Shown here: piece after piece, positions 1 to 64,000 of the stretch
Numbering within the stretch: position 1 is the first letter of the stretch
Layout of the letters: each line of letters starts with the position of its first letter
Assembly (NCBI GenBank): GCA_024276125.1
Contig: JAJRXT010000100.1
Location: 45,329 to 109,328, forward strand
Reading direction: 5' to 3'
DNA: 64,000 bases
DNA from: a bacterium
GTDB lineage: Bacteria > SZUA-182 > SZUA-191 > JAJRXT01
Notes under the pieces: generated by a model
The model's input: the letters and a program-made list of their open reading frames with translations, nothing else
What the model was told of the DNA's origin: nothing
Databases searched by the model: none
Translations under genes and position numbers: made by a program

Positions 1-163
1 TTAACGCACTTTCCAAAAAACAACGGATAGCGTCTTTAGCCATTTCTCTGGCTTCTTCTAAAGTAGCTCCAAAAGTACAAATCTCAGGAACAGCCGGAAC
101 AATAACATTATATCCGCCTTCTTCAAGGGGCTCAAACAATACTGTATAATTGTATACTTTCAT
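1..163 (-). CDS. HicB-like antitoxin (UPF0150 family), C-terminus cut by window edge
   Basis: Reverse-strand ATG at 161-163. Translation MKVYNYTVLFEPLEEGGYNVIVPAVPEICTFGATLEEAREMAKDAIRCFLESAL stays open to position 1 and has a typical HicB/UPF0150 N-terminal pattern. Too short for the ORF track. Confidence 0.5.
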   Translation of the reverse strand, partial: MKVYNYTVLFEPLEEGGYNVIVPAVPEICTFGATLEEAREMAKDAIRCFLESAL

Positions 164-178
164 GGTTCCCTCAGCATG

Positions 179-577
179 TTATCCCAAACACTTTGTTTTC
201 TGTAACACAAAATCCCTGATGGTCTCAGCAAATTTAACAGACTGTCTGGCATCTTCCAAAGGATAATCATAAAAATCTCCCGGATAGCGAACCTCCACCG
301 CATAGCCTGTTAATATCTCGCATACCTCAGCTAACTCACCAAAGCTATCATCAATCTTTCGACAACTGTTATTAAGCTTTACCAAATCGTGTGTTCTTTC
401 TATTTGTATATTCTGAAAGGTCAGATAGCCTTTTAGATATTTCTCAGCACATTGTTGGCAATGAAAACATATAGTATCTGTTGGAGGATGTTCGTTTTGT
501 ATAATCATCCTAGCAGCAGTCAAATCATTTTCCGCTTTGCGAAACCATTCCTTAACCCATTTCAACTTATTGTTCAT
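179..577 (-). CDS. HEPN domain protein (toxin-like partner of MNT)
   Basis: ORF 179-604. The internal Met (MNNKLKW) at 577 overlaps the upstream nucleotidyltransferase stop by 11 nt. All-helical HEPN-like sequence in a classic MNT-HEPN pair. Confidence 0.7.
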   Translation of the reverse strand: MNNKLKWVKEWFRKAENDLTAARMIIQNEHPPTDTICFHCQQCAEKYLKGYLTFQNIQIERTHDLVKLNNSCRKIDDSFGELAEVCEILTGYAVEVRYPGDFYDYPLEDARQSVKFAETIRDFVLQKTKCLG

Positions 578-875
578 AAAGCAACTTTCCTTGACGAGCA
601 ACAATATAACCCATTGTATTAGGAACTTGAGATTCCTCTTTGAATTCTTCCATTTTATATACCAGCACGTCCAAAGAAAAACAGCGCAAAGGAAACAATT
701 TTCTTACTTGCAGGCTGCGTTTATATTTAGGTCCCGGTATATCTGCAATAATAAGTAAATCAATATCACTGTCAGGCCTGGCCGTATCTTTAGCGTGAGA
801 GCCGAACAAATAGATTCTTTGCGGTTTAATCTGTTTTGCTAATGTTTCCACTATATTATCTATTAGCTTGTGCAT
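567..875 (-). CDS. minimal nucleotidyltransferase (MNT, antitoxin-like)
   Basis: Start taken at MHKLIDN (cat at 873-875). Motif LFGSHAKDTARPDSDIDLLI is the GS...D.D polymerase-beta-type NTase signature. The longer ORF-track start overlaps metF. Confidence 0.75.
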   Translation of the reverse strand: MHKLIDNIVETLAKQIKPQRIYLFGSHAKDTARPDSDIDLLIIADIPGPKYKRSLQVRKLFPLRCFSLDVLVYKMEEFKEESQVPNTMGYIVARQGKLLYEQ

Positions 876-909
876 TATATACTTTTTCTTCCCCCTTGCC
901 TCAAACGAC

Positions 910-1851
910 CTACAAACCGGCCTGCGCCAGTATCTCCGGCACTTTATCTTCCAAACCGATTGCCATGATATGTACGCCGGCGCAGATTTTAGCCTCATGT
1001 AATTGTTTTACCTGACGGGCGGCGATTTGTATGCCTGCTTGTAATTGATTTTTGGCCGCCTGTTGTTTATCATCACCCGCATCGGCTTTGGCTTTTTTTA
1101 ATTCATTTATCAGATTATCGGGCACATTTATACCCGGTACGAATTTGTTAAGATAATTCGCCATACCGGCAGAGCGCAAAAGCAGGATACCGGCTAGGAT
1201 TTTGGCGTCAAACTGTTTTGCGTAATTCATAAAATCTGCGAATTTATCCAGATCATATATAGCTTGGGTTTGAAAAAACTTGGCGCCGGCGGCTATTTTT
1301 TTCTCAAATTTCATAAGCTGCGGTTTTAATGGGTCGGCCTCTGGCGTAACCACGGCGCCGGGAAATAAATCAGTGGCGCCTTGTAATTCATTACCATTAG
1401 GTAACTCTTTTCTACCCATTTTGGTAGCCATATCGCGGCCGGAATTTAAGCGTTCGATAAGCTGTAATAATTGCACGGATTCTATATCAAATACCGGTTT
1501 AGCCTGCGGGTGATCGCCTACCAGAATATGATCGCCGGTCAGCGCCAGCACATTGCGTATACCCAGTACATGAGCGGATAATAAATCAGACTGTATGGCC
1601 AGCCGGTTGCGATCGCGGCAGGTAAGCTGAAACACCGGCTCCAGCCCCTCATCGACAAGCAGATGACATCCGGCAAGCGAGCCTAAGCGCATAACAGAGC
1701 TTTGATTATCGGTTACATTTACCGCATGTACCTTGCCCTTAAGTACGCGGGCATGATGCAGCATTTCGGATATATCGGTACCTTTAGGCGGTCCGGCTTC
1801 CGCGGTGATTACAAATTCACCCTTATCTAGGGCCTCCTTTAATTTACTCAA
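910..1851 (-). CDS. metF: methylenetetrahydrofolate reductase (acetogen MetF type)
   Basis: 313-aa ORF. MSKLKEALDKGEFVITAEAGPPKG...LTCRDRNRLAIQSDLL...LALTGDH matches the MTHFR family. Downstream of metV. Confidence 0.85.
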   Translation of the reverse strand: MSKLKEALDKGEFVITAEAGPPKGTDISEMLHHARVLKGKVHAVNVTDNQSSVMRLGSLAGCHLLVDEGLEPVFQLTCRDRNRLAIQSDLLSAHVLGIRNVLALTGDHILVGDHPQAKPVFDIESVQLLQLIERLNSGRDMATKMGRKELPNGNELQGATDLFPGAVVTPEADPLKPQLMKFEKKIAAGAKFFQTQAIYDLDKFADFMNYAKQFDAKILAGILLLRSAGMANYLNKFVPGINVPDNLINELKKAKADAGDDKQQAAKNQLQAGIQIAARQVKQLHEAKICAGVHIMAIGLEDKVPEILAQAGL

Positions 1852-1911
1852 AATGGTTGCCTCCTTGTTTTCTTATCTTATGTCTGCAAATTTTGTATTA
1901 TTTTTTTTACT

Positions 1912-2021
1912 TGTCATTCTGATTTGTCATTCTGATTTGTCATTCTGAACGAAGCGCAGCGCAGTGAAGAATCTGCTCACGTATGCAAGTAGATTCTTCG
2001 GCCTTCGGCCTCAGAATGACG
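1912..2021 (-). repeat. Family-A nested palindrome, copy 1, left terminus tandemly triplicated
   Basis: TGTCATTCTGA occurs at 1912, 1925 and 1938. Core 1938-2020 has the GAAGAATCT/AGATTCTTC inner stem and a GGCCTTCGGCC hairpin. Confidence 0.9.
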
Positions 2022-2051
2022 GCTTAAGAACGACTCAGAGCATATCTATAT

Positions 2052-2711
2052 TTACGCTCTCTTTTTGCGTTCGATTTTTCTTTTACGCGGTTTTTCGGCG
2101 CTGGAATAATCTTTAGGCGCGCGCATAACACGCATTTTATCTAATTGTCCTAATTTCTCCAAGCGGTTATATATCCTAACCCAGGCGCATTCGCGATCAG
2201 GGTCAAGCTCGCACTTGCCGTGGTCTACGCCGCCGCAGGGACCGTTTAACAGGCCCTTGGGACAATTGGTAATAGGGCATATTCCGGCAGTTTCATTTAT
2301 AATACAGCTTCCGCATAATGAGCAATGTTCCGAAAACTGGCCGAATCGCTCTACATTACCCAAAAACAGGGTGTCATTAGCGGTATATACGGGTTTATCC
2401 ATAAATTCGGCAAAGCTCTGCGCACCTGCGCCGCAGGCCATAACTAAAAGCGCTTGCGCTGTGTCTAGTTCGGCTTTATGCTTGCGCAACTCGCGTTTCA
2501 TATTTAAGATATGGCAGGCGGATTCCCCTATAATATGCCCAGTTATTTGTTTGCCTTGCTCTTCAAGCTCTTTTTGCATATGCGCAACCTGATCCTCCCC
2601 GCCGGTCTGACACACCGTAGCGCATTCCCCGCAGCCTATTAAGAATACCCGCTGTACATCCTTTAGACAATCCAATATTTCATCTAATGGTTTTCGTCTG
2701 CTGATTATCAT
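2052..2711 (-). CDS. metV: methylene-THF reductase C-terminal-domain Fe-S/zinc protein (MetV)
   Basis: 219-aa Cys-rich ORF with the CPKGLLNGPCGG motif typical of MTHFR_C proteins. Lies directly upstream of metF. Confidence 0.75.
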   Translation of the reverse strand: MIISRRKPLDEILDCLKDVQRVFLIGCGECATVCQTGGEDQVAHMQKELEEQGKQITGHIIGESACHILNMKRELRKHKAELDTAQALLVMACGAGAQSFAEFMDKPVYTANDTLFLGNVERFGQFSEHCSLCGSCIINETAGICPITNCPKGLLNGPCGGVDHGKCELDPDRECAWVRIYNRLEKLGQLDKMRVMRAPKDYSSAEKPRKRKIERKKRA

Positions 2712-2771
2712 TTTATATTCTCCTTATTTATCTTATTCCCATGTAAATGGGGAATTATTTGCTTCTCTTTC

Positions 2772-2858
2772 TGTCATTCTTAAACGCAGCGCAAGCGCAG
2801 TGAAGAATCTGTCCCCATATGCGAGCAGATTCTTCGGCTTTCGGCCTTAAGAATGACA
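2772..2858 (-). repeat. Family-A nested palindrome, copy 2
   Basis: TGTCATTCTTA...TTAAGAATGACA termini, inner GAAGAATCT/AGATTCTTC stem, GGCTTTCGGCC hairpin. Confidence 0.9.
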
Positions 2859-2907
2859 GCAATAATAAACCCAAAAACTTACAATACTCTGTCTTTGCTT
2901 CCTGAAT

Positions 2908-3267
2908 TCATACAGGGACCCCGAGCGTTAAAACATTTTTACTGAATCTGGTTTTATGGATTTTATTCTTTTCAAACTCATGATCAGTTAAAATTATCGG
3001 GGAAATATTGGCTTGATATTGTAGGTCTATTTCATTGGCTATCTCACAGATTTTATCGCGTATCTCCCAAGTTTTTTTCTTAACTAAAATTAAAATATCA
3101 ATATCCGATTCAGCATCAAAATCACCGGTAATCTTAGAGCCGAATATTATCATCTCTACAATATTATCCCCGAATGCCTTGCGCACCTTATCTATAAAAG
3201 TTTGCACCCCATGTTTTTCCGCTGGGACTAAAAAATGTTGCGCTTTGTTGGTCATGTTTATTTTCAT
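2908..3267 (-). CDS. nucleotidyltransferase domain protein (solo MNT)
   Basis: Motif IIFGSKITGDFDAESDIDILILV. No HEPN partner ORF; the downstream 196 nt hold a Family-A repeat instead. Confidence 0.7.
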   Translation of the reverse strand: MKINMTNKAQHFLVPAEKHGVQTFIDKVRKAFGDNIVEMIIFGSKITGDFDAESDIDILILVKKKTWEIRDKICEIANEIDLQYQANISPIILTDHEFEKNKIHKTRFSKNVLTLGVPV

Positions 3268-3362
3268 GTTTCTGTCTTAACTGACTTGTTGTTTAGGAAT
3301 TTCAAAATTGGTAGTCGGGCCAGTCCCTTAAGCCCGACCCCTGACGGCCAATGCTGTTTAGC

Positions 3363-3448
3363 TGTCATTCTGAGGCCGGAGGCCGAAGAATCTACCCGCA
3401 TACTGGAGTAAAGATTCTTCACTGCGCTCCGCTTCGTTCAGAATGACA
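3363..3448 (+). repeat. Family-A nested palindrome, copy 3
   Basis: TGTCATTCTGAGGCCGGAGGCCGAAGAATCT...AGATTCTTCACTGCGCTCCGCTTCGTTCAGAATGACA. Confidence 0.9.
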
Positions 3449-3494
3449 AAATAGGGGTTTTCAGACTTTTTACGAAACCGACTAGATAGTATTG

Positions 3495-5075
3495 TTAATT
3501 ATGTTTTAACTGAAAAATTATCTCCGAATAAGGCGATTTATCCCTTTCCGTTCTATTTAGCACCGGTCTTTTAAACCGGTTTACAATTTTAAGCTTAGAT
3601 TTATCGGCAATTTGGGGATAAAGGTTATTTTTATCATTAGCTACTAAGAATATATCAAAATCATCCGCTAAATATTTCCTGCAATTTATAAGTACGGCTG
3701 AGATTCCTTCAATATAAGAGCGTTTTGCCTCCAGAGCGCGTCCTTTGTATAAAGGGCCTATTTCCAGATCATCTTGCCGTATAAAGCCAAAAAGATCATA
3801 GGCATAGGCATGCTGCCTGTGATAGTCAATCTGCCCTACATATGGCGGGGAGGTGAATATACCCTTTATTTTATTTTTCTGATATATTTCGTATAATTTT
3901 TCATCTTTATCTTTAATTTCATGCTCAAGATTGATTGTTCTTGAATCTGCCGATATGACCAAAGAACGGGCATCTGTTTTTAAATTCTTAAATTCTCTAA
4001 GCCGCCTAATTGTGTCGTTAGCATATCGGTTAAACCAATATTTAACTGAAAACAGCGGCTTACAGATTTTTTTATGCTTCCAGCAATAATAAGTTGTAAG
4101 CTGCGGCTCCTTTAATGTAGCTAAATCAGAATGAGTGGTAGCCCTGCATGAGCGTATAGTTCTGCTTAAAATTACAGCTAATGCCTGCCTATTTTTTATA
4201 TCAGTATTTTTTTTAAGCAGACTAAAAACAAACTCTATTTCTTTGCGGACATTTTTTATATACCATTTATCCAAAAAAGTTTTGTTATTATCCTGTTTAA
4301 GCTCTATTTTATATTTGTTTATTAAATCATTATAAACATTTAAAAATAACTGTTCTTTATCTATCGCATATTTAGTCTCATCAATTTCGCCTTGATAAAC
4401 CCTTCTTTTAAAATCCGGTCCCGGAAAATATTTCCGATTGAATTTTTGTAATTCACCGGAAAGCTCTTTTTCAAAAGACGATATATTTTCATTTGCTTCA
4501 AATAAAGCAACAGCTTTTTGAATCCGCCTTAATTCTTCAGCTAAATTATCCAGTTCATAATCAAATAATTTTACCTGCGCAATCATACAATTAAATTTTG
4601 AAATATCAATACCAATACTATGAATACCCAATTCATTCGCCTGAACTAATGTTGTACCGGAGCCTGAAAAGGGGTCTAAGATTATATCTCCATTTTTTAA
4701 ATATGTTGCCTTCTTAAAATTATCAGTATGATCATCTATAAAATAGTTAACTAGTTGAGGAATAAATTTACCTTTATAAGGATGCAGTCTATGAACGTGT
4801 TTAGTGGTATCCTTTTCGCACAAATTATCAAAAGAAAGCGCCCAGTTCAGATCATCTCCCAATCTCTTTTTCCATGTTAATTCACGTTGACCGTTGTAGG
4901 ACTTATAATATTGCTTAAGCTCAACAATATTAACCAAGGGAGAACCATTATCACCATATTTTTGCAGCTTCCCGTATTGAACCAAATAGGAAATATTGGA
5001 TATGGTAATGTTTTTATTTAAATATCCCGCCGCCCATAGGCTGGCTTGTTTTAAGGTAACTAATTGTTTGGTCAT
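3495..5075 (-). CDS. orphan DNA methyltransferase (N6-adenine/N4-cytosine type)
   Basis: 526-aa ORF. HPYKGKF...DPFSGSGTT AdoMet-binding block in the N-terminal third and the catalytic TSPPY motif near the C-terminus. Visibly AT-rich. No adjacent endonuclease ORF. Confidence 0.75.
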   Translation of the reverse strand: MTKQLVTLKQASLWAAGYLNKNITISNISYLVQYGKLQKYGDNGSPLVNIVELKQYYKSYNGQRELTWKKRLGDDLNWALSFDNLCEKDTTKHVHRLHPYKGKFIPQLVNYFIDDHTDNFKKATYLKNGDIILDPFSGSGTTLVQANELGIHSIGIDISKFNCMIAQVKLFDYELDNLAEELRRIQKAVALFEANENISSFEKELSGELQKFNRKYFPGPDFKRRVYQGEIDETKYAIDKEQLFLNVYNDLINKYKIELKQDNNKTFLDKWYIKNVRKEIEFVFSLLKKNTDIKNRQALAVILSRTIRSCRATTHSDLATLKEPQLTTYYCWKHKKICKPLFSVKYWFNRYANDTIRRLREFKNLKTDARSLVISADSRTINLEHEIKDKDEKLYEIYQKNKIKGIFTSPPYVGQIDYHRQHAYAYDLFGFIRQDDLEIGPLYKGRALEAKRSYIEGISAVLINCRKYLADDFDIFLVANDKNNLYPQIADKSKLKIVNRFKRPVLNRTERDKSPYSEIIFQLKHN

Positions 5076-5086
5076 TGTATTTTAGT

Positions 5087-5347
5087 TTATCTTCTGTAAA
5101 TATCCCGCCGATGCCTTACCCGCATTATCCTGACTAATTGTTTATCCTCTTTGATTTCATATAGTACCCTATATTCACCTATCCGAATGCGCCAATCATT
5201 CTTTTTTGAACCACTGATTTTACAACAGCCTGTAGGTCTTGGGTTTTGGGCTAAGTCTTTAATATGAGTAATAATGCGAAAAAAATATTTACTGGATAGA
5301 CGTCTAAGGTCCTTCTCTGCCGCCCGTTCCAAATATATTTCATACAT
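5087..5347 (-). CDS. RelE/ParE family toxin
   Basis: 86 aa, MYEIYLERAAEKDLRRL...WRIRIGEYRVLYEI pattern. Overlaps the upstream antitoxin by 8 nt. Confidence 0.75.
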   Translation of the reverse strand: MYEIYLERAAEKDLRRLSSKYFFRIITHIKDLAQNPRPTGCCKISGSKKNDWRIRIGEYRVLYEIKEDKQLVRIMRVRHRRDIYRR

Positions 5348-5549
5348 GCGGTGAATACTCTGTCAGAAAGTCTTCCAGTTTCCTAAACTTAAGCGGTTCT
5401 TTGCGCATCTCTTCTAACAGCTTTAAATCATCTATATCCGCCAGACGCTCCAGCATTTCTTTATATTCATCTATATCCAGAATTACCCTTACTGCTTTAC
5501 CATTGCGAAAGATAATTTCCGGTTGTTTTGTTTTGATTTTTGCTTCCAT
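5340..5549 (-). CDS. Phd/YefM-like antitoxin
   Basis: 69 aa, ...IIFRNGKAVRVILDIDEYKEMLERL.... Translationally coupled to the RelE/ParE toxin. Confidence 0.65.
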   Translation of the reverse strand: MEAKIKTKQPEIIFRNGKAVRVILDIDEYKEMLERLADIDDLKLLEEMRKEPLKFRKLEDFLTEYSPHV

Positions 5550-5554
5550 AGCAT

Positions 5555-6007
5555 TTACCTCGCTTTGTTTTGCTGCACCCCTTGTACAAAATCATTAATC
5601 AGTTCTTCAAATCTGTCTAAATCAATCAGATTATCCTTTAGAATCCGGCAGACTCTATTATCATCTACCTCGCCATACATATGTACCAATACATTACGAA
5701 AACGAGCCATTTCTTGTAGGTTGCGGGCAAATTTTTTATCTACAATACCCAAATTGGCAAGTTGTACAAAACAATCGGCATAATCCTGTGGCGCCCGAGA
5801 CTCAGATTTAGCCACAATATGATAACAAATATCAATAGCAGCCTGAACAGCTATTATCAGATTATATTTTATTAAGTCTAATTTTTGTTCATCAGCCAAA
5901 AGCTCATCAACCGTAAACACAGCTAATCTTCTTAGCTTGCCTCGAGCCTTGTGCAAATCTCCCATTAAAGATACAAGGCGGTTTATGTTAATTTTGGCGT
6001 TGTGCAT
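5555..6007 (-). CDS. hepT: HepT-type HEPN toxin (DUF86)
   Basis: 150 aa with the R-x4-H motif (RFRNVLVHMY). 1-nt overlap with the upstream MntA-like gene. Confidence 0.8.
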   Translation of the reverse strand: MHNAKININRLVSLMGDLHKARGKLRRLAVFTVDELLADEQKLDLIKYNLIIAVQAAIDICYHIVAKSESRAPQDYADCFVQLANLGIVDKKFARNLQEMARFRNVLVHMYGEVDDNRVCRILKDNLIDLDRFEELINDFVQGVQQNKAR

Positions 6008-6432
6008 TATTTCTCCAGCATTTCCTTTAAAAAGCGTCTCATCGTAGGCAATTGGTCAAAATACAGGCTCCAGATTATACCCACAACATACGCCCGCATC
6101 TCATCATCGCGGCAGGTTAGAATCTTACCGGTAGTTATATGATATTTAAAGCCTATTGGCGCATAATTTAATACTTTGGCGTCAATCGGCAGCTTGATTT
6201 TTTCTTCCAGCGCAGCGCTTAACCTGAAACCATAGAATAGCGCATCATCCTGCGATACTTGCTTCTCATCCACATATACCGCTACATCCACATCGCGGAA
6301 ATATCTGCCATCCACAAATGAGCCGTGCAGGTAGGAAAAGATTATCTCTTTACGCTGCGCCAGTCCTGCTTTAAGCTGGCTGATAACCGCATCTTTCTGC
6401 GCCTTGGTAAATGTTTTGGGTTTAATCATCAT
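6007..6432 (-). CDS. mntA: MntA-type nucleotidyltransferase antitoxin
   Basis: Motif YLHGSFVDGRYFRDVDVAVYV. Start moved to MMIKPK (6432) because the ORF-track N-terminus runs into a repeat hairpin. Confidence 0.75.
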   Translation of the reverse strand: MMIKPKTFTKAQKDAVISQLKAGLAQRKEIIFSYLHGSFVDGRYFRDVDVAVYVDEKQVSQDDALFYGFRLSAALEEKIKLPIDAKVLNYAPIGFKYHITTGKILTCRDDEMRAYVVGIIWSLYFDQLPTMRRFLKEMLEK

Positions 6433-6492
6433 ATTACATAAGCGTGTCTTAAAGACCAAAGAAATCATTAAGGACAACACATACCTATAATT

Positions 6493-6517
6493 GTTTCGGC
6501 TTGAGACAAGCCGAAAC
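6493..6517. repeat. Family-B hairpin (GTTTCGG...CCGAAAC), single
   Basis: GTTTCGGCTTGAGACAAGCCGAAAC, perfect 11-bp stem. Confidence 0.85.
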
Positions 6518-6538
6518 ATCGAAGAACTCTTTTTAGCC

Positions 6539-6622
6539 TGTCATTCTGAGACTGGAAGCCGAAAAATCTGCTCGCATACGTAGGTAGATTCTTCACTCCA
6601 CTCCGTTTCGTTCAGAATGACA
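6539..6622 (+). repeat. Family-A nested palindrome, copy 4
   Basis: Termini, inner stem and central GCTCGCATACGTAGGT segment all present. Confidence 0.9.
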
Positions 6623-6699
6623 AAGTTAAAACCTATTATAGAAACATAGACCCCAAAACACAATACTGTTGACTTAAGGTGAATAGCTCTTAATTGGCC

Positions 6700-6786
6700 T
6701 GTCATTCTGAGGCTGGAGGCCGAAGAATCTCCCCCCGCAGCAACAAGTAGATTCTTCATTTCGCTTCGCTTTCATTCAGAATGACA
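6700..6786 (+). repeat. Family-A nested palindrome, copy 5
   Basis: Preceded by module CACAATACTGTTGACTTAAGG (6659-6679). Termini and inner stem intact. Confidence 0.9.
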
Positions 6787-6819
6787 GCTACAGAAAACAT
6801 TTTTATGTCGAATTTAAGG

Positions 6820-7665
6820 TTACATAATCGCATGACGCATGGTATCTACCGGCGCTTTTTTACCCGTCCATATTTCAAAGGCTGCCGCCCCCTGATAGAT
6901 CAGCATACCCAGCCCGTTTAATATACTTGCGCCCTTTAACTGCGCCTGCTCCAATAACTTGGTTTTAGCCGGATTATAGATCAGATCGCATACCAATTGC
7001 CCCGCATGCAGGGCATCCGTACTTATCGGCGGATTATCATCTGCTTTTAATCCTATAGACGTACAATTTATTATAATATCAGCCTGCCCGATAACATCGC
7101 TTAAATGTTTACCTGAAAGCCCCAAATAATGTATATCAGAGCCATTATACGCCCGCTTCAGCCTATCGGCTAGTTCCTTGGCCTTGCTTATGGTGCGGTT
7201 GGCTATGCTTATACAGCCGGCGCCGGCTGTTGCCAGAGATATACCCAATGCCTGAGCCGCGCCGCCGGCGCCTATCAACAAGATATTTTTTCCGCATACA
7301 TCTATTCCCGCATCCGCTTCTAATGAGGATACAAAACCACGCCCGTCGGTATTATAACCGATAAGGCGTCCGTCTTTGTGTAAGATAGTATTTACCGCTC
7401 CCAAAAGTCCTGCTTCTTCGGTTAATTCATCCAAAAAGGGGATCACCTTTTGCTTGTGCGGTACGGTTATATTAACCCCGGCCATATTTAGAGCCCGAAT
7501 ACTCTCCACAGCCTGCCCCAGCTTATCCGGCGCCACCTGAAACGGTAAATATATATAATCCAATCCCAATTGCCCAAAAGCCGCATTGTGCATCTTCGGC
7601 GAATACGTATGCCCTATAGGATAGCCGAAAATTCCCGCAACTTTTGTCTGCCCGCTTATTATCAA
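6820..7665 (-). CDS. aroE: shikimate dehydrogenase
   Basis: 281 aa. GIFGYPIGHTYSPKMHNAAF and GAGGAA NADP-binding motifs. Confidence 0.85.
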   Translation of the reverse strand: MIISGQTKVAGIFGYPIGHTYSPKMHNAAFGQLGLDYIYLPFQVAPDKLGQAVESIRALNMAGVNITVPHKQKVIPFLDELTEEAGLLGAVNTILHKDGRLIGYNTDGRGFVSSLEADAGIDVCGKNILLIGAGGAAQALGISLATAGAGCISIANRTISKAKELADRLKRAYNGSDIHYLGLSGKHLSDVIGQADIIINCTSIGLKADDNPPISTDALHAGQLVCDLIYNPAKTKLLEQAQLKGASILNGLGMLIYQGAAAFEIWTGKKAPVDTMRHAIM

Positions 7666-8783
7666 GCTGATAATACCTCCCTATAGTAGTCTTCGTATAA
7701 ACTGATAACCTTTTCTTCGGAAAATTTAGTTATAGCCAGATTGCGTCCATAATTACCCATATCCTCCGCCAATTTTTCATCTTGCAATATTTCTACAGCA
7801 TATTTACTCATTTGCGCTATATCGCCGATTGGCGCTAAAAAACCGCTTTTTTCATGTACTACAACTTCAGGTAAGCCCCCTACATCTGAAGCTATAACCG
7901 GCGCTTGACAGCTCATAGCTTCCAAAGCCGCCAGACCGAATGATTCCATATCAGATGGTAGTAAGAATAAATCGGATATACCCAACACATCTTCCACCTT
8001 TTCCAGATTATGTAAAAACCTGACCCGCTTTTGCAATCTAAGCCGTGAGACCAATTCCAAAGCGCGGGCAAATTCCGGGCCTTCTCCCACCAGCAGCAAT
8101 TTGGCCGGTATTTCTTTTACTATTTTTTCAAAAACCAAAATTACATCAGTTACCCGCTTTAATGCCCTGAAATTGGAAATATGAGTGATTATCTTTTCTT
8201 TAGGAAGCGCATAAAGCCGCCTTAACTTGGCATCTTGCCTGCTAATAAAACGGTCAGTATCTACAAAATTGGGAATTACCCTGATCTCACACTTAGTACA
8301 AAACTCTTCTTTAGTAACTCTTGCTAAATATTCAGATACCGATGTTACGCCATTATTTTTTTCAATAGCATATTTGGTCACTCTGAAGTAAGAAGGATCA
8401 AGCCCTACTAAGCGGATATCAGTACCATGTAATGTAGTGATGATCTTGACCGGTTTATCCTCCACCATTTGCTGCGCTAGGTGAGCGGAAGTCGAATGAG
8501 GCACCGCATAATGGGCATGTATTAATTCCAAATTGTATTTTTCGATAATCTCAGCGGTTTTGGAGGCCAGCGCCAAGGTATAGGGAGGAAATTTAAATAA
8601 AGGATAACCCACCACATCAACTAAGTGAAAAAAAATATTATTACTGCCGGCGCTTAATCTGACCGGCAGATTATAGCAGATAAAATGCACCTCATGCCCG
8701 CGGGCGCCCAGACTTTTTCCCAACTCAGTAGCAATTACCCCGCTGCCTCCAAAAGAAGGATAACAGATAATACCTATTTTCAT
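7662..8783 (-). CDS. bshA: GT4 glycosyltransferase, BshA-like (N-acetylglucosaminyl-malate synthase)
   Basis: N-terminus MKIGIICYPSFGGSGVIATELGKSLGARGHEVHFI is BshA-like. Lies next to a PIG-L deacetylase gene. Confidence 0.7.
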   Translation of the reverse strand: MKIGIICYPSFGGSGVIATELGKSLGARGHEVHFICYNLPVRLSAGSNNIFFHLVDVVGYPLFKFPPYTLALASKTAEIIEKYNLELIHAHYAVPHSTSAHLAQQMVEDKPVKIITTLHGTDIRLVGLDPSYFRVTKYAIEKNNGVTSVSEYLARVTKEEFCTKCEIRVIPNFVDTDRFISRQDAKLRRLYALPKEKIITHISNFRALKRVTDVILVFEKIVKEIPAKLLLVGEGPEFARALELVSRLRLQKRVRFLHNLEKVEDVLGISDLFLLPSDMESFGLAALEAMSCQAPVIASDVGGLPEVVVHEKSGFLAPIGDIAQMSKYAVEILQDEKLAEDMGNYGRNLAITKFSEEKVISLYEDYYREVLSA

Positions 8784-8803
8784 AAGCGATAAATCTCTTC
8801 AAT

Positions 8804-8875
8804 GTTTCGGTTTGTCCTCAAGCCGAAACCACTAAGTGCGTCTTTTAACAGTTTCAGCTTGAGGACAGGCCGAAA
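8804..8875. repeat. Family-B hairpin doublet (subfamily B2)
   Basis: GTTTCGGTTTGTCCTCAAGCCGAAAC, a 21-nt linker, then GTTTCAGCTTGAGGACAGGCCGAAAC. Confidence 0.85.
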
Positions 8876-8892
8876 CATTGACTTAAGGTCAC

Positions 8893-8977
8893 TGTCATTC
8901 TGAATGAAGCAAAGCGGAATGAAGAATCTCTCCAGCAATAGCAGGCAGATTCTTCGGCCTACGGCCTCAGAATGACA
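8893..8977 (-). repeat. Family-A nested palindrome, copy 6
   Basis: Termini and inner stem intact. GGCCTACGGCC hairpin at the 3' side. Confidence 0.9.
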
Positions 8978-9045
8978 GACTAAAAAGGGCGTATATAGAT
9001 TTAAGTCAATTGTATTGGGACGAGCCTTCCCCTACAAAAGACTTT

Positions 9046-9777
9046 CTATGAAATCAGCGTATACAGATCATTAATCAGCAAGGGGTCTTGACAAAAAAAG
9101 CCTTCCCCGTAATTAACCCCGACCATTGAACCAAAATGACCGCAGCGAGCCTTGGTATGTTTAATATAATTTGTAATGCCAATGTGTACGTATTCAGGAT
9201 AGTATCCATTCTCCGGTGACAGGGAAAATTGCGATTTATATGCCATAACCGCCTCCTGCTTACGCTCAAAATAAGGCGTAATATCCACAACTATACTAGG
9301 ATTTATGTAAATATGGCAAGGATAATGAAACATTATATGAACAGAATGAGGCGCTATACCCAAATCCAGCTTTTTCATACGCGCATCATACGAAGCCTGC
9401 CGCATAAGCATACCGGCAGCCGCATGATCAGGGTGCTTATCATCAAAATAAGGGCCTATTAAAAAAGTGGGCTTAAGCTGCCTAACAACTTTAGCCAGAG
9501 CATGGCGGTTATGCAGATTAACCTCTAAGCGCCCATCGCCCAAATCCAGATTGCGCCGTGTCTTTGCGCCAAGTATTTTTGCGGCGGTTTCGGCTTCTTG
9601 CGCGCGTATCTCAGGCGTACCGCGGGAGCCCATCTCTCCGCGGGTTAAATCTACAATACCGGTAGAGTAACCCTGTTTGCCCATACGTAATAATAACCCG
9701 CCGGCGCCTAGTTCTACATCATCAGGATGAGCGCCGATGGCTAAGATATTTACTTGCATAATATCCTCTATAAACAA
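9046..9777 (-). CDS. bshB: PIG-L family deacetylase, BshB-like
   Basis: ILAIGAHPDDVELGAGG motif. The true start may be the Met at 9759. Confidence 0.7.
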   Translation of the reverse strand: MFIEDIMQVNILAIGAHPDDVELGAGGLLLRMGKQGYSTGIVDLTRGEMGSRGTPEIRAQEAETAAKILGAKTRRNLDLGDGRLEVNLHNRHALAKVVRQLKPTFLIGPYFDDKHPDHAAAGMLMRQASYDARMKKLDLGIAPHSVHIMFHYPCHIYINPSIVVDITPYFERKQEAVMAYKSQFSLSPENGYYPEYVHIGITNYIKHTKARCGHFGSMVGVNYGEGFFCQDPLLINDLYTLIS

Positions 9778-9800
9778 CTGTTATTCTAAACGCTTTTGCC

Positions 9801-9884
9801 TGTCATTCTGAGGCCGCAGGCCGAAGAATCTGCTTGGGTATGCGGGTAGATTCTTCACTCCACTCCGTTTCATTCAGAATGACA
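9801..9884 (+). repeat. Family-A nested palindrome, copy 7
   Basis: TGTCATTCTGAGGCCGCAGGCCGAAGAATCT...TTCAGAATGACA. Confidence 0.9.
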
Positions 9885-9908
9885 GCTAAGGGAGTAAATG
9901 GTTTATAT

Positions 9909-9933
9909 GTTTCGGGGTGTCTCACCCCGAAAC
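9909..9933. repeat. Family-B hairpin, single
   Basis: GTTTCGGGGTGTCTCACCCCGAAAC. Confidence 0.85.
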
Positions 9934-10008
9934 CATTATACCTACTTGGGCAGGAATTCTCACCGTATCCTTAGCAACATTTTTTTCAACAAATATTTTA
10001 TATTTCAA
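9922..10008 (-). pseudogene. remnant of a RelE/ParE-like toxin, truncated by repeats
   Basis: TTG start overlaps the antitoxin TGA (TTGA). It reads (M)KYKIFVEKNVAKDTVRIPAQVG and then runs into the Family-B hairpin and stops after 28 codons. Confidence 0.35.
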
Positions 10009-10214
10009 GGCGTAATCCACTTTTTACGAAATTCATTATAAGGGATGAATTCTGTTGCCCTACGTTCAGCATTTAAAAGATCATTAGCATCTTCAAGGTC
10101 TTCTATAAACTCCAACAGGTTTTCATAGTCTTTTAAGTCAATCACTACCGCCGTCTTCCGGCCTTTTTTACTAATTATGTATTGTGGTTTAATAATCTCT
10201 AAGGTGTTTGGCAT
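10005..10214 (-). CDS. Phd/YefM-like antitoxin (partner toxin degraded)
   Basis: 69 aa, ...KKGRKTAVVIDLKDYENLLEFIEDLEDANDL.... Confidence 0.6.
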   Translation of the reverse strand: MPNTLEIIKPQYIISKKGRKTAVVIDLKDYENLLEFIEDLEDANDLLNAERRATEFIPYNEFRKKWITP

Positions 10215-10290
10215 TTTAGCCCTTCCTGATAGAAAAACAAAATGGCTATTGATTTCTCTTCCGAAAACAAAGCTATTTAATTTTATTAGC

Positions 10291-10377
10291 TGTCATTCTT
10301 AAACGAAACGAAGTGGAGTGAAGAATCTCCTCGCTATTGCGGGGGGAGATTCTTCGGCCTCCGGCCTCAGAATGACA
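10291..10377 (-). repeat. Family-A nested palindrome, copy 8
   Basis: Termini and inner stem intact. Flanked by the 50-bp module AAATGGCTATTG...TTTAATTTTATTAGC (10240-10290). Confidence 0.9.
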
Positions 10378-10398
10378 GAATGTAATTATTTTCGCAAG

Positions 10399-11262
10399 TT
10401 AACTCAATAGCCATTTTATTTTATCCCGAAACAATTTATGCAGTTTTTGCGTAATTATACCGGGGACGCCCTCGCCAACAGTCTGACCGTTTATCCTTGT
10501 AAGCGGCATAATTTCAAAGCCGGTATTGGTTAAAAAAGCCTCATCCGCATTCAGTAATTCTTCCGGTAAAAACCTGCCCTCTACCACTTCAAACTGCTCG
10601 CATCTGGCTAATGTTATAACAAACCGACGAGTAATACCCGGTAATAAACCACAGCTTGCAGCCGGCGTCATTACAATATTATATTTTATGAAAAAAAGAT
10701 TACTGGTGGTAGCTTCCGTTAAGTCGCCTTGTTGATTTAACATAATAGCATCTGCCGCCTCATATACAGATGCTTCCTCTTTAGCCATAATATTATTTAG
10801 GAAATTAAGGGATTTTATGGCCGGATTAAGCGCTTTTTGCGATATACGCAACGTATTTACAATTTGTGCGCTTATACCTTGTTTATACATATGCTCAGGA
10901 TAGCCGCAAAACTCACTTATCATAACAACTACCGTAGGAGTAGGGCATAAATTTATATCCAATCCAGCTCGACCATATCCCCGCGATACAGTAACGCGAA
11001 GACGAGCATTTTGCAGGTTATTTTTTTTCAAACCCGTATATAAAATACATTCAAATTCTTCTAAGTTAAAAGGAAGTTTCAGTTTTAGAGCTTTGGCCGA
11101 ACGAGTAAGTCTATTAAAGTGTTCTTTTAATAAAAATATCTTACCATTATAGGCGCGCATGGTTTCAAACAAACCATCCCCATATAAAAAGCCATGATCA
11201 TATACTGAAATCTTGGCTTTATCTTCTGGATACCATATTCCGTTAAGGTATACCTGCAACAC
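10399..11262 (-). CDS. class IV aminotransferase (IlvE/PabC-like)
   Basis: 287 aa. HGFLYGDGLFETMRAYNGKIF and the overall fold-type IV pattern. Confidence 0.75.
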   Translation of the reverse strand: MLQVYLNGIWYPEDKAKISVYDHGFLYGDGLFETMRAYNGKIFLLKEHFNRLTRSAKALKLKLPFNLEEFECILYTGLKKNNLQNARLRVTVSRGYGRAGLDINLCPTPTVVVMISEFCGYPEHMYKQGISAQIVNTLRISQKALNPAIKSLNFLNNIMAKEEASVYEAADAIMLNQQGDLTEATTSNLFFIKYNIVMTPAASCGLLPGITRRFVITLARCEQFEVVEGRFLPEELLNADEAFLTNTGFEIMPLTRINGQTVGEGVPGIITQKLHKLFRDKIKWLLS

Positions 11263-12040
11263 CTTTGGCTTCCTCCCATAGCCGGTCTAATTCTTCTAAA
11301 CTAACTTCGTTTAACTGCTTACTAGAACAAGTAACCTGCTCTTCAATGTATGAGAATCGGGAAATAAATTTCATAATAGTCTTACGTAGCGCCTCTTCCG
11401 GGTTTATCTCTATAAAACGGGCTACATTTACCAGACAAAACAATAAATCGCCTAACTCTTCCTCCATATTGGCGCTGTCATTATTGTCCATAGCGGCTTC
11501 AAACTCGGCCAATTCCTCTTCCAGTTTGGCGTAAGCCTGCTCTTTGGATATATGATCAAATCCAACTCTAGCGGCTTTTTCCTGCAAGCGATGCGCTCTT
11601 AATAGCGCCGGCAGCTGATCCGGTACGCCGGATAATACAGACGCCCCGCTGTCTTTTCTTTCCGCCTGTTTTATTTGTTCCCAATTAGCCAATATTTCCT
11701 TGGTATTTTCTACTTTAGTTTCACCAAAAACATGAGGATGCCGTCTGGTCATTTTTTCAGTAACCGTTTCTACTATGTCATATATGTCAAATTTGTCAGC
11801 CTCTTTGGCAATCTGAGCATGAAAAATCACTTGAAACAGTAAATCTCCCAATTCCTCTTTCAAGCCTTCAGTGGATTTTTCCTCAATACAGGCGAGTACC
11901 TCATAGGCTTCTTCTATTAAATACGGTTTTAATGATTCATGACTCTGCTTACGATCCCATAAGCAACCGCCTTCACCTCGCAACCGCTCCATGATCTCGA
12001 CTAATTTTCCGAATAATTCAAGCCGTCCTTCTTCGGTCAT
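11243..12040 (-). CDS. mazG: nucleoside triphosphate pyrophosphohydrolase MazG
   Basis: 265 aa with two EExxE(V/L)xD-type MazG repeats (EELGDLLFQV, EELGDLLFCL). Confidence 0.8.
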   Translation of the reverse strand: MTEEGRLELFGKLVEIMERLRGEGGCLWDRKQSHESLKPYLIEEAYEVLACIEEKSTEGLKEELGDLLFQVIFHAQIAKEADKFDIYDIVETVTEKMTRRHPHVFGETKVENTKEILANWEQIKQAERKDSGASVLSGVPDQLPALLRAHRLQEKAARVGFDHISKEQAYAKLEEELAEFEAAMDNNDSANMEEELGDLLFCLVNVARFIEINPEEALRKTIMKFISRFSYIEEQVTCSSKQLNEVSLEELDRLWEEAKGVAGIP

Positions 12041-12068
12041 TTAGACATCCTTATCTTATATAGCTACT

Positions 12069-12216
12069 TGTCATTCTGGGCAAAGAGGCTGTATCGTAAC
12101 CGCTTAAAATCTGAAAAATGCTCTCAACACCGTCATTCTGAATAAAGCGAAGCGGAGTGAAGAATCTACTCGCTGTTGCGGAGGCAGATTCTTCGGCCTA
12201 AGGCCTCAGAATGACA
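12069..12216 (-). repeat. Family-A copy 9 (12131-12216) with a 52-bp type-2 mini-element in its left terminus
   Basis: TGTCATTCTG (12069-12078) and CGTCATTCTG (12131-12140) flank the insert 12079-12130. Confidence 0.8.
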
Positions 12217-12269
12217 GGCTAAGAAAAGCTTTTCATTATAGTATAAGCCTTAGTCAACAGCATTGCCTT

Positions 12270-12899
12270 TTAGACCCCTGTAAGTTGGGGGTTCCAGATA
12301 TATTTATGTATCTGCAATTGAAAACGTACCTCTAAATTATCTTCTAATATCCAGCCGGCCAGCTCGCCGGGTTCCAGATATTCAAAAGCCGCTCCTAGCA
12401 ATAAATTGTTTTTAAGGTTGTATTGCTCAATAATATATTTAGTCCATTCATAATCTGCGCGGCTGCAAATCACAAATTTAATCTCATCTGTTGCGGAGAG
12501 TTGTTCTATATTTTGCCAATATACACGCATATGTTCCATGCTGTCGGGACATTTTATATCCATTATGCGGATTACGACGGCTGGTACCGGCGTTATATCC
12601 AGGCTGCCATTAGTTTCTAATAAAACTTGATAGCCGTCTTTTAGCAATATATTGCAAAGCCTATGAACTTCTGTTTGTAACAGCGGCTCCCCGCCGGTAA
12701 TTAATACTCGTTTACAGACATATTTTTTTATATGCTCGCATAGTTTTTCTATTGCTATACTAAAACCGCCGGCTTTGGCATATTGGCTATCACAATAGGT
12801 GCAATTTAGGTTACACCCCGCTAGCCTGATAAAAATTGAGGGGAGTCCCACATAGGAAGACTCCCCTAATATACTATAATAAATTTCGATTATATTCAT
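12270..12899 (-). CDS. queE: 7-carboxy-7-deazaguanine synthase (radical SAM)
   Basis: 209 aa. GESSYVGLPSIFIRLAGCNLNCTYCDS cluster motif. Confidence 0.8.
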   Translation of the reverse strand: MNIIEIYYSILGESSYVGLPSIFIRLAGCNLNCTYCDSQYAKAGGFSIAIEKLCEHIKKYVCKRVLITGGEPLLQTEVHRLCNILLKDGYQVLLETNGSLDITPVPAVVIRIMDIKCPDSMEHMRVYWQNIEQLSATDEIKFVICSRADYEWTKYIIEQYNLKNNLLLGAAFEYLEPGELAGWILEDNLEVRFQLQIHKYIWNPQLTGV

Positions 12900-12927
12900 A
12901 TTTTAAACTGGCCGGACGATAACCAAA

Positions 12928-13689
12928 TTATTTGTCTTTAGGCGCTTTTCGCTGATAATTTGCAGCCGGCAAAACAATAGAAAAAGTAGTTCCCCTGCCG
13001 ACTTCGCTTTCTACTTTTATAGTGCCATTATAACTTTTTATAATAGAATAAGAAATAAACAGTCCCAATCCCGTTCCGTCAAAACCCTTAGTGGTAAAAA
13101 ACGGTTCAAATAGATAGTTCATATCCTCGGGTTTGATCCCCTGACCATTATCTGAAATTACGATTTCCACCAAATTGTTAATGGTTTTACTGCTGGCGCT
13201 TACTGTTTCTGTATCTTTTATATTTTTAGGCTGTAAAATTTGACGAGTACAGACGTGAAGTGCGCCTCTTTCAGTCATAGCGTCTTCTGCATTTTTGATA
13301 AGATTCATCAACACTTGGGTAATCTTGGTACGTGGAATCATAATAAGCGGATTGCTCTTATCCAAATCAAGCTCTATCTTAATACCCCTTTTCATTAGCT
13401 GGCTAAAGGCAATTGAAAAGATATGACTGCTTATTATTTCATTTATATTGATAATCTCATGACCGGCCTCATCCATTTTGGCGTGGTCTCTTAACTGCTG
13501 TACAATATGGGCTATGCGCTCCACCTCTTCGCTTATTGAATGCAGATTTTCCATCATTGGATTAGTGGGTTCTACCTGACTTTTTAAGAATTCTACATCC
13601 AATGAGATAATATTTAATGGATTATTTATTTCATGAGCCACACCTGCTGCCAGTTTGCCCAAGGCCGCCAATTTTTCCGCTTGGCTAAT
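12928..13689 (-). CDS. histidine kinase core (HisKA+HATPase), C-terminal part of an interrupted REC-PAS-HK gene
   Basis: H-box AHEINNPL, then DNGQGI and GTGLGL boxes. Same frame as ORF 13690-14442, separated only by TAG at 13690-13692. No RBS or sensor domain of its own. Confidence 0.75.
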   Translation of the reverse strand: MSQAEKLAALGKLAAGVAHEINNPLNIISLDVEFLKSQVEPTNPMMENLHSISEEVERIAHIVQQLRDHAKMDEAGHEIININEIISSHIFSIAFSQLMKRGIKIELDLDKSNPLIMIPRTKITQVLMNLIKNAEDAMTERGALHVCTRQILQPKNIKDTETVSASSKTINNLVEIVISDNGQGIKPEDMNYLFEPFFTTKGFDGTGLGLFISYSIIKSYNGTIKVESEVGRGTTFSIVLPAANYQRKAPKDK

Positions 13690-14442
13690 CTATTGCATGA
13701 TTTTGGTTCTGCGGGTTAAATCTTCAATTATCAGCATAATAGACTTTGGCTTGCCGTCTTTAAAAACAATCGGTTTTAAATAACATGACAGGATAAAATC
13801 TTTTTTGTTAACCGGAGAATAAAACTTAACATCTTCTTTACAAGCATCTTCGCCGCTTACAGCCTGCTTAAGACAGCTTACAAGGTTTGCCTGCAAGATT
13901 CCGGGCAAGTCAGTAAAATTTTGCCCCAATACATGTAAGTCGCCCCAAAGCTTTTTACTCATCGCCGGATTAGCAGTAGTAACTACTCCCTTGCTGTTTA
14001 ATAGAAACATGCCGATATTGGCCAAAATGGTTTCCATTTTATTTACTTCCAGCATTTTAATATCGGTTTCGCGTTTTTGGACGCCTTTTTTGACGCGCAA
14101 GATCAGCTCGTCTTTTCCGCAGGGTTTCATTATATAGTCAAAGGCGCCTTTTTGCATAGCTTGCACGGCGGAAGACAAAGAGCCATAACCGGTAATAATA
14201 ATTACTACAGTTTCAGGTGAAATACGCTTAATTTCTTCTAAAAGACGCAGTCCGTCAATATCTTCCATTATAAGGTCTGTAAGCACCAGATCAAAATCGG
14301 AATTCTTTTGTACTATATCCAAAGCTTGCCGGCCATTTTGAGCTGTTTGTATTTGGTAGCTCATCGGCTCTAATATCCGCTCGATATTTGTTCTGACTAT
14401 TTCTTCATCATCCACAATCAAAACTTTTGGTTTAACAATCAT
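13690..14442 (-). CDS. response-regulator receiver + PAS, N-terminal part of an interrupted hybrid kinase
   Basis: VLIVDDEEIV...DLVLTDLIMEDIDG...KP receiver motifs followed by a PAS-like segment. Ends at an in-frame TAG. Confidence 0.75.
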   Translation of the reverse strand: MIVKPKVLIVDDEEIVRTNIERILEPMSYQIQTAQNGRQALDIVQKNSDFDLVLTDLIMEDIDGLRLLEEIKRISPETVVIIITGYGSLSSAVQAMQKGAFDYIMKPCGKDELILRVKKGVQKRETDIKMLEVNKMETILANIGMFLLNSKGVVTTANPAMSKKLWGDLHVLGQNFTDLPGILQANLVSCLKQAVSGEDACKEDVKFYSPVNKKDFILSCYLKPIVFKDGKPKSIMLIIEDLTRRTKIMQ

Positions 14443-14523
14443 TATTAACCATCTCCTAGTATTACAATGCTACAGAACATAAAAAAATGGCTACTTTAGT
14501 TAACTCCGAAAATAATTACATTT

Positions 14524-14607
14524 TGTCATTCTTAAGGCCAAAAGCCGAAGAATCTGCTCGCATACGAGGACAGATTCTCACTCCACTCCGTTTCGTTCAG
14601 AATGACA
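14524..14607 (+). repeat. Family-A nested palindrome, copy 10
   Basis: Termini and inner stem intact. Followed by the 53-bp module 14608-14660, which recurs at 26823-26875 (51/53 identical). Confidence 0.9.
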
Positions 14608-14964
14608 GCTAATAAAATTAAACAGCTTTGGTTTCGCAAGAGAACTCTAGCAGCCATTTAAAAAATTACCGCTCTAGTTATGGTATAAAATTTTTGTTTC
14701 ATTAATGACATAAAAACAAAAGATGTTAAAGTTTTTTTACAATCCCTAAACAAAATATTTAGCCCGTATTATTCAAGTTAGTCTTACGCCTAATAAACTT
14801 ACTCCCTATTTTTATTTTAGCTGATTTTTTCGCAAAATAGAAGTAATTTTATTCAATAGTCAAAACGAATGCACTAGTCAAAGTATAAACAACACTATGA
14901 ATGCGCAATATAAAGTATGGGCGTAAACCTTGAACACAACATACAGTATATATTTTATATTTAT

Positions 14965-15034
14965 GTTTCGGTATGTCTCATGCCGAAACTATTGCTCACC
15001 GCCAAGTGTGTTTCTGGGTGAGACATCCCGAAAC
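14965..15034. repeat. Family-B hairpin doublet (subfamily B1)
   Basis: GTTTCGGTATGTCTCATGCCGAAAC, the linker TATTGCTCACCGCCAAGTGT, then GTTTCTGGGTGAGACATCCCGAAAC. Confidence 0.85.
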
Positions 15035-15087
15035 ATACACCTGACCCGCCTTGTATTTCATCTCACATTTAAGCAGAATTATTCAGG

Positions 15088-18084
15088 CTAAGCTGAGATT
15101 GCCGGTATGTTATTGTTTTTGCCGGATTTATTTACTTTATAAATCGGTAATATTACTGTAAATTTGGCGCCTTTGCCCTGTTCGCTTTCTACCTCTATTT
15201 TACCATTATGTCTGGATATTATACCATAACTTACAGAAAGTCCAAGTCCTACGCCTTTAACTTCTTTTTTAGTCGTAAAAAACGCATCAAAAATTTTAGT
15301 TACATTCTCTTTGGGTATCCCATATCCCGTATCAATTACAGTTACTAATACATTGTCATTATCGGATTTAGTAATAATCGTCAAGTCTCCTCCCTGGGGC
15401 ATAGAGTCGCGTGCATTACTTACCAGATTGATAAATACCTGTTTTAGCTGATCGCTGGTAGCCAATACCTGGGGTAGATTGCGTTGATACTTTGTATGTA
15501 GCTTAACGTGTACTTGTTTTAAATAAGCAGCCTCTAATAAAAGTACATCGCGGATAATTTCTTTAATGTCAATAGGACTCATTATCTCCTCAGAGGGGCG
15601 GTACAAATCCTGCAATCTTCTAATCAAACCGCTGATTCGTAAAGTTTCCCGATAAGATAGATCAATAAATTTTCTATCCTTATTGTCCAGCTCTTTTTTA
15701 TTTGAAATGCTATCTAAGCAACCCTGGATACCGTATAGCGGATTATTTATTTCATGGGCTATACCGGCTACCAATTTACCTGTAGCCGCTAATTTTTCCG
15801 ATTGTATAAGCTGCATCTCCAATCTTTTTATTTCAGTAACATCATATCCCATAACCGCCAGTTTGATGACCTTGCCGCGTTCATTAAAAAAGGGTATACT
15901 CCAAAAAATTTTATTTACCTCTTCATTTTTATAATGTCCTGTTGCTTCTTTATAGTTTACTTTGATCTCTTTTTGAGATTCCCCATATTCAAATGTGTGC
16001 CGAAGCATTTGTTTAAATTCGCTGTTTGATGAAAGCTGAGGACACAAATCATTGACCTTTTTTCCTATAGCCTGCTTCCTTGATTTACCGGTTATCCATT
16101 CCCAGAATTTATTTACATAAATAAATTTTCCTTCTTTATCAATAACAGCTACCTCTAAGGGTGCATTCTCTGAAATAGCTTCCAATAATTGCTGCGATTC
16201 TCTTAATTGTTTGGTTCTTTTCTCTATTTTTTTCTCAAGGGCTTCTGAATGTTCTTTTATTTTATGTTCGATTTTTTTGCGTATAGTAACATCGCGCAAA
16301 AATGCCTGCAATGCCGGTTTTCCTTTATAGGTAGTTAGTTTTGCATTAACTTCAATATCGAATACCATTCCATCGGTTTTTACCCCGCGATATTCAAAAT
16401 GAGAAGGACTTTGCTGTTTTTTGTCGGCTATAAAGGCTCTTTTGCGTACAAAATCAAGGCTTTCAGGAGCAGTGTTGGCTTCTAAGCTCTTACCCAAAAC
16501 CTGAGCCTGATTTTTATAGCCGAACATTTTTAAAAACGCAGGATTAACATAAACAATATCAGCGCCCTGCAAAACAACTACCGCATCCTGGCTTTCTTCA
16601 ATAAGGCTGCGATACTGTTCCTCTGATTCCCGAAGCGAAGATTCCAGTTTTTTCCATTCTGTAATATCCCGAATAACGCTGATATAGCCTATTAGTTTAT
16701 ACGGCGCTCTACGTTCTTTAACCGCCATCATATTACACCAGCCGGTAAATCGCTTTCCGTCCTTACATAAATAAATATGCTCACATTCCACATGTCCTTG
16801 CCTAGCTACTTTTCCCAGATATTCAGTCAACTGTGCTTTTGATTTTTCATCGGGCATAAGGATGTGCATAGGTTTTTTCATAATTTCTTTTTTATTATAG
16901 CCAAATATTCCTTCACTGGCGCGATTCCAGATAGTAATCAATCCTTCTTGGTCAGTAGAAATTATAGCCTCGCCCGCTGAAAAAAGAACCTGTTCTAAAT
17001 ATTCCTTGGTTTCTCTGATCTTTTTTTGCAAGCGGCTTTCTTCTTCCAGATACCTTTTTTCTTCACGGGCGATTATCCACATTTTGTTTATTTTTAAAGT
17101 ATATAACGCCACAAAAAATATTATCATCACCGCAGTGCCAATAAGCGCCAAAGTCTTCTTAAAACTTTGGCGCACCAGCATGGTGATTTCTGAATACGGC
17201 GTAACTACAGCAACCAGCCAAAAACGATTCCCCACCTTAATAGGCGAGTAAGCCAGTAATTTATATTGATTGTTTTCAGCGGATTGATATAAAATCTTAC
17301 CGCCCTCTTTTTGTCTAATCATATTCCGCTCGCGCTTAAATGAAATATGACAAACTATACAATGTTTATCTACTTTGAATATATTGCGATCCAGCATCTC
17401 CGGATGTTTAGGGTGATGTATTAAGGTTCCCTGGTTGTCCATCAACCACGCATAGCCAGTTTTACCCGGTACAATTGACTCTATAAATAATTTGATAATC
17501 TTAGAAGGAGTTATAACCACTCCAAAAGCCCCGTTAAGTCTGTTTTCTCCTGTTAGGCCAACTGCCTTTATTACCGGAACAATAATCATTAGTTCCTTAA
17601 AACCATTTTTTTGGGTAATAAGATTACTTACAAGCAGTTTTGATTTTCCCTTTTCAAAATCTCTTTTCAACTGATTAAAATATCTACTTACAATTTCTTT
17701 ATCTACAGCAATTTCTCCCGAAGGCAGGCTGTGTAATAAAAAACCCGACTCTTCGGGTTTAATGTAAAAAATACTGGAAATTTTAGAACGTAATATATCA
17801 AAACTGTACTGCATATCCTGAGGTATGGTATCCGTTGAAGCAGACGCTGTCTTATTCGCCAGGGCATTTAAATTGTTTTCTATTTCGGCAAAAAAATTCT
17901 CTATGCCCACGGAGGCTTCCTTAGCCAACATGAGCTGATGAGTGTTAAATTGCTCGGCGGTACCCTGTTCTGCGCTATAATAGGCCGAAAATGCCATAGC
18001 GATAATTATGGCTATCGCACAAAAAGCAAGAATAGAAACAATATATTGCGAGAAGCTTTTAGTTATAAATCTTCTGTTGGGCAT
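15088..18084 (-). CDS. membrane sensor histidine kinase (periplasmic Cache-like domain, multiple PAS, HisKA, HATPase)
   Basis: 998 aa. N-terminal TM helix, second TM near residue 320, repeated PAS-like blocks, AHEINNPL H-box, DTGYGI/GVGLGL ATPase boxes. Confidence 0.8.
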   Translation of the reverse strand: MPNRRFITKSFSQYIVSILAFCAIAIIIAMAFSAYYSAEQGTAEQFNTHQLMLAKEASVGIENFFAEIENNLNALANKTASASTDTIPQDMQYSFDILRSKISSIFYIKPEESGFLLHSLPSGEIAVDKEIVSRYFNQLKRDFEKGKSKLLVSNLITQKNGFKELMIIVPVIKAVGLTGENRLNGAFGVVITPSKIIKLFIESIVPGKTGYAWLMDNQGTLIHHPKHPEMLDRNIFKVDKHCIVCHISFKRERNMIRQKEGGKILYQSAENNQYKLLAYSPIKVGNRFWLVAVVTPYSEITMLVRQSFKKTLALIGTAVMIIFFVALYTLKINKMWIIAREEKRYLEEESRLQKKIRETKEYLEQVLFSAGEAIISTDQEGLITIWNRASEGIFGYNKKEIMKKPMHILMPDEKSKAQLTEYLGKVARQGHVECEHIYLCKDGKRFTGWCNMMAVKERRAPYKLIGYISVIRDITEWKKLESSLRESEEQYRSLIEESQDAVVVLQGADIVYVNPAFLKMFGYKNQAQVLGKSLEANTAPESLDFVRKRAFIADKKQQSPSHFEYRGVKTDGMVFDIEVNAKLTTYKGKPALQAFLRDVTIRKKIEHKIKEHSEALEKKIEKRTKQLRESQQLLEAISENAPLEVAVIDKEGKFIYVNKFWEWITGKSRKQAIGKKVNDLCPQLSSNSEFKQMLRHTFEYGESQKEIKVNYKEATGHYKNEEVNKIFWSIPFFNERGKVIKLAVMGYDVTEIKRLEMQLIQSEKLAATGKLVAGIAHEINNPLYGIQGCLDSISNKKELDNKDRKFIDLSYRETLRISGLIRRLQDLYRPSEEIMSPIDIKEIIRDVLLLEAAYLKQVHVKLHTKYQRNLPQVLATSDQLKQVFINLVSNARDSMPQGGDLTIITKSDNDNVLVTVIDTGYGIPKENVTKIFDAFFTTKKEVKGVGLGLSVSYGIISRHNGKIEVESEQGKGAKFTVILPIYKVNKSGKNNNIPAISA

Positions 18085-18213
18085 AATTGGTTTTTATGTT
18101 ATTATAATTTTGTTGTCGGCGGGTAGGAACAGATTTATTTTATATATGTATTATACTAACAAAATATTATGATAAGCAATACATTATTTTTTGGGAAGGA
18201 GACAGGAGTTTGC

Positions 18214-18306
18214 GTAGACGCCGGCCTTTAGGTCGGCCTGTCAGCCATACAAGCGCAAGTTTTTAAGCTGGCGTAAGCGACAGCCGACCTGAAGGTCGGC
18301 GGCTAC
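18214..18306. repeat. Family-C GTAG-headed palindrome doublet (REPIN-like)
   Basis: GTAGACGCCGGCCTTTAGGTCGGCCTGTC...GACAGCCGACCTGAAGGTCGGCGGCTAC: two inverted GTAG+hairpin units. Confidence 0.8.
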
Positions 18307-18332
18307 GAAAAAAATGGGAATTCCAATACCAA

Positions 18333-19229
18333 ATGAACATAGCCGATTATATTAAACTTTACTTGGATTACCTAAAAGATGCCCGACAGGCTTCAGCTCA
18401 TACGGTAAAAAGCTACCGCACGGATTTAGCGCAGTTTTTTTATTTTATAGACCAAAGAGAACCTGATATAAACATTACCAAGTTAAAGCTAATCCACCTG
18501 CGCAGCTATTTAAACCATATGAAACAGCGCGAATTAAAGCGTTCCTCAATTGCCAGAAAGTTGGGAGCGCTCCGCTCTTTTTTCAAGTTTATGTGCCGGC
18601 TGGGATATCTTAAAGAAAATCCCGCCAGACTTATATCTACGCCCAAACAGGAACGCCGCCTTATGCTGCCGCTTTCTGTAGATGAGATATTTTGTTTGTT
18701 AAATGATACTTTATATACGGGGAAGTTTGCCCTGCGCAATAATGCTATAATGGAACTGCTATATGCTGCCGGTATCAGAGTAAGCGAGCTTACCGGACTT
18801 AATGTTGAAGACATAAATTGGCCGGACAACTCGTTACTGATTAGGGGAAAAGGCAGGAAAGAAAGAATGGTTCCTATTGGTAAAAAAGCGCAAAGCGCCT
18901 TAAAAAGGTATTTGGGGAATGACAGATTAACCGTAACCGGAGCCTCAGCCAAGCTGCCCCTGTTTTTAAATAAATACAGCCAAAGGCTGTCTGATAGAAG
19001 CATCAGGCGTATTGTAGAAAAATATGTAAAACTTGCGGCAATAAGCAAAAATATCAGCCCGCACAGCCTGCGGCACGCCTTTGCCACTCACCTGTTGGAC
19101 GGCGGGGCAGGTATCCGCGATATACAAGAACTCCTAGGGCACGCCAGTTTGTCCACCACCCAAAAATATACCCATATAAGTATTGCCAAGATAATGGAAA
19201 TATACGATAAAACTCATCCCCGGGCGTGA
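18333..19229 (+). CDS. xerC: tyrosine recombinase XerC/XerD family
   Basis: 298 aa. N-terminal SAM-like domain, catalytic R...HxLRHAFATHLL...Y signature. Ends with TGA at 19227-19229. Confidence 0.8.
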   Translation: MNIADYIKLYLDYLKDARQASAHTVKSYRTDLAQFFYFIDQREPDINITKLKLIHLRSYLNHMKQRELKRSSIARKLGALRSFFKFMCRLGYLKENPARLISTPKQERRLMLPLSVDEIFCLLNDTLYTGKFALRNNAIMELLYAAGIRVSELTGLNVEDINWPDNSLLIRGKGRKERMVPIGKKAQSALKRYLGNDRLTVTGASAKLPLFLNKYSQRLSDRSIRRIVEKYVKLAAISKNISPHSLRHAFATHLLDGGAGIRDIQELLGHASLSTTQKYTHISIAKIMEIYDKTHPRA

Positions 19230-19260
19230 AGATGGCGAACTCATAAAATTAACAAAAAAA

Positions 19261-19473
19261 TCATCCTATATTATATTTTTTGATTATTACTTCCGAACCA
19301 TTTTCTACTTTAACTCTATTTATTATATTATTAGAAAATGAATTATTTTTTAAATATGAATAGGCATGCTTGTTAATAACAATACAGCTACATCCGTCAA
19401 CCATACATCTTTTAACTTTTCTATAGGCATCATAGCCAACAGTATATTGGTTACACTTAGGACATTTTTCCAT
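19261..19473 (-). CDS. small zinc-ribbon protein (hypothetical)
   Basis: 70 aa, CPKC...C..C motif. Overlaps the end of the deaminase ORF by 17 nt. AT-rich. Confidence 0.35.
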   Translation of the reverse strand: MEKCPKCNQYTVGYDAYRKVKRCMVDGCSCIVINKHAYSYLKNNSFSNNIINRVKVENGSEVIIKKYNIG

Positions 19474-20380
19474 TATTTTCTCCCGTTAACTTATTTAAAT
19501 CCTTTAACTTTTGAGATGCAGAGCTTTTTATATACCTGCCCCTATGCCTGAATATCCAATTAAATGACAATGACTTAACTCCTTCAAATATCTTTATTTC
19601 TATAGCATTATCAAACAATATCTCATAGGCTTCTTTAACTGGATACGGTTCAACAAAAACCACTTTCCTTATCCCTGCATTTACAATTTTCTTTGCACAT
19701 AGCATACAAGGAAATGTCGTTGTAAAAATTATTGTATTTCCACCATTACCAAAATACGGATTAGCTAAAATGGCATTTTCTTCAGCATGAAGTGAGCGAC
19801 AAAGGTCTAATTTTTTGTTTTGCGGTAACAATTCTAGCAAATTTCTCTTGCACTTATTACAATTGAGCGGTTTGCTTGCTTCCGCGTAAGATATTTTATT
19901 TCCGCACAAAGGACAAAAATTCCAGTGAGTTAATTCAAAACTTGCTATTTCTTTTCTCTTTCTGAAACATTGACTATATAACTCATAGCATGACTCGCTG
20001 TTTCGAGGTGGAGCATTGTATCCAGCAGACAATATACAATAATTAACATCAGTAATTACAGCGCCTACTTGTCTTTGAATACATGAAGAATGAAGGCTGT
20101 AAGAATATGCCAAGTGCATAATCATTTCCTCTTCATCCGGCGCTCTATATGGTTCTTTTAGCAATCGTATATAATTATAAAGCTTGCTAAAAAACTGAAA
20201 AGCACTGTCAAGAGTATTCCAATGTGTTGAATTGTCAATTACTATATCAGCTTGGTTTACACATTTTCTCCCCTTTATCTCGTTTATCAGCCAGTTCAAA
20301 TCCTTTTTCGCTATTTTTTCGTCGTTGCCTTTCTTCTTTTGGTGCATATACGGCAAGTAAATAAAAATGAGAATATTCAT
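19457..20380 (-). CDS. CMP/dCMP-type zinc deaminase domain (C-terminal part of a frameshifted kinase-deaminase gene)
   Basis: HAEENAI and PCMLCAKKI zinc-binding motifs, with a CxxC...CxxC insert. The upstream part of the ORF overlaps the kinase ORF in another frame. Confidence 0.7.
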   Translation of the reverse strand: MNILIFIYLPYMHQKKKGNDEKIAKKDLNWLINEIKGRKCVNQADIVIDNSTHWNTLDSAFQFFSKLYNYIRLLKEPYRAPDEEEMIMHLAYSYSLHSSCIQRQVGAVITDVNYCILSAGYNAPPRNSESCYELYSQCFRKRKEIASFELTHWNFCPLCGNKISYAEASKPLNCNKCKRNLLELLPQNKKLDLCRSLHAEENAILANPYFGNGGNTIIFTTTFPCMLCAKKIVNAGIRKVVFVEPYPVKEAYEILFDNAIEIKIFEGVKSLSFNWIFRHRGRYIKSSASQKLKDLNKLTGENNGKMS

Positions 20381-20687
20381 TTCTTAACATATCAATTTCT
20401 ATAGGATTTCTAAAACATTCTATTACAATAGGCTCATTCTTATTTTCTATTAATCCAAGAAGCTTTGTTTTGTAATCTTTACGCAATTCGTTATTTTCTC
20501 TGACCTTATTACCAAAATTCTGTTTTTCTTCTATTGAATCAAATTGGTCATCTTTTTGTGCTAAAGGCTTAAGTATATCTTGGCTAATAGATATCCTATT
20601 ATATCCGTGTTCCTTTTCTAAATGTTTTGCAATAGTTGTGCAACCGCTTCCTAATGATCCTGTTAAACCTATAATAAATTTAGACAT
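20247..20687 (-). CDS. P-loop nucleotide-kinase-like domain (N-terminal part of a frameshifted kinase-deaminase gene)
   Basis: GLTGSLGSGCTT Walker-A-like loop (Cys where Lys is expected). The frame switches to the deaminase ORF near the T4 run at 20264-20267. Confidence 0.65.
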   Translation of the reverse strand: MSKFIIGLTGSLGSGCTTIAKHLEKEHGYNRISISQDILKPLAQKDDQFDSIEEKQNFGNKVRENNELRKDYKTKLLGLIENKNEPIVIECFRNPIEIDMLRNEYSHFYLLAVYAPKEERQRRKNSEKGFELADKRDKGEKMCKPS

Positions 20688-20740
20688 AAATTTGTTATAT
20701 CCAATTAGACATATTATATTGTTTGTTCTTTTATTGAACC

Positions 20741-21364
20741 CTAATGTCCGCGGACAATATCCTTAACCTTCATCAGCCGGGTCAGATTAGAGCGTTCCAG
20801 TTCCTCCAGCCGCATGGTTATACTTTTAACCCCTTCTTGTAAGCTTGGAATAAGTACATACTCCAAGGCATTAACCCTGCGGCGGGTTTTTTCAATCTCA
20901 CCGGCTAAAAGCTCAATACTTTTTTCTTTTGCAGCTACTTCTACCATTAAGGGCAGGGCTTTGGCAAATAAATTAAAGGAATCATCCAGCTCAATAGCGG
21001 TTTCAGCAAAACCGTAATGATAAAGATCAATATCTTTATTAACCGAAAGATCGGGAACCTCAATATTCATAATAGTTTTTTTACCGGCTGTAATCTGAAT
21101 TAAATCTTTAGGGACAATTAAGGCTTCTTCTATGTTTGCAGGCGGCATAACCGCTCTGGCCAATAAAAATCCGCTTAAGGCATCAGCTATGGCTTGTTCC
21201 ATTTGGTCTCTTAGTCCTTTATAATCCTTTATCAGCTCCAAAAACCGCCGCATTAACTCATCAAATTTGTCTTTTAACAATTTATGACCGCGTTTGGCTA
21301 ATGCTGTCCGTTTTTTTAATTTCAAAAGCTGCATTCTGGTTGCGCTGTATTGAATTTTAGCCAT
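20741..21364 (-). CDS. ntpD: V-type ATP synthase subunit D
   Basis: 207 aa. MAKIQYSATRMQLLKLKKRTALAKRGHKLLKDKFDELM is the canonical V/A-ATPase D N-terminus. No A/B subunit genes are adjacent. Confidence 0.8.
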   Translation of the reverse strand: MAKIQYSATRMQLLKLKKRTALAKRGHKLLKDKFDELMRRFLELIKDYKGLRDQMEQAIADALSGFLLARAVMPPANIEEALIVPKDLIQITAGKKTIMNIEVPDLSVNKDIDLYHYGFAETAIELDDSFNLFAKALPLMVEVAAKEKSIELLAGEIEKTRRRVNALEYVLIPSLQEGVKSITMRLEELERSNLTRLMKVKDIVRGH

Positions 21365-21383
21365 ATTTTAAAGATTCCTTTTC

Positions 21384-22787
21384 TTAAGGCATTACCTCAA
21401 TAATCCTTACCCTTCCGCCATATTCTTCTATTTTACTGTGATTAAGTCTGTATTCCCGACCTATACCCTTACCTATAACAACTATATGCGGTGTTATAAG
21501 GTTGATTATTTCCTGCGGATTCTCTTTTTCATGTATAAATACAAAATTAACACAATCAAGAGCGGATATTATATGCGCCCGTTCCTGGGCCGAAATGGAG
21601 CATGATTTTTTCGTCTCAACATAATTGTTTATTCCGACGATTAGAACATCGCCCAATTTCCTGGCTCTTTGCAGCAGGTTTACATGAGCAGACTGCAAGC
21701 AGTCAAATCTCTCGGATATAAATACAGTCGTTTTATTCTTTATACGGCAGTTGGTTATAATTTCTTTTATTTCATTGGGCGATTTTATTTTGTGATGAGA
21801 GCTATGTTGTTCTTCTGCTGCATAGTGCAGGATTTCCTCTTTATTGGTAGTAGCCACTCCCACTTTACCAACTACGATACCAGCGGCTAAATTAGCTAAA
21901 GCGGCGCTTTGATAAAAATATAATCCAGAACAAATACCTAGTCCCAACATAGCGGAAACTGTATCTCCGGCGCCGGCTACATCATATACTTCACGCGCCC
22001 TAGTGGGAATATGACAGGCGCTTTTGCCTTGCTCAAGCAGAGTAAGACCGTCTTTTCCCCTGGTTATTAATACCGCCTCTAATTTTAGCAAATCAAGCAG
22101 AATGCTGGCCGCCTTCAGTACGTCCGTATCGCTGTTTAGTTCAAGCTGCGTGGCATAGCTGGCCTCTTTGAGATTGGGTGTAATTATACTGGCGCCCCTA
22201 TATTTAGTAAAATCCAAACCTTTAGGATCAATAATAACCGGCCTATTATACTGTTTACCCAATGCAATAATTTGTTTTAAAATATTTTTGGTGACTACGC
22301 CTTTTAGATAGTCGGATATTATAATCCCTGCAAATTTTTCTATATTATCTATAACATATTGAATAATGCGTTTTTCCCAAGATAAAGCAATGGGATGACG
22401 GTTTTCCCTGTCTATACGCAAAACCTGCTGTGATAGGGCAAGTATTCGTGTTTTCTTTATGGTAAGACGTGACGGGTCATTAAAGAGTCCGTCAGTATTT
22501 ACCCCCAATTTTTCAAATTTACTTTTAAGTAAATGGGCATTTGTACCATCGCCTATTACACTTGCAATATATACGCTGGCGCCTAAACTGACTAAATTAT
22601 TAACTACATTACCCGCCCCGCCCAAGGCATAGGCTTCACGCTTTACATTTACAATCTGTACAGGCGCCTCAGGAGAAATACGTTCTACCTCGCCCCACAG
22701 ATACTCATCAATCATCAGATCGCCTATTACCAAAACATTGGGAACTCCAATTTTATTTAGACAACCTTCCACCTCTTCATAGGTCAT
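21384..22787 (-). CDS. hldE: bifunctional heptose-7-phosphate kinase / heptose-1-phosphate adenylyltransferase
   Basis: 467 aa. RfaE domain I (VLVIGDLMIDEYLWGEVERISPEAPV) plus a cytidylyltransferase-like domain II with an atypical FDCLQSAH motif. Confidence 0.8.
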   Translation of the reverse strand: MTYEEVEGCLNKIGVPNVLVIGDLMIDEYLWGEVERISPEAPVQIVNVKREAYALGGAGNVVNNLVSLGASVYIASVIGDGTNAHLLKSKFEKLGVNTDGLFNDPSRLTIKKTRILALSQQVLRIDRENRHPIALSWEKRIIQYVIDNIEKFAGIIISDYLKGVVTKNILKQIIALGKQYNRPVIIDPKGLDFTKYRGASIITPNLKEASYATQLELNSDTDVLKAASILLDLLKLEAVLITRGKDGLTLLEQGKSACHIPTRAREVYDVAGAGDTVSAMLGLGICSGLYFYQSAALANLAAGIVVGKVGVATTNKEEILHYAAEEQHSSHHKIKSPNEIKEIITNCRIKNKTTVFISERFDCLQSAHVNLLQRARKLGDVLIVGINNYVETKKSCSISAQERAHIISALDCVNFVFIHEKENPQEIINLITPHIVVIGKGIGREYRLNHSKIEEYGGRVRIIEVMP

Positions 22788-22822
22788 AAATGCAATATCT
22801 CCTGATAACTAATTATTGAACT

Positions 22823-22881
22823 GTAGGGGCGGCGGCTTGTCCCCGCCCGAGGATGCGGGAGGGGATAAACCCCTCCCCTAC
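22823..22881. repeat. GTAG...CTAC palindrome doublet (Family-C variant)
   Basis: GTAGGGGCGG...CCCCGCCC and GGGAGGGGATAAACCCCTCCCCTAC. Confidence 0.65.
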
Positions 22882-22894
22882 TGGAATTTTCTAT

Positions 22895-22959
22895 GTTTCG
22901 GGGCGTCTCACCCAAAAACGCGCCTGCGGTGAGCAAATCGTTTCGGCCTCAGAATGACA
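22895..22959. repeat. Family-B doublet truncated and fused to a Family-A right terminus (A fragment 11)
   Basis: The first hairpin is complete. The second stops after GTTTCGG (22940-22946) and continues as GGCCTCAGAATGACA. Confidence 0.75.
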
Positions 22960-23005
22960 AGCATAAAACCTATTATAAAAACATAGATTTGTTGGGTTTC
23001 GTACC

Positions 23006-23680
23006 TTAACCTACTGTATTCTTACCGTTTTCACGGGTTGTTCTTATAGGTGTTATTCGATTTAGCCGCGCCAGACTGATAACCCCTTCCCTAATCAAGA
23101 GGGGCGGGGTAACGCTTACATCCAAGACAGTAGATTCATTTTTACTGCCGGCAGGACCGCCGTCAATAATCAGATCAATATTTTTACCAAAATATTTAAG
23201 CGCTTGTTGGGCGGTAAGCGAGCTGGGTTGTCCCGAAGGATTGGCGCTGGATGCAGTAATGGGAATTTTAGCCAGTTGGCTTAATTTACGCACTAAAGCG
23301 CTGTCAGGCAGGCGAATACCTATTTTATATGATTCGCCGATTTTAAAATTGGCTATCTCTTTAGACGTTTTAAAAATTAGGGTTAATGCTCCCGGCCATA
23401 ATTCAGCCGTCAATTTTTTAGCGGCGTCTGAGATATCTGTCGTCAACTCATCTAATTGTTGTTTTTCACTGATTAAAATAAGCAATGGTTTTAAAGGGTC
23501 TCTTTGCTTTACTTTAAATACCTTACTTACAGCCTCATCATCAAATGGATTGACGCCAAGTCCATAAGTAGTATCAGTAGGGAAAACAATTATTCCCCCA
23601 GCTAAAATTATATCTACCGCTTTTTGCAATAAATGAGGCTGGGGGGCGCTAGGGTCGACTTCAATAGTTTTTGCTTGCAA
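23006..23680 (-). CDS. tsaC: L-threonylcarbamoyladenylate synthase (Sua5/YrdC/YwlC family)
   Basis: 224 aa. GGIIVFPTDTTYGLGVNPFD motif. Confidence 0.8.
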   Translation of the reverse strand: MQAKTIEVDPSAPQPHLLQKAVDIILAGGIIVFPTDTTYGLGVNPFDDEAVSKVFKVKQRDPLKPLLILISEKQQLDELTTDISDAAKKLTAELWPGALTLIFKTSKEIANFKIGESYKIGIRLPDSALVRKLSQLAKIPITASSANPSGQPSSLTAQQALKYFGKNIDLIIDGGPAGSKNESTVLDVSVTPPLLIREGVISLARLNRITPIRTTRENGKNTVG

Positions 23681-23681
23681 C

Positions 23682-24182
23682 TTATTTTAGTACCTTTGTT
23701 GCTTCCGTAATGGAAAAAGCTATGTTTTCCTCCATCACTTGTTTAAGCCGTTTAAGCTTGTCCTTAAGATAGAGGTGTTTTTGCGATAATATTTGTGCCG
23801 AAAAGATAGCCGCATTGATTGCCCCGGCCCTATCCATAGACATAGTAGCCACCGGTACGCCTCTGGGCATTTGACAAATGGACAGCAGAGAGTCCCATCC
23901 GGTTAAAGCTGAAGAAGATATAGGCACGCCAAGAACCGGCAGGCAGGTATGTGCGGCTATAATCCCAGGTAGGTGGGCGGCAGCGCCGGCGCCGGCAATA
24001 ATTACTTCAAGACCGTCTTTCTCTGAGCTTTTGGCGAAGTTGACGGTTTTCTCAGTGGAACGATGAGCAGATAATATGTGCACTTGGCAGTCTATATTAA
24101 ACGCCGCAAGTAATGCTCTTGACTCCTCAAAAAAATGAAGGTCTGATTTACTTCCTAATACAATTGCGATTTTAGGTTGCAT
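23682..24182 (-). CDS. purE: 5-(carboxyamino)imidazole ribonucleotide mutase
   Basis: 166 aa. IVLGSKSDL...SAHR...IIAGAGAAAHLPG motifs. Confidence 0.85.
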   Translation of the reverse strand: MQPKIAIVLGSKSDLHFFEESRALLAAFNIDCQVHILSAHRSTEKTVNFAKSSEKDGLEVIIAGAGAAAHLPGIIAAHTCLPVLGVPISSSALTGWDSLLSICQMPRGVPVATMSMDRAGAINAAIFSAQILSQKHLYLKDKLKRLKQVMEENIAFSITEATKVLK

Positions 24183-24267
24183 AAATATTATTATACCCTA
24201 TTTTTAATAAGTTGGTCAAATAAAATGAATGTTTTTTTTTTAAACAGAAAATACCATTCTATCCCTT

Positions 24268-24322
24268 TGTCGCCACGGGTTTTTAAACCCGCACATTAGC
24301 CGGCCTAAAGGTCGGCGCTTAC
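24268..24322. repeat. Family-C doublet, degenerate
   Basis: CGGGTTTTTAAACCCG and GCCGGCCTAAAGGTCGGC hairpins. The GTAG/CTAC heads are mutated. Confidence 0.6.
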
Positions 24323-24374
24323 AAAAGATAGTCCGCATCAAAGATGCGATATGTTCAATAAACCGATCGCTGCA

Positions 24375-25100
24375 CTATTCCCAATTATCGCCCATAGTGC
24401 AATCTTCAATTGTACAGCACAACTGATTTTTTGGGCTTCTTTTCCTATGATGATATCTTTCTATCGTAAGCAGCGAGTAGGGGCATTTCATACATTTATC
24501 CTGATACAAATAACTTATATATTGAAGCGAAACTTGAGATATGGACTGCGCATCCCAATAATTAATCGGCTGACCGGGAATTATCGTCTTTAGCTTGGAA
24601 CAAGAAGAAATGGTAACTATACCCCTTTCATCTATATGAAAATGACCGCTTCCAGATACTGTATCCTCATCATGAAAATTCAACTCATCCTGAGTATCTT
24701 TATCAATAAGTACATATACATAGTCTTCAAAAAAGGTGTTGTCAATCAGGCATTCCTTATACACCAAAGTAAAACCGACAAACGTATAAAACAATGTACC
24801 TTCCAAAAAAGATATTTCAAACCTCGGCATCACTCGCTGAACCACCCCTACAAAACTATTTCTCAGCCTGTTGCTTCTGGTATTAGCCCATTTATAAAAC
24901 AGCTTGCACTCTTTTAGAAATTCCTTATATTCCCTCATGTTAATGGTAAGATTCGGCACCATTTTCTTTATATTATGATCAATACAGCCCTGCGGAAAAC
25001 ACTTGCGTTTAAATACATGCCAATAACGTACATTACCGTTGGTTAACTTATATTTGGGATGAGGACAGTTAAAAACAACTGATTTTAAATAGTTTATCAA
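24375..25100 (-). CDS. hypothetical Cys-rich protein, no recognisable family
   Basis: 241-aa ORF, AT-rich. Cys/His clusters at both ends (CPHP...C..GC.DH and C.KCP...CC..EDC). Confidence 0.5.
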   Translation of the reverse strand: MINYLKSVVFNCPHPKYKLTNGNVRYWHVFKRKCFPQGCIDHNIKKMVPNLTINMREYKEFLKECKLFYKWANTRSNRLRNSFVGVVQRVMPRFEISFLEGTLFYTFVGFTLVYKECLIDNTFFEDYVYVLIDKDTQDELNFHDEDTVSGSGHFHIDERGIVTISSCSKLKTIIPGQPINYWDAQSISQVSLQYISYLYQDKCMKCPYSLLTIERYHHRKRSPKNQLCCTIEDCTMGDNWE

Positions 25101-25121
25101 TTCTTAGCTCCAAGATAAGCC

Positions 25122-25874
25122 TTATCTGGCTATCAGCGACAACAAAAACAGTAACACCAAAACTTCCATTATTTCGTTTACAGCGCCAAGCGTATCTCCC
25201 GTTATTCCGTTTATTTTTTTATTAATACCATATGCCATAGCCATAGCCGTAAAAAAAGCCAGCAGAATAAGCCATACGCCTTTAATATCTATTAATAAAA
25301 CAGTAAGAAAAATAGGGACAATACCGGCATACATAAAATTTCGCATACTGGTCTGCTCAGAAAATATCCGGCCAAGCCCGATTTCTTCCCTGGCGTATTT
25401 GTACTTGGCGGCGGAATACAGCATACACCAGCGTGATAACACCGGCATTATGAGCAACGCTATATTTCTATTTTTATAATCAAAAGCATTAATAGAAAAA
25501 ACTTTCAACAAAAGCAGGCAGAATACAGTCACCACACCCATACTGCCGACTTGCGTATCCCGCATTATTTTTAAAGTATGCTCGGGATTCCGGCCGGCAT
25601 AAAAACCGTCTACAGTATCTATAAAACCGTCTAAATGAAGCGCGCCGGTTAAAAATGCCAGCAGCGTAACTAAAAGAATACTTACTATAATCTCAGGCAA
25701 TAGCGGAGTAAGCAGCATATTTACGCCTACCAGCAAAAGCCCTATAAGTAAACCAACTACCGGAAACCAGACTCCGCTTGCGCCGATATCTTCGGCGCTG
25801 GCATTAAGATTACTCTTTACTGTGATCTTGGTTAAAAATTGCAGCGCCAGTAAAAATTTTTTTATATGCTTCAT
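25122..25874 (-). CDS. cobS: adenosylcobinamide-GDP ribazoletransferase (cobalamin synthase)
   Basis: 250 aa, polytopic. LHLDGFIDTVDG motif. Confidence 0.8.
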   Translation of the reverse strand: MKHIKKFLLALQFLTKITVKSNLNASAEDIGASGVWFPVVGLLIGLLLVGVNMLLTPLLPEIIVSILLVTLLAFLTGALHLDGFIDTVDGFYAGRNPEHTLKIMRDTQVGSMGVVTVFCLLLLKVFSINAFDYKNRNIALLIMPVLSRWCMLYSAAKYKYAREEIGLGRIFSEQTSMRNFMYAGIVPIFLTVLLIDIKGVWLILLAFFTAMAMAYGINKKINGITGDTLGAVNEIMEVLVLLFLLSLIAR

Positions 25875-26638
25875 TTAGAGTCCCGGGCGCAGCGAAAACC
25901 TATACCATTATATCTTACCAGAGGATGAGAGTCATAACGATTGGTAACAGTAACCTGCGCCGGCAGATCAAACCAGCCTCCGCCTCTTATTACCCGCGAA
26001 TCGCCCAAAGACTGTCCCTTAGGATTACGCTGCGGGGACAGGTGATAATAATTTTCTGAATACCAGTCAGCGCACCACTCCCACACATTACCGCTCATAT
26101 CATATGCCCCATATGGGCTTACGCCTTTAGGATAACTGCCTACAGGCGCAGGTTTTGCCAGATCGCTCGCATTGCTGTTGGCATTTGCACTTATCCATTT
26201 TTGCCCCCATGCAAACAACCGGCCGTCTGTACCGCGGGCGGCTTTTTCCCATTCGGCCTCAGTCGGCAGTCTTTTTTTTACCCACTTACAATAGCTTGCA
26301 GCATCATCCCAAGATATACATACTACCGGTTGATTCGGTTTATTAAACATTGGATTATCCGCACAATAAGATTTTCTAGCTTTTGCAGCCTTTACAAATT
26401 TATTATATTGGGAATTGGATACTTCATATTTATCTATATAAAAAGCGTCCAAATAGACCTCATGTACAGGCTCCTCATCCTTATCGCCTATTTTGCTGCC
26501 CATTATAAATTTACCCTCAGGCACTAATACCATATCAGCCGGAGCTTTAGCGCAAACAACGTCTAAAGGCAAAAAAATAAGTACGGCTATGGCACAAAAA
26601 ATCCAGCTTGCAAAATTAGTGATAATACGATGATTCAT
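25871..26638 (-). CDS. formylglycine-generating enzyme (SUMF1) family protein, secreted
   Basis: 255 aa. Signal peptide, then [29 protein letters not shown] and RGGGW motifs. Confidence 0.8.
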   Translation of the reverse strand: MNHRIITNFASWIFCAIAVLIFLPLDVVCAKAPADMVLVPEGKFIMGSKIGDKDEEPVHEVYLDAFYIDKYEVSNSQYNKFVKAAKARKSYCADNPMFNKPNQPVVCISWDDAASYCKWVKKRLPTEAEWEKAARGTDGRLFAWGQKWISANANSNASDLAKPAPVGSYPKGVSPYGAYDMSGNVWEWCADWYSENYYHLSPQRNPKGQSLGDSRVIRGGGWFDLPAQVTVTNRYDSHPLVRYNGIGFRCARDSK

Positions 26639-26663
26639 ATAGTAAGTCCCATTTTTTTTATTT

Positions 26664-26718
26664 GTAGCCGCGGGTTTTTAAACCCGCCCTCATGGCTGAC
26701 CTAAAGGTCAGCAGCTAC
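26664..26718. repeat. Family-C GTAG-headed doublet (REPIN-like)
   Basis: GTAGCCGCGGGTTTTTAAACCCGC...GCTGACCTAAAGGTCAGCAGCTAC. Confidence 0.8.
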
Positions 26719-26742
26719 TATAATGAAAAGCTCTTTTTAGCC

Positions 26743-26822
26743 AGTCATTCTTAAGGCCGGAGGCCGAAGAATCTCTCAGCCTACGAAGGTAGATTCTTCA
26801 CTCCGTTTTGTTCAGAATGACT
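26743..26822 (+). repeat. Family-A nested palindrome, copy 12
   Basis: AGTCATTCTTAAGGCCGGAGGCCGAAGAATCT...TTCAGAATGACT; slightly degenerate termini. Confidence 0.85.
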
Positions 26823-26909
26823 GCTAATAAAATTAAACAGCTTTGGTTTCGCAAGATAATTCTAGCAGCCATTTAATTTATTAAACTGTAGGGGCTGCTG
26901 ATTGTTTAT

Positions 26910-26979
26910 GTTTCGGGATGTCTCATCCCAAAACACCCGGCCGGTAAACAATTTATTTCGGGGTGAGACATCCCGAAAC
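26910..26979. repeat. Family-B hairpin doublet (B1)
   Basis: GTTTCGGGATGTCTCATCCCAAAAC, a 20-nt linker, then ATTTCGGGGTGAGACATCCCGAAAC. Confidence 0.85.
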
Positions 26980-27018
26980 ATAAAAACATCTAGGCAAAAA
27001 AACTTACACAATACCGCT

Positions 27019-27160
27019 GTAGGGTGGATTAAGGGGCTTTATATAACAGGCATTCTTACATATTTGAAGGACAAGAAACTACACAGGATTACCCCGAATC
27101 CACCACACCTAACGGTAAACAATTGTGGTGGAACCAGGCTTCGCCTTTGTTCCACCCTAC
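27019..27160. repeat. 142-bp element with GTAGGGTGGA / TCCACCCTAC terminal inverted repeats
   Basis: The 10-bp termini are exact reverse complements. The interior is non-coding. Confidence 0.6.
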
Positions 27161-27167
27161 GGTTTAT

Positions 27168-27192
27168 GTTTCGGGGTGTCTCACCCCGAAAC
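27168..27192. repeat. Family-B hairpin, single
   Basis: GTTTCGGGGTGTCTCACCCCGAAAC, about 15 nt downstream of the proS stop. Confidence 0.85.
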
Positions 27193-27207
27193 ATAAAACA
27201 TATAAAA

Positions 27208-28923
27208 TTACAACAGCGTTAGAGCGTTTTTTATATAACTTACGACATTATCTGGAGATATTTTATCGCTTTTACCGCTTTTTCTGATTTTTATCTCCGC
27301 CAGTCCCTTTTTTAAGTCTCTTTTGCCGATAGTTAGGCGAAGCGGTATACCTATGAGATCAGCGTCTTTAAATTTTATTCCGGGTCTTATATCACGATCG
27401 TCTAATAAACATTCAATTTTTAGACTCTCAAGCTGTTGACAGATATCTTCCGCAAGTTGCATAACTTGTTCATTATCAACATCCAGCGGCATTATTAATA
27501 CATGATACGGCGCAATAGCAACAGGCCAGATAATCCCGTTTTGATCATAATTTTGTTCAATAGCCGCAGCCATAGTACGCCCTACGCCAATACCGTAGCA
27601 GCCCATAATAATAGTTTGCTGCCTGCCTGCCTCATCTAAAAAAACAGCGCCCAGCGCCTTGCTATATTTAGCGCCCAATTTGAAAATATGGCCGACTTCA
27701 ATTCCCTTACAAAAATTAAGTGCAGCGGCACATTTAGGGCACAGATCACCCGCCTGCGCCACTCTTATATCAGCATATTCACAAACCGCATCGCGTCCCC
27801 AATTAACATTTATATAGTGAGTATCCGTCTTATTAGCGCCGGTAATGAAATTTATCATATTTTTAACGGCATTATCGGCAATAATTCTATATTTATTCAT
27901 ACCAACAGGCCCTGCAAATCCAACCGGCGCATTAGTTATTTGCATAACAGTATCGGCATCGGCCAGCTCTAATTGGTCAGCGCTAAGTAAGTTTTTCAGC
28001 TTGATTAAATTAAGCTCATGATCTCCCCGTACAAGCGCCAGTATAATCTGATCATCCGCCTTTAGTATTAATGTTTTAACCAAATTTTCCGGCGCACAGG
28101 ATAAAAAGGCGCATAATTCATCTACTGTTTTTATATTGGGAGTATCAACCGCTTCCAGCGGCGCTAATACAGACGGCGCCTCGCCGCTGTTTAGGCTATC
28201 CGGCAATACAGCCAAAGCACGCTCTACATTAGCCGAGTAATCAGCATTGGGACAATATGCAATACGCTCTTCGCCGCTGTCGGCAAGGATCATAAATTCA
28301 TGCGAAAAACTCCCGCCAATAGAGCCGCTGTCAGCCTCAACCACTCTAAAGGTCAGGCCGCAGCGTTCAAATATACGATTATATGCCTCATACATTTGCT
28401 GATAACTTATTTGCGCATCATGATCATTGCAATCAAAGCTATAGGCATCCTTCATAATAAATTCACGCGCCCGCATAATCCCAAAACGCGGGCGAATCTC
28501 ATCGCGCAGTTTGGTTTGTATCTGATACAAATTAAGCGGTAAGTCGCGATATGAGCGCACCTCGCGGCGCACAAGATCGGTAATAACCTCCTCGTGAGTA
28601 GGCCCCAAACAAAAATCACGCCCATGACGGTCTTTTAAACGCATAAGCTCCGCCCCGTACAGCTCCCAGCGACCGCTCTCCCGCCATAGTTCAGCGGGAT
28701 TTAAGACGGGTAAAAGCAGCTCTTGCGCTCCTGCGCTGTTCATTTCCTGTCTTATAATATTTTCAATCTTGCGTATTACACGATAACCAATAGGCAGATA
28801 TGAATATATACCAGCTGCCAGTTTCCTGATCATACCGGCGCGCAACATCAGCTTATGGCTTATTAATTCCGCCTCAGCGGGAGTTTCTTTTAATGTAGGT
28901 AAAAGCATTCTACTGTAATGCAC
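27208..28923 (-). CDS. proS: proline--tRNA ligase
   Basis: 571 aa. MLRAGMIRKLAAGIYSYLP and class II motifs with an INS editing domain. Confidence 0.9.
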   Translation of the reverse strand: MHYSRMLLPTLKETPAEAELISHKLMLRAGMIRKLAAGIYSYLPIGYRVIRKIENIIRQEMNSAGAQELLLPVLNPAELWRESGRWELYGAELMRLKDRHGRDFCLGPTHEEVITDLVRREVRSYRDLPLNLYQIQTKLRDEIRPRFGIMRAREFIMKDAYSFDCNDHDAQISYQQMYEAYNRIFERCGLTFRVVEADSGSIGGSFSHEFMILADSGEERIAYCPNADYSANVERALAVLPDSLNSGEAPSVLAPLEAVDTPNIKTVDELCAFLSCAPENLVKTLILKADDQIILALVRGDHELNLIKLKNLLSADQLELADADTVMQITNAPVGFAGPVGMNKYRIIADNAVKNMINFITGANKTDTHYINVNWGRDAVCEYADIRVAQAGDLCPKCAAALNFCKGIEVGHIFKLGAKYSKALGAVFLDEAGRQQTIIMGCYGIGVGRTMAAAIEQNYDQNGIIWPVAIAPYHVLIMPLDVDNEQVMQLAEDICQQLESLKIECLLDDRDIRPGIKFKDADLIGIPLRLTIGKRDLKKGLAEIKIRKSGKSDKISPDNVVSYIKNALTLL

Positions 28924-29032
28924 GAAACAAACTCCTTAAAATTATTAAATGGCTACTAGAGTTGATGGTATCGTAAAAAGTCTAAAAAAGTTCTTTTATG
29001 TTTCTATAATAGGTTTTATGTTTGTCATTCTG

Positions 29033-29116
29033 AACGAAGAGGAGCGCAGTGAAGAATCTACCAGCGTATACTTACAGATTCTTCGGCCTACCGCCTTAGA
29101 ATGACAACTATAGATA
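29033..29116 (-). repeat. Family-A nested palindrome, copy 13
   Basis: Preceded by the module TATGTTTCTATAATAGGTTTTATG (29007-29030). Confidence 0.9.
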
Positions 29117-29133
29117 ACCCAGTGTTTCGGGAT

Positions 29134-29158
29134 GTCTCATCCCGAAACAATATAACAG
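29134..29158. repeat. Family-B hairpin, single
   Basis: GTTTCGGGATGTCTCATCCCGAAAC. Confidence 0.85.
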
Positions 29159-29240
29159 ATTGTTATTAACAAACTTTCGGGGTGAAATACAATGTTGTTA
29201 ACTTAAGTACTTATACTATAATGAAAAGCTTTTCTTAGCC

Positions 29241-29323
29241 TGTCATTCTGAGGCTGAAAGCCGAAGAATCTGCTTGCTATGCGGGAAGATTCTTCATTTC
29301 GCTTTGCTTCATTCAGAATGACC
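29241..29323 (+). repeat. Family-A nested palindrome, copy 14
   Basis: Flanked by ACTATAATGAAAAGCTTTTCTTAGCC on the left and CTTAAGTCAACAGCATTG on the right. Confidence 0.9.
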
Positions 29324-29349
29324 GCTACCTTAAGTCAACAGCATTGATA

Positions 29350-29373
29350 GCCGACCTAAAGGTCGGCAGCTAC
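29350..29373. repeat. Family-C half unit
   Basis: GCCGACCTAAAGGTCGGCAGCTAC. Confidence 0.7.
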
Positions 29374-29514
29374 AGGAACCAGCTTGCAATAAGTTCTTTG
29401 CGTAACATCGTCTTAATAGTTTTAGAAAAATTTTTAAATTATTTTAGCAATTATAGCATAAGATAGCAAACAATATCAGAACAAGTCCCTGCTATACAAA
29501 TAATTTATTGGATT

Positions 29515-31128
29515 TTAGGGTTTAAGAAGATGATCCCACGGCAGTTTTTCATCGCTATTGCGCCTGCGGTAGACAAAAAAATCAGCCGGAGGGTTCATCT
29601 TAGCTAAAGAAACCTTCCAATCCATATTTTGTTTATATGCGGTTAATAGCGCCTCGCCTACTCTGCGGTCGCCTTTGGAGAATAGCGCCTGATAAAATGA
29701 CAATCTAATAGAATCATGCAATATACGTATTCCCTTTACCTTTTTTAATCCTTCAAGCAAATAAGCAAGCTTATGTTTTAGACTCTTTTGAGATTCAAAT
29801 CCATATCGCTCAAAGGGCGTCTGCGGTTTGGGTACAAAGGGAGACAGACTTACGGTAAGCAGACCAGAGTTATCATATTCATTCATCAACTGTCTTATTT
29901 TGCCTGCCAAGGCAATTATAGCGCTGATATCTTTTGTAGTCTCATCCGGCAGCCCCCACATAAAGTATAATTTAATATTCGGTATATTATGCGCCTTAAT
30001 ATTATCAACCGCATTTAATATATCATCTTCAGTTAACCCCTTGTTAATCAGCCTGCGCAAGCGCTTAGAACCCGCTTCCGGCGCTATGGATATTGTTTTA
30101 TGCCCGCTTGCAGAAAGCGCACAAAGTAATGCAGACGATAATTTATCCGCCCGAAGCGAAGCAACAGTAAAGCCTGCGCCCTTATCTGTAATAAAACGGC
30201 ATACTTCGTTCAAATAGGGATAATCGGTAACAGCGGCGCCTACTAAGCCGATTTTTTTATTCAGCCCTAATCCGATTTTAATATACTCTAATACCGCATC
30301 CAAGCTGCGATAGCGATAACCGGCAAAGCTGCGTCCCACCATACAAAAACGGCAGCGATGAGCGCAGCCGCGGGATAATTCCACCAAAAATATATTCTTA
30401 AACTCTGTATTCGGGGTGAGTATATATGAATGAACAGGCCGCTCATTCAGGTTTTTTATATAACTTATCTGAAGCTGAGGCAGATTATCAGTAAGCGGTT
30501 TTATCTCCTTAATACAGCCTGTAGAATTATATTCTACATTATATAGGCTGGGAGCGTAAAAACTGCTGACACTGACTGAAAGATGTTTTAATATCTTTTT
30601 TCTGTCCTCTCTTGGCGGTATCTCTTTTAGGCAATCTATAAAGCGGTCTATAACCTCCTCGCCCTCGCCCAAAATAAAACCGTCCATAACAGGCGCTAAT
30701 ACTTCAGGGTTCATATAGGCGCATACCCCGCCCATAATTACCAGCGGGTCGTATTCCGAACGCTTTGCGGCAGCAGGTTCTATATGCGCCAGTTTGAGTA
30801 AATTAAGTATATTGGGATAATCCCCCTCAAAAGAAACTGAAAAAGCCAGCAGGTCAAAATTTTTTACCGGTATTTGAGATTCTAAACTGAACAAGGGAAT
30901 ATTAGACCGACAGTAAGCGGGCGGGGGCAGGAAAACCCGCTCGCATACTGTATCAGAACGCTGATTAAGCAGATGATATATAAGCTGAAATCCCAAATTA
31001 GACATACCTACATGATAAGTATTGGGATAAGCCAGCGCTATCTTGATTTTGCCCCCATGGGGTTTATAGACAGCGCCTGTTTCGTATGCCAAAAGGTCTT
31101 TAGTATATTGAATAAGCGGCTTGGCCAT
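29515..31128 (-). CDS. B12-binding-domain radical SAM protein
   Basis: 537 aa. N-terminal Rossmann-like B12-binding region and a CAHRCRFC radical SAM cluster motif. Confidence 0.75.
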   Translation of the reverse strand: MAKPLIQYTKDLLAYETGAVYKPHGGKIKIALAYPNTYHVGMSNLGFQLIYHLLNQRSDTVCERVFLPPPAYCRSNIPLFSLESQIPVKNFDLLAFSVSFEGDYPNILNLLKLAHIEPAAAKRSEYDPLVIMGGVCAYMNPEVLAPVMDGFILGEGEEVIDRFIDCLKEIPPREDRKKILKHLSVSVSSFYAPSLYNVEYNSTGCIKEIKPLTDNLPQLQISYIKNLNERPVHSYILTPNTEFKNIFLVELSRGCAHRCRFCMVGRSFAGYRYRSLDAVLEYIKIGLGLNKKIGLVGAAVTDYPYLNEVCRFITDKGAGFTVASLRADKLSSALLCALSASGHKTISIAPEAGSKRLRRLINKGLTEDDILNAVDNIKAHNIPNIKLYFMWGLPDETTKDISAIIALAGKIRQLMNEYDNSGLLTVSLSPFVPKPQTPFERYGFESQKSLKHKLAYLLEGLKKVKGIRILHDSIRLSFYQALFSKGDRRVGEALLTAYKQNMDWKVSLAKMNPPADFFVYRRRNSDEKLPWDHLLKP

Positions 31129-31132
31129 TAAA

Positions 31133-32065
31133 TTATTGTGCAGAAGGATTAAGCGGCTCAGGCAGCGCTATCTCCAGCCCCAATTTACCCTTTATATATT
31201 TATCCCCGAATTTTTTGGCAAAAATTCCTTCAGCGCGATCGCCGGTACAATGAGTAGGCGCTATATGCTGTACGCCGTTTTTTAACAGCTCATCGGCAAT
31301 TGCGTTTATATCTTCATTGGAATAAGGATGCGGCTGGGGTACGCCAAAGGTACTGCCGTCAGACATTTTTACTACAGTTCCCTGATCCAGCATTCTGGTG
31401 CCGCCGGAAATTAGGAAGACTTTTTTATCTTTAGTCTGCTCAATGCTTTTTTTCATAATATTTACGATCTCAGGATGACCGCAGCCTTGTAAAATCACTA
31501 AGCCCTCTTTGGTTTTAAGCACAATATGTATTTCTTCTATACCGAACGGGCCTCCGTGTCTGGGGCGGCTTTTTAGTTTCATCAGAGTAATATTGGGGGT
31601 TATTTTTGCAAAATGTTCAATAGACTTAAAATTTTTATACCATTTATTCTTTCTGAATAAATCGGTATCTCCTACGCTATTTATTACTATATTGGTGGCG
31701 TAAATAGGCAATTTAGGTTTGTTTTCAAGTAAATATGGCAACCCGTCCAGCATCTCCCAATGGTGATGAGATATAACTATCAAATCAATGCTTTTAGGGT
31801 CAATACCGATTTTCTGCATATTATTTTTTAAAATTTTACGTTCTCCGCCAGTATCAAATAAAATACGCATACCGTCGAATTCAATTAAAGTAACCAGCCC
31901 CCAAGCGCGCTGGCAGCCTTCTTTTAACGTTTCGCGATCGCCGTAGAGATAGGTGATTTTGCCTTTTTTGGTCTCTTGTGCATGTGCTTGCCGGAAAGAT
32001 AAAAGAACGCACATTAACAAAATAACAGCTAAAAAAAACTTCCAAACGCCAAATCGTTTACCCAT
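31133..32065 (-). CDS. MBL-fold metallo-hydrolase, secreted
   Basis: 310 aa. Signal peptide and a VISHHHWEMLDG metal-binding motif. Confidence 0.65.
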   Translation of the reverse strand: MGKRFGVWKFFLAVILLMCVLLSFRQAHAQETKKGKITYLYGDRETLKEGCQRAWGLVTLIEFDGMRILFDTGGERKILKNNMQKIGIDPKSIDLIVISHHHWEMLDGLPYLLENKPKLPIYATNIVINSVGDTDLFRKNKWYKNFKSIEHFAKITPNITLMKLKSRPRHGGPFGIEEIHIVLKTKEGLVILQGCGHPEIVNIMKKSIEQTKDKKVFLISGGTRMLDQGTVVKMSDGSTFGVPQPHPYSNEDINAIADELLKNGVQHIAPTHCTGDRAEGIFAKKFGDKYIKGKLGLEIALPEPLNPSAQ

Positions 32066-32269
32066 AATATATTCTCCTTTTTGAACATAGGCATGTTCTG
32101 TGCAACTTACTTATATGTAAGCGTTTTCAAGAAAAACCGTCCCCTATCGGCGGGGACTGCCTTATAAATAATATCCATATTAGCCGGTAAAATCAAGAAC
32201 GATAAATGGTACAGGTATAGTAATCAAGTTTTAGTTCTATAAAATAACGGAACAATGTACTAATTTTAC

Positions 32270-32322
32270 CCTCGCATACGCAAGCAGATTCTTCACTCCA
32301 CTTCGTTTCGTTCAGAATGACA
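32270..32322 (+). repeat. Family-A partial copy 15 (right half only)
   Basis: ...CTCGCATACGCAAGCAGATTCTTCACTCCACTTCGTTTCGTTCAGAATGACA; the left arm is absent. Confidence 0.8.
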
Positions 32323-32385
32323 GGTATGTAAAACCAAATTTTCCCAAAAATGAACCTATCGCAGCAACTTGGATTAAGATAATAT

Positions 32386-32415
32386 TTGACTTAGCGCTAT
32401 CGCTTAATATATAAT
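32386..32415 (+). promoter_or_regulatory. putative sigma70-type promoter upstream of yicC
   Basis: TTGACT (32386-32391), 18-nt spacer, TATAAT (32410-32415). Consensus match only. Confidence 0.4.
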
Positions 32416-32482
32416 TATAGCTTAATCTAAACTAAAGCTCTCTTTGTTTAATTTTATTGACTTACTAAGGAATAATAAGAAA

Positions 32483-33040
32483 ATGATAAAAAGTATGACC
32501 GGTTACGGTCATGGAAGCTATGCTGATGAAGGCTTAGGCATTGAAATAGAAACTAAATCTATTAATCACCGCTATTGTGATATAAGTATTCGTATGCCTA
32601 AAGAACTAATGTATTTAGAACATAAAATCAGAAAAATTATACAAAAACGTTTTTTTAGAGGGCATTTTGATGTTTGGATTAAAGTCGAATGGCCGGCGCA
32701 AAACAGGAAAAAATTCAAAATTGACTATTTATTGGCTGATGAATATCTAAAGGAATTAAGCAATCTAAAGCAACAATTGGGCTTAATCGGAGAAATAGAT
32801 ATAGAAATTTTCTTAAGAAATTCTCAAATGTTTCTTAATTTAGAAGAAGACAGAACCTTTGTCGATATTTCTTCACAATTGCAAGCTGCCCTAAATAACG
32901 CCTTGGATTCTTTATCCAGTATGAGGAATCAGGAAGGCCGGACGATATGTGAAGAGATACAGGGTATCCTAAAAGAATTAACAGAGATTATCGCCCAAAT
33001 AGAAAAAGTATCTCCCCAGCTGGTTACCCGCTACAAATAA
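32483..33040 (+). CDS. yicC: YicC family protein, N-terminal part (gene interrupted by in-frame TAA)
   Basis: MIKSMTGYGHG start typical of YicC. TAA at 33038-33040; the frame continues into 33041-33361. Confidence 0.75.
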   Translation: MIKSMTGYGHGSYADEGLGIEIETKSINHRYCDISIRMPKELMYLEHKIRKIIQKRFFRGHFDVWIKVEWPAQNRKKFKIDYLLADEYLKELSNLKQQLGLIGEIDIEIFLRNSQMFLNLEEDRTFVDISSQLQAALNNALDSLSSMRNQEGRTICEEIQGILKELTEIIAQIEKVSPQLVTRYK

Positions 33041-33361
33041 CGCCTAATGCAAAGAACCAACAAACTTGCGCCTGAAGTAGATGTAGAAGAGGCTCGTCTG
33101 GCTCAAGAAGTGGTTATCTATGCCGATAAATCCGATATTGCCGAAGAAATACTGCGTCTAAAAAGCCATATAAGTCAAATGAAGTCTTTCTTGGATTCCA
33201 ATGGAGCTATGGGTAAGAAAATTGATTTCTTAGTACAAGAGATGAACAGGGAAACCAATACAATTGGCTCTAAAATCTCTGATGTAAATATTTCACAACA
33301 AGTTGTGGAAATAAGATGTCAGTTGGAAAAAATCCGGGAACAAATCCAAAACGTTGAATAA
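33041..33361 (+). CDS. yicC: YicC family protein, C-terminal DUF1732 part
   Basis: Same frame as 32483-33040. RLAQEVVIYADKSDIAEEILRLKSH is the conserved YicC C-terminal motif. Confidence 0.75.
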   Translation, partial: RLMQRTNKLAPEVDVEEARLAQEVVIYADKSDIAEEILRLKSHISQMKSFLDSNGAMGKKIDFLVQEMNRETNTIGSKISDVNISQQVVEIRCQLEKIREQIQNVE

Positions 33362-33430
33362 GGCCAGCTAACGCGGACTATCCCTTGTAGCCGCCGACCG
33401 CAAAACCGGTCGTAGGGCGGATTTAAACAC

Positions 33431-33577
33431 AATGCTGTTGACTTAAGGTAGCTGTCATTCTGAACGAAACGAAGTGGAGTGAAGAATCTGTCCTCGTATG
33501 CGAGCAGATTCTTCGGCCTACGGCCTCAGAATGACAGCTAATAAAAGACTTTTAAGCTTAAGTCAACAGTATTGGGG
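33431..33577. mobile_element. composite MITE-like unit: CAATGCTGTTGACTTAAGG inverted repeats enclosing Family-A copy 16
   Basis: Left AATGCTGTTGACTTAAGG (33431-33448), right CTTAAGTCAACAGTATTG (33557-33574). TTTAAACAC is present on both flanks. Confidence 0.5.
33453..33536 (-). repeat. Family-A nested palindrome, copy 16
   Basis: Termini and inner stem intact. Confidence 0.9.
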
Positions 33578-33661
33578 TTTAAACACCCGCATCTACAAAT
33601 GTAAAAAAGTTATTTCTATTAAAAAAAAACAACAAATTAACTGCATTGGAGCAAAGTAAAA

Positions 33662-34258
33662 ATGCTCTATACAGACTCACTAAGCCGTCTAATCAAAGAA
33701 TTCCAAAAAATGCCCGGTATCGGACAAAAAAGCGCTCAGCGTATGGCTTTATATGTTTTACAGATTTCAAAACCCCAAGCGCAACGCTTGGCTAAGGCTA
33801 TCGTCGATATTAAGGATAAGATATTATACTGCTCAATCTGCGGTAATATTACAGAACAAAATCCCTGCTCAATTTGTGCAAATCCGAAAAGAGACCCCGC
33901 TGTCATATGCGTAGTAGAAGACCCTAAAGGGTTACTGGCCATTGAAAAGACCAAAGCCCATCACGGACATTATCACGTGTTAATGGGCAATATCTCTCCC
34001 TTGGATAATATCGGTCCTGAACAAATCCGCATAAAAGAGCTGATGCAGCGCATAGAGGCCGGCGGGATATCCGAGCTGATTATCGCCACCAGCCCCAATA
34101 TAGAGGGTGAAACTACGGCTATGTATATTTCCAAACTGGTAAAGCCCACCGGCATAAAAGTAACCCGTATCGCCCGCGGTCTGCCCATGGGCGGGGACCT
34201 GGAATATGCCGATGAGGTTACCATAACTAAAGCCATGGAAGGCCGGCTGGAGTTCTAG
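33662..34258 (+). CDS. recR: recombination protein RecR
   Basis: 198 aa. PGIGQKSAQRMA helix-hairpin-helix, C4 zinc finger, Toprim domain. Confidence 0.9.
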   Translation: MLYTDSLSRLIKEFQKMPGIGQKSAQRMALYVLQISKPQAQRLAKAIVDIKDKILYCSICGNITEQNPCSICANPKRDPAVICVVEDPKGLLAIEKTKAHHGHYHVLMGNISPLDNIGPEQIRIKELMQRIEAGGISELIIATSPNIEGETTAMYISKLVKPTGIKVTRIARGLPMGGDLEYADEVTITKAMEGRLEF

Positions 34259-34276
34259 CCTAAATGTTATATTTTG

Positions 34277-34343
34277 AAGCCGCTGACTTAAAAGGTCAGC
34301 CATGACAGCCCTCAAGAAGACGGGTTTAAAAACCCGTTGCTGC
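34277..34343. repeat. Family-C doublet, degenerate heads
   Basis: GCTGACTTAAAAGGTCAGC and CGGGTTTAAAAACCCG hairpins. Confidence 0.65.
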
Positions 34344-34362
34344 GAAATCGTTTTGAGCCGAT

Positions 34363-34433
34363 GCTTCGGTTTGTCCTCAAGCCGAAACAGTTAAAAGCGC
34401 CCTTAGCGGTTTCAGCGCAAGAGAAACCGAAAC
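34363..34433. repeat. Family-B hairpin doublet (B2)
   Basis: GCTTCGGTTTGTCCTCAAGCCGAAAC, a 20-nt linker, then GTTTCAGCGCAAGAGAAACCGAAAC. The linker is the reverse complement of the one at 8830-8850. Confidence 0.8.
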
Positions 34434-34527
34434 ATCAAAAATCTATCCATTATCTTTAGGATAAGCAATATACTCTTAAGCAACAGCTTAACTCCCGAAT
34501 CAGTCGGGTTATTTCAAGGAGAAGCAT

Positions 34528-35103
34528 ATGGAAAAACAATTTACAGAGGTGCGCTGGCACGGCAGAGGGGGGCAAGGGGCGGTTACTGCGGCTAAAGTGC
34601 TGGCTGAAACGGCGTTATCCAGCGGAAAATATGTCCAGGCATTCCCCGAATACGGCCCTGAACGTATGGGCGCCCCTTTAAGGGCTTATAACCGCTTAAG
34701 CGACACGCCCATATCTATTCACTGTCAGGTAACCAATCCTGATGTAGTGGTAGTAGTAGATCCCACAATGATCGGTACGGTAGATGTGACAGACGGCACA
34801 GGTAACAATACCTTGTTTGTTATTAATACAAACGAAAACGCCGGACAGGTAAAAGAAAAATTGGGATTGGATAAACAAAAGCTCTACACAGTAAACGCCA
34901 CTAAAATAGCCTTGGAAACCATAAAACGTCCCATACCCAATACGCCGCTTTTGGGGGCATTGGCTAAAGTATCCGGTCTTATTAATATTGATGATCTGCT
35001 GGCTGATCTGGAAAAAAACTTCAGCAAAAAATTCACTGAACAAATAGTTACGGCCAATCTTAATGCCGTAAAAAGAGCATATGAGGAGGTAGCCGGAGAA
35101 TGA
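34528..35103 (+). CDS. porG: 2-oxoacid:ferredoxin oxidoreductase gamma subunit
   Basis: 191 aa. RWHGRGGQGAVTAAKVLA motif. AAGGAG RBS upstream. Confidence 0.85.
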   Translation: MEKQFTEVRWHGRGGQGAVTAAKVLAETALSSGKYVQAFPEYGPERMGAPLRAYNRLSDTPISIHCQVTNPDVVVVVDPTMIGTVDVTDGTGNNTLFVINTNENAGQVKEKLGLDKQKLYTVNATKIALETIKRPIPNTPLLGALAKVSGLINIDDLLADLEKNFSKKFTEQIVTANLNAVKRAYEEVAGE

Positions 35104-35405
35104 GCGTACAAAAAAAAGGCTGGCGCGATCTGCCCACCGGAGGGCTGATCCTGGAAGCCGGTAGTTCGCATACGTATAAAACTGGCGGCTGGCGCACATA
35201 TAGACCGGTACACAATCCGCAAAAATGTATAAACTGTCTGGCATGCTGGATTTATTGTCCTGATTCGTCTGTTATTGTAACAGACGGTAAATTTGTTGGT
35301 TTTGATCTAGACCACTGCAAGGGTTGCGGAGTATGCGCCTATGAGTGTCCCAAAAAAGTCAGGGCGATTACCATGACAGAAGAAGCAGAAGAAGCGAAAG
35401 ATTAA
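35100..35405 (+). CDS. porD: 2-oxoacid:ferredoxin oxidoreductase delta subunit (2x[4Fe-4S])
   Basis: 101 aa. CINCLACWIYCP and CKGCGVCAYECP motifs. 4-nt overlap with porG. Confidence 0.85.
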   Translation: MSVQKKGWRDLPTGGLILEAGSSHTYKTGGWRTYRPVHNPQKCINCLACWIYCPDSSVIVTDGKFVGFDLDHCKGCGVCAYECPKKVRAITMTEEAEEAKD

Positions 35406-35463
35406 TCGGTCAACTTGCACTAACAAGCAAATTTTACGTAACATGTTTTAATAATTTATTTAC

Positions 35464-35529
35464 TGTCACCCTGAGTGAAGCGAAGGGTCTGCTTGCGTAG
35501 GTTGAAAGATTCTTCGCTTCAGAATGACA
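35464..35529 (-). repeat. Family-A degenerate short copy 17
   Basis: TGTCACCCTGAGTGAAGCGAAGGGTCT...AGATTCTTCGCTTCAGAATGACA. Confidence 0.7.
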
Positions 35530-35546
35530 AATATAAATAACCTAAT

Positions 35547-35572
35547 GTTGTCGGCTTGAGACAAACCGAAAC
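35547..35572. repeat. Family-B hairpin, single
   Basis: GTTGTCGGCTTGAGACAAACCGAAAC. Confidence 0.75.
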
Positions 35573-35701
35573 ATCGATTGTTTTGACATTTGGATTTTAG
35601 ATTTCATTTGTCAAAAGGATTTTAGTATTTAGTCTTGGAGCCTTTTGGGTATCCAAAAACTATTTTACATAATATAAGTTAACAAAAGGCTATTTAAAAC
35701 T

Positions 35702-36106
35702 ATGAGCGTAGACGAAAAAATATGGTGGATTCAGGCAAGTAAGGATGACTGGGCTGCATATGTAGTATTGAAGGAAAAAGAGAATTACGCCTTGGCTGCT
35801 TTTCACTTGCAGCAGGCGGGAGAAAAAATATTAAAGGCTGTATGTATAGATAACAGCAGACCTGCCTTTACTCACAGTTGCGTTGCCTTATGTCACAAAA
35901 TAAAGGCAATGCAAATCGAAATTCCCGAAGATGTGATCTCTGCCGCCCGCAGGTTAGACCCGCATTATATCTTAGCGCGGTATCCCAATGGATTGGGCGG
36001 CAGCCCGCGGGATTATTATGATGTATCTATGTTGGAGGGAATTGAACAATGTGCGCAGAAAGTGATGAGCTTTGCGGAGTCCCGGCTGTCCAAACGGAAT
36101 GGATAG
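35702..36106 (+). CDS. HEPN domain protein
   Basis: 134 aa. AAFHLQQAGEKILKA and RYP motif region typical of HEPN. Overlaps the downstream MNT. Confidence 0.75.
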   Translation: MSVDEKIWWIQASKDDWAAYVVLKEKENYALAAFHLQQAGEKILKAVCIDNSRPAFTHSCVALCHKIKAMQIEIPEDVISAARRLDPHYILARYPNGLGGSPRDYYDVSMLEGIEQCAQKVMSFAESRLSKRNG

Positions 36107-36390
36107 ACAGCTTAGTGTCTAAGCTGCAACAGGTTATCAATTTAAACGAGCTGATATTATTTGGCTCCCGCGCCAGGGGTGAACATATAACCTGTAGCGA
36201 TTATGATATTTGTGTGGTATCGGATGATTTTACCGGAGTAAAACTGGATGAACGCATGGAGCTGGTACTTAAAATGTGGTCAGGGCAACGGGCGCTGGAG
36301 CCATTATGCTATACAAAAGATGAATTCGCCCAAATAGAAGATACACTTATCGGACAGGTAATCAGGCAGGGAAAAAGGCTTTATATTTAA
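36049..36390 (+). CDS. nucleotidyltransferase (MNT)
   Basis: LFGSRARGEHITCSDYDICVV motif. Confidence 0.75.
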   Translation: MCAESDELCGVPAVQTEWIDSLVSKLQQVINLNELILFGSRARGEHITCSDYDICVVSDDFTGVKLDERMELVLKMWSGQRALEPLCYTKDEFAQIEDTLIGQVIRQGKRLYI

Positions 36391-36728
36391 TCATACTATA
36401 AAATTTTATATAAAAGCAAACCAGGGTTTAGCAAAACAATTGAGGACACAGAAGGAAGACTAACCCATAAATTAAGCAGCGGCTGAATGAGTAAGGTATT
36501 AATAATATGCAGGCTCCAAATAAACGCTGTAAAAAAAACAGCATTACCGCATCTCCTGCACCATGCGCCCAGAGGATTTTGACTTTTCATAAGACGTTTC
36601 CTTATAATAAAAATAATTAATCTAAGGCTTTTTTAGATAATCCTAAACAAGTAAACTTAATATTCACATCTTGTGCAAAGCGTATACCAACCTAAATAAA
36701 ATGATATTTTCAACCGTTATTAATTGTG

Positions 36729-36759
36729 AGTTAACAGTTGGTTAACTTGTTTTTTTTTG
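36729..36759 (+). terminator. putative intrinsic terminator
   Basis: AGTTAAC-AGTTG-GTTAACT stem-loop followed by a T-rich tract (T9). The AT-rich stem makes it weak. Confidence 0.35.
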
Positions 36760-36907
36760 TTGTTTTTGCAAGAACAATCTACCTGCGAGCTGTTGTTTTA
36801 AATATGGTATAGGCGCCAGATTTTTTCCTTTTTATGGCAATGATGTACCACATAAAAAAATAACTCGCTGGATTATACCGGCTGTAACAATATGTACAAT
36901 TTTTATT

Positions 36908-37321
36908 TTGTGCGCCTGCTCTCAGTCTATTGAAGATTTTCGCAGACAAAACATACAAAGGTATTCCCCGCTATATAACGTCAAAAAGTATAATCCGACC
37001 AGAGTTCGTAAGGTTAAGGGTATTGTTATCAAAATAGGAAAAAACGGCGGAGCGGCTATTGGAACAAGAAATTTTCCCGGTATGTTGATGCTGAAGATAA
37101 TAAGCGAAGATAAAAAAGAATATGAAGTGGAATTGGGTCCTGATCTTTTTATTATGACGCGCCATGCCAGCTTTAAAGCGGGGCAGGAAGTGGTAATTAT
37201 TGGCGATGTAGATGAGTTTGACGCTTACATTATCGCAGAACGGATTTACAGAAAAAATAGCGCTATAATCCTAAGAGACCCTACGGGCAAACCATTGTGG
37301 ACATCTTTATATATACGGTAA
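36908..37321 (+). CDS. hypothetical lipoprotein, paralog of 37498-38118 (start uncertain)
   Basis: In-frame upstream codons encode a signal-peptide-like KKITRWIIPAVTICTIFILCAC but no start codon. ATG ATG at 36840-36845 is one frame off across an A7 run. Confidence 0.5.
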   Translation: MCACSQSIEDFRRQNIQRYSPLYNVKKYNPTRVRKVKGIVIKIGKNGGAAIGTRNFPGMLMLKIISEDKKEYEVELGPDLFIMTRHASFKAGQEVVIIGDVDEFDAYIIAERIYRKNSAIILRDPTGKPLWTSLYIR

Positions 37322-37358
37322 GTACAGCATGAACTTAGCGCAGGCGGTGCGGATTACT

Positions 37359-37430
37359 GTAGATGCCACCTTTAGGTCGACCGTCAGTGTCGGCTTAAGC
37401 AGGGGTTTACGGCTTATCGTAAGCCCGTGA
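37359..37430. repeat. Family-C doublet, degenerate
   Basis: GTAGATGCCACCTTTAGGTCGACCGTC... followed by GGGGTTTACGGCTTATCGTAAGCCC. Confidence 0.5.
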
Positions 37431-37497
37431 TTCGGCAATGCTGTTGAGTTAAGGATTTTAGTGAGTAAAAAAGTAAGGTGAAGGTAAGGTAAGGTAG

Positions 37498-38118
37498 ATG
37501 AAAACAAGAGTAGTTCTAGGAAGTTTTCTTATCTTGGCGGGTATAAGTGTTTTTGGACTTCCTGCCTGTAAGAAAAAACCCTTTACCCCGGGTTATAATC
37601 CACCGGAATCCCTGTTTACCGAATATGACCCAAAAAAGGAAATTACCTTTACCGGAGAGATTGTACAAAAAGTAGGGCTAATGCGCAATACGCAAATTCC
37701 CAGCACAACTATTCAGGTCAGGGCTGATGACGGGCGGGAATATTTAGTAGCGTTGGGACCTGATTGGTATTTATCTATGATGGGATATAAATTTTTACCG
37801 GGTGTAAAGATAGAAGTAACCGGCGCAGTTTATATGAAAGAGATGCAGGAGATGGCGCCTGATGGTATGGATTCTGAGGATATGTTTGATGAAGAAACCC
37901 CTAATGATTTGCTCAAGATTATACTGGCCAGAAAGATTAAAAAAACAAATAAAGCCATAAAATTAAGAGATAAAACAGGCAGGCCTATGTGGTATAAAAA
38001 AGGCAGGGCTATAGGGCAGAGAATCTATTTGGAAAAGATTATTAAAGAAAAAAAAGAAGAGCAGGAAAAATTAAAACAAAATGAGCAGGAAAAGGAAAAA
38101 TATCTTTTCAGCCAATAA
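37498..38118 (+). CDS. hypothetical lipoprotein with Lys/Glu-rich tail
   Basis: 206 aa. Lipobox GLPAC. Shares the LGPD..., (I/V)xGxV and LRDxTGxPxW blocks with the upstream paralog. Confidence 0.65.
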   Translation: MKTRVVLGSFLILAGISVFGLPACKKKPFTPGYNPPESLFTEYDPKKEITFTGEIVQKVGLMRNTQIPSTTIQVRADDGREYLVALGPDWYLSMMGYKFLPGVKIEVTGAVYMKEMQEMAPDGMDSEDMFDEETPNDLLKIILARKIKKTNKAIKLRDKTGRPMWYKKGRAIGQRIYLEKIIKEKKEEQEKLKQNEQEKEKYLFSQ

Positions 38119-38164
38119 AATGTGTTAAAAAATTAATATACTTGACCCAATAAGGAGAAAAACT

Positions 38165-38416
38165 ATGGCTAAAGTGGTAGCTATGACCGGTAATATTGCA
38201 GCAGCTAATGCCATGCGTCAGATTAATCCCGATGTATGCGCCGCCTATCCTATCACCCCTTCCACTGAGATAATGCAGCAGTTTGCCAGCTTTGTGGCCG
38301 ACGGCGAGGTAAATACGGAATTAGTGGCAGTAGAAAGCGAGCATAGCGCAATGAGCGCATGTATCGGCGCGGCTGCCGCAGGCGGACGTGTAATGACCGC
38401 AACTTCTGCTAATTGA
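38165..38416 (+). CDS. porA: 2-oxoacid:ferredoxin oxidoreductase alpha subunit, N-terminal part (in-frame TGA)
   Basis: MAKVVAMTGNIAAANAMRQINPDVCAAYPITPSTEIMQ...MTATSAN, then TGA at 38414-38416. Confidence 0.85.
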   Translation: MAKVVAMTGNIAAANAMRQINPDVCAAYPITPSTEIMQQFASFVADGEVNTELVAVESEHSAMSACIGAAAAGGRVMTATSAN

Positions 38417-39346
38417 CTGGCGCTGATGTGGGAAAGGTTATATATTGCTTCCGGCAACAGACTGCCGATTATCATGACTACCGTAAACCGCGCGCTGTCT
38501 GCGCCGATTAATATACACTGCGATCACAGCGATGCTATGGGGGCGCGTGATGCCGGCTGGATTCAGCTTTATTCGGAAAATGCGCAGGAAGCCTATGACA
38601 ATCTTATTCAGGCGGTGCGTATTGCAGAGCATCGGGATGTGCGCCTGCCGGTTATGGTGTGTATGGACGGCTTTATCATCAGCCATTCTATAGAGCGTAT
38701 GGAAATGTTAGACGATATGCCGGTACGCAATTTTATAGGTCCGTTTAAAGCCAATTATCCGCTGTTGGATATAAACAATCCTGTAACCTATGGTCCTATT
38801 GACTTACAGGATTATTATATTGAACATAAACGCCAGCAGGCTGAAGCCATGAAACTTGCGGGACCGGTTATTTTGGAGATTGGTAAAGAATTCGGTGAGA
38901 CCTTCGGCAGGAGTTATGGTTTTTTTGAAGGTTATATGTTAGATGATGCCGAATTGGTGATAGTGGGCTTAGGTTCTTCTACCGGCACGGTTCGTTCGGT
39001 AGTGGATGAATTAAGAGCAAAGGGCATTGCTGCCGGTTTATTGAAATTACGCACCTTCCGTCCGTTTCCGGCTCATGAAATAGCCGCTGCTATTGGAGGC
39101 GCCAAAGCTGTTGCCGTATTGGATCGCTCCGACTCCTTCGGGGCATACGGCGGACCGCTTTTTTCCGAGGTACGCTCTGCTTTATTCGGTAAAAATGACG
39201 CCCCGCCGGTAGTGGATTATATATACGGCTTAGGCGGGCGTGATTTTGGTATAGCCGATGTACACGGTATCTTCGATGACCTACAAGATATTGTACAAAA
39301 CGGCGCACCGGAAGATGAGGTACAGTATATTACCGTAAGGGAGTAA
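38417..39346 (+). CDS. porA: 2-oxoacid:ferredoxin oxidoreductase alpha subunit, C-terminal part
   Basis: Same frame. LALMWERLYIASGNRLPIIMTTVNRALSAPINIHCDHSD continues the conserved alpha-subunit motif directly after the TGA. Confidence 0.85.
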   Translation: MALMWERLYIASGNRLPIIMTTVNRALSAPINIHCDHSDAMGARDAGWIQLYSENAQEAYDNLIQAVRIAEHRDVRLPVMVCMDGFIISHSIERMEMLDDMPVRNFIGPFKANYPLLDINNPVTYGPIDLQDYYIEHKRQQAEAMKLAGPVILEIGKEFGETFGRSYGFFEGYMLDDAELVIVGLGSSTGTVRSVVDELRAKGIAAGLLKLRTFRPFPAHEIAAAIGGAKAVAVLDRSDSFGAYGGPLFSEVRSALFGKNDAPPVVDYIYGLGGRDFGIADVHGIFDDLQDIVQNGAPEDEVQYITVRE

Positions 39347-39348
39347 AT

Positions 39349-39603
39349 ATGGATAAGACAATCTGCTTTACTGCTGAATTCCTAAAAGACGGGCGCTTTT
39401 CCGTTCCCCAAAAGATTATAAACAACCTATGTCTTAAAACAGGGGAAAAAGTGAAGCTAATTATAGAAAAAAAGCGATTTGATTAGGAAAATTTTTTAAC
39501 ACTTTTTGGTATCTGGCATAACAAAAATGCAAAAGAAATCAATCTTTATCGGAATATCATAAAATAAAGAAAGAATTTCGGCAGAAAAGAGGTCAGGCTT
39601 TGA
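39349..39603 (+). pseudogene. vapB: AbrB/SpoVT-type VapB antitoxin with two in-frame stops
   Basis: MDKTICFTAEFLKDGRFSVPQKIINNLCLKTGEKVKLIIEKK. TAG at 39484-39486 and TAA at 39565-39567. The frame ends in TGA overlapping the vapC TTG (TTGA). Confidence 0.55.
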
Positions 39604-40004
39604 TATACTGTCTGGATACTGATATTTTAATTGAGTATTTCCGGGGAAATAATGTAGTAAAAAACAAGATAGAATCCCTTTCCGAACACGATAATATAGG
39701 TATCACTTGGTTTTCTTTTTATGAATTTTTCAAAGGTATATTTATTAGTGGAAAATTAGAGGAAGAAAGCTTTTTAAATGCTTTGCTTGATTATACTGTT
39801 ATACTTGAAGCTTCTTATTACTCAAGTAAAATCGGCGGAGATATTTATGCTGCTTTTTAAAAAAAAAGGGGGCAATTAATCAATGACGCCGATATCTTAA
39901 TTGCCAGTATTGTAAAAAGCTATCAGGCTATTTTAGTTACCAACAATGAAAAACATTTCTCCAGAATAGATGATTTGCAAATTAAAAATTGGTTAAAAGA
40001 CTAA
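39600..40004 (+). pseudogene. vapC: PIN-domain VapC toxin with an in-frame TAA
   Basis: (M)IYCLDTDILIEY...AAF, TAA at 39858-39860, then KKRGQLINDADILIASIV...VTNNEKHFSRI in the same frame. Confidence 0.65.
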
Positions 40005-40071
40005 GAATTTGTCTCAAAGACGGCGCACCCGAAAACGAGCTACAGTATATTACCGTAAGGGAATAAAAATT

Positions 40072-40308
40072 ATGCAATCTATAGACTCACATAAAATTAT
40101 TTCAGAACTGAAAAGTCTCTCCGATAACCAAAAAAGTCAAGTCTATGAGTTCATAGAATTTATTAAATATAAGCATATCAGAAATAAAGCAACAGCAAAA
40201 CAGATAATTGAAGAGACATATGGTTTTACCAAGGGTTCTAAGCTTACTTCAGAAATATTCGCTAAAATGAAAAATGGAGAAATTGCCTTGGAGAATCATG
40301 GTGAATAA
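40072..40308 (+). CDS. small antitoxin (DUF2281-like)
   Basis: MQSIDSHKIISELKSLSDNQKSQVYEFIEFIKYK. The stop overlaps the downstream PIN gene start (ATGGTGAATAA). Confidence 0.55.
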   Translation: MQSIDSHKIISELKSLSDNQKSQVYEFIEFIKYKHIRNKATAKQIIEETYGFTKGSKLTSEIFAKMKNGEIALENHGE

Positions 40309-40708
40309 AAGCTTCATTTTGGATGCTTGTAGTATTATTGCATTTTTGAATGCAGAAAAAGGTGGGGAAAAACTTAAAACTCTGTTGGAAAATAATCATT
40401 GCCAACATTACATGCACATGATTAACCTCTGCGAAACCTACTATGGTTTTTACAAAAAGGACGGTAAAAGACATGCAGAGGAAATATTGCAAAAGCTTTT
40501 GTTATTACCCATTGAATATATAGAAGATATCTCCCTTGATTTTATAAAAGCAGTTGGTAAGTACAAGGCTGCCTACAAAATTTCATTAGCTGATGCTTTT
40601 GTGCTCGCTTTAGCCGAAATAAAGAAGGCAGCAGTGGTTACTACAGATCACAAGGAATTTGACCCAGTATCTTATGAGGGAAAAATAGAGTTTTTGTGGT
40701 TAAGATAG
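40298..40708 (+). CDS. vapC: PIN-domain toxin (VapC family)
   Basis: MVNKSFILDACSIIAFL...SLADAFVLALAE...VVTTDHKEF acidic PIN motifs. Confidence 0.7.
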   Translation: MVNKSFILDACSIIAFLNAEKGGEKLKTLLENNHCQHYMHMINLCETYYGFYKKDGKRHAEEILQKLLLLPIEYIEDISLDFIKAVGKYKAAYKISLADAFVLALAEIKKAAVVTTDHKEFDPVSYEGKIEFLWLR

Positions 40709-40760
40709 GTAGTAACCTAAGATAAAATTCCTGAAGTACGTAAAAAACAAGGTTTCTGTT

Positions 40761-41147
40761 ATGGAAATATCTTCTTGGTTAAATAGCAGAAAGAAAATCT
40801 CTTTTGAAAACAAAGAAATCGTTGAAAGATGGTTGTGTTCGCTTAAAAATTATATTCCCAAGCCAGCAGGAGCGCAAAGATCATGTTGCAGAGAGTTATA
40901 TGCTTTAACGAAATATTTAAACGCTGGTTTAAAAAATAATCTGCTTGATTTTCCATTTTGCATTGCTAAAAAGGAATGTCCAGATTTTATTATTGAACTA
41001 AGTGACAAAACGACAATAGGTTTGGAACACACAGAAGCTACAACCGAAAACCTCAAACAAACACTTGCAAAGTGGAGAAAACAACCAAAAGAAGCTTATG
41101 CTATGGAAACTAGCGCAAATGAGAGTCACTTAGTGCCTTCTGGATAA
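40761..41147 (+). CDS. hypothetical, possible PD-(D/E)xK nuclease-fold protein, N-terminal part (in-frame TAA)
   Basis: CPDFIIELSDKTTIGLEHTEA resembles a D...E.K-type nuclease core. TAA at 41145-41147. Confidence 0.4.
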   Translation: MEISSWLNSRKKISFENKEIVERWLCSLKNYIPKPAGAQRSCCRELYALTKYLNAGLKNNLLDFPFCIAKKECPDFIIELSDKTTIGLEHTEATTENLKQTLAKWRKQPKEAYAMETSANESHLVPSG

Positions 41148-41495
41148 GAATTAACTGGCAAAGGTTTTGTTGGAGAAGAACCTGAACAATTATGGGTTAG
41201 GAAGATATTATCAGTGATTAATGACAAAATTAATACTATAAATAAAGGGCATTATATAAAATGCAGTTACTACGATTTGTTAATATATTCAAATGTACCT
41301 TTGCAAAATGAGATTGTTACTGACGAAGGCTCTCCTGGTCCTGAAAAACTAATTAAGCAATCTTTAATACCAGAACTTAGCAAACACACAAATATTTTTC
41401 GCATAATAAATATAATCTTTGAAAAGTATAATAAAATATTAGCGTTAGAAAAAAACAAGAATCATGTCAAGCTTAAGGTTTACGAGATAGATTAA
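41148..41495 (+). CDS. C-terminal continuation of 40761-41147
   Basis: Same frame and open from the TAA through to 41495. AT-rich like the N-terminal part. Confidence 0.4.
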   Translation, partial: ELTGKGFVGEEPEQLWVRKILSVINDKINTINKGHYIKCSYYDLLIYSNVPLQNEIVTDEGSPGPEKLIKQSLIPELSKHTNIFRIINIIFEKYNKILALEKNKNHVKLKVYEID

Positions 41496-41511
41496 TTGTA
41501 AATGAATAACA

Positions 41512-41850
41512 ATGCTAAAACCAAAAGAAAAAACAGCTCTTGCCAAATTTAAGGCTGAGATTATAAAAAAACTGCCTGAATATATCATCTTGCTGGAATT
41601 ATTTGGCTCCAAAGCACGCGGAGATGATACAAATGATTCTGATATTGATATACTTGTGTTAACTGAGGGAAAAGATTTTGAAAAAAATTCTGAAATATGC
41701 GGTACGGCCTTAGATTTTTCTATTGATTATGATACCTATATATCGCCTAGAATATTTGAACTTAAAGAATTTGAGCGTCTAAAACAACGTAATTCTATCT
41801 TTATAAAGAATGTGGAAAAAGATGGGAAGATACTATGGCAGAAGAATTAA
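41512..41850 (+). CDS. nucleotidyltransferase (MNT)
   Basis: LFGSKARGDDTNDSDIDILVL motif. Confidence 0.75.
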   Translation: MLKPKEKTALAKFKAEIIKKLPEYIILLELFGSKARGDDTNDSDIDILVLTEGKDFEKNSEICGTALDFSIDYDTYISPRIFELKEFERLKQRNSIFIKNVEKDGKILWQKN

Positions 41851-42233
41851 AGCAGGAAATACAAAAAAGATTAAAGCTGGCCAGAGAAAAGTTGGAAGTA
41901 GCCCAAGCTTTATATGAGAAAGGGTACTATGCCGACTCCATATCCAGAGTTTACTATGCTATGTATCATGCCGCCCGTGCGGTGCTTTTTATAAAAAACG
42001 TCGCTCCAATAAAGCATTCAGGGGTAATCAAGATGTTTGGCCTGCATTATATCAAACCTGGAATAATAGAAAGGGTTTATAGTAAGTCCCTGTCTTATTT
42101 AAAGGAACTAAGGGAAAATGCTGACTATGAAGGTGAAACAGAGTTTACTCAGGCGGAATGTCTGGATGCTTTGAATCGGGGAAAAAAATTCGTAAAAATA
42201 ACCGAGGAGATTATAAATAAAGAGTTTTCGTAA
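41835..42233 (+). CDS. HEPN domain protein
   Basis: 132 aa. SRVYYAMYHAARAVL and RENADY motifs. Overlaps the MNT by 16 nt. Confidence 0.75.
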   Translation: MAEELKQEIQKRLKLAREKLEVAQALYEKGYYADSISRVYYAMYHAARAVLFIKNVAPIKHSGVIKMFGLHYIKPGIIERVYSKSLSYLKELRENADYEGETEFTQAECLDALNRGKKFVKITEEIINKEFS

Positions 42234-42271
42234 CCAGTTTATTATTATATTTTTGAGATAAAGGAGACATT

Positions 42272-43291
42272 ATGCCAGCACAAGCAAGTATTCCATTAAA
42301 ATTAAAGGAGTTATCCAATAAGCGGGATTTGCTGGCCGGAGGACACAGAATGTGCGCCGGCTGTATCGCTCCCACTGCTGTACGCCAGATTCTGCTGGCT
42401 GCCGAGCATCCGGTAGTAGCAACTAATGCCACCGGCTGCCTAGAGGTATCCACCAGTATATATCCCTATAGCTCATGGCGTATACCTTGGATGCACAGCG
42501 CATTTGAGAATTCGGCGGCTACGGCGGCCGGTATTGAGGCCATGTATGATTCCCTAAAACAGCAGGGTAAAATTCCAGCAGATAAACGCATTGACTTTAT
42601 CGCTCTCGGCGGAGACGGCGGTACTTATGATATCGGTCTGCAAGCCCTGTCAGGCGCCTTGGAGCGCGGGCATCGCTTTTTATACGTATGCTATGATAAC
42701 GGCGCTTATATGAATACGGGTATACAGCGTTCGTCTTCCACCCCTCGCGGCGCTCATACCACCACTACTCCGGCGGGCAAGGTTATCCCCGGTAAGCAGC
42801 AGTTCCGCAAGGACTTAACTAAAATTGTAGCCGCTCATAATATACCATATCTGGCTCAGGCCTCGCCCAATAACTGGCGCGACCTTATGCAGAAAACCAG
42901 AAAGGCGCTTAATTGCGGCGGTCCGGCGTTTTTAAATGTAATGGCGCCTTGTCATCGCGGCTGGCGTTGCAAAATAGACATAGGTATTGAGCTTGCGCGT
43001 GATTCCGTATCTACTTGTTTCTGGCCGTTATATGAAATTGAAAACGGAATACTTAAATTAAACGGAGAGACCAAACAACTGGCTGATTTAAAGAAAAAGG
43101 CGGACGCCGGCGATGAAGCTGCCAAAACCAAGTATGGCCAGAAGAAAAAACCGCTGACCGGCTGGTTGAAGCAGCAGGGCAGGTTTGCTCATTTATTTAA
43201 ACCGGCTAATGAATACGTTTTAAATGAACTAGTTGGGCGGGTAGAAAATGATTGGAATAATTTAGTCGAAAAAGACGGTAAATTATTTTAG
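42272..43291 (+). CDS. porB: 2-oxoacid:ferredoxin oxidoreductase beta subunit (TPP-binding)
   Basis: 339 aa. CAGC...GCLE cluster ligands and the GGDGGTYDIGLQALSGA TPP motif. Confidence 0.85.
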   Translation: MPAQASIPLKLKELSNKRDLLAGGHRMCAGCIAPTAVRQILLAAEHPVVATNATGCLEVSTSIYPYSSWRIPWMHSAFENSAATAAGIEAMYDSLKQQGKIPADKRIDFIALGGDGGTYDIGLQALSGALERGHRFLYVCYDNGAYMNTGIQRSSSTPRGAHTTTTPAGKVIPGKQQFRKDLTKIVAAHNIPYLAQASPNNWRDLMQKTRKALNCGGPAFLNVMAPCHRGWRCKIDIGIELARDSVSTCFWPLYEIENGILKLNGETKQLADLKKKADAGDEAAKTKYGQKKKPLTGWLKQQGRFAHLFKPANEYVLNELVGRVENDWNNLVEKDGKLF

Positions 43292-43376
43292 GGGCGTAGG
43301 CGCCCGGCCAATCCAGGGGCTTTGCCCCTACGCTCCCGCTGGTCGCTACCCCCACCCTTTTTATCGATAGGTTTAT

Positions 43377-43401
43377 GTTTCGGGGTGTCTCACCCCGAAA
43401 C
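43377..43401. repeat. Family-B hairpin, single
   Basis: GTTTCGGGGTGTCTCACCCCGAAAC. A degenerate second unit lies at 43430-43455. Confidence 0.85.
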
Positions 43402-43465
43402 CAGATAATATATGGATGCAAAACCCTGATGTTTCGATGTGGGAACACGCCGAAATATAGGTACT

Positions 43466-43552
43466 TGTCATTCTGAGGCCGAAGGCCGAAGAATCTCCCC
43501 TCCCGTATGCGAGTAAGATTCTTCACTGCGCTTTGCTTCGTTCAGAATGACA
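43466..43552 (+). repeat. Family-A nested palindrome, copy 18
   Basis: Termini and inner stem intact. Confidence 0.9.
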
Positions 43553-43640
43553 AGTAAAAAGTTGACATGAGACTCGCAGTAAGCAATTAGTTTCGGCATG
43601 AAACATACTAACAACATACCCTACAATACCATACAGCTAC

Positions 43641-44996
43641 ATGGCTAAAAACAAGACTATACATGTATGCCAGGCCTGCGGTTATCAAACCGGCAAGTGG
43701 CTGGGGCGCTGTCCTGCCTGCGGAGAATGGAATACATTAGTTGAAGAGATCATAAAGCCGGATAAAAGCGGTATCGGGCTTAGCGTATCCATCGTTCCAC
43801 AATTACTTTCGGATATATCATCTGCTTCGCAAAAGCGCATTTCAACTCAAATCGGCGAATTTGACCGCGTATTAGGCGGCGGGATTGTACCGGGTTCTTT
43901 AACTTTGGTCGGCGGCGATCCGGGTATAGGAAAATCCACGCTCTTATTACAGGCATCAGGCTCTATAGCATCTCATCATGGACCGCTGTTATATGTATCA
44001 GGAGAAGAATCCTCCACGCAGATAAAGCTTCGCGCAAGCCGTCTCAGGCTTTCTGCGGACAATCTTTATGTAGTAAATGAAAATTCATTAGAGGTAATAA
44101 AACAGCATATATCCTCGCTTAAACCTAAAACGCTAGTCATAGATTCCATACAAACGACTTATACCCAGCAGCTTGGTTCCGTTCCGGGAAGCATAGCGCA
44201 GGTGCGTCAAGTTACCGCAGAACTCATGCAGCTATCCAAAACCAACACTATTTCCACTTTTATTATAGGCCATGTCACCAAAGAGGGAGCAATTGCCGGC
44301 CCGCGTACTATGGAACATTTGGTGGATACAGTGCTTTATCTGGAGGGAGAGCGCTATCATAGCTATCGAATCTTAAGAGCGGCGAAAAATCGTTTCGGTC
44401 CAACCAGTGAAATCGGGGTTTTTGAAATGAAGGAAGCCGGTTTAGAAGAGATCACCAATCCGTCTGAATTATTTTTATCGCAGCGCTCAAGCGGTATATC
44501 CGGCTCGGTGGTGCTGGCTTCAGTGGAGGGTACCAGGCCGATTTTAGTAGAATTACAGGCGCTGGTTTCATATTCTACCGGCGGCATTCCGCGCCGCAAT
44601 GCTACGGGAATAGACATAAACCGCCTGCTGCTGTTAATGGCGGTAATTGAAAATCGCTTAGGTGTTCACATACAGGATCAGGAAATATACGTTAATGTCG
44701 CGGGTGGTTTAAGGATTTATGAGCCGGCGGCGGATTTGGGGATTTTACTTGCGCTTATTTCCGGCTTTCGGCGTAAGCCTATAAATCCTGATTTAGTGGT
44801 AATGGGTGAAGTGGGCTTAGGCGGTGAAATCCGCGGAGCAACCCAGATTGAAGCGCGTATAAAAGAAGCCTCTCAACTTGGATTTTCGCAATGTATGATT
44901 CCGCAGTGTAATTTGGATAAACTTTCTCTAAAATTAAAGCTTGATATTATCGGAGTAAAAAGCGCAGCCGAAGCGATAGATGCAGCGCTGGGGTAG
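43641..44996 (+). CDS. radA: DNA repair protein RadA
   Basis: 451 aa. N-terminal C4 zinc finger, GDPGIGKST Walker A, KNRFG motif, Lon-like C-terminus. Confidence 0.9.
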   Translation: MAKNKTIHVCQACGYQTGKWLGRCPACGEWNTLVEEIIKPDKSGIGLSVSIVPQLLSDISSASQKRISTQIGEFDRVLGGGIVPGSLTLVGGDPGIGKSTLLLQASGSIASHHGPLLYVSGEESSTQIKLRASRLRLSADNLYVVNENSLEVIKQHISSLKPKTLVIDSIQTTYTQQLGSVPGSIAQVRQVTAELMQLSKTNTISTFIIGHVTKEGAIAGPRTMEHLVDTVLYLEGERYHSYRILRAAKNRFGPTSEIGVFEMKEAGLEEITNPSELFLSQRSSGISGSVVLASVEGTRPILVELQALVSYSTGGIPRRNATGIDINRLLLLMAVIENRLGVHIQDQEIYVNVAGGLRIYEPAADLGILLALISGFRRKPINPDLVVMGEVGLGGEIRGATQIEARIKEASQLGFSQCMIPQCNLDKLSLKLKLDIIGVKSAAEAIDAALG

Positions 44997-45027
44997 GAAA
45001 CCAAAATTAAAATCAGGAGCATAAGGT

Positions 45028-45318
45028 ATGCCCATGGCAAAACTCATAGAGGAAAAAAAAGAAGAAATATTGCGTATAGCCAAACAGCACGGCGCGCATA
45101 ATGTACGGATATTTGGCTCTTTTGCCCGGGGCGAGCAGACAAAGGACAGTGATGTAGATTTTTTGGTAGATATGGAACCCGGACGAAGCTTGTTTGACTT
45201 GGGTGAATTATTGATGGATTTGCAAGAATTGCTGGGACGAAAGGTGGATGTATTAACAAGAGATTCCATATATTGGCTGCTTCGACGCCGGATACTAAAG
45301 GAGGCGGTACCATTATGA
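45028..45318 (+). CDS. mntA: MntA-type nucleotidyltransferase antitoxin
   Basis: [21 protein letters not shown] motif. ATGA overlap with hepT. Confidence 0.75.
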
Positions 45319-45689
45319 AAGACCCCCGTGTTTATCTGGCGCATATCTTGGAACGCATTGAGCGTATTCAAAGCTACACGAGAAAAGGACAGGAAGCATT
45401 TCTGTCCGATCCTTTGATTCAAGATGCGGTTATGCGTAATCTGGAGATCATTGGCGAGGCCGCCCGGCAGGTTAGTAAGGAATATCGCCAAACCTACCCT
45501 GAGATTCCCTGGCGGGGCATGATGGCTCTGCGTAATGTGCTTATCCATAATTATGAAGGGGTGGATATAAGTAAGGTCTGGTTAGTGGTAGAAAAAGAAC
45601 TTCCTCCTCTAAGAGCTGTTTTGGAAAAGGTCTTGCCCCCTTTATCACAACTGGAGTCCGAATTGGCAAAAGAAAAGGGGGAAGAGTGA
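45315..45689 (+). CDS. hepT: HepT-type HEPN toxin (DUF86)
   Basis: Start MKDPRVYL at 45315. R-x4-H motif (LRNVLIHNY). Confidence 0.8.
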
Positions 45690-45734
45690 ACCCTTTCATT
45701 TGATTGTAGCCTATAAATAACTTTCAGTTTCCGT

Positions 45735-45757
45735 GTTTCGGGAATCCTTCCCGAAAC
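45735..45757. repeat. Family-B-like hairpin
   Basis: GTTTCGGGAATCCTTCCCGAAAC. Confidence 0.75.
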
Positions 45758-45781
45758 TAATCCCCCAAAAAAAACTTTTTC

Positions 45782-45811
45782 TTGACAAGTTAGGGCTGCA
45801 ATAGTTATATT
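45782..45811 (+). promoter_or_regulatory. putative sigma70-type promoter about 325 nt upstream of pyrE
   Basis: TTGACA (45782-45787), 17-18 nt spacer, TTATAT/TATATT. Consensus match only. Confidence 0.3.
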
Positions 45812-46134
45812 AGATGAATCATATAGAATATTTTACACTCAACTGTTTCTGCAGTTCAGCATGTATCGTGTGTGACACAAGGCATTTTATTGAAGACGGC
45901 GTGTTTGGCAGAGACACTTACAAAATTTTTGTGCAGCCGGTTTATTGTTTAAAAAAAATGCTTGTTGTCATTAAAAAAATAATGTTTCATTGTTTTGTAA
46001 AAGTTCCAAACAAGCCAACAACTACACAATATACAGTAGCTCAACAACTACCAAGACCATACAATCTGTATGCGTTTTAGGTCTGCCAGAATTTTTCCTA
46101 TCTTTTAATTTTATATATTTTCGATACTCCACAT

Positions 46135-46734
46135 ATGACTATATTAAAAATGAACATTAATGACATAAAAAAAGAAATAATCGATATTATTGCTTCAAAG
46201 TCACTGCAAGTGGCAGATGAGGCGATTTTTAAGTTGGCCTCTCATAGAAAAAGCAATATTTATATAGATTGTAAAAAAATCACGTGTAATGCTAAAGGAA
46301 AATTTCTAATTGGAAATATAATTTTTGATAAAATCTCTGATTTAAATGTGAATGCTATCGGGGGACTCACTCTTGGGGCAGACCCTATAGCAAATGCAGT
46401 ATCCTATGCCAGCGTGATTAAGAAACAACCGCTAAATACCTTTATCGTAAGAAAAACACCTAAAGGTCATGGGCTAAAAAAAATTATAGAAGGTGATATT
46501 ACGAAAAATGATAGGGTTATTGTTGTAGACGATGTTGTTACAACAGGAGCTTCCACAGTGGAAGCAATTAGAAAGGCAAAAGATTTTGGACTTAAAATTA
46601 TAAAGGTCATTGTGCTTGTGGATAGACAAGAGGGAGGTAAAGAAAAAATTCTAACCGAAGGATATGATTTTGAAGCTATAATAACAAAACAGGAACTATT
46701 AGATGCCTACTACAAAAAGAATAAAAGAAAATAA
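46135..46734 (+). CDS. pyrE: orotate phosphoribosyltransferase
   Basis: 199 aa. VIVVDDVVTTGAST PRPP-binding motif. Confidence 0.8.
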   Translation: MTILKMNINDIKKEIIDIIASKSLQVADEAIFKLASHRKSNIYIDCKKITCNAKGKFLIGNIIFDKISDLNVNAIGGLTLGADPIANAVSYASVIKKQPLNTFIVRKTPKGHGLKKIIEGDITKNDRVIVVDDVVTTGASTVEAIRKAKDFGLKIIKVIVLVDRQEGGKEKILTEGYDFEAIITKQELLDAYYKKNKRK

Positions 46735-46952
46735 TAACGGAAGGTCTTTGCCGAGACAATCTCTTGTTGCTGATAGAACATTGTAAAAACTGTCTTGATG
46801 AATCACCGGTTTTGTATTTTGTTTTTATTTCCATATTTGAATTCTTGGAAGAAGAATATGAAAAGATAAATCTTTCCCTGTATTATCTCTGGAGGCAAAT
46901 CCCTCCAGTTGTGGGTTTAACTAGTCAATGGCGCGCCATAACCCACTTATTT

Positions 46953-47450
46953 TTACTGCTCTAAAACCGCTTTTATAACCGACTCATCTTTTATTAAGGT
47001 TGTGGTAAGTACAGCGCCTTTAAATGGTTTTAATTCCTCTATTATCTTCTTGGGATCAGCATGCAGCGCCAGTACAAATAAAGCGGAATAACCGGGACTT
47101 AGTATTGAGGCCAAATTATGAATAAAGTCGTTGCTAATACCGATTTCATTTAGTATTCTATAATCTACATTCTCGCCGCCTTCATCTACTACCAGTTCAA
47201 AAATAGGGGTAAGAAAAAGCGAACCAGTTACAATTTTTAAAATACTCTCCATCGCTCCACCGGCAACACCGGATGTTGAAAAGTGATGAATCACCCGAAA
47301 CTTGATATCACCATTCTGATTCCGCCTGGCCACTATAGCGTCTTCTAAGTCTACCAAATGGTCATGACGCATTTTCAATAAGGTTGTGTGAACCTCGTCA
47401 GCTTCGTACTCATCGCCAAAGCAAAAAACTAATAATTCATTTATAACCAA
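46953..47450 (-). CDS. DUF1269-like protein
   Basis: 165 aa. The N-terminal LVFCFGDEYEADEV...LEDAIVARRNQNGDIK pattern resembles DUF1269. Confidence 0.5.
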   Translation of the reverse strand: MVINELLVFCFGDEYEADEVHTTLLKMRHDHLVDLEDAIVARRNQNGDIKFRVIHHFSTSGVAGGAMESILKIVTGSLFLTPIFELVVDEGGENVDYRILNEIGISNDFIHNLASILSPGYSALFVLALHADPKKIIEELKPFKGAVLTTTLIKDESVIKAVLEQ

Positions 47451-47689
47451 ACTCCTTTAATTAACCCGCATATTTCATGAGATTTGGCTAATCTTTGCTG
47501 AAATAGCTTACAAAACAAGGTAATAGGCCAACGTCCTGTAGATACAATTTGTATTTTTAAGCTTTTTGATTGAACGCGTAAAATGTCTATCATTTCCCCT
47601 ATTTCGGGAATCCTTTGCAAAACATATCCTGTTTTTTTGGGAAAATTAGTTTCAGTACATAGTCTCAAAACACCTAAACTGTTTGACAT
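47441..47689 (-). CDS. hypothetical protein
   Basis: 82-aa ORF overlapping the downstream gene start by 10 nt. No recognisable motif. Confidence 0.3.
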   Translation of the reverse strand: MSNSLGVLRLCTETNFPKKTGYVLQRIPEIGEMIDILRVQSKSLKIQIVSTGRWPITLFCKLFQQRLAKSHEICGLIKGVWL

Positions 47690-47723
47690 GTTTTTGGTTA
47701 ATACATTATTTGTAGTATACCTC

Positions 47724-47752
47724 TTGACAAAAGGCTCGCCTTAAATTAAAAT
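47724..47752 (+). promoter_or_regulatory. putative sigma70-type promoter upstream of the repeat-rich leader and tRNA
   Basis: TTGACA (47724-47729), 17-nt spacer, TAAAAT (47747-47752). Confidence 0.3.
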
Positions 47753-47826
47753 GCGTTTAGTTGTTTGAACATAGACATGTTTTGATGTTTCGGTTTGTCT
47801 CAAGCCAACTGTTAAGGGCTTAAGAA

Positions 47827-47917
47827 AAAATAAGTTGTGCATTTTAGCGCTAAGATTTGGATTAGATTCAAAACGATCTGATTAAAGCAAAATTTGAGGA
47901 CTAGTTGCGCTAATTCG
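47827..47917. repeat. Family-F ~90-bp repeat, copy 1
   Basis: AAAATAAGTTGTGCATTTTAGCGCTAAGATTTGG...AGCAAAATT... matches 56063-56149. The terminal 18 bp are inverted relative to copy 2. Confidence 0.8.
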
Positions 47918-48006
47918 ATGCTTTTGAAGATCTACTCGTGGCGCCGGATTCTCAAATCCGGCAGCTTAACAGGTGTCAAATTTGAGAATCCTTACGGCGC
48001 GTAACT

Positions 48007-48062
48007 GTAGATGCAGACCGGAAGACCGGCGAGAGAGAGCGGGTTTAAAAACCCGCGGCTAC
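48007..48062. repeat. Family-C GTAG-headed doublet
   Basis: GTAGATGCAGACCGGAAGACCGGCG...GCGGGTTTAAAAACCCGCGGCTAC. Confidence 0.7.
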
Positions 48063-48110
48063 ACTACACAAAAAAATTAGATTAATTCTGAGAATTGTTT
48101 GGGTTAAATC

Positions 48111-48187
48111 GGCGGTGTAGCTCAGGTGGTTAGAGCATGCGGCTCATATCCGCAGTGTCCGGGGTTCGAGTCCCTGCACCGCCACCA
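48111..48187 (+). tRNA. tRNA-Met (anticodon CAU), elongator-type; a lysidine-modified tRNA-Ile2 cannot be excluded
   Basis: Hand-folded cloverleaf: 7-bp acceptor stem GGCGGTG/CACCGCC, D stem GCTC/GAGC, anticodon stem TGCGG/CCGCA with loop CTCATAT, T stem CGGGG/CCCTG, TTCGAGT loop, encoded CCA. Confidence 0.9.
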
Positions 48188-48318
48188 CAATCTTAAAAGT
48201 TGATCTGTCAACATTTTCTCAAACTCATTAAATATGCGGGTTAAGCAACCGCATTATCCTTTATAATCCAACCGCCATCACACCCAATAAATATATCAAA
48301 AACAACAAGATGAACCTG

Positions 48319-48574
48319 ATGTTTCGGTTTGTCTCAAGCCTAAACATAAAAACCGTCACCCTACCACGAAAATAAACCGCATAACTTGTTGAAAAAAAGG
48401 GATTCCAGCCTTCGCAGGAATGGCCGATTAAAGACAATTTCTAGGTTATAAGCAATTAAAACACCGTCTCGAAGCAAAGGGTCTAGCTTACATAAGCCGA
48501 TGAGATTCTTCAGGCTTACCGTGTTTTTTGGGTGAAACGCCCCCAAAACATAACCTTTAGCCTTAAGAATGACA
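48319..48574. repeat. nested repeat cluster: degenerate B hairpin, type-3 hairpin element (48354-48425), type-2 arm, degenerate Family-A copy 26 carrying an internal B hairpin
   Basis: ...TTCCAGCCTTCGCAGGAATGGCC, GGTTATAAGCAATTAAAACAC, GAAGCAAAGGGTCT...AGATTCTTC...GCCTTAAGAATGACA. Confidence 0.7.
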
Positions 48575-48616
48575 TGCTATAGAAGTTAACAGTCTTGGTA
48601 AACGCCATCGTTGCGA

Positions 48617-48644
48617 TTGACTTTTATATTTTATATGCTATAAT
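48617..48644 (+). promoter_or_regulatory. putative sigma70-type promoter of the hdr cluster
   Basis: TTGACT (48617-48622), 16-nt spacer, TATAAT (48639-48644). About 210 nt upstream of hdrC. Confidence 0.4.
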
Positions 48645-48856
48645 AAAAAATGCTTTAAGGCAACCATATTTAAAGTTGCTTTATAGACCAAAACAACCGG
48701 CCTTATGAGCAGTATCCTGACTGGTCATTTTATTTAACAGGGGCTTTTGCATAATCCCCAAAACCCTATCTACGGGAATAAAACTCAAACCATTATATCT
48801 TAACTTTAAGAAAGCCAATATTATCTGAAGTTAACCCCCTAAAAAAATCAATAAAA

Positions 48857-49420
48857 ATGGACGATACCCTGAAACTAAACCGGCTGGACGGCAAGTTTGT
48901 CAAAGAGGTAGAGCGCCTGGCCGGACAAAAATTAAACGACTGCTATCAATGCGGCAAATGTACAGCCGGCTGTCCCATTGCAGCTTCGGTGGAATACCCC
49001 CCCCATAGGGTCATGCGTATGGCGCAATTGGGTTTAAAACAGCGCGTACTGTACTGTCCTACCATCTGGCTTTGCTTGTCCTGTGTCACCTGTACCGCCC
49101 GTTGTCCCAAAGGCGTAGACTTAACCAGCGTTATGAATGCACTGCGAGAGCTGGCCATAAAAGAAGGCATAAGCCATGCTCAACATTCAAAAATAAAATT
49201 ATTTGAAAAATTATTTCTGCATTCAATTAAAGCCCACGGGCGATTATACGAAATGGGTACATTAGCTCGTTTTAATTTACTTACCTTCCAACCCTTTCAA
49301 GATGCCCAGCTTTTATTACCCTTATTGCAAAAAGGCAAACTAAGCTTTACCCCGAAAAATATACATGGCAAAAAAGAGATTGAGTACATTTTCAAAAACT
49401 CCCACGTAAAGGAATCTTAA
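48857..49420 (+). CDS. hdrC: heterodisulfide reductase subunit C-like (2x[4Fe-4S])
   Basis: 187 aa. CYQCGKCTAGCP and CLSCVTCTARCP motifs. Confidence 0.8.
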   Translation: MDDTLKLNRLDGKFVKEVERLAGQKLNDCYQCGKCTAGCPIAASVEYPPHRVMRMAQLGLKQRVLYCPTIWLCLSCVTCTARCPKGVDLTSVMNALRELAIKEGISHAQHSKIKLFEKLFLHSIKAHGRLYEMGTLARFNLLTFQPFQDAQLLLPLLQKGKLSFTPKNIHGKKEIEYIFKNSHVKES

Positions 49421-50295
49421 TGGCTAAATTGGGATACTTCCCAGGTTGTTCGCTGGAGCGCAGCGCTCATGAATACGACCAATCGAGCCGTTTGGTGTGT
49501 AAACGTCTGGGATTAGAACTACAATAAATACGCGACTGGTCATGCTGCGGAGCGCATGCCGCCCACCATACCCAGCATTTATTGGCGGAAGGTTTGAGCG
49601 CGCGCAACCTGTACAAAGCTGCAACGCAAGGCTTAAAGGAAATAATAGCTCCCTGTCCCGCCTGCTATAACCGCTTGAAATCCACCCAAACCGCGGTCAC
49701 AGAAAATCCTGAGCATAAAAAAGAATTAGCGGATAAGTTTGAGCTGGAATGGGAGGGGCAAATAAAGGTTTTCTCCCTGCTTGAATATCTGGCAAAACTA
49801 CCCCCTGATGAGATTAAAAAGTGGGTCAGGATTGATCTATCCAAGCTTAAACTCGTAGCCTATTACGGCTGCCTGCTGGTGCGTCCGCCCAAGCTGGTAC
49901 AGTTTGATAATCCCGAAGACCCAACATCTATGGATGATTTATTAACCTTAGTCGGCGCCGATATGCTCCCTTGGGACTATAAAGTGCAGTGTTGCGGGGC
50001 GGCGCTTGCCATAAGCAACCCAAAAATTCAGCATAAATTAGGCGGCGATATTTTAGAACTTGCAGCCGCCGGCGGAGCGCAAGGAATTGCAGTCGGCTGT
50101 CCCTTATGTCACGTCAATTTGGACTTAAGGCAGAAACAGATTAATGACAGCAGAAAAACCAATTTTAATTTACCGATATTCTATTTTACTCAAATACTGG
50201 GACTGGCCTTCGGCTTTAAACCCCATTACTTGGAAATAGATAAACATATGGTGGATGCAATGCCATTATTAATTAAAACAGGTATAATAAAATGA
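49420..50295 (+). CDS. hdrB: heterodisulfide reductase subunit B-like (two CCG domains), interrupted by an in-frame TAA
   Basis: ATG overlaps the hdrC stop (TAATG). MAKLGYFPGCSLERSAHEYDQSSRLVCKRLGLELQ, TAA at 49525-49527, then IRDWSCCGAHAAHH... in the same frame. Second CCG motif is KVQCCGAALA. Confidence 0.8.
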
Positions 50296-53200
50296 GAATC
50301 GGCGTATTTATTTGTCATTGCGGTAATAATATTGCCGCTACTGTAGATGTGGAAAAGGTATCCACAGCATTACTGGAATTACCCGACGTGGTTTTTAGCG
50401 CCACCATTCAATACACCTGTTCTGATGCCGGTCAAAAGCTGATTCGCAAAGTTATTAAAGATAAAAAACTGACTCAAGCGGTAGTCGCATCCTGTTCCCC
50501 GTTAGTACATGAAAATACCTTCAGGCGTACAGTCGCCAAAGCCGGATTAAATCCCTATTCCTTTGAAATGGCTAACATCAGAGAGCACTGCTCCTGGATA
50601 CATGAAGATAAGCAGCTGGCTACAAGCAAAGCTTATGAAATAGTTAAAACGGCTATATATAAAGTAGCAAAAGATGAAAAACTATATGCTTCGCGCTCGC
50701 AGGTGAATAGGCGCGCTTTGATTATCGGCGGCGGTATAACCGGTATTCAGGCGGCTTTGGATATTGCGGACGGCGGCCGCGAGGTGATATTAGTGGAGCG
50801 AGAGCCCTCTATCGGCGGTAATATGGCCAAAATGGATAAAGTCTTCCCTACGCTTGATTGTTCGGCCTGTATATTGGCGCCTAAAATGGTGGAGGTACAC
50901 CAAAAAGAAAAAGTTAAACTCTATACCTATACAGAGGTAGAAAGCGTATCTGGATATATCGGTAATTTTAAAGTTAAATTAAGGCGTAAAGCCCGTTATG
51001 TGGATGAGGCGGCCTGTACTGGCTGCGGAGAATGCAGTAAGGTCTGCCCGGTTAACTTACCCGATGAATTTAATGAAGGATTAGGGCAGCGTAAGGCGGT
51101 CTATATTCCATTTCCGCAGGCAGTACCTAAAGTGGCTACTATAGATAAGCGGGGCAAAGCCCCCTGTCGGGCGGCCTGTCCTATCGGCTCACGCACACAA
51201 GGTTATATTTCGCTGATTGCCGAAGACAGATTTGATGAGGCGCTGCAAGTTATTGCCGAGGATAATCCGTTTCCGGCTATCTGCGGGCGTATCTGCCAGC
51301 ATCCCTGCGAGGATAATTGTAAGCGCAGCGATGTGGATGAGCCATTAGCAATAGCTGCGCTTAAACGGGCGGCAGTGGATTATGCGGAAAAGCCGTATAT
51401 CAAACCCAAACCGGAAACATTAAAAGAAGAAAAAATTGCCATAATCGGCGGCGGTCCTGCGGGGCTTACCGCAGCTGAGACACTGGCCGAACAAGGCTAC
51501 AGGATAACCCTGTTTGAAGCGCAACCTGTATTAGGCGGTATGATGCGGCTGGGGATTCCGGCTTACAGGCTGCCAAGGGAGATTTTAGATAAAGAGATAC
51601 AGGCGATTATTGATCTTGGAGTAGAGGTTAAAACCAATACCAAACTGGGTAAAAATATCACCATAGACGGCTTATTTAAAGATGGTTATAAAGCTGTTTT
51701 CTTAGGCATTGGGGCACAAAAAGGACGCAGTTTAGGCATTGACGGCGAGAGTTTAAAGGGCGTATATCCGGCCTTGGATTTCCTGCGGGAGATAAATTTA
51801 GGACATAAGGTAAAGCTGGGAGATAAAGTGGCTGTTATTGGCGGCGGTAATACGGCGATTGATACGGCAAGGACTGTCTGGCGTATGGGCGCGGAAAGCG
51901 TAACCATATTATATAGACGCACCAAGCAGGAGATGCCGGCGGTAGATGCCGAAATTGAAGAAGCTGAAAAAGAGGGAATTATAATAAAATATTTGGCTGC
52001 ACCTACTAAACTTATAGGAGATGATGCCGGAAAGCTTACCCATATAGAATGTATAAAAATGGAATTAGGCGCGCCTGATGCCAGCGGACGCAGGCGGCCG
52101 ATACCGATTGACGGTTCTGAATTTATAATTGCCGCCGATACAATCCTGCCGGCTATAGGGCAGTCAGTCGATGCGGACAGTTATGAAAATTCAGATATTA
52201 AAGTAAAACGCGGCCTATTGCAGGCAGATAAGATAACTTTGGCTACCAATATTCCGGGCGTATTTGCCGGCGGCGATGTAACATCCGGTCCTGCTACGGT
52301 AACAGATGCTATTTGGGCGGGAAAGGCTGCCGCAGTCTCTATAGACCGCTATATAAAGGGAGAAGATTTAACCGAAAACAGGGATACCGATAAACTTAAG
52401 GCGCTTAAAAAAGAAGATATCAAATTAGAAAACACCCTGCCGGTTTTGCAAAGACAGCCTATATCAACCATACCGCTTAAAGACCGCAATAAAAATTTTG
52501 CTGAAGTGGAACAGGGTTTATCACGCAAGGCGGCTATTGCTGAGGCCGGACGCTGTCTGTCATGCGCCGGCTGCGGGGAATGCCGCGCCTGCGAAAAAAT
52601 ATGCGAGGCTAACTGCATAGACCATAGGGCGGCAGATAAAATAATCGAAACAGACGCAGGCGGTATTGTGGTAGCTACCGGATTCGGATTGCTTGACTGG
52701 AAAAAACCCTATGGAGAATACGGTCATGGTAAATATAAGGACGTAATAACCGCTTTACAGTATGAAAGGCTGCTGTCCGCATCAGGCCCCAAGGGCGGGC
52801 ATGTGGTGCGGCCATCTGACGGCAAAGAACCCAAGACAATAGCCTTTATCTGCTGTGTAGGCTCCAGAGAGGGAGCAAAAGTAAGGCCGTACTGTTCGGC
52901 GGTTTGCTGTATGTATACGGCTAAACAGGCTATTTTAACTAAAGAGCATATCCCCGATGCTCAGGTATTTGCTTTTAATATGGATGTTCAGATCGGCGGA
53001 AAAAATTATGCTCAGTTTATTGATCGCGCTAAAGAGACTTACGGTATAAAATACGTGCGCGGGAGGGTATCTAAGATGTTTAACAGAAACGGGCGCGTAG
53101 TCCTTCGGGCGGCTGATACACTGCTTGGTATGCCGGTGGAATTAGAGGCCGATTTAGTTGTACTGGCCGTAGGGATTGATTCTGCCCCGGGCGCTCTGGA

Positions 53201-53666
53201 TTTAGCCAAAAGGCTGAATATATCTCATGATGTATATGGATTTTTTAATGAAAGCCACCCCAAACTAAGGCCGGTGGAATCAAGTACCATGGGAATTTAT
53301 CTGGCTGGCGCCTGTCAGGGACCCAAGGATATACCCACCAGCGTGGCTCAAGCCAGCAGCGTATCCAGTAAAGTATTGGGACTGCTTAGTAAGGATTATC
53401 TGGAAACCAGCCCTATGGTGGCGGAGGTGAATATCAGACGCTGTATCGGCTGTTTCCGCTGTCAGGAAGTATGTCCGTTTAATGCTATAGAAGAGCAGAT
53501 AATGCGCGACGGCAGCAAGCTGGCCAAGGTAAATCCGGCTACCTGCCAGGGGTGCGGCCTGTGTAATGCAACCTGCCTGCCTGCGGCTGTATCGCTTAAG
53601 GGCTTTACTGATGATCAGCTTCTGCGCGAGGTGGATGCTTTGTGTAATCTGGAGCTGTCGTTGTGA
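50292..53666 (+). CDS. hdrA: HdrA-like flavoprotein with an inserted GltD/NfnB-like NAD(P)H-FAD module (HdrL type)
   Basis: 1124 aa. HdrA N-terminus (FICHCGNNIA, GGGITGIQAA), central block CRAACP...FPAICGRICQHPCE...IIGGGPAGLTAAETLA...VIGGGNTAIDTAR typical of the glutamate synthase small subunit, then an HdrA C-terminus. Confidence 0.8.
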   Translation: MRIGVFICHCGNNIAATVDVEKVSTALLELPDVVFSATIQYTCSDAGQKLIRKVIKDKKLTQAVVASCSPLVHENTFRRTVAKAGLNPYSFEMANIREHCSWIHEDKQLATSKAYEIVKTAIYKVAKDEKLYASRSQVNRRALIIGGGITGIQAALDIADGGREVILVEREPSIGGNMAKMDKVFPTLDCSACILAPKMVEVHQKEKVKLYTYTEVESVSGYIGNFKVKLRRKARYVDEAACTGCGECSKVCPVNLPDEFNEGLGQRKAVYIPFPQAVPKVATIDKRGKAPCRAACPIGSRTQGYISLIAEDRFDEALQVIAEDNPFPAICGRICQHPCEDNCKRSDVDEPLAIAALKRAAVDYAEKPYIKPKPETLKEEKIAIIGGGPAGLTAAETLAEQGYRITLFEAQPVLGGMMRLGIPAYRLPREILDKEIQAIIDLGVEVKTNTKLGKNITIDGLFKDGYKAVFLGIGAQKGRSLGIDGESLKGVYPALDFLREINLGHKVKLGDKVAVIGGGNTAIDTARTVWRMGAESVTILYRRTKQEMPAVDAEIEEAEKEGIIIKYLAAPTKLIGDDAGKLTHIECIKMELGAPDASGRRRPIPIDGSEFIIAADTILPAIGQSVDADSYENSDIKVKRGLLQADKITLATNIPGVFAGGDVTSGPATVTDAIWAGKAAAVSIDRYIKGEDLTENRDTDKLKALKKEDIKLENTLPVLQRQPISTIPLKDRNKNFAEVEQGLSRKAAIAEAGRCLSCAGCGECRACEKICEANCIDHRAADKIIETDAGGIVVATGFGLLDWKKPYGEYGHGKYKDVITALQYERLLSASGPKGGHVVRPSDGKEPKTIAFICCVGSREGAKVRPYCSAVCCMYTAKQAILTKEHIPDAQVFAFNMDVQIGGKNYAQFIDRAKETYGIKYVRGRVSKMFNRNGRVVLRAADTLLGMPVELEADLVVLAVGIDSAPGALDLAKRLNISHDVYGFFNESHPKLRPVESSTMGIYLAGACQGPKDIPTSVAQASSVSSKVLGLLSKDYLETSPMVAEVNIRRCIGCFRCQEVCPFNAIEEQIMRDGSKLAKVNPATCQGCGLCNATCLPAAVSLKGFTDDQLLREVDALCNLELSL

Positions 53667-53677
53667 TATAATATGAT

Positions 53678-53703
53678 GTTTCGGCTTGAAGACAAGCCGA
53701 AAC
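53678..53703. repeat. Family-B hairpin, single
   Basis: GTTTCGGCTTGAAGACAAGCCGAAAC, 12 nt after the hdrA stop. Confidence 0.85.
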
Positions 53704-53720
53704 ATCAAACTTAAGGTAAC

Positions 53721-53804
53721 TGTCATTCTGAACGAAGCGAAGCGCAGTGAAGAATCTACATACATATGCAAGTAGATTCTTCGGCCTACGGCTTCAGAAT
53801 GACA
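53721..53804 (-). repeat. Family-A nested palindrome, copy 19
   Basis: Termini and inner stem intact. Confidence 0.9.
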
Positions 53805-53848
53805 GGCTAAGAAAAACCTTTTTAGTACAGGGTGTTCTTAAGTCAGGT

Positions 53849-53873
53849 GTTTCGGGATGAAACATCCCGAAAC
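53849..53873. repeat. Family-B hairpin, single
   Basis: GTTTCGGGATGAAACATCCCGAAAC. Confidence 0.85.
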
Positions 53874-53943
53874 ATAAATCTTAATAAATAACTCAAGTTG
53901 CTACCTATAGGTTTATTTTTAGAAATATTTGGTTTTACATGGC

Positions 53944-54028
53944 TGTCATTCTGAACGAAGCGGAGCGCAGTGAAGAATCTCCTCCTATATAGCGAGTAGA
54001 TTCTTCGGCCTTCGGCCTCAGAATGACA
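53944..54028 (-). repeat. Family-A nested palindrome, copy 20
   Basis: Flanked by inverted CAAGTTGCTACCTATAGG / CCATAGGTAGCAACTTGG modules. Confidence 0.9.
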
Positions 54029-54089
54029 AAAATGGATAACTTCACCATAGGTAGCAACTTGGGTTAAATAACCAGGGGCTGAGCTGAAA

Positions 54090-56051
54090 ATGAAAATAGG
54101 GGTCTTTATATGCCATTGCGGTAATAATATTGCCGCTACTGTAGATGTGGAAAAAGTCGCAGAATATGCCCTAAGCCTGCCCGAGGTGGTCTGTGCGGTT
54201 ACTATTGAACATGCCTGCTCCGAACCGGGTCAAAATATAATACGCCAGGCTATAGAGCAAAAAGGTCTTGACCGAGTGGTAATCGGCGCCTGTTCTCCGC
54301 GTATTCATGAAACCACCTTTCGCAAATTAGTGGCTGCCTCCGGTTTAAATCAGTATTTGCTGGAGATTGCCAATTTACGCGAGCAATGTTCCTGGGTGCA
54401 TGAAGATATAATATCTGCCACTATAAAAGCTAAAGAACTTATCGGCATGGCAGTAGCCAAAGTCACGCGTCAGCAAGCCTTAACTTCGGGTAAAGTAGGC
54501 GTTAATCAGCGTACCTTAGTCATCGGCGGAGGTATTGCCGGCATTCAGGCGGCGCTGGATATTGCCGAGGCCGGCTATGAGGTGGTATTAGTGGAGCGCA
54601 GCCCCAGTATCGGCGGTAATATGGCCAGAATGGATAAAGTTTTCCCCACTTTTGATTGTTCAGCTTGTATCTTATCGCCCAAAATGGTGGAAGCTGCCGG
54701 CCACCCCTTAATTACACTACAGACCTATTCGGAAATAGAATCCGTATCCGGTTTTATAGGGAATTTTACAGTTAATATAAGGCAGAAGGCGCGGCTTATT
54801 GATACCAAAAAATGTACCGGCTGCGGCGCCTGCACCCTAAAATGCCCGGTTAAGATTCCTTCGGAATTTAACCTGGGGCTAGATAAATGCGGGGCGGTAT
54901 ATATACCGTTTCCCCAGGCGGTTCCGCATATACCGGTTATAGATAAAGAGCATTGCAGGTATGTATTAAACGGCAAATGCGGTCTATGCCAGAAAATTTG
55001 TCCTACCGGCGCCATTGATTATGAGCAGGAAGATGAATTGCACGAGGAAGAATTCGGGGCTATTGTGGTTGCCACGGGTTACAAGCAGGTGGACTGGAAA
55101 CCTTATACGGAATATGGTCATGGTAAGTATCCCGATGTGATTACCAGCCTGCAATATGAAAGATTACTCTCAGCCTCAGGTCCTACCGGCGGGCGCTTAA
55201 AGTGTATCTCAGACGGCAGGGAGCCTGAAGTTGTGGCCATTATCGCTTGTGTGGGATCGCGGGATGAGCTTTTAGGCCGCCCGTACTGCTCAAGTGTATG
55301 TTGTATGTACAGCGCTAAATATGCTATACTAACCCATGAACACCTGCCTGATACTAAGGTATATATATTCTATATGGATATCAGGGCTACCGGTAAAATG
55401 TACGAGGAATTTGTACGCCGCGCTCAGGAAAAATATGACGCCCGCTATGTACGCGGGCGCGTATCCAAAATTTATAAGAAAGGCGGACGGCTGATATTAC
55501 AAGGCGTGGATACCATCTTGGGTCAGTCGGTGGAATTAGAGGCTGATCTGGTGGTATTAGCTGCCGGGATTACATCCTCTTCAGGCGCTATCAAATTGGC
55601 TAAAAAATTGAATATAACACATGATCAGTATGGTTTTTTTACGGAAAGTCATCCCAAGCTGCGACCGGTGGAGTCCAGTACGCCCGGTATTTTTATTGCC
55701 GGCGCCTGTCAGGCGCCTAAGGATATTCCTTTAACCGTGGCACAAGCCAGTAGCGCCGCCAGCAAGGTAGTAGCGCTGATTGGTCATGAAGAGCTGGAAA
55801 CCTCGCCCATGGTGGCTGAAGTAAATATGAGAAGGTGCGTAGGCTGTTTTCGCTGTCAGGAGGTCTGCCCCTTATCTGCTATCCAAGAGGAAACCCTGCG
55901 GGATGGAACTAAAGTAGCCAAGGTAAATGCAGCGGTATGCCAGGGTTGCGGCGTATGTAATGCCACCTGCCTGCCCGGGGCTATTTCATTAAAAGGCTTT
56001 ACGGACGATGAATTGTTGGCTGAAGTAAAAAGCTTATGCGATGTTAAGTGA
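54090..56051 (+). CDS. hdrA: heterodisulfide reductase subunit A (canonical length)
   Basis: 653 aa. FICHCGNNIA, GGGIAGIQAALD FAD motif and several 4Fe-4S CxxCxxC motifs. Paralog of the N- and C-terminal parts of 50292-53666. Confidence 0.85.
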   Translation: MKIGVFICHCGNNIAATVDVEKVAEYALSLPEVVCAVTIEHACSEPGQNIIRQAIEQKGLDRVVIGACSPRIHETTFRKLVAASGLNQYLLEIANLREQCSWVHEDIISATIKAKELIGMAVAKVTRQQALTSGKVGVNQRTLVIGGGIAGIQAALDIAEAGYEVVLVERSPSIGGNMARMDKVFPTFDCSACILSPKMVEAAGHPLITLQTYSEIESVSGFIGNFTVNIRQKARLIDTKKCTGCGACTLKCPVKIPSEFNLGLDKCGAVYIPFPQAVPHIPVIDKEHCRYVLNGKCGLCQKICPTGAIDYEQEDELHEEEFGAIVVATGYKQVDWKPYTEYGHGKYPDVITSLQYERLLSASGPTGGRLKCISDGREPEVVAIIACVGSRDELLGRPYCSSVCCMYSAKYAILTHEHLPDTKVYIFYMDIRATGKMYEEFVRRAQEKYDARYVRGRVSKIYKKGGRLILQGVDTILGQSVELEADLVVLAAGITSSSGAIKLAKKLNITHDQYGFFTESHPKLRPVESSTPGIFIAGACQAPKDIPLTVAQASSAASKVVALIGHEELETSPMVAEVNMRRCVGCFRCQEVCPLSAIQEETLRDGTKVAKVNAAVCQGCGVCNATCLPGAISLKGFTDDELLAEVKSLCDVK

Positions 56052-56062
56052 GGAACTGTCAC

Positions 56063-56149
56063 AAAATAAGTTGAGCATTTTAACGCTAAGATTTAGCTTA
56101 GATTCAGACGATTTGATAAAAGCAAAATTATCGAATTAGCGCTACTAGT
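56063..56149. repeat. Family-F ~90-bp repeat, copy 2
   Basis: Matches 47827-47917. Starts 12 nt after the hdrA2 stop. Confidence 0.8.
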
Positions 56150-56181
56150 ACATTGTTTCAATAAAATGTATACATTTCTTT

Positions 56182-56266
56182 TGTCATTCTTAAACGAAAT
56201 GAAGTGGAGTGAAGAATCTGTCTGCGTATGCGAGTAGATTCTTCGGCTTATCGCCTCAGAATGACA
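56182..56266 (-). repeat. Family-A nested palindrome, copy 21
   Basis: Termini and inner stem intact. Confidence 0.9.
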
Positions 56267-56308
56267 GCGTATGATAAGATTTCTAGCAAAGTTTAGGAGT
56301 GCGGTTTA

Positions 56309-56536
56309 ATGGCAAAAGATATAGTATCTGATATTCCTCCTGTTCTTTTAAATCAGTTGGATAAAATGATTAAGGATGGTCTTTATAAAACCAGAGTCGA
56401 AGCCATAAGGGAAGGGATAAGACTGCTTGTCCGAAAACGTGAAGTCAAGCGTTTAAGAGAAAAAATTAAAGAGATTAAACTTAATACCAAACACCTTCCA
56501 AATCTAAGCCAAGCAGTAGTAGAACAACATATATAG
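56309..56536 (+). CDS. ribbon-helix-helix (CopG-like) protein, probable antitoxin
   Basis: 75 aa. LDKMIKDGLYKTRVEAIREGIRLLV RHH pattern. Confidence 0.6.
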   Translation: MAKDIVSDIPPVLLNQLDKMIKDGLYKTRVEAIREGIRLLVRKREVKRLREKIKEIKLNTKHLPNLSQAVVEQHI

Positions 56537-56548
56537 GAGGTGGGTTTT

Positions 56549-56743
56549 ATGCCAATTCCAGCTATACAAGGGATTTGTCATAATGGCAAGATAGAAGCAT
56601 TAGAAGATATACCATATAAGGAAGAGAAAAAAGTTTTAATCATTTTTTTGGATGATACAGAAGATAAAGCATGGGATGAAGCGGTTGCCGAAGATTTTTT
56701 GAAAGGATATTCAAAAAACGATGCAGCCTATGACAAACTATAA
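56549..56743 (+). CDS. DUF104-like small antitoxin
   Basis: MPIPAIQGICHNGKIEALEDIPYKEEKKVLIIF. AGGAGG RBS upstream. Overlaps the mazF-like start. Confidence 0.5.
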   Translation: MPIPAIQGICHNGKIEALEDIPYKEEKKVLIIFLDDTEDKAWDEAVAEDFLKGYSKNDAAYDKL

Positions 56744-57056
56744 ACACGGGGATATATTATTGCTGAATTTCCCCTATAGCGAAGGGAATAGAAAAGCCAA
56801 AAGACCAGTATTAGTCTTAGCCCAAACAGACAAAGAAGATATTGTAGTGTCAAAAATAACCACTGCCGGACAAAGGGGTAATTATGATATTATTATAAAC
56901 GATTGGAACAAGGTCGGGTTGTTGTACCCCTCTGTCATAAGAATAGATAAACTGGCCACTCTGTCTAAATCCAGAGTTATCAAAAAATTAGGCTGCCTAA
57001 GTGACTCCTGTTCCCCCAAGGTAAAGCTTAAGCTAAAAAAATTGTTCAATTTATAG
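56721..57056 (+). CDS. MazF/PemK family toxin
   Basis: 111 aa. GDILLLNFPYSEGNRKAKRPVLVL...SVIRIDKLATL pattern. Confidence 0.7.
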   Translation: MQPMTNYKHGDILLLNFPYSEGNRKAKRPVLVLAQTDKEDIVVSKITTAGQRGNYDIIINDWNKVGLLYPSVIRIDKLATLSKSRVIKKLGCLSDSCSPKVKLKLKKLFNL

Positions 57057-57127
57057 TTGGCTTTTTAAGCGATATAGACTGGTGTAGTTTTTAATAATAC
57101 TAGAACAACAAGAAAAGTGGAGAAGCT

Positions 57128-57532
57128 ATGCAAAGCGAACCCCGTATTATAGGTTTTTTATGTAATTGGTGCTCTTATGCTGGCGCCGATATGGCCGGTA
57201 CCAGCCGGCTTAAGCAGCCGGCAAGCGTACGTATTATCCGCCTGCCGTGTACCGGCAGGATAAATCCGCTCTTACCGCTTAAAGCGCTGGTGGACGGAGC
57301 AGACGGCGTATTGATTTCCGGCTGTCACCCGGGTGACTGCCATTATCGCGAGGGCAATTTATACGCCAGACGCAGGCTGGAGCTGCTGCATCGTTTCCTG
57401 CCATTTGTGGGTATTGATCCCAAACGCCTGCGCTACGTCTGGGTTTCCGCATCAGAGGGACAGCGCTGGCAAGCTATTGTAGGCGAGTTTACCGAGCAAA
57501 TAAAAAAACTGGGAACTGCTAAAGCTCAATAA
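57128..57532 (+). CDS. mvhD: MvhD/FlxD-like [2Fe-2S] electron-transfer protein
   Basis: 134 aa. IIGFLCNWCSYAGADMAG...LPCTGR...ISGCHPGDCHY motifs. Confidence 0.85.
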   Translation: MQSEPRIIGFLCNWCSYAGADMAGTSRLKQPASVRIIRLPCTGRINPLLPLKALVDGADGVLISGCHPGDCHYREGNLYARRRLELLHRFLPFVGIDPKRLRYVWVSASEGQRWQAIVGEFTEQIKKLGTAKAQ

Positions 57533-57559
57533 TTTGGCTTTTTCAAGGAGATATAATAA

Positions 57560-58528
57560 GTGAAAGATATCCTGGCAGAACTTAAGAAAAAAGCAGCCGA
57601 AATTTTACCCGAAGTAAGCTATTTTATCTGCTATGGGAGCGGGTTTGACCTATTGCATAGCGCCCCTTTGTTTGTTAAAGATAAAGGCGATATAGACAGG
57701 CTGGTTTTAAACCGTTTTTGTATACATAATTTGACCAGCTATCTTCCGCCTCAAAAATGGCCGCCAGGCTGGCTGCTTGAGCCGGGAGAAAAGATTGGTC
57801 TGGTTCTTAAAGGGTGTGATTCCAGATCGGTTATTCATTTGCTTGCTGAAAAGGCAATTCTCCGCAGTCGCGTAATTATCATAGGACTGCCCTGCTGGGG
57901 AATGATTGATGTTAATAAATTGCGTAATAGAATTGATATTAACCGCATAAATCGTGTTGAACAGGACAAAGAAAGTATCATGCTCTTTACTGATGCTAAT
58001 GAAGTATCGGCTGATATTAAGGATATATTGTATGATAAGTGTATAAATTGTCAATATCCCAATACGCTGATTTCCGATCATTTTATCGGCGCAAAAAAAG
58101 AGCCGGACAAAGGTGTGCAGCCATTCGGCAAGGTACTGGAATTAGAGCGGATGAGTTTACTTGAGCGTTCTGCGTTCTGGGATAAGGAGTTTGCCCGCTG
58201 CATTCGCTGTAAGGCCTGCCGCAATGTTTGTCCGGTATGCTATTGTCAGAATAATTGCTTACTGGATACCAGAGTGCCTCATTGGATAAAAGAGCGGGTT
58301 GATGCAAACAGCAACCGCTGGTACCATCTTATTCGGGCGTTTCATCTGGCCGGACGCTGCACGGAATGCGGCGAATGCGCACGGGTTTGCCCTATGCGCA
58401 TACCGATTAATCTGTTAGCCATGAAAATGAACAGCGAGTTATTTGAGCTGTTTGGCTTCCGTTCGGGGATAGATGTGAATATAAAACCACCGCTTATGAC
58501 CTTTCAGTTGGAAGAAGACAAGTTGTAG
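57560..58528 (+). CDS. iron-sulfur protein, FlxC-like
   Basis: 322 aa, GTG start. CIRCKACRNVCPVCYC and CTECGECARVCP clusters. Confidence 0.6.
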   Translation: MKDILAELKKKAAEILPEVSYFICYGSGFDLLHSAPLFVKDKGDIDRLVLNRFCIHNLTSYLPPQKWPPGWLLEPGEKIGLVLKGCDSRSVIHLLAEKAILRSRVIIIGLPCWGMIDVNKLRNRIDINRINRVEQDKESIMLFTDANEVSADIKDILYDKCINCQYPNTLISDHFIGAKKEPDKGVQPFGKVLELERMSLLERSAFWDKEFARCIRCKACRNVCPVCYCQNNCLLDTRVPHWIKERVDANSNRWYHLIRAFHLAGRCTECGECARVCPMRIPINLLAMKMNSELFELFGFRSGIDVNIKPPLMTFQLEEDKL

Positions 58529-58564
58529 CGGCTCGGGGTCAGGGACGACTACCAGAACATAACC

Positions 58565-58648
58565 TGTCATTCTGAGGCCGGAGGCCGAAGAATCCGCTCG
58601 CATATGGGATTAGATTCTTCACGCCACTTCGTTTCGTTCAGAATGACA
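58565..58648 (+). repeat. Family-A nested palindrome, copy 22
   Basis: Termini and inner stem intact. Lies between flxC-like and flxB-like genes. Confidence 0.9.
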
Positions 58649-58720
58649 GCTATCTTAAGTCAACAACATCGGGGTCGTCTCTGACTTCGATGACCGGTAG
58701 ACTATATAGAGGATAAAGAT

Positions 58721-59761
58721 ATGCCGAAGGCTATAATGCAGGATAAATTAAATGATTGGCTGGATTCTATTGCCAGTAAATACCAGTTGTGGGCGCCTCA
58801 GGATAAAGACGGCGCTTGTCTGCTTTCTCCGTATACACCCGGAGCGCCGGTTAATCTTAAATGCAGGCCGCAGCTTTCAGCCAAAAAAGCGCTCTTTCCT
58901 CAAACTGAATGCCTGCTTAAATATCAGTATCATAAAGACAAAAGCAAGCCGGAGGAAACCGAGCTTAGCATAAGCGCCGCTAACCCCAACCAAAAAACAG
59001 TAATTTGGGGTATAGCGCCATGCGATGTATCCGGGATTTCTTTTTTTGAGAATGTATTTATCGGTGCGGGTTATCAGGACACTTATTTTAAAACCCGCCG
59101 CAGCAATACTCTGATTGCAGCTATAGCTTGCCAACATGCTGAGAGTACCTGCTTTTGCGAGGCTGTAGGAGGTTCTCCGGTAAGCGCGCCTGATGCTGAT
59201 CTGCTGCTTACCCGCATTGACCATGAATATGTTGTTGAGGCTCTTACTAACGAGGGCGCTACCCTGATAGACGAGGGTTTGTTTACTACAGTGGAAGAGG
59301 CCAAATTAAATGCTATGCAGCAAGTCAAGGAAGCCGCTTTAAGTAAGCTTTCAAAACCATTTGAATTAGGCAGTTTGCCGTCTGTGGCCGATAAATTTTT
59401 AAAGGCATTTGAATCGCCCTATTGGAAAGAGGCCACCGCCGCTTGTCTTAGCTGCGGTATCTGCACCTTTGTCTGTCCTACGTGTTATTGCTTTAATATT
59501 ACCGATGAGGCGCAAGGTATGCACGGGCAGCGGCTGCGCTGCTGGGATGCTTGTATGTTTTCTACTTACACCTTGGAGGCCAGCGGTCATAATCCGCGTA
59601 ATATAAAGTTTCAGCGCTATCGCAACAGACTGAGTCATAAATTCAGCTATCTCATTACCAATAATAATGTATTAGGCTGTACAGGCTGCGGTCGATGTAT
59701 TAAAGAATGCCCGGTGGGTATTGATTTGCGCTCTATAATAAGCCATATTTTAGCCGAATAG
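58721..59761 (+). CDS. 4Fe-4S dicluster protein, FlxB/AsrA-like
   Basis: 346 aa. CLSCGICTFVCPTCYC and CTGCGRCIKECP motifs. Confidence 0.65.
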   Translation: MPKAIMQDKLNDWLDSIASKYQLWAPQDKDGACLLSPYTPGAPVNLKCRPQLSAKKALFPQTECLLKYQYHKDKSKPEETELSISAANPNQKTVIWGIAPCDVSGISFFENVFIGAGYQDTYFKTRRSNTLIAAIACQHAESTCFCEAVGGSPVSAPDADLLLTRIDHEYVVEALTNEGATLIDEGLFTTVEEAKLNAMQQVKEAALSKLSKPFELGSLPSVADKFLKAFESPYWKEATAACLSCGICTFVCPTCYCFNITDEAQGMHGQRLRCWDACMFSTYTLEASGHNPRNIKFQRYRNRLSHKFSYLITNNNVLGCTGCGRCIKECPVGIDLRSIISHILAE

Positions 59762-59794
59762 ATTACTATATCTTTCTATAATAGGTTTTAAGGT

Positions 59795-59878
59795 TGTCAT
59801 TCTGAGGCTGGAAGCCGAAGAATCTCTCAGCCTACGCGAGCAGATTCTTCACTGCGTTTCGCTTTGTTCAGAATGACA
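59795..59878 (+). repeat. Family-A nested palindrome, copy 23
   Basis: Preceded by the TATCTTTCTATAATAGGTTTTA module. Confidence 0.9.
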
Positions 59879-59896
59879 ACTAGAAGGGGATGATAA

Positions 59897-60760
59897 ATGA
59901 TAACTAATGGCAAGAAATACGAAGGTCCCGGCGGGAATCCTTATATACCGATGCTGGCTACGGTAACAAAATTATATTCGGAAACGCCCAATATTAAATC
60001 CTTACATGTAGTTTTAGATGACAAAGAACAAATGAAACATGTTTCTTTTGAGCCGGGTCAAGTAGCGCAATTATCCTTATTTGGTTCAGGCGAGTCCACC
60101 TTTGTAATAAACTCTTCTCCTTTGGCAAAAGAACATTTACAATTTACTATCATGAAGACCGGAGAGGTAAGCGGCGCTTTTCACGACTTATCCGAAGGGG
60201 CAAAAATCGGTCTGCGCGGTCCATTGGGTAATTGGTTTCCTTATCAGCATATGGAAGGTAAAAATATTGTTCTGATTGCAGGCGGCTTGGGGCTTGCTCC
60301 CTTACGGCCTTTTATGTTTTATCTTTTGGCTAACAGACATAAATATAAAAACATTCAGCTTATTTATGGCGCCCGCAGTCCGGGTGATTTATGTTACAGC
60401 CAAGACTGGACAATTTGGAGGGAGCATGATAGCAAGGTAAAAATCACCTTAACTATTGATCGCGATGTACCCGGCTGGGAATACAAAGTGGGGTTTGTTC
60501 CTACTATAGTAAAAGAGGAAGCCCCGTCGGCAGAAAATACCATAGCGGTCACCTGCGGTCCGCCGATTATGATAAAATTTGTGCTGCAAGAGCTTGAAAA
60601 ATTGGGCTTTGCCCCTGAGCAGATTTATACCACTTTAGAGCGGCGGATGAAATGCGGGTTGGGCTTATGCGGACGCTGTAATATAGGCCCTAAATATGTC
60701 TGTATCGACGGACCGGTATTTTCACTTGCGGAATTAAAGGCTTTACCCAATGAGTTATGA
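59897..60760 (+). CDS. FAD/NAD(P)-binding oxidoreductase with C-terminal [2Fe-2S], FlxA/AsrB/PyrK-like
   Basis: 287 aa. Ferredoxin-reductase fold (LIAGGLGLAPL) and a C-terminal CGLGLCGRC...C cluster. Confidence 0.7.
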   Translation: MITNGKKYEGPGGNPYIPMLATVTKLYSETPNIKSLHVVLDDKEQMKHVSFEPGQVAQLSLFGSGESTFVINSSPLAKEHLQFTIMKTGEVSGAFHDLSEGAKIGLRGPLGNWFPYQHMEGKNIVLIAGGLGLAPLRPFMFYLLANRHKYKNIQLIYGARSPGDLCYSQDWTIWREHDSKVKITLTIDRDVPGWEYKVGFVPTIVKEEAPSAENTIAVTCGPPIMIKFVLQELEKLGFAPEQIYTTLERRMKCGLGLCGRCNIGPKYVCIDGPVFSLAELKALPNEL

Positions 60761-60894
60761 TACTCAGTTTATTTTATTTATACTGTATAAAAGGTCACGT
60801 CTCGTGAATTCGCAATAGTTTTTTTACCACAAAGAGTACAAAGGGTTTAACCTGATTTAAGCATTGTCGCATAATTAGCTATAATCTTTTTGGC

Positions 60895-60955
60895 GGGGTC
60901 AGATTAAGAAATCTGACCCCAAAGCTTAGTTGTCGGATTTTTAGAATCCGACAAC
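60895..60955. repeat. two adjacent perfect hairpins
   Basis: GGGGTCAGAT-TAAGAA-ATCTGACCCC (60895-60920) and GTTGTCGGATT-TTTAG-AATCCGACAAC (60929-60955). A related GACGTCAGAT...ATCTGACGTC is at 61356-61381. Confidence 0.7.
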
Positions 60956-61138
60956 ACAAATTATAGATATTTGTATAATTATGTTTAATTATCTCTTTAT
61001 GTTCCTGTATAGGAAATTATAAAATTTTGACAATCGTAACTATCAGAAATTATTAGGTAAAATTTGTATCAAAGTGTTGTGCATTTAGTTTTATCAGCTA
61101 GTTAGGTATAACTATCGGATTTTAAACGATAAATATTA

Positions 61139-61192
61139 ACCACAGAGATTCACAGAGGTTTTTTTGTTAATTCTCTGTGTACCTCTGTGGTT
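61139..61192. repeat. 54-bp inverted repeat built from CACAGAG units
   Basis: AACCACAGAGATTCACAGAGG-TTTTTTTG-TTAATTCTCTGTGTACCTCTGTGGTT. Confidence 0.65.
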
Positions 61193-61286
61193 AAATTATG
61201 TTTTTGTTCTTTTGAAAATCATTGTTTATGATCTCGTTAAGTATAATTTAACCTGAGTTCTATGTTTCTATAATAGGTTTTATAGC

Positions 61287-61312
61287 TGTCATTCTGAGGC
61301 CGTAGGCCGAAA
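61287..61312 (+). repeat. Family-A partial copy 24 (left arm only)
   Basis: TGTCATTCTGAGGCCGTAGGCCGAAA, after which similarity is lost. Confidence 0.75.
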
Positions 61313-61395
61313 CTTTTGTGACTGTAAGGATTCTAAAAATTCGACAGTCTGGCAGGCGTCAGATTTTTTGAATCTGACGTCACAAATAAACTTAT

Positions 61396-61463
61396 GTTTC
61401 GGTATGTCCCATGCCGAAACACCTAGCGGTGAGCATTGGTTTCGGGGTGAGACACCCTGAAAC
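61396..61463. repeat. Family-B hairpin doublet (B1)
   Basis: GTTTCGGTATGTCCCATGCCGAAAC, an 18-nt linker, then GTTTCGGGGTGAGACACCCTGAAAC. Confidence 0.85.
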
Positions 61464-61551
61464 ATAAACATAACAAGACACTTCAAAACATAAAAGGCAA
61501 ACTTTTGCTCAAATTAATTCCCGAATTATTCGGGTAAAGAGGTGATCCAAT

Positions 61552-61953
61552 ATGAAAACACGGGATATAATGACCAAAGATGTAGTAATGGTGGATGAGA
61601 ATGTCAGTGTAGCCAAGGCTATGAGTATTATGACAAAAAATAATGTTAGCAGTTTAATTGTAAATCGGACAAATGAAGATGATGCTTATGGTATTGTAAC
61701 CAGACGGGATGTAGTAAATAAAGTTGTATCTGAAGATAGTGACCCTCTAAAACTTAAAGTAGCCGATATAATGACCAAACCGGTGCTTACCATTTCACCG
61801 AATTTATCTATACAGCATGTGGCCAAGCTGATGGTACATACCGGCGTGCGTCGTATGCCGGTATTCGATGGACATAGAACTATAGGTATCGTATCAAATA
61901 GCGATATTTTCCGGGGTTTTTACCGATATTTGAATGATGAAGATGAGTTTTAA
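61552..61953 (+). CDS. CBS domain pair protein
   Basis: 133 aa with two CBS repeats (IMTKDVVMVDENVSV..., IMTKPVLTISPNLSI...). Confidence 0.75.
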   Translation: MKTRDIMTKDVVMVDENVSVAKAMSIMTKNNVSSLIVNRTNEDDAYGIVTRRDVVNKVVSEDSDPLKLKVADIMTKPVLTISPNLSIQHVAKLMVHTGVRRMPVFDGHRTIGIVSNSDIFRGFYRYLNDEDEF

Positions 61954-62082
61954 GTTAATCTCGAATAACCTCAAAAACAATCAAGGCTTACGTAAGCCAT
62001 AATATATCATATAGGGGGTAGGTTTTAAACCTACCCCCTCCTTGGGAAGGGACAAGTCCCAATGTTATTGATTTAAGGAAAT

Positions 62083-62310
62083 TGTCATTCTGAACTAAGA
62101 GGCTGTGTCGCAACCGGAAAAACTGCTTTTTTTCTGTCATTCTCACGAAGGTGGGAATCCATAACTTCTTGAAAAAGCTGGGTTCCTGCCTTCGCAGGAA
62201 TGACAGATTGAGAGCATTTTTCAGGTTATAAGCAGTTGTAACACGAAGCGCAGTGAAGAATCTACCTCCATACGCGAGCAGATTCTTCAGCCTCCGGCTT
62301 CAGAATGACA
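62083..62310 (-). repeat. Family-A copy 25 split by a 149-bp insertion (62096-62244) that itself carries a 71-bp type-3 hairpin element (62135-62205)
   Basis: TGTCATTCTGAAC | TAAGAGGCTGTGTCGCAACC... [TGTCATTCTCACGAAGGTGGGAATCC...GGTTCCTGCCTTCGCAGGAATGACA] ...GGTTATAAGCAGTTGTAACAC | GAAGCGCAGTGAAGAATCT...TTCAGAATGACA. Confidence 0.8.
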
Positions 62311-62346
62311 GCTAATGGTATCTTTTTTTACGAAACGCTCCACCGG

Positions 62347-62820
62347 TTACTTACCCGATTTGGCGCACCTGAAACCCACATTCTCATCATCAGTAAGCGG
62401 GGTAAATTTACTGCGCATAGTGGTTACAGAGTCGTAATTGGCATCTAAATATGACCCGCCGCGCAATACATAGCGCTCTTTTCCATAAAATTCATCTGGA
62501 TGCGCATTTCCAGGATAGGGCAGGTAATTATCTGCCGTCCACTCCCAAACATTGCCGGCCATATCCATAAGACCGTAAGGACTGGCGCCTTTTTTGAAAC
62601 TACCCACTTTTGCGATACCCTTTTTGCGTGATTTTTCATAATTTAAATTCTTACGGTTAAACTTATCTCCCCATGGGAATATCCGCTCATCAGTTCCGCG
62701 GGCGGCCTTCTCCCATTCCGGCTCGGTAGGCAAGCGTTTACCCGCCCATTCGCAATAGGCCACCGCAGCTTTCCAATTAACATATACAACCGGATGTTTG
62801 GCTTTACCCTTGGGGATATC
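62347..62820 (-). CDS. FGE/SUMF1 family protein, C-terminal part
   Basis: Same frame as 62821-63153. [42 protein letters not shown] and RGGSY motifs. Confidence 0.75.
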
Positions 62821-63153
62821 TCATCCGCCTTCTTCTTCCCAATGAAGTGGTACTGCGGCGCCTGTGGCGTCTACAAATTTTTTATACTCTTCATTAGTGA
62901 CTTCATATTTATCAATATAAAACGCGTCTAAATTAACTTTATGGGCGGGAGTAGCGCTGTCGTGATACTTTTTCATTCCACCTAAGGTACCAACTACTTC
63001 TTTTAACTTTGCTTCGCTTAAACCCATAGTACACTCACCGGCGGGAATAAGCGCCATATCTTCCGCTTCTGCCTTGGCAGACAAAATAAGCAGTAAACCA
63101 CAGAATAACAAAATAAAACCATTTTTGAACATACAAGCCTCCTTTAGAACCAT
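62821..63153 (-). CDS. FGE/SUMF1 family protein, N-terminal part ending in an in-frame TGA
   Basis: Signal peptide, then LDAFYIDKYEVTNEEYKKFVDATG. TGA at 62821-62823. Confidence 0.75.
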   Translation of the reverse strand: MVLKEACMFKNGFILLFCGLLLILSAKAEAEDMALIPAGECTMGLSEAKLKEVVGTLGGMKKYHDSATPAHKVNLDAFYIDKYEVTNEEYKKFVDATGAAVPLHWEEEGG

Positions 63154-63169
63154 ATTATATTATAATAAT

Positions 63170-64000
63170 CTATTTTACACACCGGAATCCTACATTTGGA
63201 TAAGTTTTTTTAGCCTTTAATTTGTGACGATATACAGTGGTAGTCATAAAAGGCTGTTCTTCGTAGGAGCCGCCTCGAACAACACGCATGTTTTCATCCT
63301 TAGCGCCTCCGTCCCCGCTATAGGATTTATACAAATTGGCCGTCCATTCCCATACATTACCGCTCATATCATAACAACCAAATTTACTTACCCCTTTTTC
63401 ATACCTTCCGGTAATGGTAGGCGCTTGGAATCTTTCACGCATGGTATTGGCTCTGCCAATGCGAAATTTTTTCCCCCAGGGATAATAAAAGCTTTTACCG
63501 GCAGTAGCCGCATATTCCCACTCAGCTTCAGTCGGCAGACGTTTACCCGCCCATTTACAATAGGCCGCCGCATCAGACCAGCTTACATTGACAACAGGAT
63601 AATCGCCCTGATTCTTACGATAATTATTTCCGCGCCGCCAGCCTTTGGGCGCTTTTTGCTTTGTTGCGTCTATGAATTTTTTATATTGTTTGTTAGTTAC
63701 CTCGTAGGCATCTATTTTATAAGCCTTTAATTTTACATCATGCCTGGGTGTAGAGGCTTTATAATCATTTGCGCATCCGCCTATATTTTTGCATAGCCAG
63801 CCGATTCTTTTTTCGTCAATTCCCATTTCCAAAATACCATCGCTTATAGAGACCATTTCATCACGATTTTGACCCTTTTTTACTAATACCAGATTTATTT
63901 CCAAAGTTCTATGAGCAAATATCTCTATTTTAGCCTCTTCCATTTCATAATCACTAACCTCAGCTGTAATTACATGCTTGCCTACGTCAACGACAATCTC
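63170..64000 (-). CDS. FGE/SUMF1 family protein, third paralog; N-terminus may extend past the window
   Basis: The frame is open from 63170 to the window end. [27 protein letters not shown] and RGGSY motifs. Confidence 0.75.
   Translation of the reverse strand, partial: EIVVDVGKHVITAEVSDYEMEEAKIEIFAHRTLEINLVLVKKGQNRDEMVSISDGILEMGIDEKRIGWLCKNIGGCANDYKASTPRHDVKLKAYKIDAYEVTNKQYKKFIDATKQKAPKGWRRGNNYRKNQGDYPVVNVSWSDAAAYCKWAGKRLPTEAEWEYAATAGKSFYYPWGKKFRIGRANTMRERFQAPTITGRYEKGVSKFGCYDMSGNVWEWTANLYKSYSGDGGAKDENMRVVRGGSYEEQPFMTTTVYRHKLKAKKTYPNVGFRCVK

Follow-up and report, generated by a model that had tools for sequence, protein, structure and literature searches.

CGTC-tagged REPs, which include the Neisseria dRS3/NIME units and the Rickettsia RPE-4 and RPE-6 repeats, are found in several phyla and show no association with transposase genes (Di Nocera, De Gregorio & Rocco 2013, BMC Genomics 14:522; PMC3733652). 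At its 5′ end each repeat has the unpaired tag CGTC, which in many of them reads TGTC (CCTC is also allowed), followed by a stem that begins with A-T and T-A pairs and a short 3′ tail with the consensus CCA, and the described families have Watson-Crick stems of 8-9 bp and loops of 4-5 nt (PMC3733652). They are mostly head-to-head dimers, often heterodimers, with the tags outside and spacers that may fold; some dimers are nested in other palindromes, and their location is intergenic, between co-oriented and convergent genes (PMC3733652). How CGTC-type REPs multiply has been a standing question since 2013. Small GIY-YIG nucleases, known as Ssn, bind and cut the dRS3-containing Neisseria NTS and related SRM repeats as single-stranded DNA (ssDNA) (Chenal et al. 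2025, Nat Commun 16:2388; PMC11893778). SsnA acts on ssDNA only, without binding RNA; its cleavage of the NTS depends critically on the GTC that lies 5′ of the palindrome, and its binding on the C just 3′ of it (PMC11893778). The 2025 work gave a binding and cutting protein, not a copying mechanism, and in the literature repeat copying driven by Ssn is no more than a hypothesis.

The repeat analysed here lies in a 64-kb stretch of DNA (the window) from a deep-branching uncultured lineage. Its 11-mer end, TGTCATTCTGA, occurs 50 times in the window (≤1 mismatch, both strands) against 0.75 expected from shuffles. When these ends are paired, 20 full elements (80-87 bp) result, and there are about nine further fragments or variants, the pieces at 62083-62104 and 62135-62160 being taken together (Table 1). 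The original prediction of a dense, dispersed palindromic repeat of about 85 bp in intergenic DNA, also within operons, is thereby borne out, at about one copy per 2.4 kb, and its consensus proved correct on comparison of the full copies. Since no two copies are identical and their flanks are unique, the repeat is not an assembly artefact, as the prediction had allowed; pairwise identity of the full copies averages 78.5% and reaches 90.8% at most.

What that prediction called a nested palindrome is better described as a spacer of 16-20 nt between two hairpin arms that are independent of each other. All 20 full copies are head-to-head dimers with the tags outward, and each arm reads, from the outside in, (T/C)GTC-ATTCT-GA-(mini-hairpin closed by C-GNA-G)-GA-AGAAT-C. 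The inner part has a short form, GGCC-GNA-GGCC, and a long form, AC-GAA-RC-GNA-GY-GRA-GT. Every one of the 40 arms of the full copies has ATTCT and the GTC of the tag, the complete tag being TGTC in 35, CGTC in 2, AGTC in 2 and GGTC in 1; ATTCT pairs with AGAAT in nearly all arms of the window, and the inner GAAGAATCT/AGATTCTTC repeat is nearly invariant. A C follows AGAAT in essentially all arms; the 3′ tail starts with CT in most and with CC in one, and the full CCA is not kept. The 3-nt loop of the GGCC hairpin, earlier described as variable, turns out to be GNA in 17 of 20 full copies once all are oriented, TTC, TAC and TCC being the reverse complements of GAA, GTA and GGA. The element is a head-to-head heterodimer of two TGTC-tagged REP hairpins, a non-coding, non-autonomous repeated DNA. 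The flanks of copies sometimes extend the palindrome (TAGC/GCTA).

Table 1. Copies, fragments and variants of the element in the 64-kb window. For a full element, the strand given is the one that reads the short arm (GGCC-GNA-GGCC) before the long arm.
Feature	Position	Strand	Context or remark
Two extra tandem copies of terminal 13-mer TGTCATTCTGATT	1912..1937	.	Abut the copy at 1938-2021
Full element	1938..2021	-	Between metV-like and metF genes
Full element	2772..2858	-	CTTAA variant at both ends
Full element	3363..3448	+	
Full element	6539..6622	+	
Full element	6700..6786	+	Second copy of the spacer shared with 6539..6622
Full element	8893..8977	-	
Full element	9801..9884	+	
Full element	10291..10377	-	Nested within larger palindromic module (AAATGGCTATTGA...TCAATAGCCATTT)
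Lone tag and half stem (TGTCATTCTGG)	12069..12091	+	Fused to another repeated module, common to 62083-62104
Full element	12131..12216	-	Between MazG and radical-SAM genes
Full element	14524..14607	+	Same larger palindromic module as at 10291
Truncated short arm (TGTCATTCTGAGGCCGAAAC on minus strand)	22941..22959	-	
Full element, long arm shortened	26743..26822	+	569-bp ProRS/FGE-sulfatase spacer
Full element	29023..29106	-	
Full element	29241..29323	+	Inverted CAATGYTGTTRACTTAAG modules on flanks
Half element (spacer and long arm)	32271..32322	+	
Full element, best family-model match	33453..33536	-	
66-bp chimeric dimer	35464..35529	+	Left arm with compensated stem ACCCT/AGGGT (TGTCACCCTGAGTGAAGCGAAGGGTCT); right arm shortened, ATTCT type
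Full element	43466..43552	+	After porB-like gene
Degenerate copy	48470..48574	-	Nested hairpin of a second repeat family in short arm
Full element	53721..53804	-	After hdrA-like fusion gene
Full element	53944..54028	-	Second copy of the spacer shared with 53721..53804
Full element	56182..56266	-	After second hdrA-like gene
Full element	58565..58648	+	Between two Fe-S genes
Full element	59795..59878	+	Ends 18 nt before start codon at 59897
Truncated short arm (TGTCATTCTGAGGCCGTAGGCCGAAAC)	61287..61311	+	
Lone tag and half stem	62083..62104	+	Fused to module also at 12069
Single arm of another type, nearer to the Neisseria NTS (TGTC-ATTCTCAC-GAAG-GTGGGAAT-CC)	62135..62160	+	
Element without outer end of long arm	62241..62310	-	

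The original prediction did not recognize the family, but the arms have the defining layout of CGTC/TGTC-tagged REPs (PMC3733652): they share with them the unpaired tag, the A-T/T-A start of the stem and a C-initial tail, and the elements share the head-to-head dimers, the intergenic sites and the lack of a transposase, either in the window or recurrent across loci. The likeness to Neisseria NIME drawn there was well chosen, since NIME includes the dRS3 unit, itself a member of this tagged-REP superfamily. The window arms differ in having a stem of 5 bp, a tandem G.A and a further 2-4 bp, with a loop that is either a 3-nt GNA or a purine-rich insert of 17 nt; further differences are the short spacer, a density at the upper end and a host from a deep-branching uncultured lineage. 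The peptides given for intragenic copies of CGTC REPs (VIPAKAGI, VMPGLDPGIH and similar) are also unlike the VILSEAKNL/CHSERSEES strings of this arm class. The stem and loop lengths of the described families (8-9 bp and 4-5 nt) are not those of the window arms, which therefore do not fit families CGTC-1 to CGTC-4 as described; the superfamily layout holds and the family-level definition does not.

There are also similarities to the Ssn targets. The window arms keep GTC 5′ of the palindrome in 40 of 40 cases and C 3′ of it in essentially all, the oriented flanks CGTC-AT...AT-C are common to NTS/SRM hairpins and this arm class, and in both the repeats can lie, IS-like, on the two sides of a single-domain GIY-YIG gene of about 100 aa, for this arm class in other genomes. 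The published SRM motif, HGTCWYN(0-2)YYVSBRHN(0-5)WNVSBRGN(0-2)RNCYNB, has 0 sites in the window, while the same regular expression matches a canonical NTS, so the arms fall outside the set actually tested for Ssn. An Rfam search returned only a tRNA at the gathering threshold; at E≤10, in a search of 1800-15000, no copy was matched. The match to a described family thus extends to the layout of the tagged-REP superfamily and not to Rfam or the SRM motif, and the subclass with tandem G.A and GNA mini-hairpin is, on comparison of these motifs, a new variant within a known repeat type.

That the arm hairpin is the conserved unit is best seen in other genomes, because the arms hardly vary inside the window, which alone gives no covariation (term 0.1). 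In 1.7 Mb of retrieved loci, the pattern GTCA-N4-GA-N7-GA-N4-TC has 172 matches (about 3 random ones expected), and the N4 segments are complementary in 161 of them. Among 42 distinct arm sequences, changes on both sides affect 6 of 7 pairs. Pairing holds in 92% of cells, whereas shuffles give 82.5% and 0 of 500 attain the observed level; in slid registers of this alignment, pairing falls to 23-54%. Compensated stems (TCCT/AGGA, TTCC/GGAA, CCCT/AGGG, TTTC/GAAA, TGCT/AGCA or TGTC/GACA) are present in 16 arms. The compensatory substitutions that the original prediction had proposed looking for thus do occur, and they fall within single arms of foreign variants, for example ATCCT/AGGAT; at least seven chimeric elements have two unlike arms, each still self-complementary. 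These two observations establish the single arm as the conserved unit. Of 241 foreign arms, 170 have a GNA inner loop and 196 have the loop closed by C-G; in the window the corresponding figures are 26 and 24 of 33 arms. GCGAAGC is the most frequent inner unit. A GNA triloop closed by C-G is reportedly an unusually stable DNA hairpin motif (Hirao; Bevilacqua). In nearest-neighbour DNA folding, the whole element favours a long inter-arm structure (-22.6 kcal/mol, z = -7.8), and isolated arms fold weakly or not significantly.

The placement of the repeat is strictly intergenic: 29 of 29 pieces lie within the non-coding 20% of the window and overlap ORFs by 0 bases (chance under random placement, ~7e-21). 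Of 56 spacers, 22 contain a copy; these have a median length of 324 bp, compared with 55 bp for the others, and the repeat occupies about 16% of the intergenic DNA. Pfam supports the gene names given earlier: MTHFR (910-1851), a MetV-like protein (2052-2711) and Hdr/Flx-like genes (48857-60760). In four syntenic loci of relatives, which show 64-70% aa identity and together span 80 kb, there is no copy; the MazG/radical-SAM spacer measures 69 bp in one of them (L121) and lacks the element, and the ProRS/FGE spacer is 3-4 bp in two others (L122 and L123) against 569 bp in the window. This points to gain or multiplication of the repeat within the lineage, and the copies explain why the metVF, por and hdr/flx operons of this genome have such unusually long spacers.

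Arms of this type are found in at least 10 phyla. Only two GIY-YIG ORFs are present in the ~1.7 Mb of retrieved loci, and both are directly flanked by these arms: in Mucilaginibacter (L019) the gene lies between two full dimers, and in a second locus (L222) it lies within an outward-tagged arm pair of 411 bp. GIY-YIG homologues in L246 and L247-251 are likewise flanked by TGTC arms, which brings the association to four independent loci (L019, L222/L244, L246 and L247-251), three of them from Bacteroidota-like genomes. The encoded proteins are of about 100 aa with a single PF01541 domain, an assignment made at the level of Pfam, where the Ssn system is defined by cd10448. Pfam and tblastn found no GIY-YIG gene, intact or decayed, in the 64-kb window.

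By analogy with Neisseria NTS and SsnA, the arms are probably ssDNA recognition sites of a small, single-domain Ssn-like GIY-YIG nuclease encoded elsewhere in this genome. Arm pairs that enclose a nuclease gene would be the autonomous-looking form, and the 85-bp dimers would be gene-less derivatives of it, multiplied in this lineage and retained only where harmless, i.e. between genes. We infer the presence of the nuclease in this genome, its binding or cutting of the arms, and any copying of them, by the nuclease or by other means. Points against this reading are the lack of a GIY-YIG gene in the window, the mismatch to the SRM motif, the near-invariance of the window arms, the preference of the whole element for the inter-arm fold, and the small number of independent loci, mostly Bacteroidota-like, behind the GIY-YIG association.

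Several other explanations share part of this evidence. The element might be an immobile, selected DNA site that serves the host, for gyrase, IHF, nucleoid proteins, recombination hot spots or control of transformation, which NTS/SsnA modulates in Neisseria; strong conservation of the arms while the spacers drift, at the mean identity given above and without identical pairs, fits long persistence under constraint. We regard this as unlikely, as syntenic relatives manage without any copy, copy numbers differ enormously between genomes, and the fragments, nested copies and tandem partial duplications resemble the decay of selfish DNA. Slightly less likely is a primary role as a transcribed RNA structure (an mRNA stabilizer, an RNase processing site or an attenuator), with spread as a secondary matter. 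Copies between co-oriented operon genes are almost certainly transcribed, the whole-element fold is very stable (z = -5 to -8) and REPs are known to influence mRNA decay (PMC3733652). Against this, orientation is 10:10 among the full copies, independent of gene strand and equal relative to transcription, Rfam is silent even at E≤10, and the same arm unit flanks nuclease genes, SsnA being without RNA binding (PMC11893778). The original prediction had rightly held that not all copies can be efficient terminators: the hairpins are followed by no U-tract (T-tract in the DNA), and 0 copies are terminator-like in 1-20 kb. Typical RNA tetraloops are GNRA or UNCG, not the C-G-closed GNA triloops found here.

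Mobilization by a RAYT (REP-associated Y1 tyrosine transposase, IS200/IS605 superfamily), a partner that the original prediction had suggested seeking, is improbable despite a general architecture like that of REPINs (Bertels & Rainey 2011; Nunvar et al. 2010). Both have a 5′ tetranucleotide tag and an imperfect hairpin in inverted pairs with a spacer (PMC3116915; PMC2817692); REPINs, too, are non-autonomous, with hundreds of extragenic copies, no target-site duplication, a presumed ssDNA intermediate and a single-copy, repeat-flanked partner gene. Their tag is GTAG/GTGG, however, not (T/C)GTC, and their partner an HUH Y1 transposase, whereas TGTC arms flank GIY-YIG genes; the two Y1_Tnp genes in the retrieved loci carry their own repeats (GTAGGGGCGTGATTTATCGCGCC in L067 and GTCCCTTTAGGGAC-type hairpins in L065), Pfam finds no Y1_Tnp gene in the window, and CGTC REPs lack transposase-gene association (PMC3733652). 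A classical MITE, an internally deleted DDE-transposase IS with 11-bp TG...CA terminal inverted repeats, is highly improbable: the ends TGTCA...TGACA suit it, and the ~85-bp size and density resemble Correia-type MITEs, but no target-site duplication of any length borders the 20 copies, no common transposase lies near 119 + 120 loci or in the window, and within an arm the outer and inner repeats covary, a pattern not expected of TIRs. Correia elements of Neisseria and enterobacterial BIMEs are also comparable in density, intra-operon location and mosaics with other repeat modules. BIMEs are built from GTAG-type REPs, and in Correia elements the TIRs measure 26 bp and come with a TA duplication and an IHF site; the window copies show neither TA nor other duplication.

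The favoured explanation, nuclease recognition of the arms, also has a stronger and more doubtful extension, in which arms with tandem G.A and GNA form a distinct pan-bacterial, Ssn-related branch with its own clade of ~100-aa GIY-YIG proteins, units such as the 411-bp arm-gene-arm locus are minimal autonomous ssDNA transposons, and the 85-bp dimers are their MITE-like offspring. If true, a GIY-YIG nuclease would do the work of a transposase, or drive one, and open a third route to REP-type repeats besides RAYTs, and this genome would be a natural system for its demonstration.

The SRM search motif of the 2025 work misses this arm class. What is new is a structurally different arm across at least 10 phyla that brackets GIY-YIG genes in an IS-like manner, and the finding that such arms can bloom in one lineage, filling about 16% of its intergenic DNA, with no copy in its syntenic relatives. 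The arm class explains very common spurious 'hypothetical proteins' in metagenome annotation, such as those with ...CHSERSEES... or ...RFFASLRMT... strings. The pairing of Ssn with repeats may thus be widened, and many natural variants become available for studies of ssDNA nuclease specificity.

Allowing at most one mismatch, the 11-mer TGTCATTCTGA is present 50 times in the window, counting both strands, against 0.75 expected from dinucleotide-preserving shuffles. Pairing its forward and reverse ends at a distance of 55–110 bp yields 20 complete elements of 80–87 bp, and a profile made from these full copies detects further truncated and variant pieces, for a total of about 29 in the window. 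The aligned copies bear out the consensus given in the original prediction, TGTCATTCTGA-GGCCgnaGGCC-GAAGAATCT-(16–20 nt)-AGATTCTTC-AcTnCgCTtcGcTTcgT-TCAGAATGACA. The loop of the GGCC hairpin, which had been described as variable, is GNA in 17 of the 20 copies once all are oriented alike, TTC, TAC and TCC being the reverse complements of GAA, GTA and GGA. The full copies are divided 10:10 between the two orientations, and no preference tied to gene strand or GC skew was found in the window. All pieces are intergenic, with zero overlap with an ORF set spanning 80% of the window; they account for 16% of its non-coding DNA, and the median spacer measures 324 bp where an element is present versus 55 bp where it is absent. 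Mean identity between copies is 78.5%, no two are identical and their flanking DNA differs, so that an assembly artefact, which had been named as a possible refutation, is not credible. The terminal 13-mer TGTCATTCTGATT stands in tandem triplicate at one end of one copy, a triplication that may be the footprint of replication slippage or of repeated cleavage.

Each half of the element, or arm, follows the same plan when read from the outside in on its own strand: a (T/C)GTC tag, ATTCT, GA, an inner segment, GA, AGAAT and C. The GTC is kept in 40 of 40 window arms, and C follows AGAAT in essentially all. Because ATTCT is complementary to AGAAT, each arm makes a hairpin of its own; the inverted repeats previously described as a nested palindrome are indeed present, but they form a pair of inverted hairpin arms separated by a short spacer. 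The inner segment is GGCC-GNA-GGCC in the short arm and, on the other strand, AC-GAA-RC-GNA-GY-GRA-GT in the long arm, which thus also has a C-GNA-G turn at its centre. RNAalifold returned a covariation term of 0.1 for the window copies, since the arms there are nearly invariant, and nearest-neighbour folding favours a long inter-arm structure (−22.6 kcal/mol, z = −7.8). From the window alone, intra-arm and inter-arm pairing are indistinguishable.

Compensatory substitutions, a test for which the original prediction had proposed, were found inside single arms in loci from other genomes. Every match to the descriptor GTCA-N4-GA-N7-GA-N4-TC in loci retrieved from other genomes and metagenomes (1.7 Mb) was taken as an unbiased arm collection, giving 172 matches against about 3 expected by chance, with N4 complementary in 161. 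Among their 42 distinct sequences, both sides have changed at six of the seven pairs, and 92% of cells are paired, compared with 82.5% in shuffles (0 of 500 reaching the observed value) and 23–54% in slid registers. The compensatory N4 changes, together with pairing above both controls, identify the intra-arm hairpin as the conserved unit. Stem cores other than TTCT are again complementary within the arm (TCCT/AGGA, TTCC/GGAA, CCCT/AGGG, TTTC/GAAA, TGCT/AGCA and TGTC/GACA), and at least seven elements, one of them in the window, have different cores in their two arms. Among the matches listed for the retrieved loci, the commonest inner segments are GCGAAGC, GCGCAGC, GCGGAGC and ACGAAGT, and of 241 arms, 170 have a GNA inner loop and 196 an inner C-G closing pair. 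The sequences d(GCGAAGC) and d(cGNAg) are classic DNA mini-hairpins of unusual stability.

The spacers that carry the element are BIME-like mosaics. A second palindromic repeat family, ATGTTTCGGGGTG-(AGAC/TCTC)-CACCCCGAAACAT, with members of about 23–35 bp, has neither tag nor T-tract, often adjoins the 85-bp element and is nested once inside an element arm; the pattern TTTCRG-N9-14-CYGAAA matches 15 times in the window against 0.14 expected. Three further modules recur beside the 85-bp element; for these the table gives the positions of the flanked copies. These and the other features are located in the table.

Positions of repeats, arms and genes in the window and in retrieved loci
Feature	Sequence	Positions
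Copy with terminal triplication (triplicate)	window	1938-2021 (1912-1948)
Element with different cores in its two arms	window	35464-35529
Lone arm TGTC-ATTCTCAC-GAAG-GTGGGAAT-CC	window	62135-62160
Second repeat family	window	6494, 8805, 8852, 9910, 14966, 26956, 27169, 29125, 34410, 43378, 45736, 53679, 53850, 61397, 61440
Second repeat family nested in an element arm	window	48470-48574
Module TATGTTTCTATAATAGGTTTTA, 4 nt outside TGTC tag	window	6539, 22941, 29023, 59795, 61287
Module GCTAATAAAATTAAACAGCTTTGGTTTCGCAAG in larger palindrome AAATGGCTATTGA...TCAATAGCCATTT	window	10291, 14524, 26743
Inverted CAATGCTGTTGACTTAAGG pairs bracketing some copies	window	8893, 12131, 29241, 33453, 53721, 58565
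YicC gene: ORFs (TAA)	window	32444-33040 + 33047-33361 (33038-33040)
POR alpha subunit: ORFs (TGA)	window	38165-38416 + 38426-39346 (38414-38416)
FGE-sulfatase paralogue, two pieces	window	62347-63153
por operon	window	34528-43291
hdr/flx-like operon	window	48857-60760
DNA methylase/toxin-antitoxin island	window	2772-6786
Further toxin-antitoxin sites	window	179-998, 2908-3267, 5087-6519, 45273-45689
GC-skew sign change and gene flip	window	~32.1-32.4 kb
GIY-YIG gene (flanking TGTCATTCTGA dimers)	L019	3460-3790 (3346-3442, 3793-3890)
GIY-YIG gene (flanking arms)	L222	7321-7616 (7259-7283, 7633-7667)
Tandem heterodimers	L247/L249	1400-2560
Y1 gene with GTAGGGGCGTGATTTATCGCGCC REPs	L067	5000-6000
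Y1 gene with GTCCCTTTAGGGAC-type hairpins	L065	5700-6800

The pattern TGTCATTCTGA-N55-80-TCAGAATGACA, searched in 185,579 species genomes, gave at least 119 loci; their hosts, among the matches listed, include Acidobacteriota, Chloroflexota, Bacteroidota, Ignavibacteria/Chlorobi, Planctomycetota, Verrucomicrobiota, Bacillota, Hyphomicrobiales, Desulfobacterota, Omnitrophota, Melainabacteria and others. Searching metagenomes for the inner repeats added at least 120 loci with a GC content of 28–62%, none of which matched the window by blastn, and these loci belong to other organisms. Just nine matches were obtained in a viral collection, so the element is essentially chromosomal and carriage by phages is rejected. 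The window comes from an uncultured bacterium, whose ProRS is at most 70% identical to any entry of the protein collection, its nearest named relatives (about 60%) being Desulfobacterota-like and Schekmanbacteria MAGs. Four loci from the closest relatives are syntenic with the window (64–70% amino-acid identity), and their 80 kb are free of the 85-bp element as well as of the second repeat family; the ProRS/FGE-sulfatase spacer is 3–4 bp there versus 569 bp in the window. The repeats were therefore gained in the lineage of the window.

The original prediction had not recognised the family, yet its arms share the layout of known tagged repeats. Prokaryotic REPs are split into GTAG-tagged and CGTC-tagged super-families; the latter have a short tail, form mainly head-to-head dimers, frequently heterodimers, whose tags face outwards, are at times nested in other palindromes, occur in five phyla without an associated transposase, and include Neisseria dRS3 (the NIME unit) and Rickettsia RPE-4/6 (Di Nocera et al., PMC3733652). 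The Neisseria NTS repeat, CGTCATTCCCGCGMAVGCGGGAATCYRG, is bound and cut by SsnA, a 94-aa single-domain GIY-YIG protein, only as single-stranded DNA and on one strand only; binding depends on the C right after the palindrome and cleavage on the three bases before it, and SsnA homologues across phyla are flanked by related SRM motifs in an IS-like arrangement (Chenal et al., PMC11893778). NTS and the window arms have in common this layout and both critical flanks, GTC and the C after AGAAT. The stem differs, with tandem G.A and a GNA triloop in the window arms versus 8–9 Watson–Crick pairs and a loop of 4–5 nt in described repeats; the published SRM expression matched none of the window arms, and peptides from intragenic copies of described CGTC families differ from the strings encoded by the element's class. 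A lone arm near the end of the window, with a Watson–Crick/wobble stem and a 4-nt loop, resembles the canonical Neisseria NTS/dRS3 type far more closely than the main family does, and hence a second arm class coexists in this genome. The element is thus a CGTC/TGTC-tagged REP dimer, a kind already described, with a new stem structure; what is new is an arm structure that the published SRM motif does not cover and that has no entry in Rfam.

When all retrieved loci (1.7 Mb), translated in six frames, were searched with generic GIY-YIG queries, two ORFs of about 100 aa each, with PF01541 only and 43% mutual identity, were detected among the loci listed. In Mucilaginibacter calamicampi (L019), the gene lies between complete TGTCATTCTGA dimers, and in L222 it lies within one outward-tagged arm pair, forming an arm–gene–arm unit of 411 bp with no other content. 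A profile of the two proteins has 5,711 relatives at E ≤ 1e-10, and the three that were looked up all show the same bracketing by arms: the L222 locus, recovered again from two other samples, M. yixingensis (L246), and the L247–251 set with dimer arrays. Downstream of the gene in L247/L249, at least five tandem heterodimers, each a GTCATGCTGAGGNACGAAGCATC arm plus a GTCATCCTGAGCGNCAGCGAAGGATC arm, follow one another with a period of about 99 bp. No GIY-YIG gene, intact or decayed, lies within the 64-kb window.

The alternative readings were each contradicted by at least one test. A REPIN, the repeat pair of a REP-associated Y1 tyrosine transposase (RAYT), had been suggested through a possible IS200-type partner. 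A phmmer screen of the retrieved loci, confirmed by Pfam, did reveal two Y1 (IS200/RAYT-type) genes in unrelated genomes, one from Chloroflexia (L067) and one from Ignavibacteria (L065), but both are bracketed by repeats of their own, in one case a textbook GTAG REP, while the GIY-YIG genes carry the arms studied here; GTAG-type and TGTC-type systems thus coexist in the same genomes. Clustering of genes neighbouring the at least 119 genome loci, within 400 bp or over whole loci, gave no recurrent protein family, only spurious ORFs reading through the element. The reading as a DDE MITE likewise failed at least one test; no target-site duplication was found at the element borders, the flanks of several copies either lengthening the palindrome (TAGC/GCTA) or forming part of other repeated modules, and Pfam identified no transposase among all substantial window ORFs, the sole recombinase being XerC/D-like and present in a syntenic relative too.

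The same holds for an RNA element and for a purely host-serving site. Rfam contains no family for the element at the gathering threshold, nor at E ≤ 10 over ten copies, and a literature search with element sequence strings returned nothing relevant. A hammerhead-like reading of CUGA-GGCC-GAA-GGCC-GAAG was set aside, as the catalytic-core UGA is missing and Rfam gives no match. The copies had been judged unable all to be efficient terminators, and this stands: no T-tract follows the hairpin, and a terminator scan flags no copy in 1–20 kb. RNA-level side effects of the element on operons may nonetheless occur.

Several gene-level features of the window were also recorded. Conserved genes are split by in-frame stops, namely those for YicC and, at a conserved position, for the POR alpha subunit; an FGE-sulfatase paralogue is likewise broken in two. 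Gene decay to pseudogenes, sequencing error or recoding could each account for these splits. The por and hdr/flx-like operons are interrupted by toxin–antitoxin genes (HEPN/MNT pairs, PIN, MazF, ParE and HepT), at least six HEPN- or HepT/nucleotidyltransferase modules are present in the window, and the DNA methylase island has elements at its bounds. Near the middle of the window, a change in the sign of GC skew coincides with a gene flip from minus to plus strand, which would fit an origin or a terminus of replication, or just a divergent junction; the window has no dnaA, and the orientation of the elements is unbiased on both sides.

We regard as rather probable, and as the likeliest account, that the element is a head-to-head pair of recognition hairpins of the Ssn type that carries no gene of its own. 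Once replication, repair or DNA uptake makes the DNA single-stranded, each arm would fold, and a cognate small GIY-YIG nuclease, encoded at another place, would bind it and cut a few bases outside the tag; the arm–gene–arm units would represent the autonomous-looking form, and copies would survive solely between genes. The analysis establishes the element's anatomy, covariation and distribution, its gain in this lineage and its flanking of GIY-YIG genes in other genomes; we infer that such a nuclease is encoded in this genome and acts on these arms, and that some copying mechanism exists. The element is spread widely across phyla, is associated with GIY-YIG genes in other genomes and has expanded massively in this one.

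Follow-up and report, generated by a model that had tools for sequence, protein, structure and literature searches.

In-frame stop codons of all three types in a 64-kb bacterial sequence look like ordinary gene breakage rather than a new genetic code

We examined a stretch of 64,000 nucleotides (the window) from a bacterium of the GTDB lineage SZUA-182; SZUA-191; JAJRXT01, which forms part of a public 131,340-bp contig (JAJRXT010000100.1, positions 45,329 to 109,328; assembly GCA_024276125.1). Ten of the approximately 80 genes in the window (about one in eight) are affected by lesions, eight by in-frame stops and two by frameshifts (Table 1). An earlier, sequence-only reading had estimated about one gene in ten and listed nine nonsense codons of all three types. 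Each of the nine was confirmed at its coordinate, in frame and inside one gene, and each is followed by sequence that stays open in the same frame. They comprise five TAA, two TAG, and two TGA codons among approximately 17,600 codons (0.05%). Every lesion interrupts a single gene, as domains or full-length homologs span the site. No further nonsense sites were found in the window. An in-frame TAG at 56534 was considered as a tenth lesion and rejected, as it divides two distinct antitoxin genes.

Table 1. Lesions in the window and their positions within the affected genes.
Feature	Position	Strand	Location in gene
Hybrid response-regulator/PAS/histidine-kinase gene, stop	TAG 13690..13692	-	codon 251 of gene 12928-14442
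dCTP-deaminase anti-phage defence gene, frameshift	20250..20275	-	one base, short G4/A4 run; gene 19457-20687
yicC, stop	TAA 33038..33040	+	codon 186 of yicC (32483-33361)
Lipoprotein gene, frameshift	36854..36860	+	one-base deletion, A8 to A7, near start of 36834-37321
porA, stop	TGA 38414..38416	+	codon 84 of porA (38165-39346)
vapB, first stop	TAG 39484..39486	+	codon 46 of vapB (39349-39603)
vapB, second stop	TAA 39565..39567	+	codon 73 of vapB (39349-39603)
vapC, stop	TAA 39858..39860	+	codon 87 of vapC (39600-40004)
Nuclease-like ORF, stop	TAA 41145..41147	+	codon 129 of ~244-aa gene (40761-41495)
hdrB, stop	TAA 49525..49527	+	codon 36 of hdrB (49420-50295)
FGE-sulfatase-domain gene, stop	TGA 62821..62823	-	codon 111 of gene 62347-63153

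Two of the interrupted genes, porA and hdrB, encode subunits of core redox enzymes whose partner genes are intact. The porA TGA falls in a column occupied by Gly in all 172 homologous stretches (GGT 59, GGG 45, GGC 34, GGA 34), and more than 160 porA homologs lack the interruption; the public record carries the two pieces as 83-aa and 306-aa fragments. The underlying change was GGA to TGA at this invariant Gly. In hdrB, the CCG domain (residues 5-87) crosses the stop. The nearest relative (L162) has CAA GAA at the aligned codons, and the column is Asp or Pro in solved HdrB structures; the change was GAA to TAA, with loss of a Glu. Translational coupling to the neighboring genes, which the earlier reading had described, is preserved: hdrC and hdrB overlap as TAATG, and hdrB and hdrA overlap by 4 nt according to their ORF coordinates. 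The YicC_C domain (173-292) likewise crosses the stop in yicC. Relatives of this protein are uninterrupted at 292 aa and have GCA, GCG, or GTA at the stop position, with GAA in three distant homologs, and both yicC fragments are present in the NCBI record. The reading frames of yicC and hdrB end where those of aligned homologs end.

The stop in the hybrid kinase gene falls between the PAS (144-246) and HisKA (261-325) domains. We identified 19 orthologs, each a single protein of approximately 505 aa, with Gln (14 of 19) or Lys (5 of 19) in the stop column; the closest read VMQQISQAEKL around it, a few with R or G at one position. The change was CAG to TAG, with loss of a Gln, and the NCBI record contains the 250-aa N-terminal fragment. 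The interrupted FGE-sulfatase gene has two further paralogs in the window, and its domain (30-265) crosses the stop; a 103-aa N-terminal fragment is present in the NCBI record. Its TGA is preceded by two Gly residues and lies in a variable loop. No Pfam or PADLOC family matched the nuclease-like ORF, but 257 homologs (E ≤ 0.001) match it continuously through the stop, those aligned being 200-280 aa long. Glu is the commonest residue in the stop column (13 of 47), and the 128-aa fragment is present in the NCBI record.

Three stops lie in the vapBC module, two of them in vapB. vapB starts 3 nt past porA, overlaps the start of vapC, and has an open frame on either side of the TAG at 39484. It has no Pfam or other family match; we read it as a putative AbrB-type antitoxin with an AbrB-like N-terminal half and a toxin-binding tail. 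In vapC, the PIN domain (3-125) crosses the stop.

Both frameshifts noted in the earlier reading, one as clear (20264-20267) and one as suspected (36854-36860), were upheld. Joining the frames of the defence gene near 20264 yields one protein, which aligns without a break to the PADLOC dCTPase model (residues 3-387, E=8e-83). A programmed frameshift or slippage was rejected for this gene because the restored one-frame product matches the model continuously. In the lipoprotein gene, a paralog of 37498-38118, lengthening the A7 run by one A restores the start codon and a lipoprotein signal peptide (MAMMYHIKKITRWIIPAVTICTIFILCAC). Comparison with the paralog, a weaker test, gave no indication of programmed slippage there.

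At least seven of the lesions are carried by the public NCBI record, as the truncated products of the kinase gene, yicC (both halves), porA, the nuclease-like ORF, the FGE gene, and the dCTPase gene are exact NCBI entries. The window contains no N letters. Comparison with relatives, a check proposed by the earlier reading, revealed sense codons at the sites, and the closest relatives do not have these stops. No repaired versions of the proteins were found in the records searched, and the collections searched hold neither a genome closer than approximately 83% amino-acid identity nor an independent assembly of the organism to vouch for the sites.

Lesions of this kind are known; what is unusual is their density, approximately 140 internal stops per Mb. 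As a baseline we used recR, porG, porD, porA, and porB (665 instances on 164 other public contigs; 158,636 codons), in which we found one true internal stop. The density in the window is approximately 80 times that of these gene families.

The ancestral codon could be inferred at three of the nine stops (porA, hdrB, and the kinase gene), and all three are single GC-to-AT changes. Such changes make up 39% of the nonsense opportunities in the affected genes. The stops in the 244-aa nuclease-like ORF and yicC are also compatible with GAA to TAA, and relatives have Gly, Glu, Gln, Ala, or Val at the stop sites. No shared sequence motif was seen around the sites. The earlier reading had described a window-wide pattern; the stops are real features of the sequence, but they are not evenly spread. 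vapB, vapC, and the nuclease-like ORF hold four of the nine stops in 3% of the nonsense opportunities (P=1e-4), and vapBC alone holds three (P=1.7e-4). By itself, the enrichment of stops in accessory genes falls short of significance (P=0.11-0.14).

Apart from the stops, the single-hit genes appear undamaged. Private changes at invariant columns number 0 of 64 in porA and 0 of 145 in the kinase, with none in hdrB; over 561 invariant columns there are two, both conservative Val/Ala swaps. Amino-acid change in the window lineage versus its sisters was 17 vs 27 and 27 vs 26 for the por cluster, and 49 vs 54 and 57 vs 51 for HdrA. Thus, neither shows an excess of protein evolution in the window lineage.

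The genomic setting is itself distinctive. GC3 of orthologs is 0.32-0.50 in the window, compared to 0.45-0.73 in the three closest relatives. The terminal motif of a small palindromic repeat occurs 41 times in the 64 kb of the window, compared to 0-1 times in 83 kb of close relatives and five times in the 2.07 Mb of all fetched loci. The repeats are a lineage-specific burst. Toxin-antitoxin cassettes sit within operons. No insertion sequences were seen in the window. There are 209 runs of A or T of at least 6 nt, and only two frame breaks in total.

An altered genetic code or dedicated recoding (UGA read as Gly or Trp, selenocysteine, pyrrolysine, or ciliate-like context-dependent stops) is effectively refuted. 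The porA TGA at an invariant Gly could be taken in its favor, and the FGE TGA after two Gly residues superficially resembles genetic code 25. As in reassignment systems (genetic codes 4 and 25, recoded phages, ciliates), in-frame stops occur here in functional-looking genes. However, reassigned codons occur in most genes and no longer terminate. In the window all three stops are rare in frame, and they terminate approximately 70 other genes (TAA 39, TAG 16, TGA 15), including xerC, whose TGA the earlier reading had correctly cited as a normal terminator. Stop-codon reassignment was rejected because the in-frame stops affect only eight of approximately 80 genes and all three codons still serve as terminators. 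Selenocysteine and pyrrolysine recoding would also involve in-frame TGA or TAG, but the residues aligned to the porA TGA and the kinase TAG are Gly and Gln rather than Cys, Sec, or Lys, and TAA is affected as well. No SECIS-like hairpin occurs downstream of the stops, where predicted folds are not significant; with the porA TGA at an invariant Gly, selenocysteine was rejected.

Alternatively, the stops could be real and tolerated: near-cognate or suppressor tRNAs, or weak release factors, would allow readthrough at a basal or enhanced level and leave some full-length protein, so that the genes are down-tuned rather than dead. In-frame stops have been argued to be widespread in bacterial genes still under purifying selection (Belinky et al., 2021; PMC7918605), and the downstream halves and the coupling to neighboring genes are intact here. 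A very recent lesion or an error would, however, leave the downstream half just as intact. The stop sites are conserved in no relative, the regions 3' of the stops show no RNA structure (z-scores -1.7, +0.6, and +0.5), and five of the nine stops are TAA, the least leaky stop codon. A suppressor tRNA, for which the earlier reading had suggested a search, is absent from the window, where the sole tRNA is a tRNA-Met. We therefore consider such readthrough unlikely; of the three explanations offered by the earlier reading (error, very recent decay, and tolerated or regulated readthrough), it is the one with nothing in its favor, given unconserved sites, no RNA structure, and stops that terminate normally elsewhere, and the other two stay live. 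Also unlikely is that the stops are real and full-length proteins are nevertheless made, either by efficient readthrough of all three codons or by masking, in which the many genome copies of a cell include intact alleles that hide nonsense alleles that reached the consensus.

The accounts that remain treat the stops as plain premature terminators produced by single-base substitution, and they differ in whether the substitutions occurred in the organism or in the making of the deposited sequence. We favor the former with middling confidence: the stops are most likely truly in the organism's DNA, and we infer that they are present in cells beyond the record alone. The three inferable changes follow the GC-to-AT mutation bias general in bacteria. 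The same changes, as G to T and C to T, are classic products of oxidation and deamination, and they match a contrary account that we hold possible but less probable, in which most single-hit stops entered the deposited consensus as errors, through low-depth miscalls or a damaged template, with oxidized guanine or deaminated cytosine read as T after amplification from very little DNA. vapBC and perhaps the frameshifted defence gene would still be natural pseudogenes. The ratio of nine stops to two frameshifts favors error: in natural gene decay, frameshifts are typically at least as common as stops, and the literature takes an excess of stops to mark base miscalls and not indels. Counts of internal stops track the accuracy of assemblies, and excesses in public assemblies often stem from base miscalls (Cooley and Wright, 2024; PMC11017572). 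The window resembles the spurious pseudogenes of that study in its ratio, its functional-looking interrupted genes, and its outlying density relative to public contigs, which is very high for a free-living bacterium. Also on this side are the pristine state of the single-hit genes, in which protein evolution is not accelerated and long-term relaxed selection has left no sign; the core targets porA and hdrB, struck while their partners are intact; the random positions of the stops in core genes (12% to 65% of length); the weak enrichment in accessory genes; and the lack of an independent assembly in the collections searched.

On the other hand, since 4.8% of random substitutions are nonsense, the stops as a random sample of errors would need a per-base error rate of approximately 0.3-0.4%, far more than consensus error normally reaches in a 131-kb contig whose homopolymers are near-perfect. 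The window is unlike the spurious pseudogenes (PMC11017572) in this implied rate, its accurate homopolymers, its lesions clustered in one island, and determinable changes that are all GC to AT. Errors at that rate predict approximately 4.4 private changes at the 561 invariant columns; the two seen are fewer, although the difference is not significant (P about 0.19) and the comparison is underpowered. The clustering fits pseudogenes of different ages and is unexpected from uniform error, and no common motif hints at a systematic, methylation-linked miscall. The scarcity of frame breaks among long A/T runs argues against an indel-prone sequencing platform, both frameshifts lie in accessory genes (the defence gene and a lipoprotein paralog), the GC3 shift and repeat burst are beyond the reach of small error rates, and the lesions are carried by the public record. 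A variant of the error account in which the stops are chimeric codons from two co-assembled strains, as the earlier reading had suggested, is highly improbable. In its favor, the sequence probably comes from a metagenome or single-cell assembly of an uncultured lineage, but the idea fails for porA, where all homologs have GGN and no mixture of sense alleles can give TGA, and the hdrB and kinase stops are one base away from the relatives' codons (GAA and CAG). Both error and very recent decay are left live because the nearest genome in the collections searched is so distant.

In the reading we favor, GC-to-AT substitutions would make the stops and two one-base homopolymer slips would add the frameshifts. 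Translation would stop at each lesion, leaving the affected genes null or nearly so; presumably the organism can do without these genes or has a backup for them elsewhere in its genome. The lesions would differ in age. vapBC, with three hits, and the frameshifted defence gene would be ordinary dead accessory genes, and the single hits in the kinase gene, yicC, porA, hdrB, the FGE paralog, and the 244-aa ORF would be very recent, as these genes are otherwise untouched. The setting would be a lineage genome in flux, AT-rich relative to relatives, with a repeat burst and toxin-antitoxin cassettes in operons. Recently niche-restricted bacterial lineages carry pseudogenes formed by nonsense mutations and homopolymer frameshifts, and the window shares their repeat proliferation and AT drift. 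As in point-mutation pseudogenes generally, sense codons became stops by one base at the inferable sites, homologs are uninterrupted, frameshifts lie in short homopolymers, and accessory toxin-antitoxin and defence genes are targeted, one module repeatedly. Unlike them, the window has more stops than frameshifts, most of its broken genes have one lesion and no other damage, and neither long-term relaxed selection nor insertion sequences were seen.

Whether mutation or error, the lesions look like ordinary gene breakage, and no case for a new genetic code should be built on these genes. If the lesions are errors, the record clearly exemplifies a public assembly whose substitution errors or template damage are given away by its internal stops, and any metabolic reconstruction based on it would go wrong, for instance by describing an organism without pyruvate:ferredoxin oxidoreductase or HdrB. 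Should full-length proteins be made, this uncultured lineage would be a natural case of large-scale nonsense tolerance in core metabolic genes. If the lesions are real, the lineage is being observed just as a burst of gene inactivation sets in, one in which core redox genes were struck alongside AT drift and repeat expansion, with substitutions rather than indels driving the breakage, and it would be a useful natural case for how genome decay begins.

All nine in-frame stop codons described in the sequence-only reading lie where it placed them, in frame and with the open frame continuing 3′ (see table). They interrupt single genes, and none of the nine divides two genes: domains or full-length homologs cross the sites. 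A Pfam domain extends across the stop in each of yicC, vapC, the FGE-like gene and hdrB. The kinase stop falls within a 15-residue linker leading from PAS to HisKA, and the 19 kinase orthologs are single proteins of ~505 aa. For porA, more than 160 homologs are without interruption. The 244-aa ORF (the 'nuclease-like' ORF of the sequence-only reading) matched no Pfam or PADLOC family, and 257 homologs match across its stop in one stretch (200-280 aa for the aligned ones). The vapB product matched no family in the domain search and, on our own reading, is probably an AbrB-type antitoxin.

Both proposed frameshifts were also upheld. Joining the frames at the G4/A4 run near 20264 yields a one-stretch match to the PADLOC dCTP-deaminase defence model (E=8e-83), and with one A added the suspected A7 run (36854-36860) regains a start codon followed by a lipoprotein signal peptide. 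Disruption of about one gene in 10 had been proposed; the figure by our count is 10 of ~80 genes. A search of the window for further lesions gave none that held up. An in-frame TAG at 56534 was rejected as a tenth nonsense site, since the codon falls between two distinct antitoxin genes. Four overlapping ORF pairs were rejected as frameshifts and appear to be ordinary toxin-antitoxin or HEPN/nucleotidyltransferase pairs; the class of three (179-998, 40009-40708 and 45028-45689) comes from our own sequence reading and one weak Pfam match, and the fourth (35702-36390), the only pair compared with a relative, has the same 58-nt overlap in the closest relative, locus L161.

Both halves of yicC and of porA, and the shortened products of the kinase, the 244-aa ORF, the FGE gene and the dCTPase gene, occur as exact entries in the protein collection, all from one 131,340-bp NCBI contig. 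Thus, the lesions are part of the deposited sequence and did not arise in later processing. When the repaired full-length products (porA with Gly, hdrB with Glu, the kinase with Gln, yicC with Glu, Gln or Lys, the 244-aa ORF with Glu, FGE with Gly) were looked up as exact sequences, none was on record. As a baseline we used recR, porG, porD, porA and porB in 164 other public contigs (665 gene instances, 158,636 codons), which contain one true internal stop, in porB of locus L052 (context CSEAVIVR*ALLASPYP; the only one among the 665 instances). The nine stops in ~17,600 codons of the window correspond to ~80 times the baseline density. All 25 genes called in the 21-kb syntenic locus of L161 are of normal length, and none of the stop sites is a stop in any relative. 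Searches of GTDB genomes, JGI metagenomes and a 5.8-billion-protein collection for a closer relative found none above 83% (porA), 72% (HdrA fusion) or 72% (kinase) identity.

Homologs suggest which codons were lost. At the position of the porA stop all 172 homologous stretches have Gly, with GGA among the codons used, and the change is GGA to TGA (G>T). At the hdrB site the nearest relative, L162, has CAA GAA vs CAA TAA in the window, also G>T; solved HdrB structures have Asp or Pro at this position. The closest kinase orthologs read VMQQISQAEKL, with Gln at the stop column in 14 of 19, pointing to CAG>TAG (C>T). Glu is the commonest residue at the stop column of the 244-aa ORF. The corresponding yicC codon is GCA, GCG or GTA in relatives and GAA in three distant homologs, and both of these stops are compatible with GAA>TAA. 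On these assignments each determinable lesion (the FGE, vapB and vapC sites left out) is a single GC-to-AT change, a class that makes up only 39% of the nonsense opportunities in these genes. Elsewhere in porA, codons 88-92 (38426-38440) read MWERLY vs MWEML[YF] in about a dozen relatives inspected and in P0244; we did not count this as damage because the column is less than 90% conserved across the full homolog set.

Features of the window discussed in the text
Feature	Position	Strand	Remarks
Kinase stop	13690
yicC stop	33038
porA stop	38414
vapB stops	39484, 39565
vapC stop	39858
244-aa ORF stop	41145		ORF 40761-41495
hdrB stop	49525
FGE stop	62821
vapB	39349-39603		starts 3 nt after porA, overlaps vapC start
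Type II DNA methyltransferase	3495-5075	-	full-length; PADLOC MTase_II, E=4e-228
dCTP-deaminase defence region	19457-21364	-
V-type ATPase subunit D gene	20741-21364	-	Pfam ATP-synt_D, full length; immediately upstream of frameshifted defence gene
FGE-sulfatase-domain paralogs (three)	25871-26638, 62347-63153, 63170-63943		62-77% DNA identity over conserved blocks
Insertions in por operon (two)	35406-38164, 39347-42271		~2.8-2.9 kb
Redox gene cluster	48857-60760		large
Palindromic repeat, ~90-110 nt	1926-2038, 6537-6626, 9799-9888, 14522-14611, 29011-29123, 33441-33553, 53709-53821, 56171-56283, 58563-58652, 59793-59882, 62215-62327		and others
Short hairpin	15006-15051, 26951-26996, 27164-27209, 29120-29165, 43373-43418, 53845-53890, 61435-61480		and others

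The genes porG, porD, porA and porB adjoin one another in most of the aligned homologous loci; here the por operon is split by two insertions carrying toxin-antitoxin cassettes (HEPN/nucleotidyltransferase pairs, vapBC and a PIN pair) and two lipoprotein paralogs. Of these, the HEPN/nucleotidyltransferase pair that separates porD from porA also occurs in L161 (L161:9215-9903). In homologous locus L001 (10345-12173), porA is followed by a vapC-like gene and then by a duplicate of the 34-aa porA 3′ end (L001:10775-10876). Only the middle one of the three FGE-sulfatase paralogs has a stop. The frameshifted defence gene fuses a kinase to a deaminase and is of the dCTP-deaminase anti-phage type, and no other V-ATPase genes lie near the adjoining subunit D gene. 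Flanked by nucleotidyltransferase and RelE/Phd-like pairs, the type II methyltransferase has no recognised restriction enzyme adjoining it. The redox cluster, as we read it, probably comprises hdrC, hdrB, an HdrA-GltD fusion (1124 aa, 72% identical to its nearest relatives, with a GltD-like NADPH oxidoreductase module), another hdrA (653 aa), an MvhD-like gene and three iron-sulfur/flavin subunits, with an RHH/antitoxin/MazF-like cassette inserted between hdrA and the MvhD-like gene. Long ORFs lie nearly all on the - strand leftward of ~32066-32482 and nearly all on the + strand from there to ~62 kb. The cumulative GC skew minimum coincides with this point, and the window contains no dnaA; the point may mark a replication origin, or it may be no more than a boundary between divergent genes.

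Intergenic regions carry a palindromic repeat of ~90-110 nt that resembles a miniature mobile element, with terminal inverted repeats CTGTCATTCTGA ... TCAGAATGACAG and an inner stem GAAGAATCT ... AGATTCTTC enclosing a variable loop. It is predicted to fold strongly (z = -4 to -5), has no Rfam match and is present in ~20 copies in 64 kb (about one per 3 kb). Its terminal motif has 41 occurrences in the window vs 0-1 in 83 kb from the closest relatives and five in 2.07 Mb across all fetched loci; the repeat expansion is therefore specific to the lineage of the window. A second short hairpin, TGTTTCGGGGTG-N3-CACCCCGAAACA, has at least nine intergenic copies, often adjoining the larger repeat.

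We consider the stops very probably to be plain truncating point lesions; dedicated recoding is not supported. The normal use of all three terminators, pointed out in the sequence-only reading, was confirmed (~70 gene ends: TAA 39, TAG 16, TGA 15). A change of the genetic code is excluded by this usage, by the rarity of in-frame stops (0.05% of codons) and by the aligned residues (Gly, Glu and Gln, not Cys, Sec or Lys), and we give it next to no weight. In yicC and hdrB, genes with aligned homologs, the end of the reading frame matches that of the homologs. Segments of 67-69 nt beginning at three of the stops showed no significant RNA structure against shuffled controls (z = -1.7, +0.6 and +0.5), no SECIS- or PYLIS-like structures were found, and the only Rfam match in the window was a single tRNA (Met). 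Belinky et al. (PMC7918605) argue that stops in frame are frequent and do not always inactivate a gene, and tolerance by readthrough would leave real stops in genes still partly expressed; we hold this improbable, as no observation points to general leakiness. Chimeric codons assembled from mixed alleles are less probable still and cannot account for porA, where all alleles would be GGN.

Among truncating lesions we favour real mutations, at about even confidence, and place not far behind, as a more tentative reading, errors or template damage fixed in the consensus. The latter best accounts for the 9:2 ratio of stops to frameshifts, for the lack of other damage in the interrupted genes and for porA and hdrB being among those hit. 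Cooley and Wright (PMC11017572) show that surplus internal stops in publicly deposited assemblies often stand for base miscalls. An unpolished indel-prone platform (nanopore, 454, Ion Torrent) is unlikely, because 209 A or T runs of at least 6 nt, in a sequence with zero N, give only two frame breaks; no common motif, which would suggest methylation-linked systematic miscalls, was seen around the stops. Clustering speaks for real mutation: four of the nine stops lie in vapB, vapC and the 244-aa ORF, genes that account for 3% of the nonsense opportunities (P=1e-4), and vapBC alone has three; repeated hits in a dead toxin-antitoxin module are typical of real decay. Across accessory genes as a whole the enrichment is not significant (P=0.11-0.14). 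If the stops were a random sample of substitutions, ~15 missense changes would be expected per stop. At 561 columns of the por cluster, the HdrA-GltD fusion and the kinase (invariant, or deviating in a single sequence), two private changes were seen, both Val/Ala swaps, vs ~4.4 expected, a shortfall that is not significant in this underpowered comparison (P about 0.19). Relative-rate tests detect no acceleration of protein evolution in the window lineage (window vs sisters, 17 vs 27 and 27 vs 26 for the por cluster; 49 vs 54 and 57 vs 51 for HdrA), so the lesions are recent or of non-biological origin. GC3 of orthologs is 0.32-0.50 in the window vs 0.45-0.73 in the three closest relatives, and this shift, like the repeat expansion, is particular to the lineage and beyond what small error rates can produce.

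Nonsense mutations that interrupt genes are well known, as are spurious internal stops in assemblies; what is unusual here is the density of lesions and the dominance of substitutions over indels. Under real mutation, the vapBC module and the frameshifted defence gene would be ordinary pseudogenes, and the genes hit once would have acquired GC-to-AT mutations very recently, in a genome that is becoming richer in AT and accumulating repeats.

Follow-up and report, generated by a model that had tools for sequence, protein, structure and literature searches.

Probable long-lived cargo landing sites at both porA junctions of a porGDAB-type oxidoreductase operon in an uncultured bacterial lineage

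We analyze a 64-kb stretch of bacterial DNA (hereafter, the window) in which the subunit genes of a pyruvate-type 2-oxoacid:ferredoxin oxidoreductase (porGDAB type) are separated on both sides of porA by toxin-antitoxin (TA) and other cargo genes. The locus (34528-43291) reads porG-porD, 2,759 nt, porA, 2,925 nt, porB, with every gene, cargo included, on the plus strand; this is the layout and strand that a previous sequence-only reading had described, and each element lies where it had been placed. We consider it probable that both porA junctions have acted as long-lived landing sites for cargo in an uncultured lineage, in which this would be the single operon of its type. The locus would then constitute an old, still-changing, co-oriented insertion hotspot inside an operon, common to the whole lineage and not a one-off event. 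Old residents, namely the HEPN1-MNT1 pair, a gene with a PDFII...IGLEHTE motif, the MNT2-HEPN2 pair and probably a pair of MamS-like genes, would have been inherited with the operon under purifying selection, and VapBC-type and other TA cassettes would form a rapidly changing layer directly at the porA stop codon.

The gamma subunit gene porG (34528..35103, 191 aa) matches Pfam POR (E 1e-43) and NCBIfam TIGR02175 (226 bits, cutoff 81), and overlaps by 4 nt, as had been proposed, the delta subunit gene porD (35100..35405, 101 aa), which encodes two 4Fe-4S motifs and matches the Fer4 families and TIGR02179 (100 bits, cutoff 60). The beta subunit gene porB (42272..43291, 339 aa) matches Pfam TPP_enzyme_C and, with 338 bits and under its cutoff of 405, NCBIfam PorB. 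All three have intact reading frames, and the identity to orthologues in the window's clade is 79-81% for porG and 82-84% for porB. The alpha subunit gene porA (38165..39346, 393 codons) contains an in-frame TGA at 38414-38416, overlooked in the previous reading, that replaces a codon for Gly (GGC/GGG) in relatives and splits the POR_N domain, with PFOR_II following the stop. A full-length alpha subunit is therefore not encoded in this particular sequence, and this porA copy may not yield a working enzyme; the TGA may be a recent lesion or a consensus error.

To place this arrangement in context, 160 related por loci were compared for gaps between subunit genes. In 156 of them porGDAB is contiguous, with median gaps of 0 nt (G-D), 8.5 nt (D-A) and -4 nt (A-B); gaps of more than 250 nt occur in only 4 of the 160, and the split layout of the window is thus more than a chance arrangement. 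The comparison supports reading the intervening genes as insertions relative to an ancestral contiguous layout. Within the window's clade, with PorA identities of 80-83% and represented by contigs from independent NCBI, JGI, ENA and Logan assemblies, gains and losses of cargo were reconstructed from nine partial contigs. The notion that colonization is peculiar to one genome does not hold, since all seven other clade contigs that show DNA 3' of porA carry cargo or a spacer there: vapB-PIN, a porA remnant, a 170-aa gene and MNT-HEPN in L001; antitoxin-PIN in L002; a 440-nt palindrome-rich spacer in L163; UPF0175-DUF3368, a 164-aa gene, a ParE pair and an MNT remnant in L164; an unannotated 63-aa ORF, a TIR-like gene and a fused MNT/HEPN remnant in L165; a homologue of the PDFII...IGLEHTE gene in L166; and, in L162, DNA with no porB within 10 kb of an existing porGDA. 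For three of the window's cargo units, other clade members carry an intact orthologue at the corresponding junction, and MNT-HEPN remnants occur in two further members. The window cargo with orthologues comprises the HEPN-MNT pair before porA, the PD-(D/E)xK-like gene, the MNT-HEPN pair before porB and the MamS-like pair, the distribution of which needs several losses or a transfer. The cassettes adjoining the porA stop, in turn, are different in every genome examined. Across the nine loci we count approximately 15 non-orthologous cargo units, all in the orientation of por, an outcome with a probability of about 2^-15 under random orientation.

The first gap (35406-38164) contains the repeats, the HEPN/MNT pair and the two paralogous lipoprotein genes that had been reported for it. 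Directly 3' of porD, motif counts and folding delineate a REP/MITE-like palindromic repeat forming a hairpin (~35460..35535), with 18 copies of its arm motif in the window against 0.15 expected, and a folding energy of -58 kcal/mol (z -4.1) for the 221-nt stretch that contains it (35400-35620). The repeat is absent in L162, where porD and the HEPN gene are 11 nt apart. HEPN1 (35702..36106, 134 aa; Pfam HEPN, E 3e-18) encodes an Rx4H motif (RRLDPH) and overlaps by 58 nt the minimal nucleotidyltransferase gene MNT1 (36049..36390, 113 aa; Pfam Polbeta and NTP_transf_2); a HEPN gene in first position is an unusual order. Orthologues of one or both genes precede porA in L162 (HEPN1 at the same junction, 72% aa identity, dN/dS 0.12; MNT1, 65%, dN/dS 0.09) and L166 (MNT1, 60%). 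The two MamS_MamX-like lipoprotein genes are 27% identical paralogues (E 3e-11), and homologues of both precede porA in L161. The first (36794..37321; listed ORF from TTG 36908) has no ATG, GTG or TTG upstream of its signal-peptide coding stretch, and its L161 homologue (44% aa identity) has a full N-terminus. The second (37498..38118, 206 aa) encodes a signal peptide with an LPAC lipobox and shows a weak NCBIfam MamS match (E 9e-5); its homologue P0003, which adjoins porA on the upstream side in L161, carries PF26390 MamS_MamX.

In the second gap (39347-42271), the decayed vapBC, the antitoxin/PIN pair and the MNT/HEPN pair of the previous description are all present. The dead vapB-like gene (39349..39567), identified by translation and with no Pfam match, begins 2 nt past the porA stop and carries an in-frame TAG at 39484; the dead PIN-family vapC (39600..40005) carries one in-frame TAA at 39858, and its translation aligns with the L001 PIN protein over 127 aa at 31% identity (E 5e-13). 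Frameshifts were rejected as the cause of their decay, each gene having one nonsense codon. Next follow a 78-aa VapB-type antitoxin (40072..40308; weak matches to Pfam DUF2281, E 5.5e-4, and, under cutoff, NCBIfam TA_VapB, E 5e-6) and an intact 144-aa PIN-domain toxin (40274..40708; Pfam PIN, E 1.7e-13). What had been called a nuclease-like ORF does exist as a gene (40761..41495), and its two same-frame ORFs are one gene of ~244 aa cut by a TAA at 41145; two homologues, P0001 (29% identity) and that in L166 (42-47%), span the TAA site. Given the conserved PDFII...IGLEHTE motif its product is possibly PD-(D/E)xK-like; the AlphaFold model is of poor quality. The gap closes with MNT2 (41512..41850, 112 aa; Pfam Polbeta and NTP_transf_2) and HEPN2 (41835..42233, 132 aa; Pfam HEPN, E 2e-20), each 78% identical to its L001 orthologue (dN/dS 0.09 and 0.05, respectively), with MNT2 remnants in L164 and L165 and an 84% identical HEPN2 remnant in L165. 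With RENADY where the Rx4H motif is expected, HEPN2 is missing the canonical His of the RNase motif and may be inactive as a toxin; the TA pairs are otherwise presumed to be active. We count four TA pairs in the operon, including the dead vapBC, which is fewer than the minimum of five TA cassettes previously proposed. A fifth TA pair is located at 45028-45689, beyond radA and outside the operon.

The porA 3' end bears evidence of how cassettes may have entered. A 54-nt direct repeat brackets the dead vapBC, with one copy formed by the porA 3' end including its stop (39297..39350) and the other, 87% identical, by a displaced porA 3'-end remnant (40017..40070). L001 contains a comparable 105-nt porA remnant (10775-10879) that shares 87% identity with the L002 porA end but only 79% with that of L001 itself. 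From these two scars we infer that new cassettes enter through recombination anchored in conserved porA, and that the old 3' end, pushed aside in the process, stays on as a short direct repeat. Site-specific integration is no likelier as a route than homology-anchored illegitimate recombination.

It had been reasoned that the subunits must be either co-transcribed through the cassettes or expressed independently around them, which is a reasonable reading of the sequence. Both porA (AAGGAG) and porB (AAAGGAG) have their own ribosome-binding sites, porB lies 38 nt past the HEPN2 stop, and intergenic spacing is at most 66 nt throughout porA to porB. Together with the co-orientation of the cargo, these features make transcripts that run on across the cassettes, perhaps with a contribution from promoters inside them, the most likely source of the subunits, and read-through would explain why strong selection on the enzyme has been kept despite the split. 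The best promoter match in the region, a sigma-70-like TTGACT-18-TATAAT (11/12) at 36579..36608, is only a lead, because promoter and terminator scans of the region performed no better than on shuffled sequence. No public sequencing run was found to contain this DNA.

The selection data bear directly on the possibility that the por cluster is decaying and non-functional here, so that selfish cassettes and repeats accumulate unopposed. The in-frame TGA at a conserved Gly codon of porA, the damage to vapB, vapC, the ~244-aa gene and the first MamS-like gene, and the loss of porB from the L162 locus all agree with such decay. However, porG, porD and porB are intact, dN/dS of the Por subunits is 0.05-0.12 (~0.05 for porA), and no rate acceleration on the window branch was found for porG, porA or porB against the outgroup L005, with porD somewhat faster. 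Moreover, synonymous sites are saturated between lineages that share the split and several cargo genes, which therefore predate the divergence of these lineages and indicate that the enzyme long worked while split. Single nonsense codons also occur in the unrelated window genes yicC, a hybrid kinase and an FGE-sulfatase gene, so the porA stop conforms to a window-wide pattern and is not a signal of local decay. We hence deem decay of the cluster unlikely.

Quite unlikely, in our estimation, is that the HEPN/MNT pairs have been domesticated to process or stabilize a long mRNA for separate subunit levels, or to guard the locus from deletion. Different species retain both pairs at matching junctions, with dN/dS of 0.05-0.12, the cargo strictly follows the por orientation, and the missing RNase His of HEPN2 fits a non-toxic role. 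The GC content of the porA-porB cargo is 29-41% in all lineages, against 48-53% for porA and porB, and in two lineages, that of the window and that of L162, HEPN1 and MNT1 have the GC content of host genes, a point in favor of domestication. Yet addiction alone suffices to account for the retention of TA pairs and for purifying selection on them, the pairs are lost or reduced to remnants in L002, L163, L164 and L165, where por is intact, and nothing about them points to a biochemical tie with the oxidoreductase. MNT2-HEPN2 is still AT-rich despite its apparent age; this weighs against its being an old resident and could instead reflect a later transfer between lineages.

A chimeric metagenome contig joining por fragments to unrelated TA-rich DNA might be suspected from a window seemingly derived from an uncultured organism, with abundant repeats and odd in-frame stops in several genes, but this highly improbable artefact is effectively refuted already by orthologous cargo at the same junctions in the four independent assembly sources and by the stretch MNT2 to porB, in which the window and L001 are collinear with 74% nucleotide identity. 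It is just as hard to credit that the four genes come from separate enzymes and are neighbors by chance, the case envisaged as refuting the sequence-only reading: they are physically apart, and L167 (porAB without porGD) and L162 indicate that subunit genes can be unlinked in this group, but the closest relatives of each subunit belong to the same genomes with matching identity ranks, their orthologues are adjacent in nearly all relatives, and no second PorA or PorB paralogue was found in the 64-kb window. For all four subunits the broad pattern places the window about equidistant from all clade members; only the clade and the L001+L002 pair (200/200) reach full bootstrap support, and the window branches first in 165/200 replicates of a concatenated tree that included a mis-assigned non-PorB sequence for L162.

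The sequence-only reading knew of no por/vor/kor operon colonized in this way, but invasion of a metabolic operon by such a module has a precedent: in Thermus thermophilus, an MNT-HEPN insertion has been reported within the lysine biosynthesis operon of strain HB8 and is missing from strain HB27 (Makarova, Wolf and Koonin 2009, PMC2701414). As in the por locus, a TA module of the same type lies between conserved metabolic operon genes and its presence varies among relatives. The Thermus case involves one recent module in one strain, whereas in the por locus cargo sits at both porA junctions, one of which has as many as five units; part of the units is old and conserved between species, and the remainder turns over.

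Integration hotspots collect variable defense and TA islands between conserved core-gene flanks. The por locus shares with them conserved flanks and a variable, TA/nuclease-rich cargo that is AT-rich relative to the flanks, but here the flanking genes encode subunits of a single enzyme within one operon, the cargo is all co-oriented with them and no integrase or transposase accompanies it. Genomic islands that use the 3' end of a tRNA or tmRNA gene as their target restore the gene on integration, and a partial copy, now displaced, persists as a direct repeat; a direct repeat of the target 3' end likewise brackets the insert here (54 nt in the window, 105 nt in L001), although the target is protein-coding and the insert is a 0.7-kb TA cassette without a recombinase. 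TA cassettes are also carried by the cassette arrays of chromosomal integrons, which resemble the por locus in having small, co-oriented, promoter-poor cassettes, TA pairs included, with high turnover. Unlike these, the por array sits within an operon; there is no integrase gene among identified neighbors over ~27-47 kb of the window, and no recurring attC-like inverted repeats were seen between por-locus cassettes. Lastly, in the archaeal por/vor clusters of Pyrococcus and Thermococcus one gamma subunit gene serves two enzymes, and there too the genes for a four-subunit oxidoreductase of this family can depart from a single unbroken porGDAB unit; the intervening genes in the archaeal clusters are subunits of the paralogous enzyme, whereas those of the por locus are selfish cassettes.

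Open-reading frame (ORF) mapping and domain searches bear out the layout and coordinates that the sequence-only reading had proposed for the por locus, in which the genes of a four-subunit 2-oxoacid:acceptor oxidoreductase, and all of the cargo between them, lie on the plus strand. The gamma subunit gene porG (34528-35103; POR domain PF01558, E 1e-43; TIGR02175, 226 bits for a cutoff of 81) overlaps by 4 nt the delta subunit gene porD (35100-35405), which encodes a two-[4Fe-4S] ferredoxin-like protein matching Fer4 families and TIGR02179 (100 bits, cutoff 60). A gap of 2,759 nt separates porD from the alpha subunit gene porA (38165-39346; POR_N and PFOR_II domains), and a further 2,925 nt lie between porA and the beta subunit gene porB (42272-43291; TPP-binding domain PF02775, E 6e-19). 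By NCBIfam, the four proteins belong to the pyruvate/2-ketoisovalerate group of four-subunit 2-oxoacid:acceptor oxidoreductases. PorA_Arch (516 bits, cutoff 550) and PorB (338 bits, cutoff 405) score highest, ahead of the Vor, oxalate and phenylglyoxylate models; since both equivalog scores fall just below their curated cutoffs, pyruvate is only a putative substrate.

The four Por proteins of the window were mapped by tblastn onto 160 related loci, comprising 80 GTDB species genomes and 80 metagenome loci. The order porG-porD-porA-porB is preserved almost throughout, with median gaps of 0, 8.5 and -4 nt: the subunit genes, which are not contiguous in the window, adjoin one another in 156 of the 160 loci, and an inter-subunit gap above 250 nt occurs in only four. 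Pairwise identities computed for each subunit follow one broad pattern, with the window approximately equidistant from the members of its clade, loci L001 and L002 forming the closest pair, and L005, a Candidatus Schekmanbacteria MAG, as outgroup. In a concatenated bootstrap tree, which took in a mis-assigned sequence as the porB of clade locus L162 (a gene that L162 in fact lacks), full support is obtained only for the clade and for L001 plus L002, and the window is the first to branch in 165 of 200 replicates. Further paralogues of PorA or PorB are absent from the 64-kb window. Given the adjacency of the genes in relatives, the matching identity patterns and the lack of a window paralogue, the case that the four genes belong to different enzymes, named earlier as what would overturn the split-operon reading, is not supported, and we treat them as encoding one enzyme.

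The comparison with orthologous por loci that had been proposed to date the insertions shows an operon that is contiguous in most relatives and a split that is clade-wide and old. The nearest loci, with PorA 80-83% identical to that of the window, stem from NCBI MAGs, JGI and ENA metagenomes and one Logan assembly, and porA and porB are non-adjacent in all seven of the other clade contigs that show DNA after porA. The intervening material differs among them. In L001, porA is followed by a vapB-PIN pair, a 105-nt remnant of a porA 3′ end, a gene for a 170-aa membrane protein and an MNT-HEPN-porB stretch that aligns collinearly with the window (74% nucleotide identity); in L002 it is followed by another, different antitoxin-PIN pair, and in L163 by a non-coding, palindrome-rich spacer of 440 nt. 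L164 carries a UPF0175-DUF3368 pair, a 164-aa gene 80% identical to the 170-aa gene of L001, a ParE pair and a 57-nt MNT remnant, while L165 carries a small unannotated 63-aa ORF, a TIR-like gene and a deletion-fused MNT/HEPN remnant that is 84% identical to HEPN2, the HEPN protein encoded between porA and porB in the window. An unrelated 332-aa lipoprotein gene follows porA in L162, with no porB within 10 kb, and L166 has at this position an intact homologue of a 244-aa gene that is broken in the window. On the other side of porA, L162 has orthologues of the HEPN1-MNT1 pair found between porD and porA in the window, of equal lengths and overlap (72% and 65% amino acid identity), L166 has an MNT1 orthologue followed by a DUF4258 gene, and L161 has both of the lipoprotein-like genes of the window directly upstream of porA. 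In the outgroup L005 (73% PorA identity), a decayed antitoxin/PIN pair lies between porA and porB. Nine loci, from the clade and its outgroup, thus carry differing cargo at the porA-porB junction, the porD-porA junction or both.

Some arrangements at or near this locus deserve separate mention. L162 reads porG-porD-HEPN-MNT-porA at 8338-12187, its beta subunit gene having been moved or lost. L167 (76% PorA identity) has porA-porB right after an M20 peptidase gene at 4095-7569, and porG and porD are missing upstream of them. Outside the clade and its near outgroup, only one inter-subunit insertion was found: an IS110-family transposase gene separating porD from porA, in opposite orientation, in the unrelated MAG L043 (8526-9704, minus strand). 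A metagenome scan returned no relative above 70% PorA identity and no further split loci.

Within the window, the gap between porD and porA holds a palindromic-repeat copy within a strong hairpin, the overlapping HEPN1 and MNT1 genes (35702-36390, plus strand), an AT-rich spacer of 400 nt and two paralogous lipoprotein-like genes (36794-38118). The latter are 27% identical (E 3e-11) and have homologues carrying Pfam MamS_MamX; the first shows no start codon ahead of its signal peptide, which the sequence-only reading missed. This MamS-like pair lies directly upstream of porA both here and in L161 (22-1609). It evolves fast, at 44% and 56% identity versus 86% for PorA, and has no obvious tie to a cytoplasmic oxidoreductase. 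The palindromic element is REP/MITE-like, with arm TGTCATTCTGAACGAAGCGAAG, and occurs in 18 copies in the window versus 0.15 expected (for example at 1938, 3427, 32301, 33453, 35464, 43531, 53721 and 59857); copies are found after porD, after porB and on either side of yicC. A 25-nt resemblance between the starts of porD and HEPN1 (repeat family D2, 72%) was judged to be a chance match among 60 such families.

The gap between porA and porB had been described as holding a decayed vapBC, an intact antitoxin/PIN pair, a nuclease-like ORF and an MNT/HEPN pair, and all but the third stand as described. A vapB-like gene starts 2 nt after the porA stop and is followed by a PIN-family vapC, each killed by one nonsense codon (TAG at 39484 and TAA at 39858, plus strand), so that the dead vapBC spans 39349-40005. 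In the intact VapBC-type pair, the PIN gene (E 1.7e-13) is overlapped by 35 nt by an upstream 78-aa antitoxin gene with weak VapB and DUF2281 matches. The nuclease-like ORF is one gene of about 244 aa that is interrupted by a TAA (41145, plus strand) across which its homologues read and that encodes a conserved PDFII...IGLEHTE motif; because the AlphaFold2 model of its product (mean pLDDT 50) is too poor for a fold search, the nuclease label is a motif-level guess. The MNT2-HEPN2 pair (41512-42233, plus strand) ends 38 nt before porB. Domain searches and translations therefore give four toxin-antitoxin (TA) pairs for the region, rather than the five or more cassettes claimed at first, and PADLOC reports nothing beyond generic MNT matches to candidate systems.

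The two modules of adjacent MNT and HEPN genes, in which HEPN would be the toxin and MNT its antidote, differ in arrangement. The usual gene order places MNT 5′ of HEPN (Anantharaman et al. 2013, PMC3710099), and MNT2-HEPN2 follows it; translation of HEPN2 shows RENADY, without His, in place of the Rx4-6H RNase motif, a motif often departed from in PF05168-type HEPN proteins, where the canonical His is often missing (Anantharaman et al. 2013, PMC3710099). HEPN1-MNT1 has the reversed, HEPN-first order, and HEPN1 has RRLDPH. The reversed order and a 58-nt overlap are conserved between this pair and its L162 counterpart (9215-9903).

The alpha subunit gene is itself not intact in the window: an in-frame TGA at 38414-38416, a single change missed in the sequence-only reading, splits POR_N and leaves ORFs of 83 and 306 aa. 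At least seven genes of the window that are otherwise well conserved each have exactly one stop codon in frame. Besides porA, the dead vapB and vapC and the 244-aa gene, these are yicC (TAA at 33038, plus strand), a response-regulator/PAS and HisKA/HATPase hybrid kinase gene (TAG at 13692, minus strand) and an FGE-sulfatase gene (TGA at 62823, minus strand). The seven stops share no sequence context, and TAA, TAG and TGA are all represented. Selenocysteine insertion or other recoding at the porA TGA was rejected, as no SECIS-like structure is present, the downstream fold is not significant (z -1.7), relatives L001, L002 and L005 have a glycine codon (GGC or GGG) there, and other genes have TAA and TAG stops in frame. 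No frameshift was noticed in the genes examined, in which no systematic search was made; a stop-only pattern is odd, because mutational decay should give frameshifts too. Consensus or assembly problems, or population heterogeneity, may lie behind the stops, and the intactness of the Por enzyme in this organism is uncertain.

By our own count, the nine loci hold about 15 non-orthologous cargo units, all co-oriented with the por genes, for which the probability would be about 2^-15 if orientation were random. This uniformity suggests either selection against blocked operon transcription or an orientation-specific insertion route. In the window, intergenic distances from porA through porB are only 2-66 nt, and porA and porB have AAGGAG-type ribosome-binding sites of their own. 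The larger spacers lie upstream: one of 296 nt between porD and HEPN1, with a hairpin and no U-tract, and one of about 400-500 nt between MNT1 and the MamS-like genes, which carries the best promoter-like match of the region. Promoter and terminator scans of the region gave counts equal to those of shuffled sequence, and the sole Rfam match in the window is a tRNA-Met. A search for sequencing runs containing the 8.8-kb region gave no match. Co-orientation, tight spacing, independent ribosome-binding sites and the upstream position of the larger spacers favour a single predicted transcript from porA through porB, possibly with a separate transcription start upstream of the MamS-like genes and porA.

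The por genes show no sign of long-term relaxation at the sequence level. Relative to its relatives, the window has synonymous sites at or near saturation; wherever it could be computed, dN/dS for the Por subunits is 0.05-0.12. The window, L001 and L002 are equally distant from the outgroup for porG, porA and porB, with porD evolving somewhat faster. The resident TA genes are likewise constrained, with dN/dS of 0.09 for MNT2, 0.05 for HEPN2, 0.12 for HEPN1 and 0.09 for MNT1. The GC content of HEPN1 and MNT1 tracks that of the host (44-46% in the window, 53-54% in L162), and in every lineage the porA-porB cargo is rich in AT. On the simplest reading, cargo would already have flanked porA on either side in the clade ancestor, and the enzyme would have stayed functional in that arrangement.

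Two scars bear on how the cargo may have arrived. The dead vapBC is bracketed by a 54-nt direct repeat (39297-39350 and 40017-40070, 87% identical) of which the first copy forms the terminus of porA, stop codon included, and L001 carries a like scar after a vapBC of its own that belongs to another family. The remnant in L001 matches the functional porA ends of L002 (87%) and L163 (85%) better than that of L001 itself (79%), and L001-L002 identity declines towards the porA 3′ end. The cargo contains no remnants of porD or of the porB 5′ end. Neither the cargo nor the neighbouring genes, in the window and in the clade loci alike, include a recombinase or other mobility gene; the IS110 element of the unrelated L043 is the one exception seen elsewhere. 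From the two scars we infer that incoming DNA would bring its own porA end, anchored by homology within porA, and displace the resident one, whether by homology-facilitated illegitimate recombination, Campbell-type integration of a circular fragment or site-specific integration.

A more far-reaching reading, which we consider improbable, would make conserved operon genes the "attachment sites" of a recombinase-free cassette exchange, with HEPN/MNT modules fixed as mRNA-processing parts. TA cassettes would pass between related genomes through porA-anchored recombination, a new porA 3′ end arriving with each event and the old one staying as a scar; all cassettes would be held to a single orientation by selection to keep transcription of the operon uninterrupted, and both HEPN/MNT modules would become fixed operon-internal components affecting por mRNA processing. 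A single insertion event shared by the dead vapBC of the window and the vapBC of L001 is unsupported, because the toxins are only 31% identical and the antitoxins give no BLAST match and look unrelated by eye, so that orthology is not demonstrable. An integron cassette array was rejected, there being no intI integrase among the neighbours identified over about 27-47 kb of the window and no attC-like or recurrent inverted repeats between cassettes.

TA genes are unusually dense across the 64-kb window, which holds nine pairs and one lone MNT gene; further MNT/HEPN or MNT/HepT pairs and the lone MNT lie at 179-998, 2908-3267 and 5555-6519 on the minus strand and at 45028-45689 on the plus strand. 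A heterodisulfide-reductase-like cluster (48857-59761, plus strand) comprises an HdrC-like ferredoxin, a CCG-domain protein, a 1,124-aa HdrA/GltD-like fusion, a 653-aa HdrA-like protein, MvhD and more Fe-S proteins, and points to an anaerobic lifestyle. Between its hdrA (54090-56051) and mvhD/FlpD (57128-57532) genes lie a MazF/PemK toxin gene and two small upstream genes (56309-57056, plus strand), and this may be a second redox cluster with a TA cassette between adjacent genes. Together with the general TA richness, the MazF-type cassette makes operon-internal TA cassettes appear to recur in this genome.

The por locus is best seen as an integration hotspot within a conserved operon, long-lived and with its cargo co-oriented. 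A central-metabolism operon under strong selection has here withstood kilobases of selfish cargo among its subunit genes over long evolution, and at least nine related loci with differing cargo at the same two junctions offer a natural series for the arrival, persistence, decay, replacement and co-orientation of TA cassettes. Subunit genes separated by 3 kb, or located elsewhere in the genome as in L162, can escape operon-based annotation and pathway-completeness scoring. The sequence-only reading knew of no por-type operon colonised in this way; the split extends to the whole clade, and a TA module within an operon has already been reported, in the form of an MNT-HEPN module inserted in the lysine biosynthesis operon of Thermus thermophilus HB8 and absent from HB27 (Makarova et al. 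2009, PMC2701414). Neither the TA families nor the enzyme is new, operon-internal TA modules are an established idea, and the hotspot is an unusually elaborate further example of a known phenomenon rather than a new kind of system.
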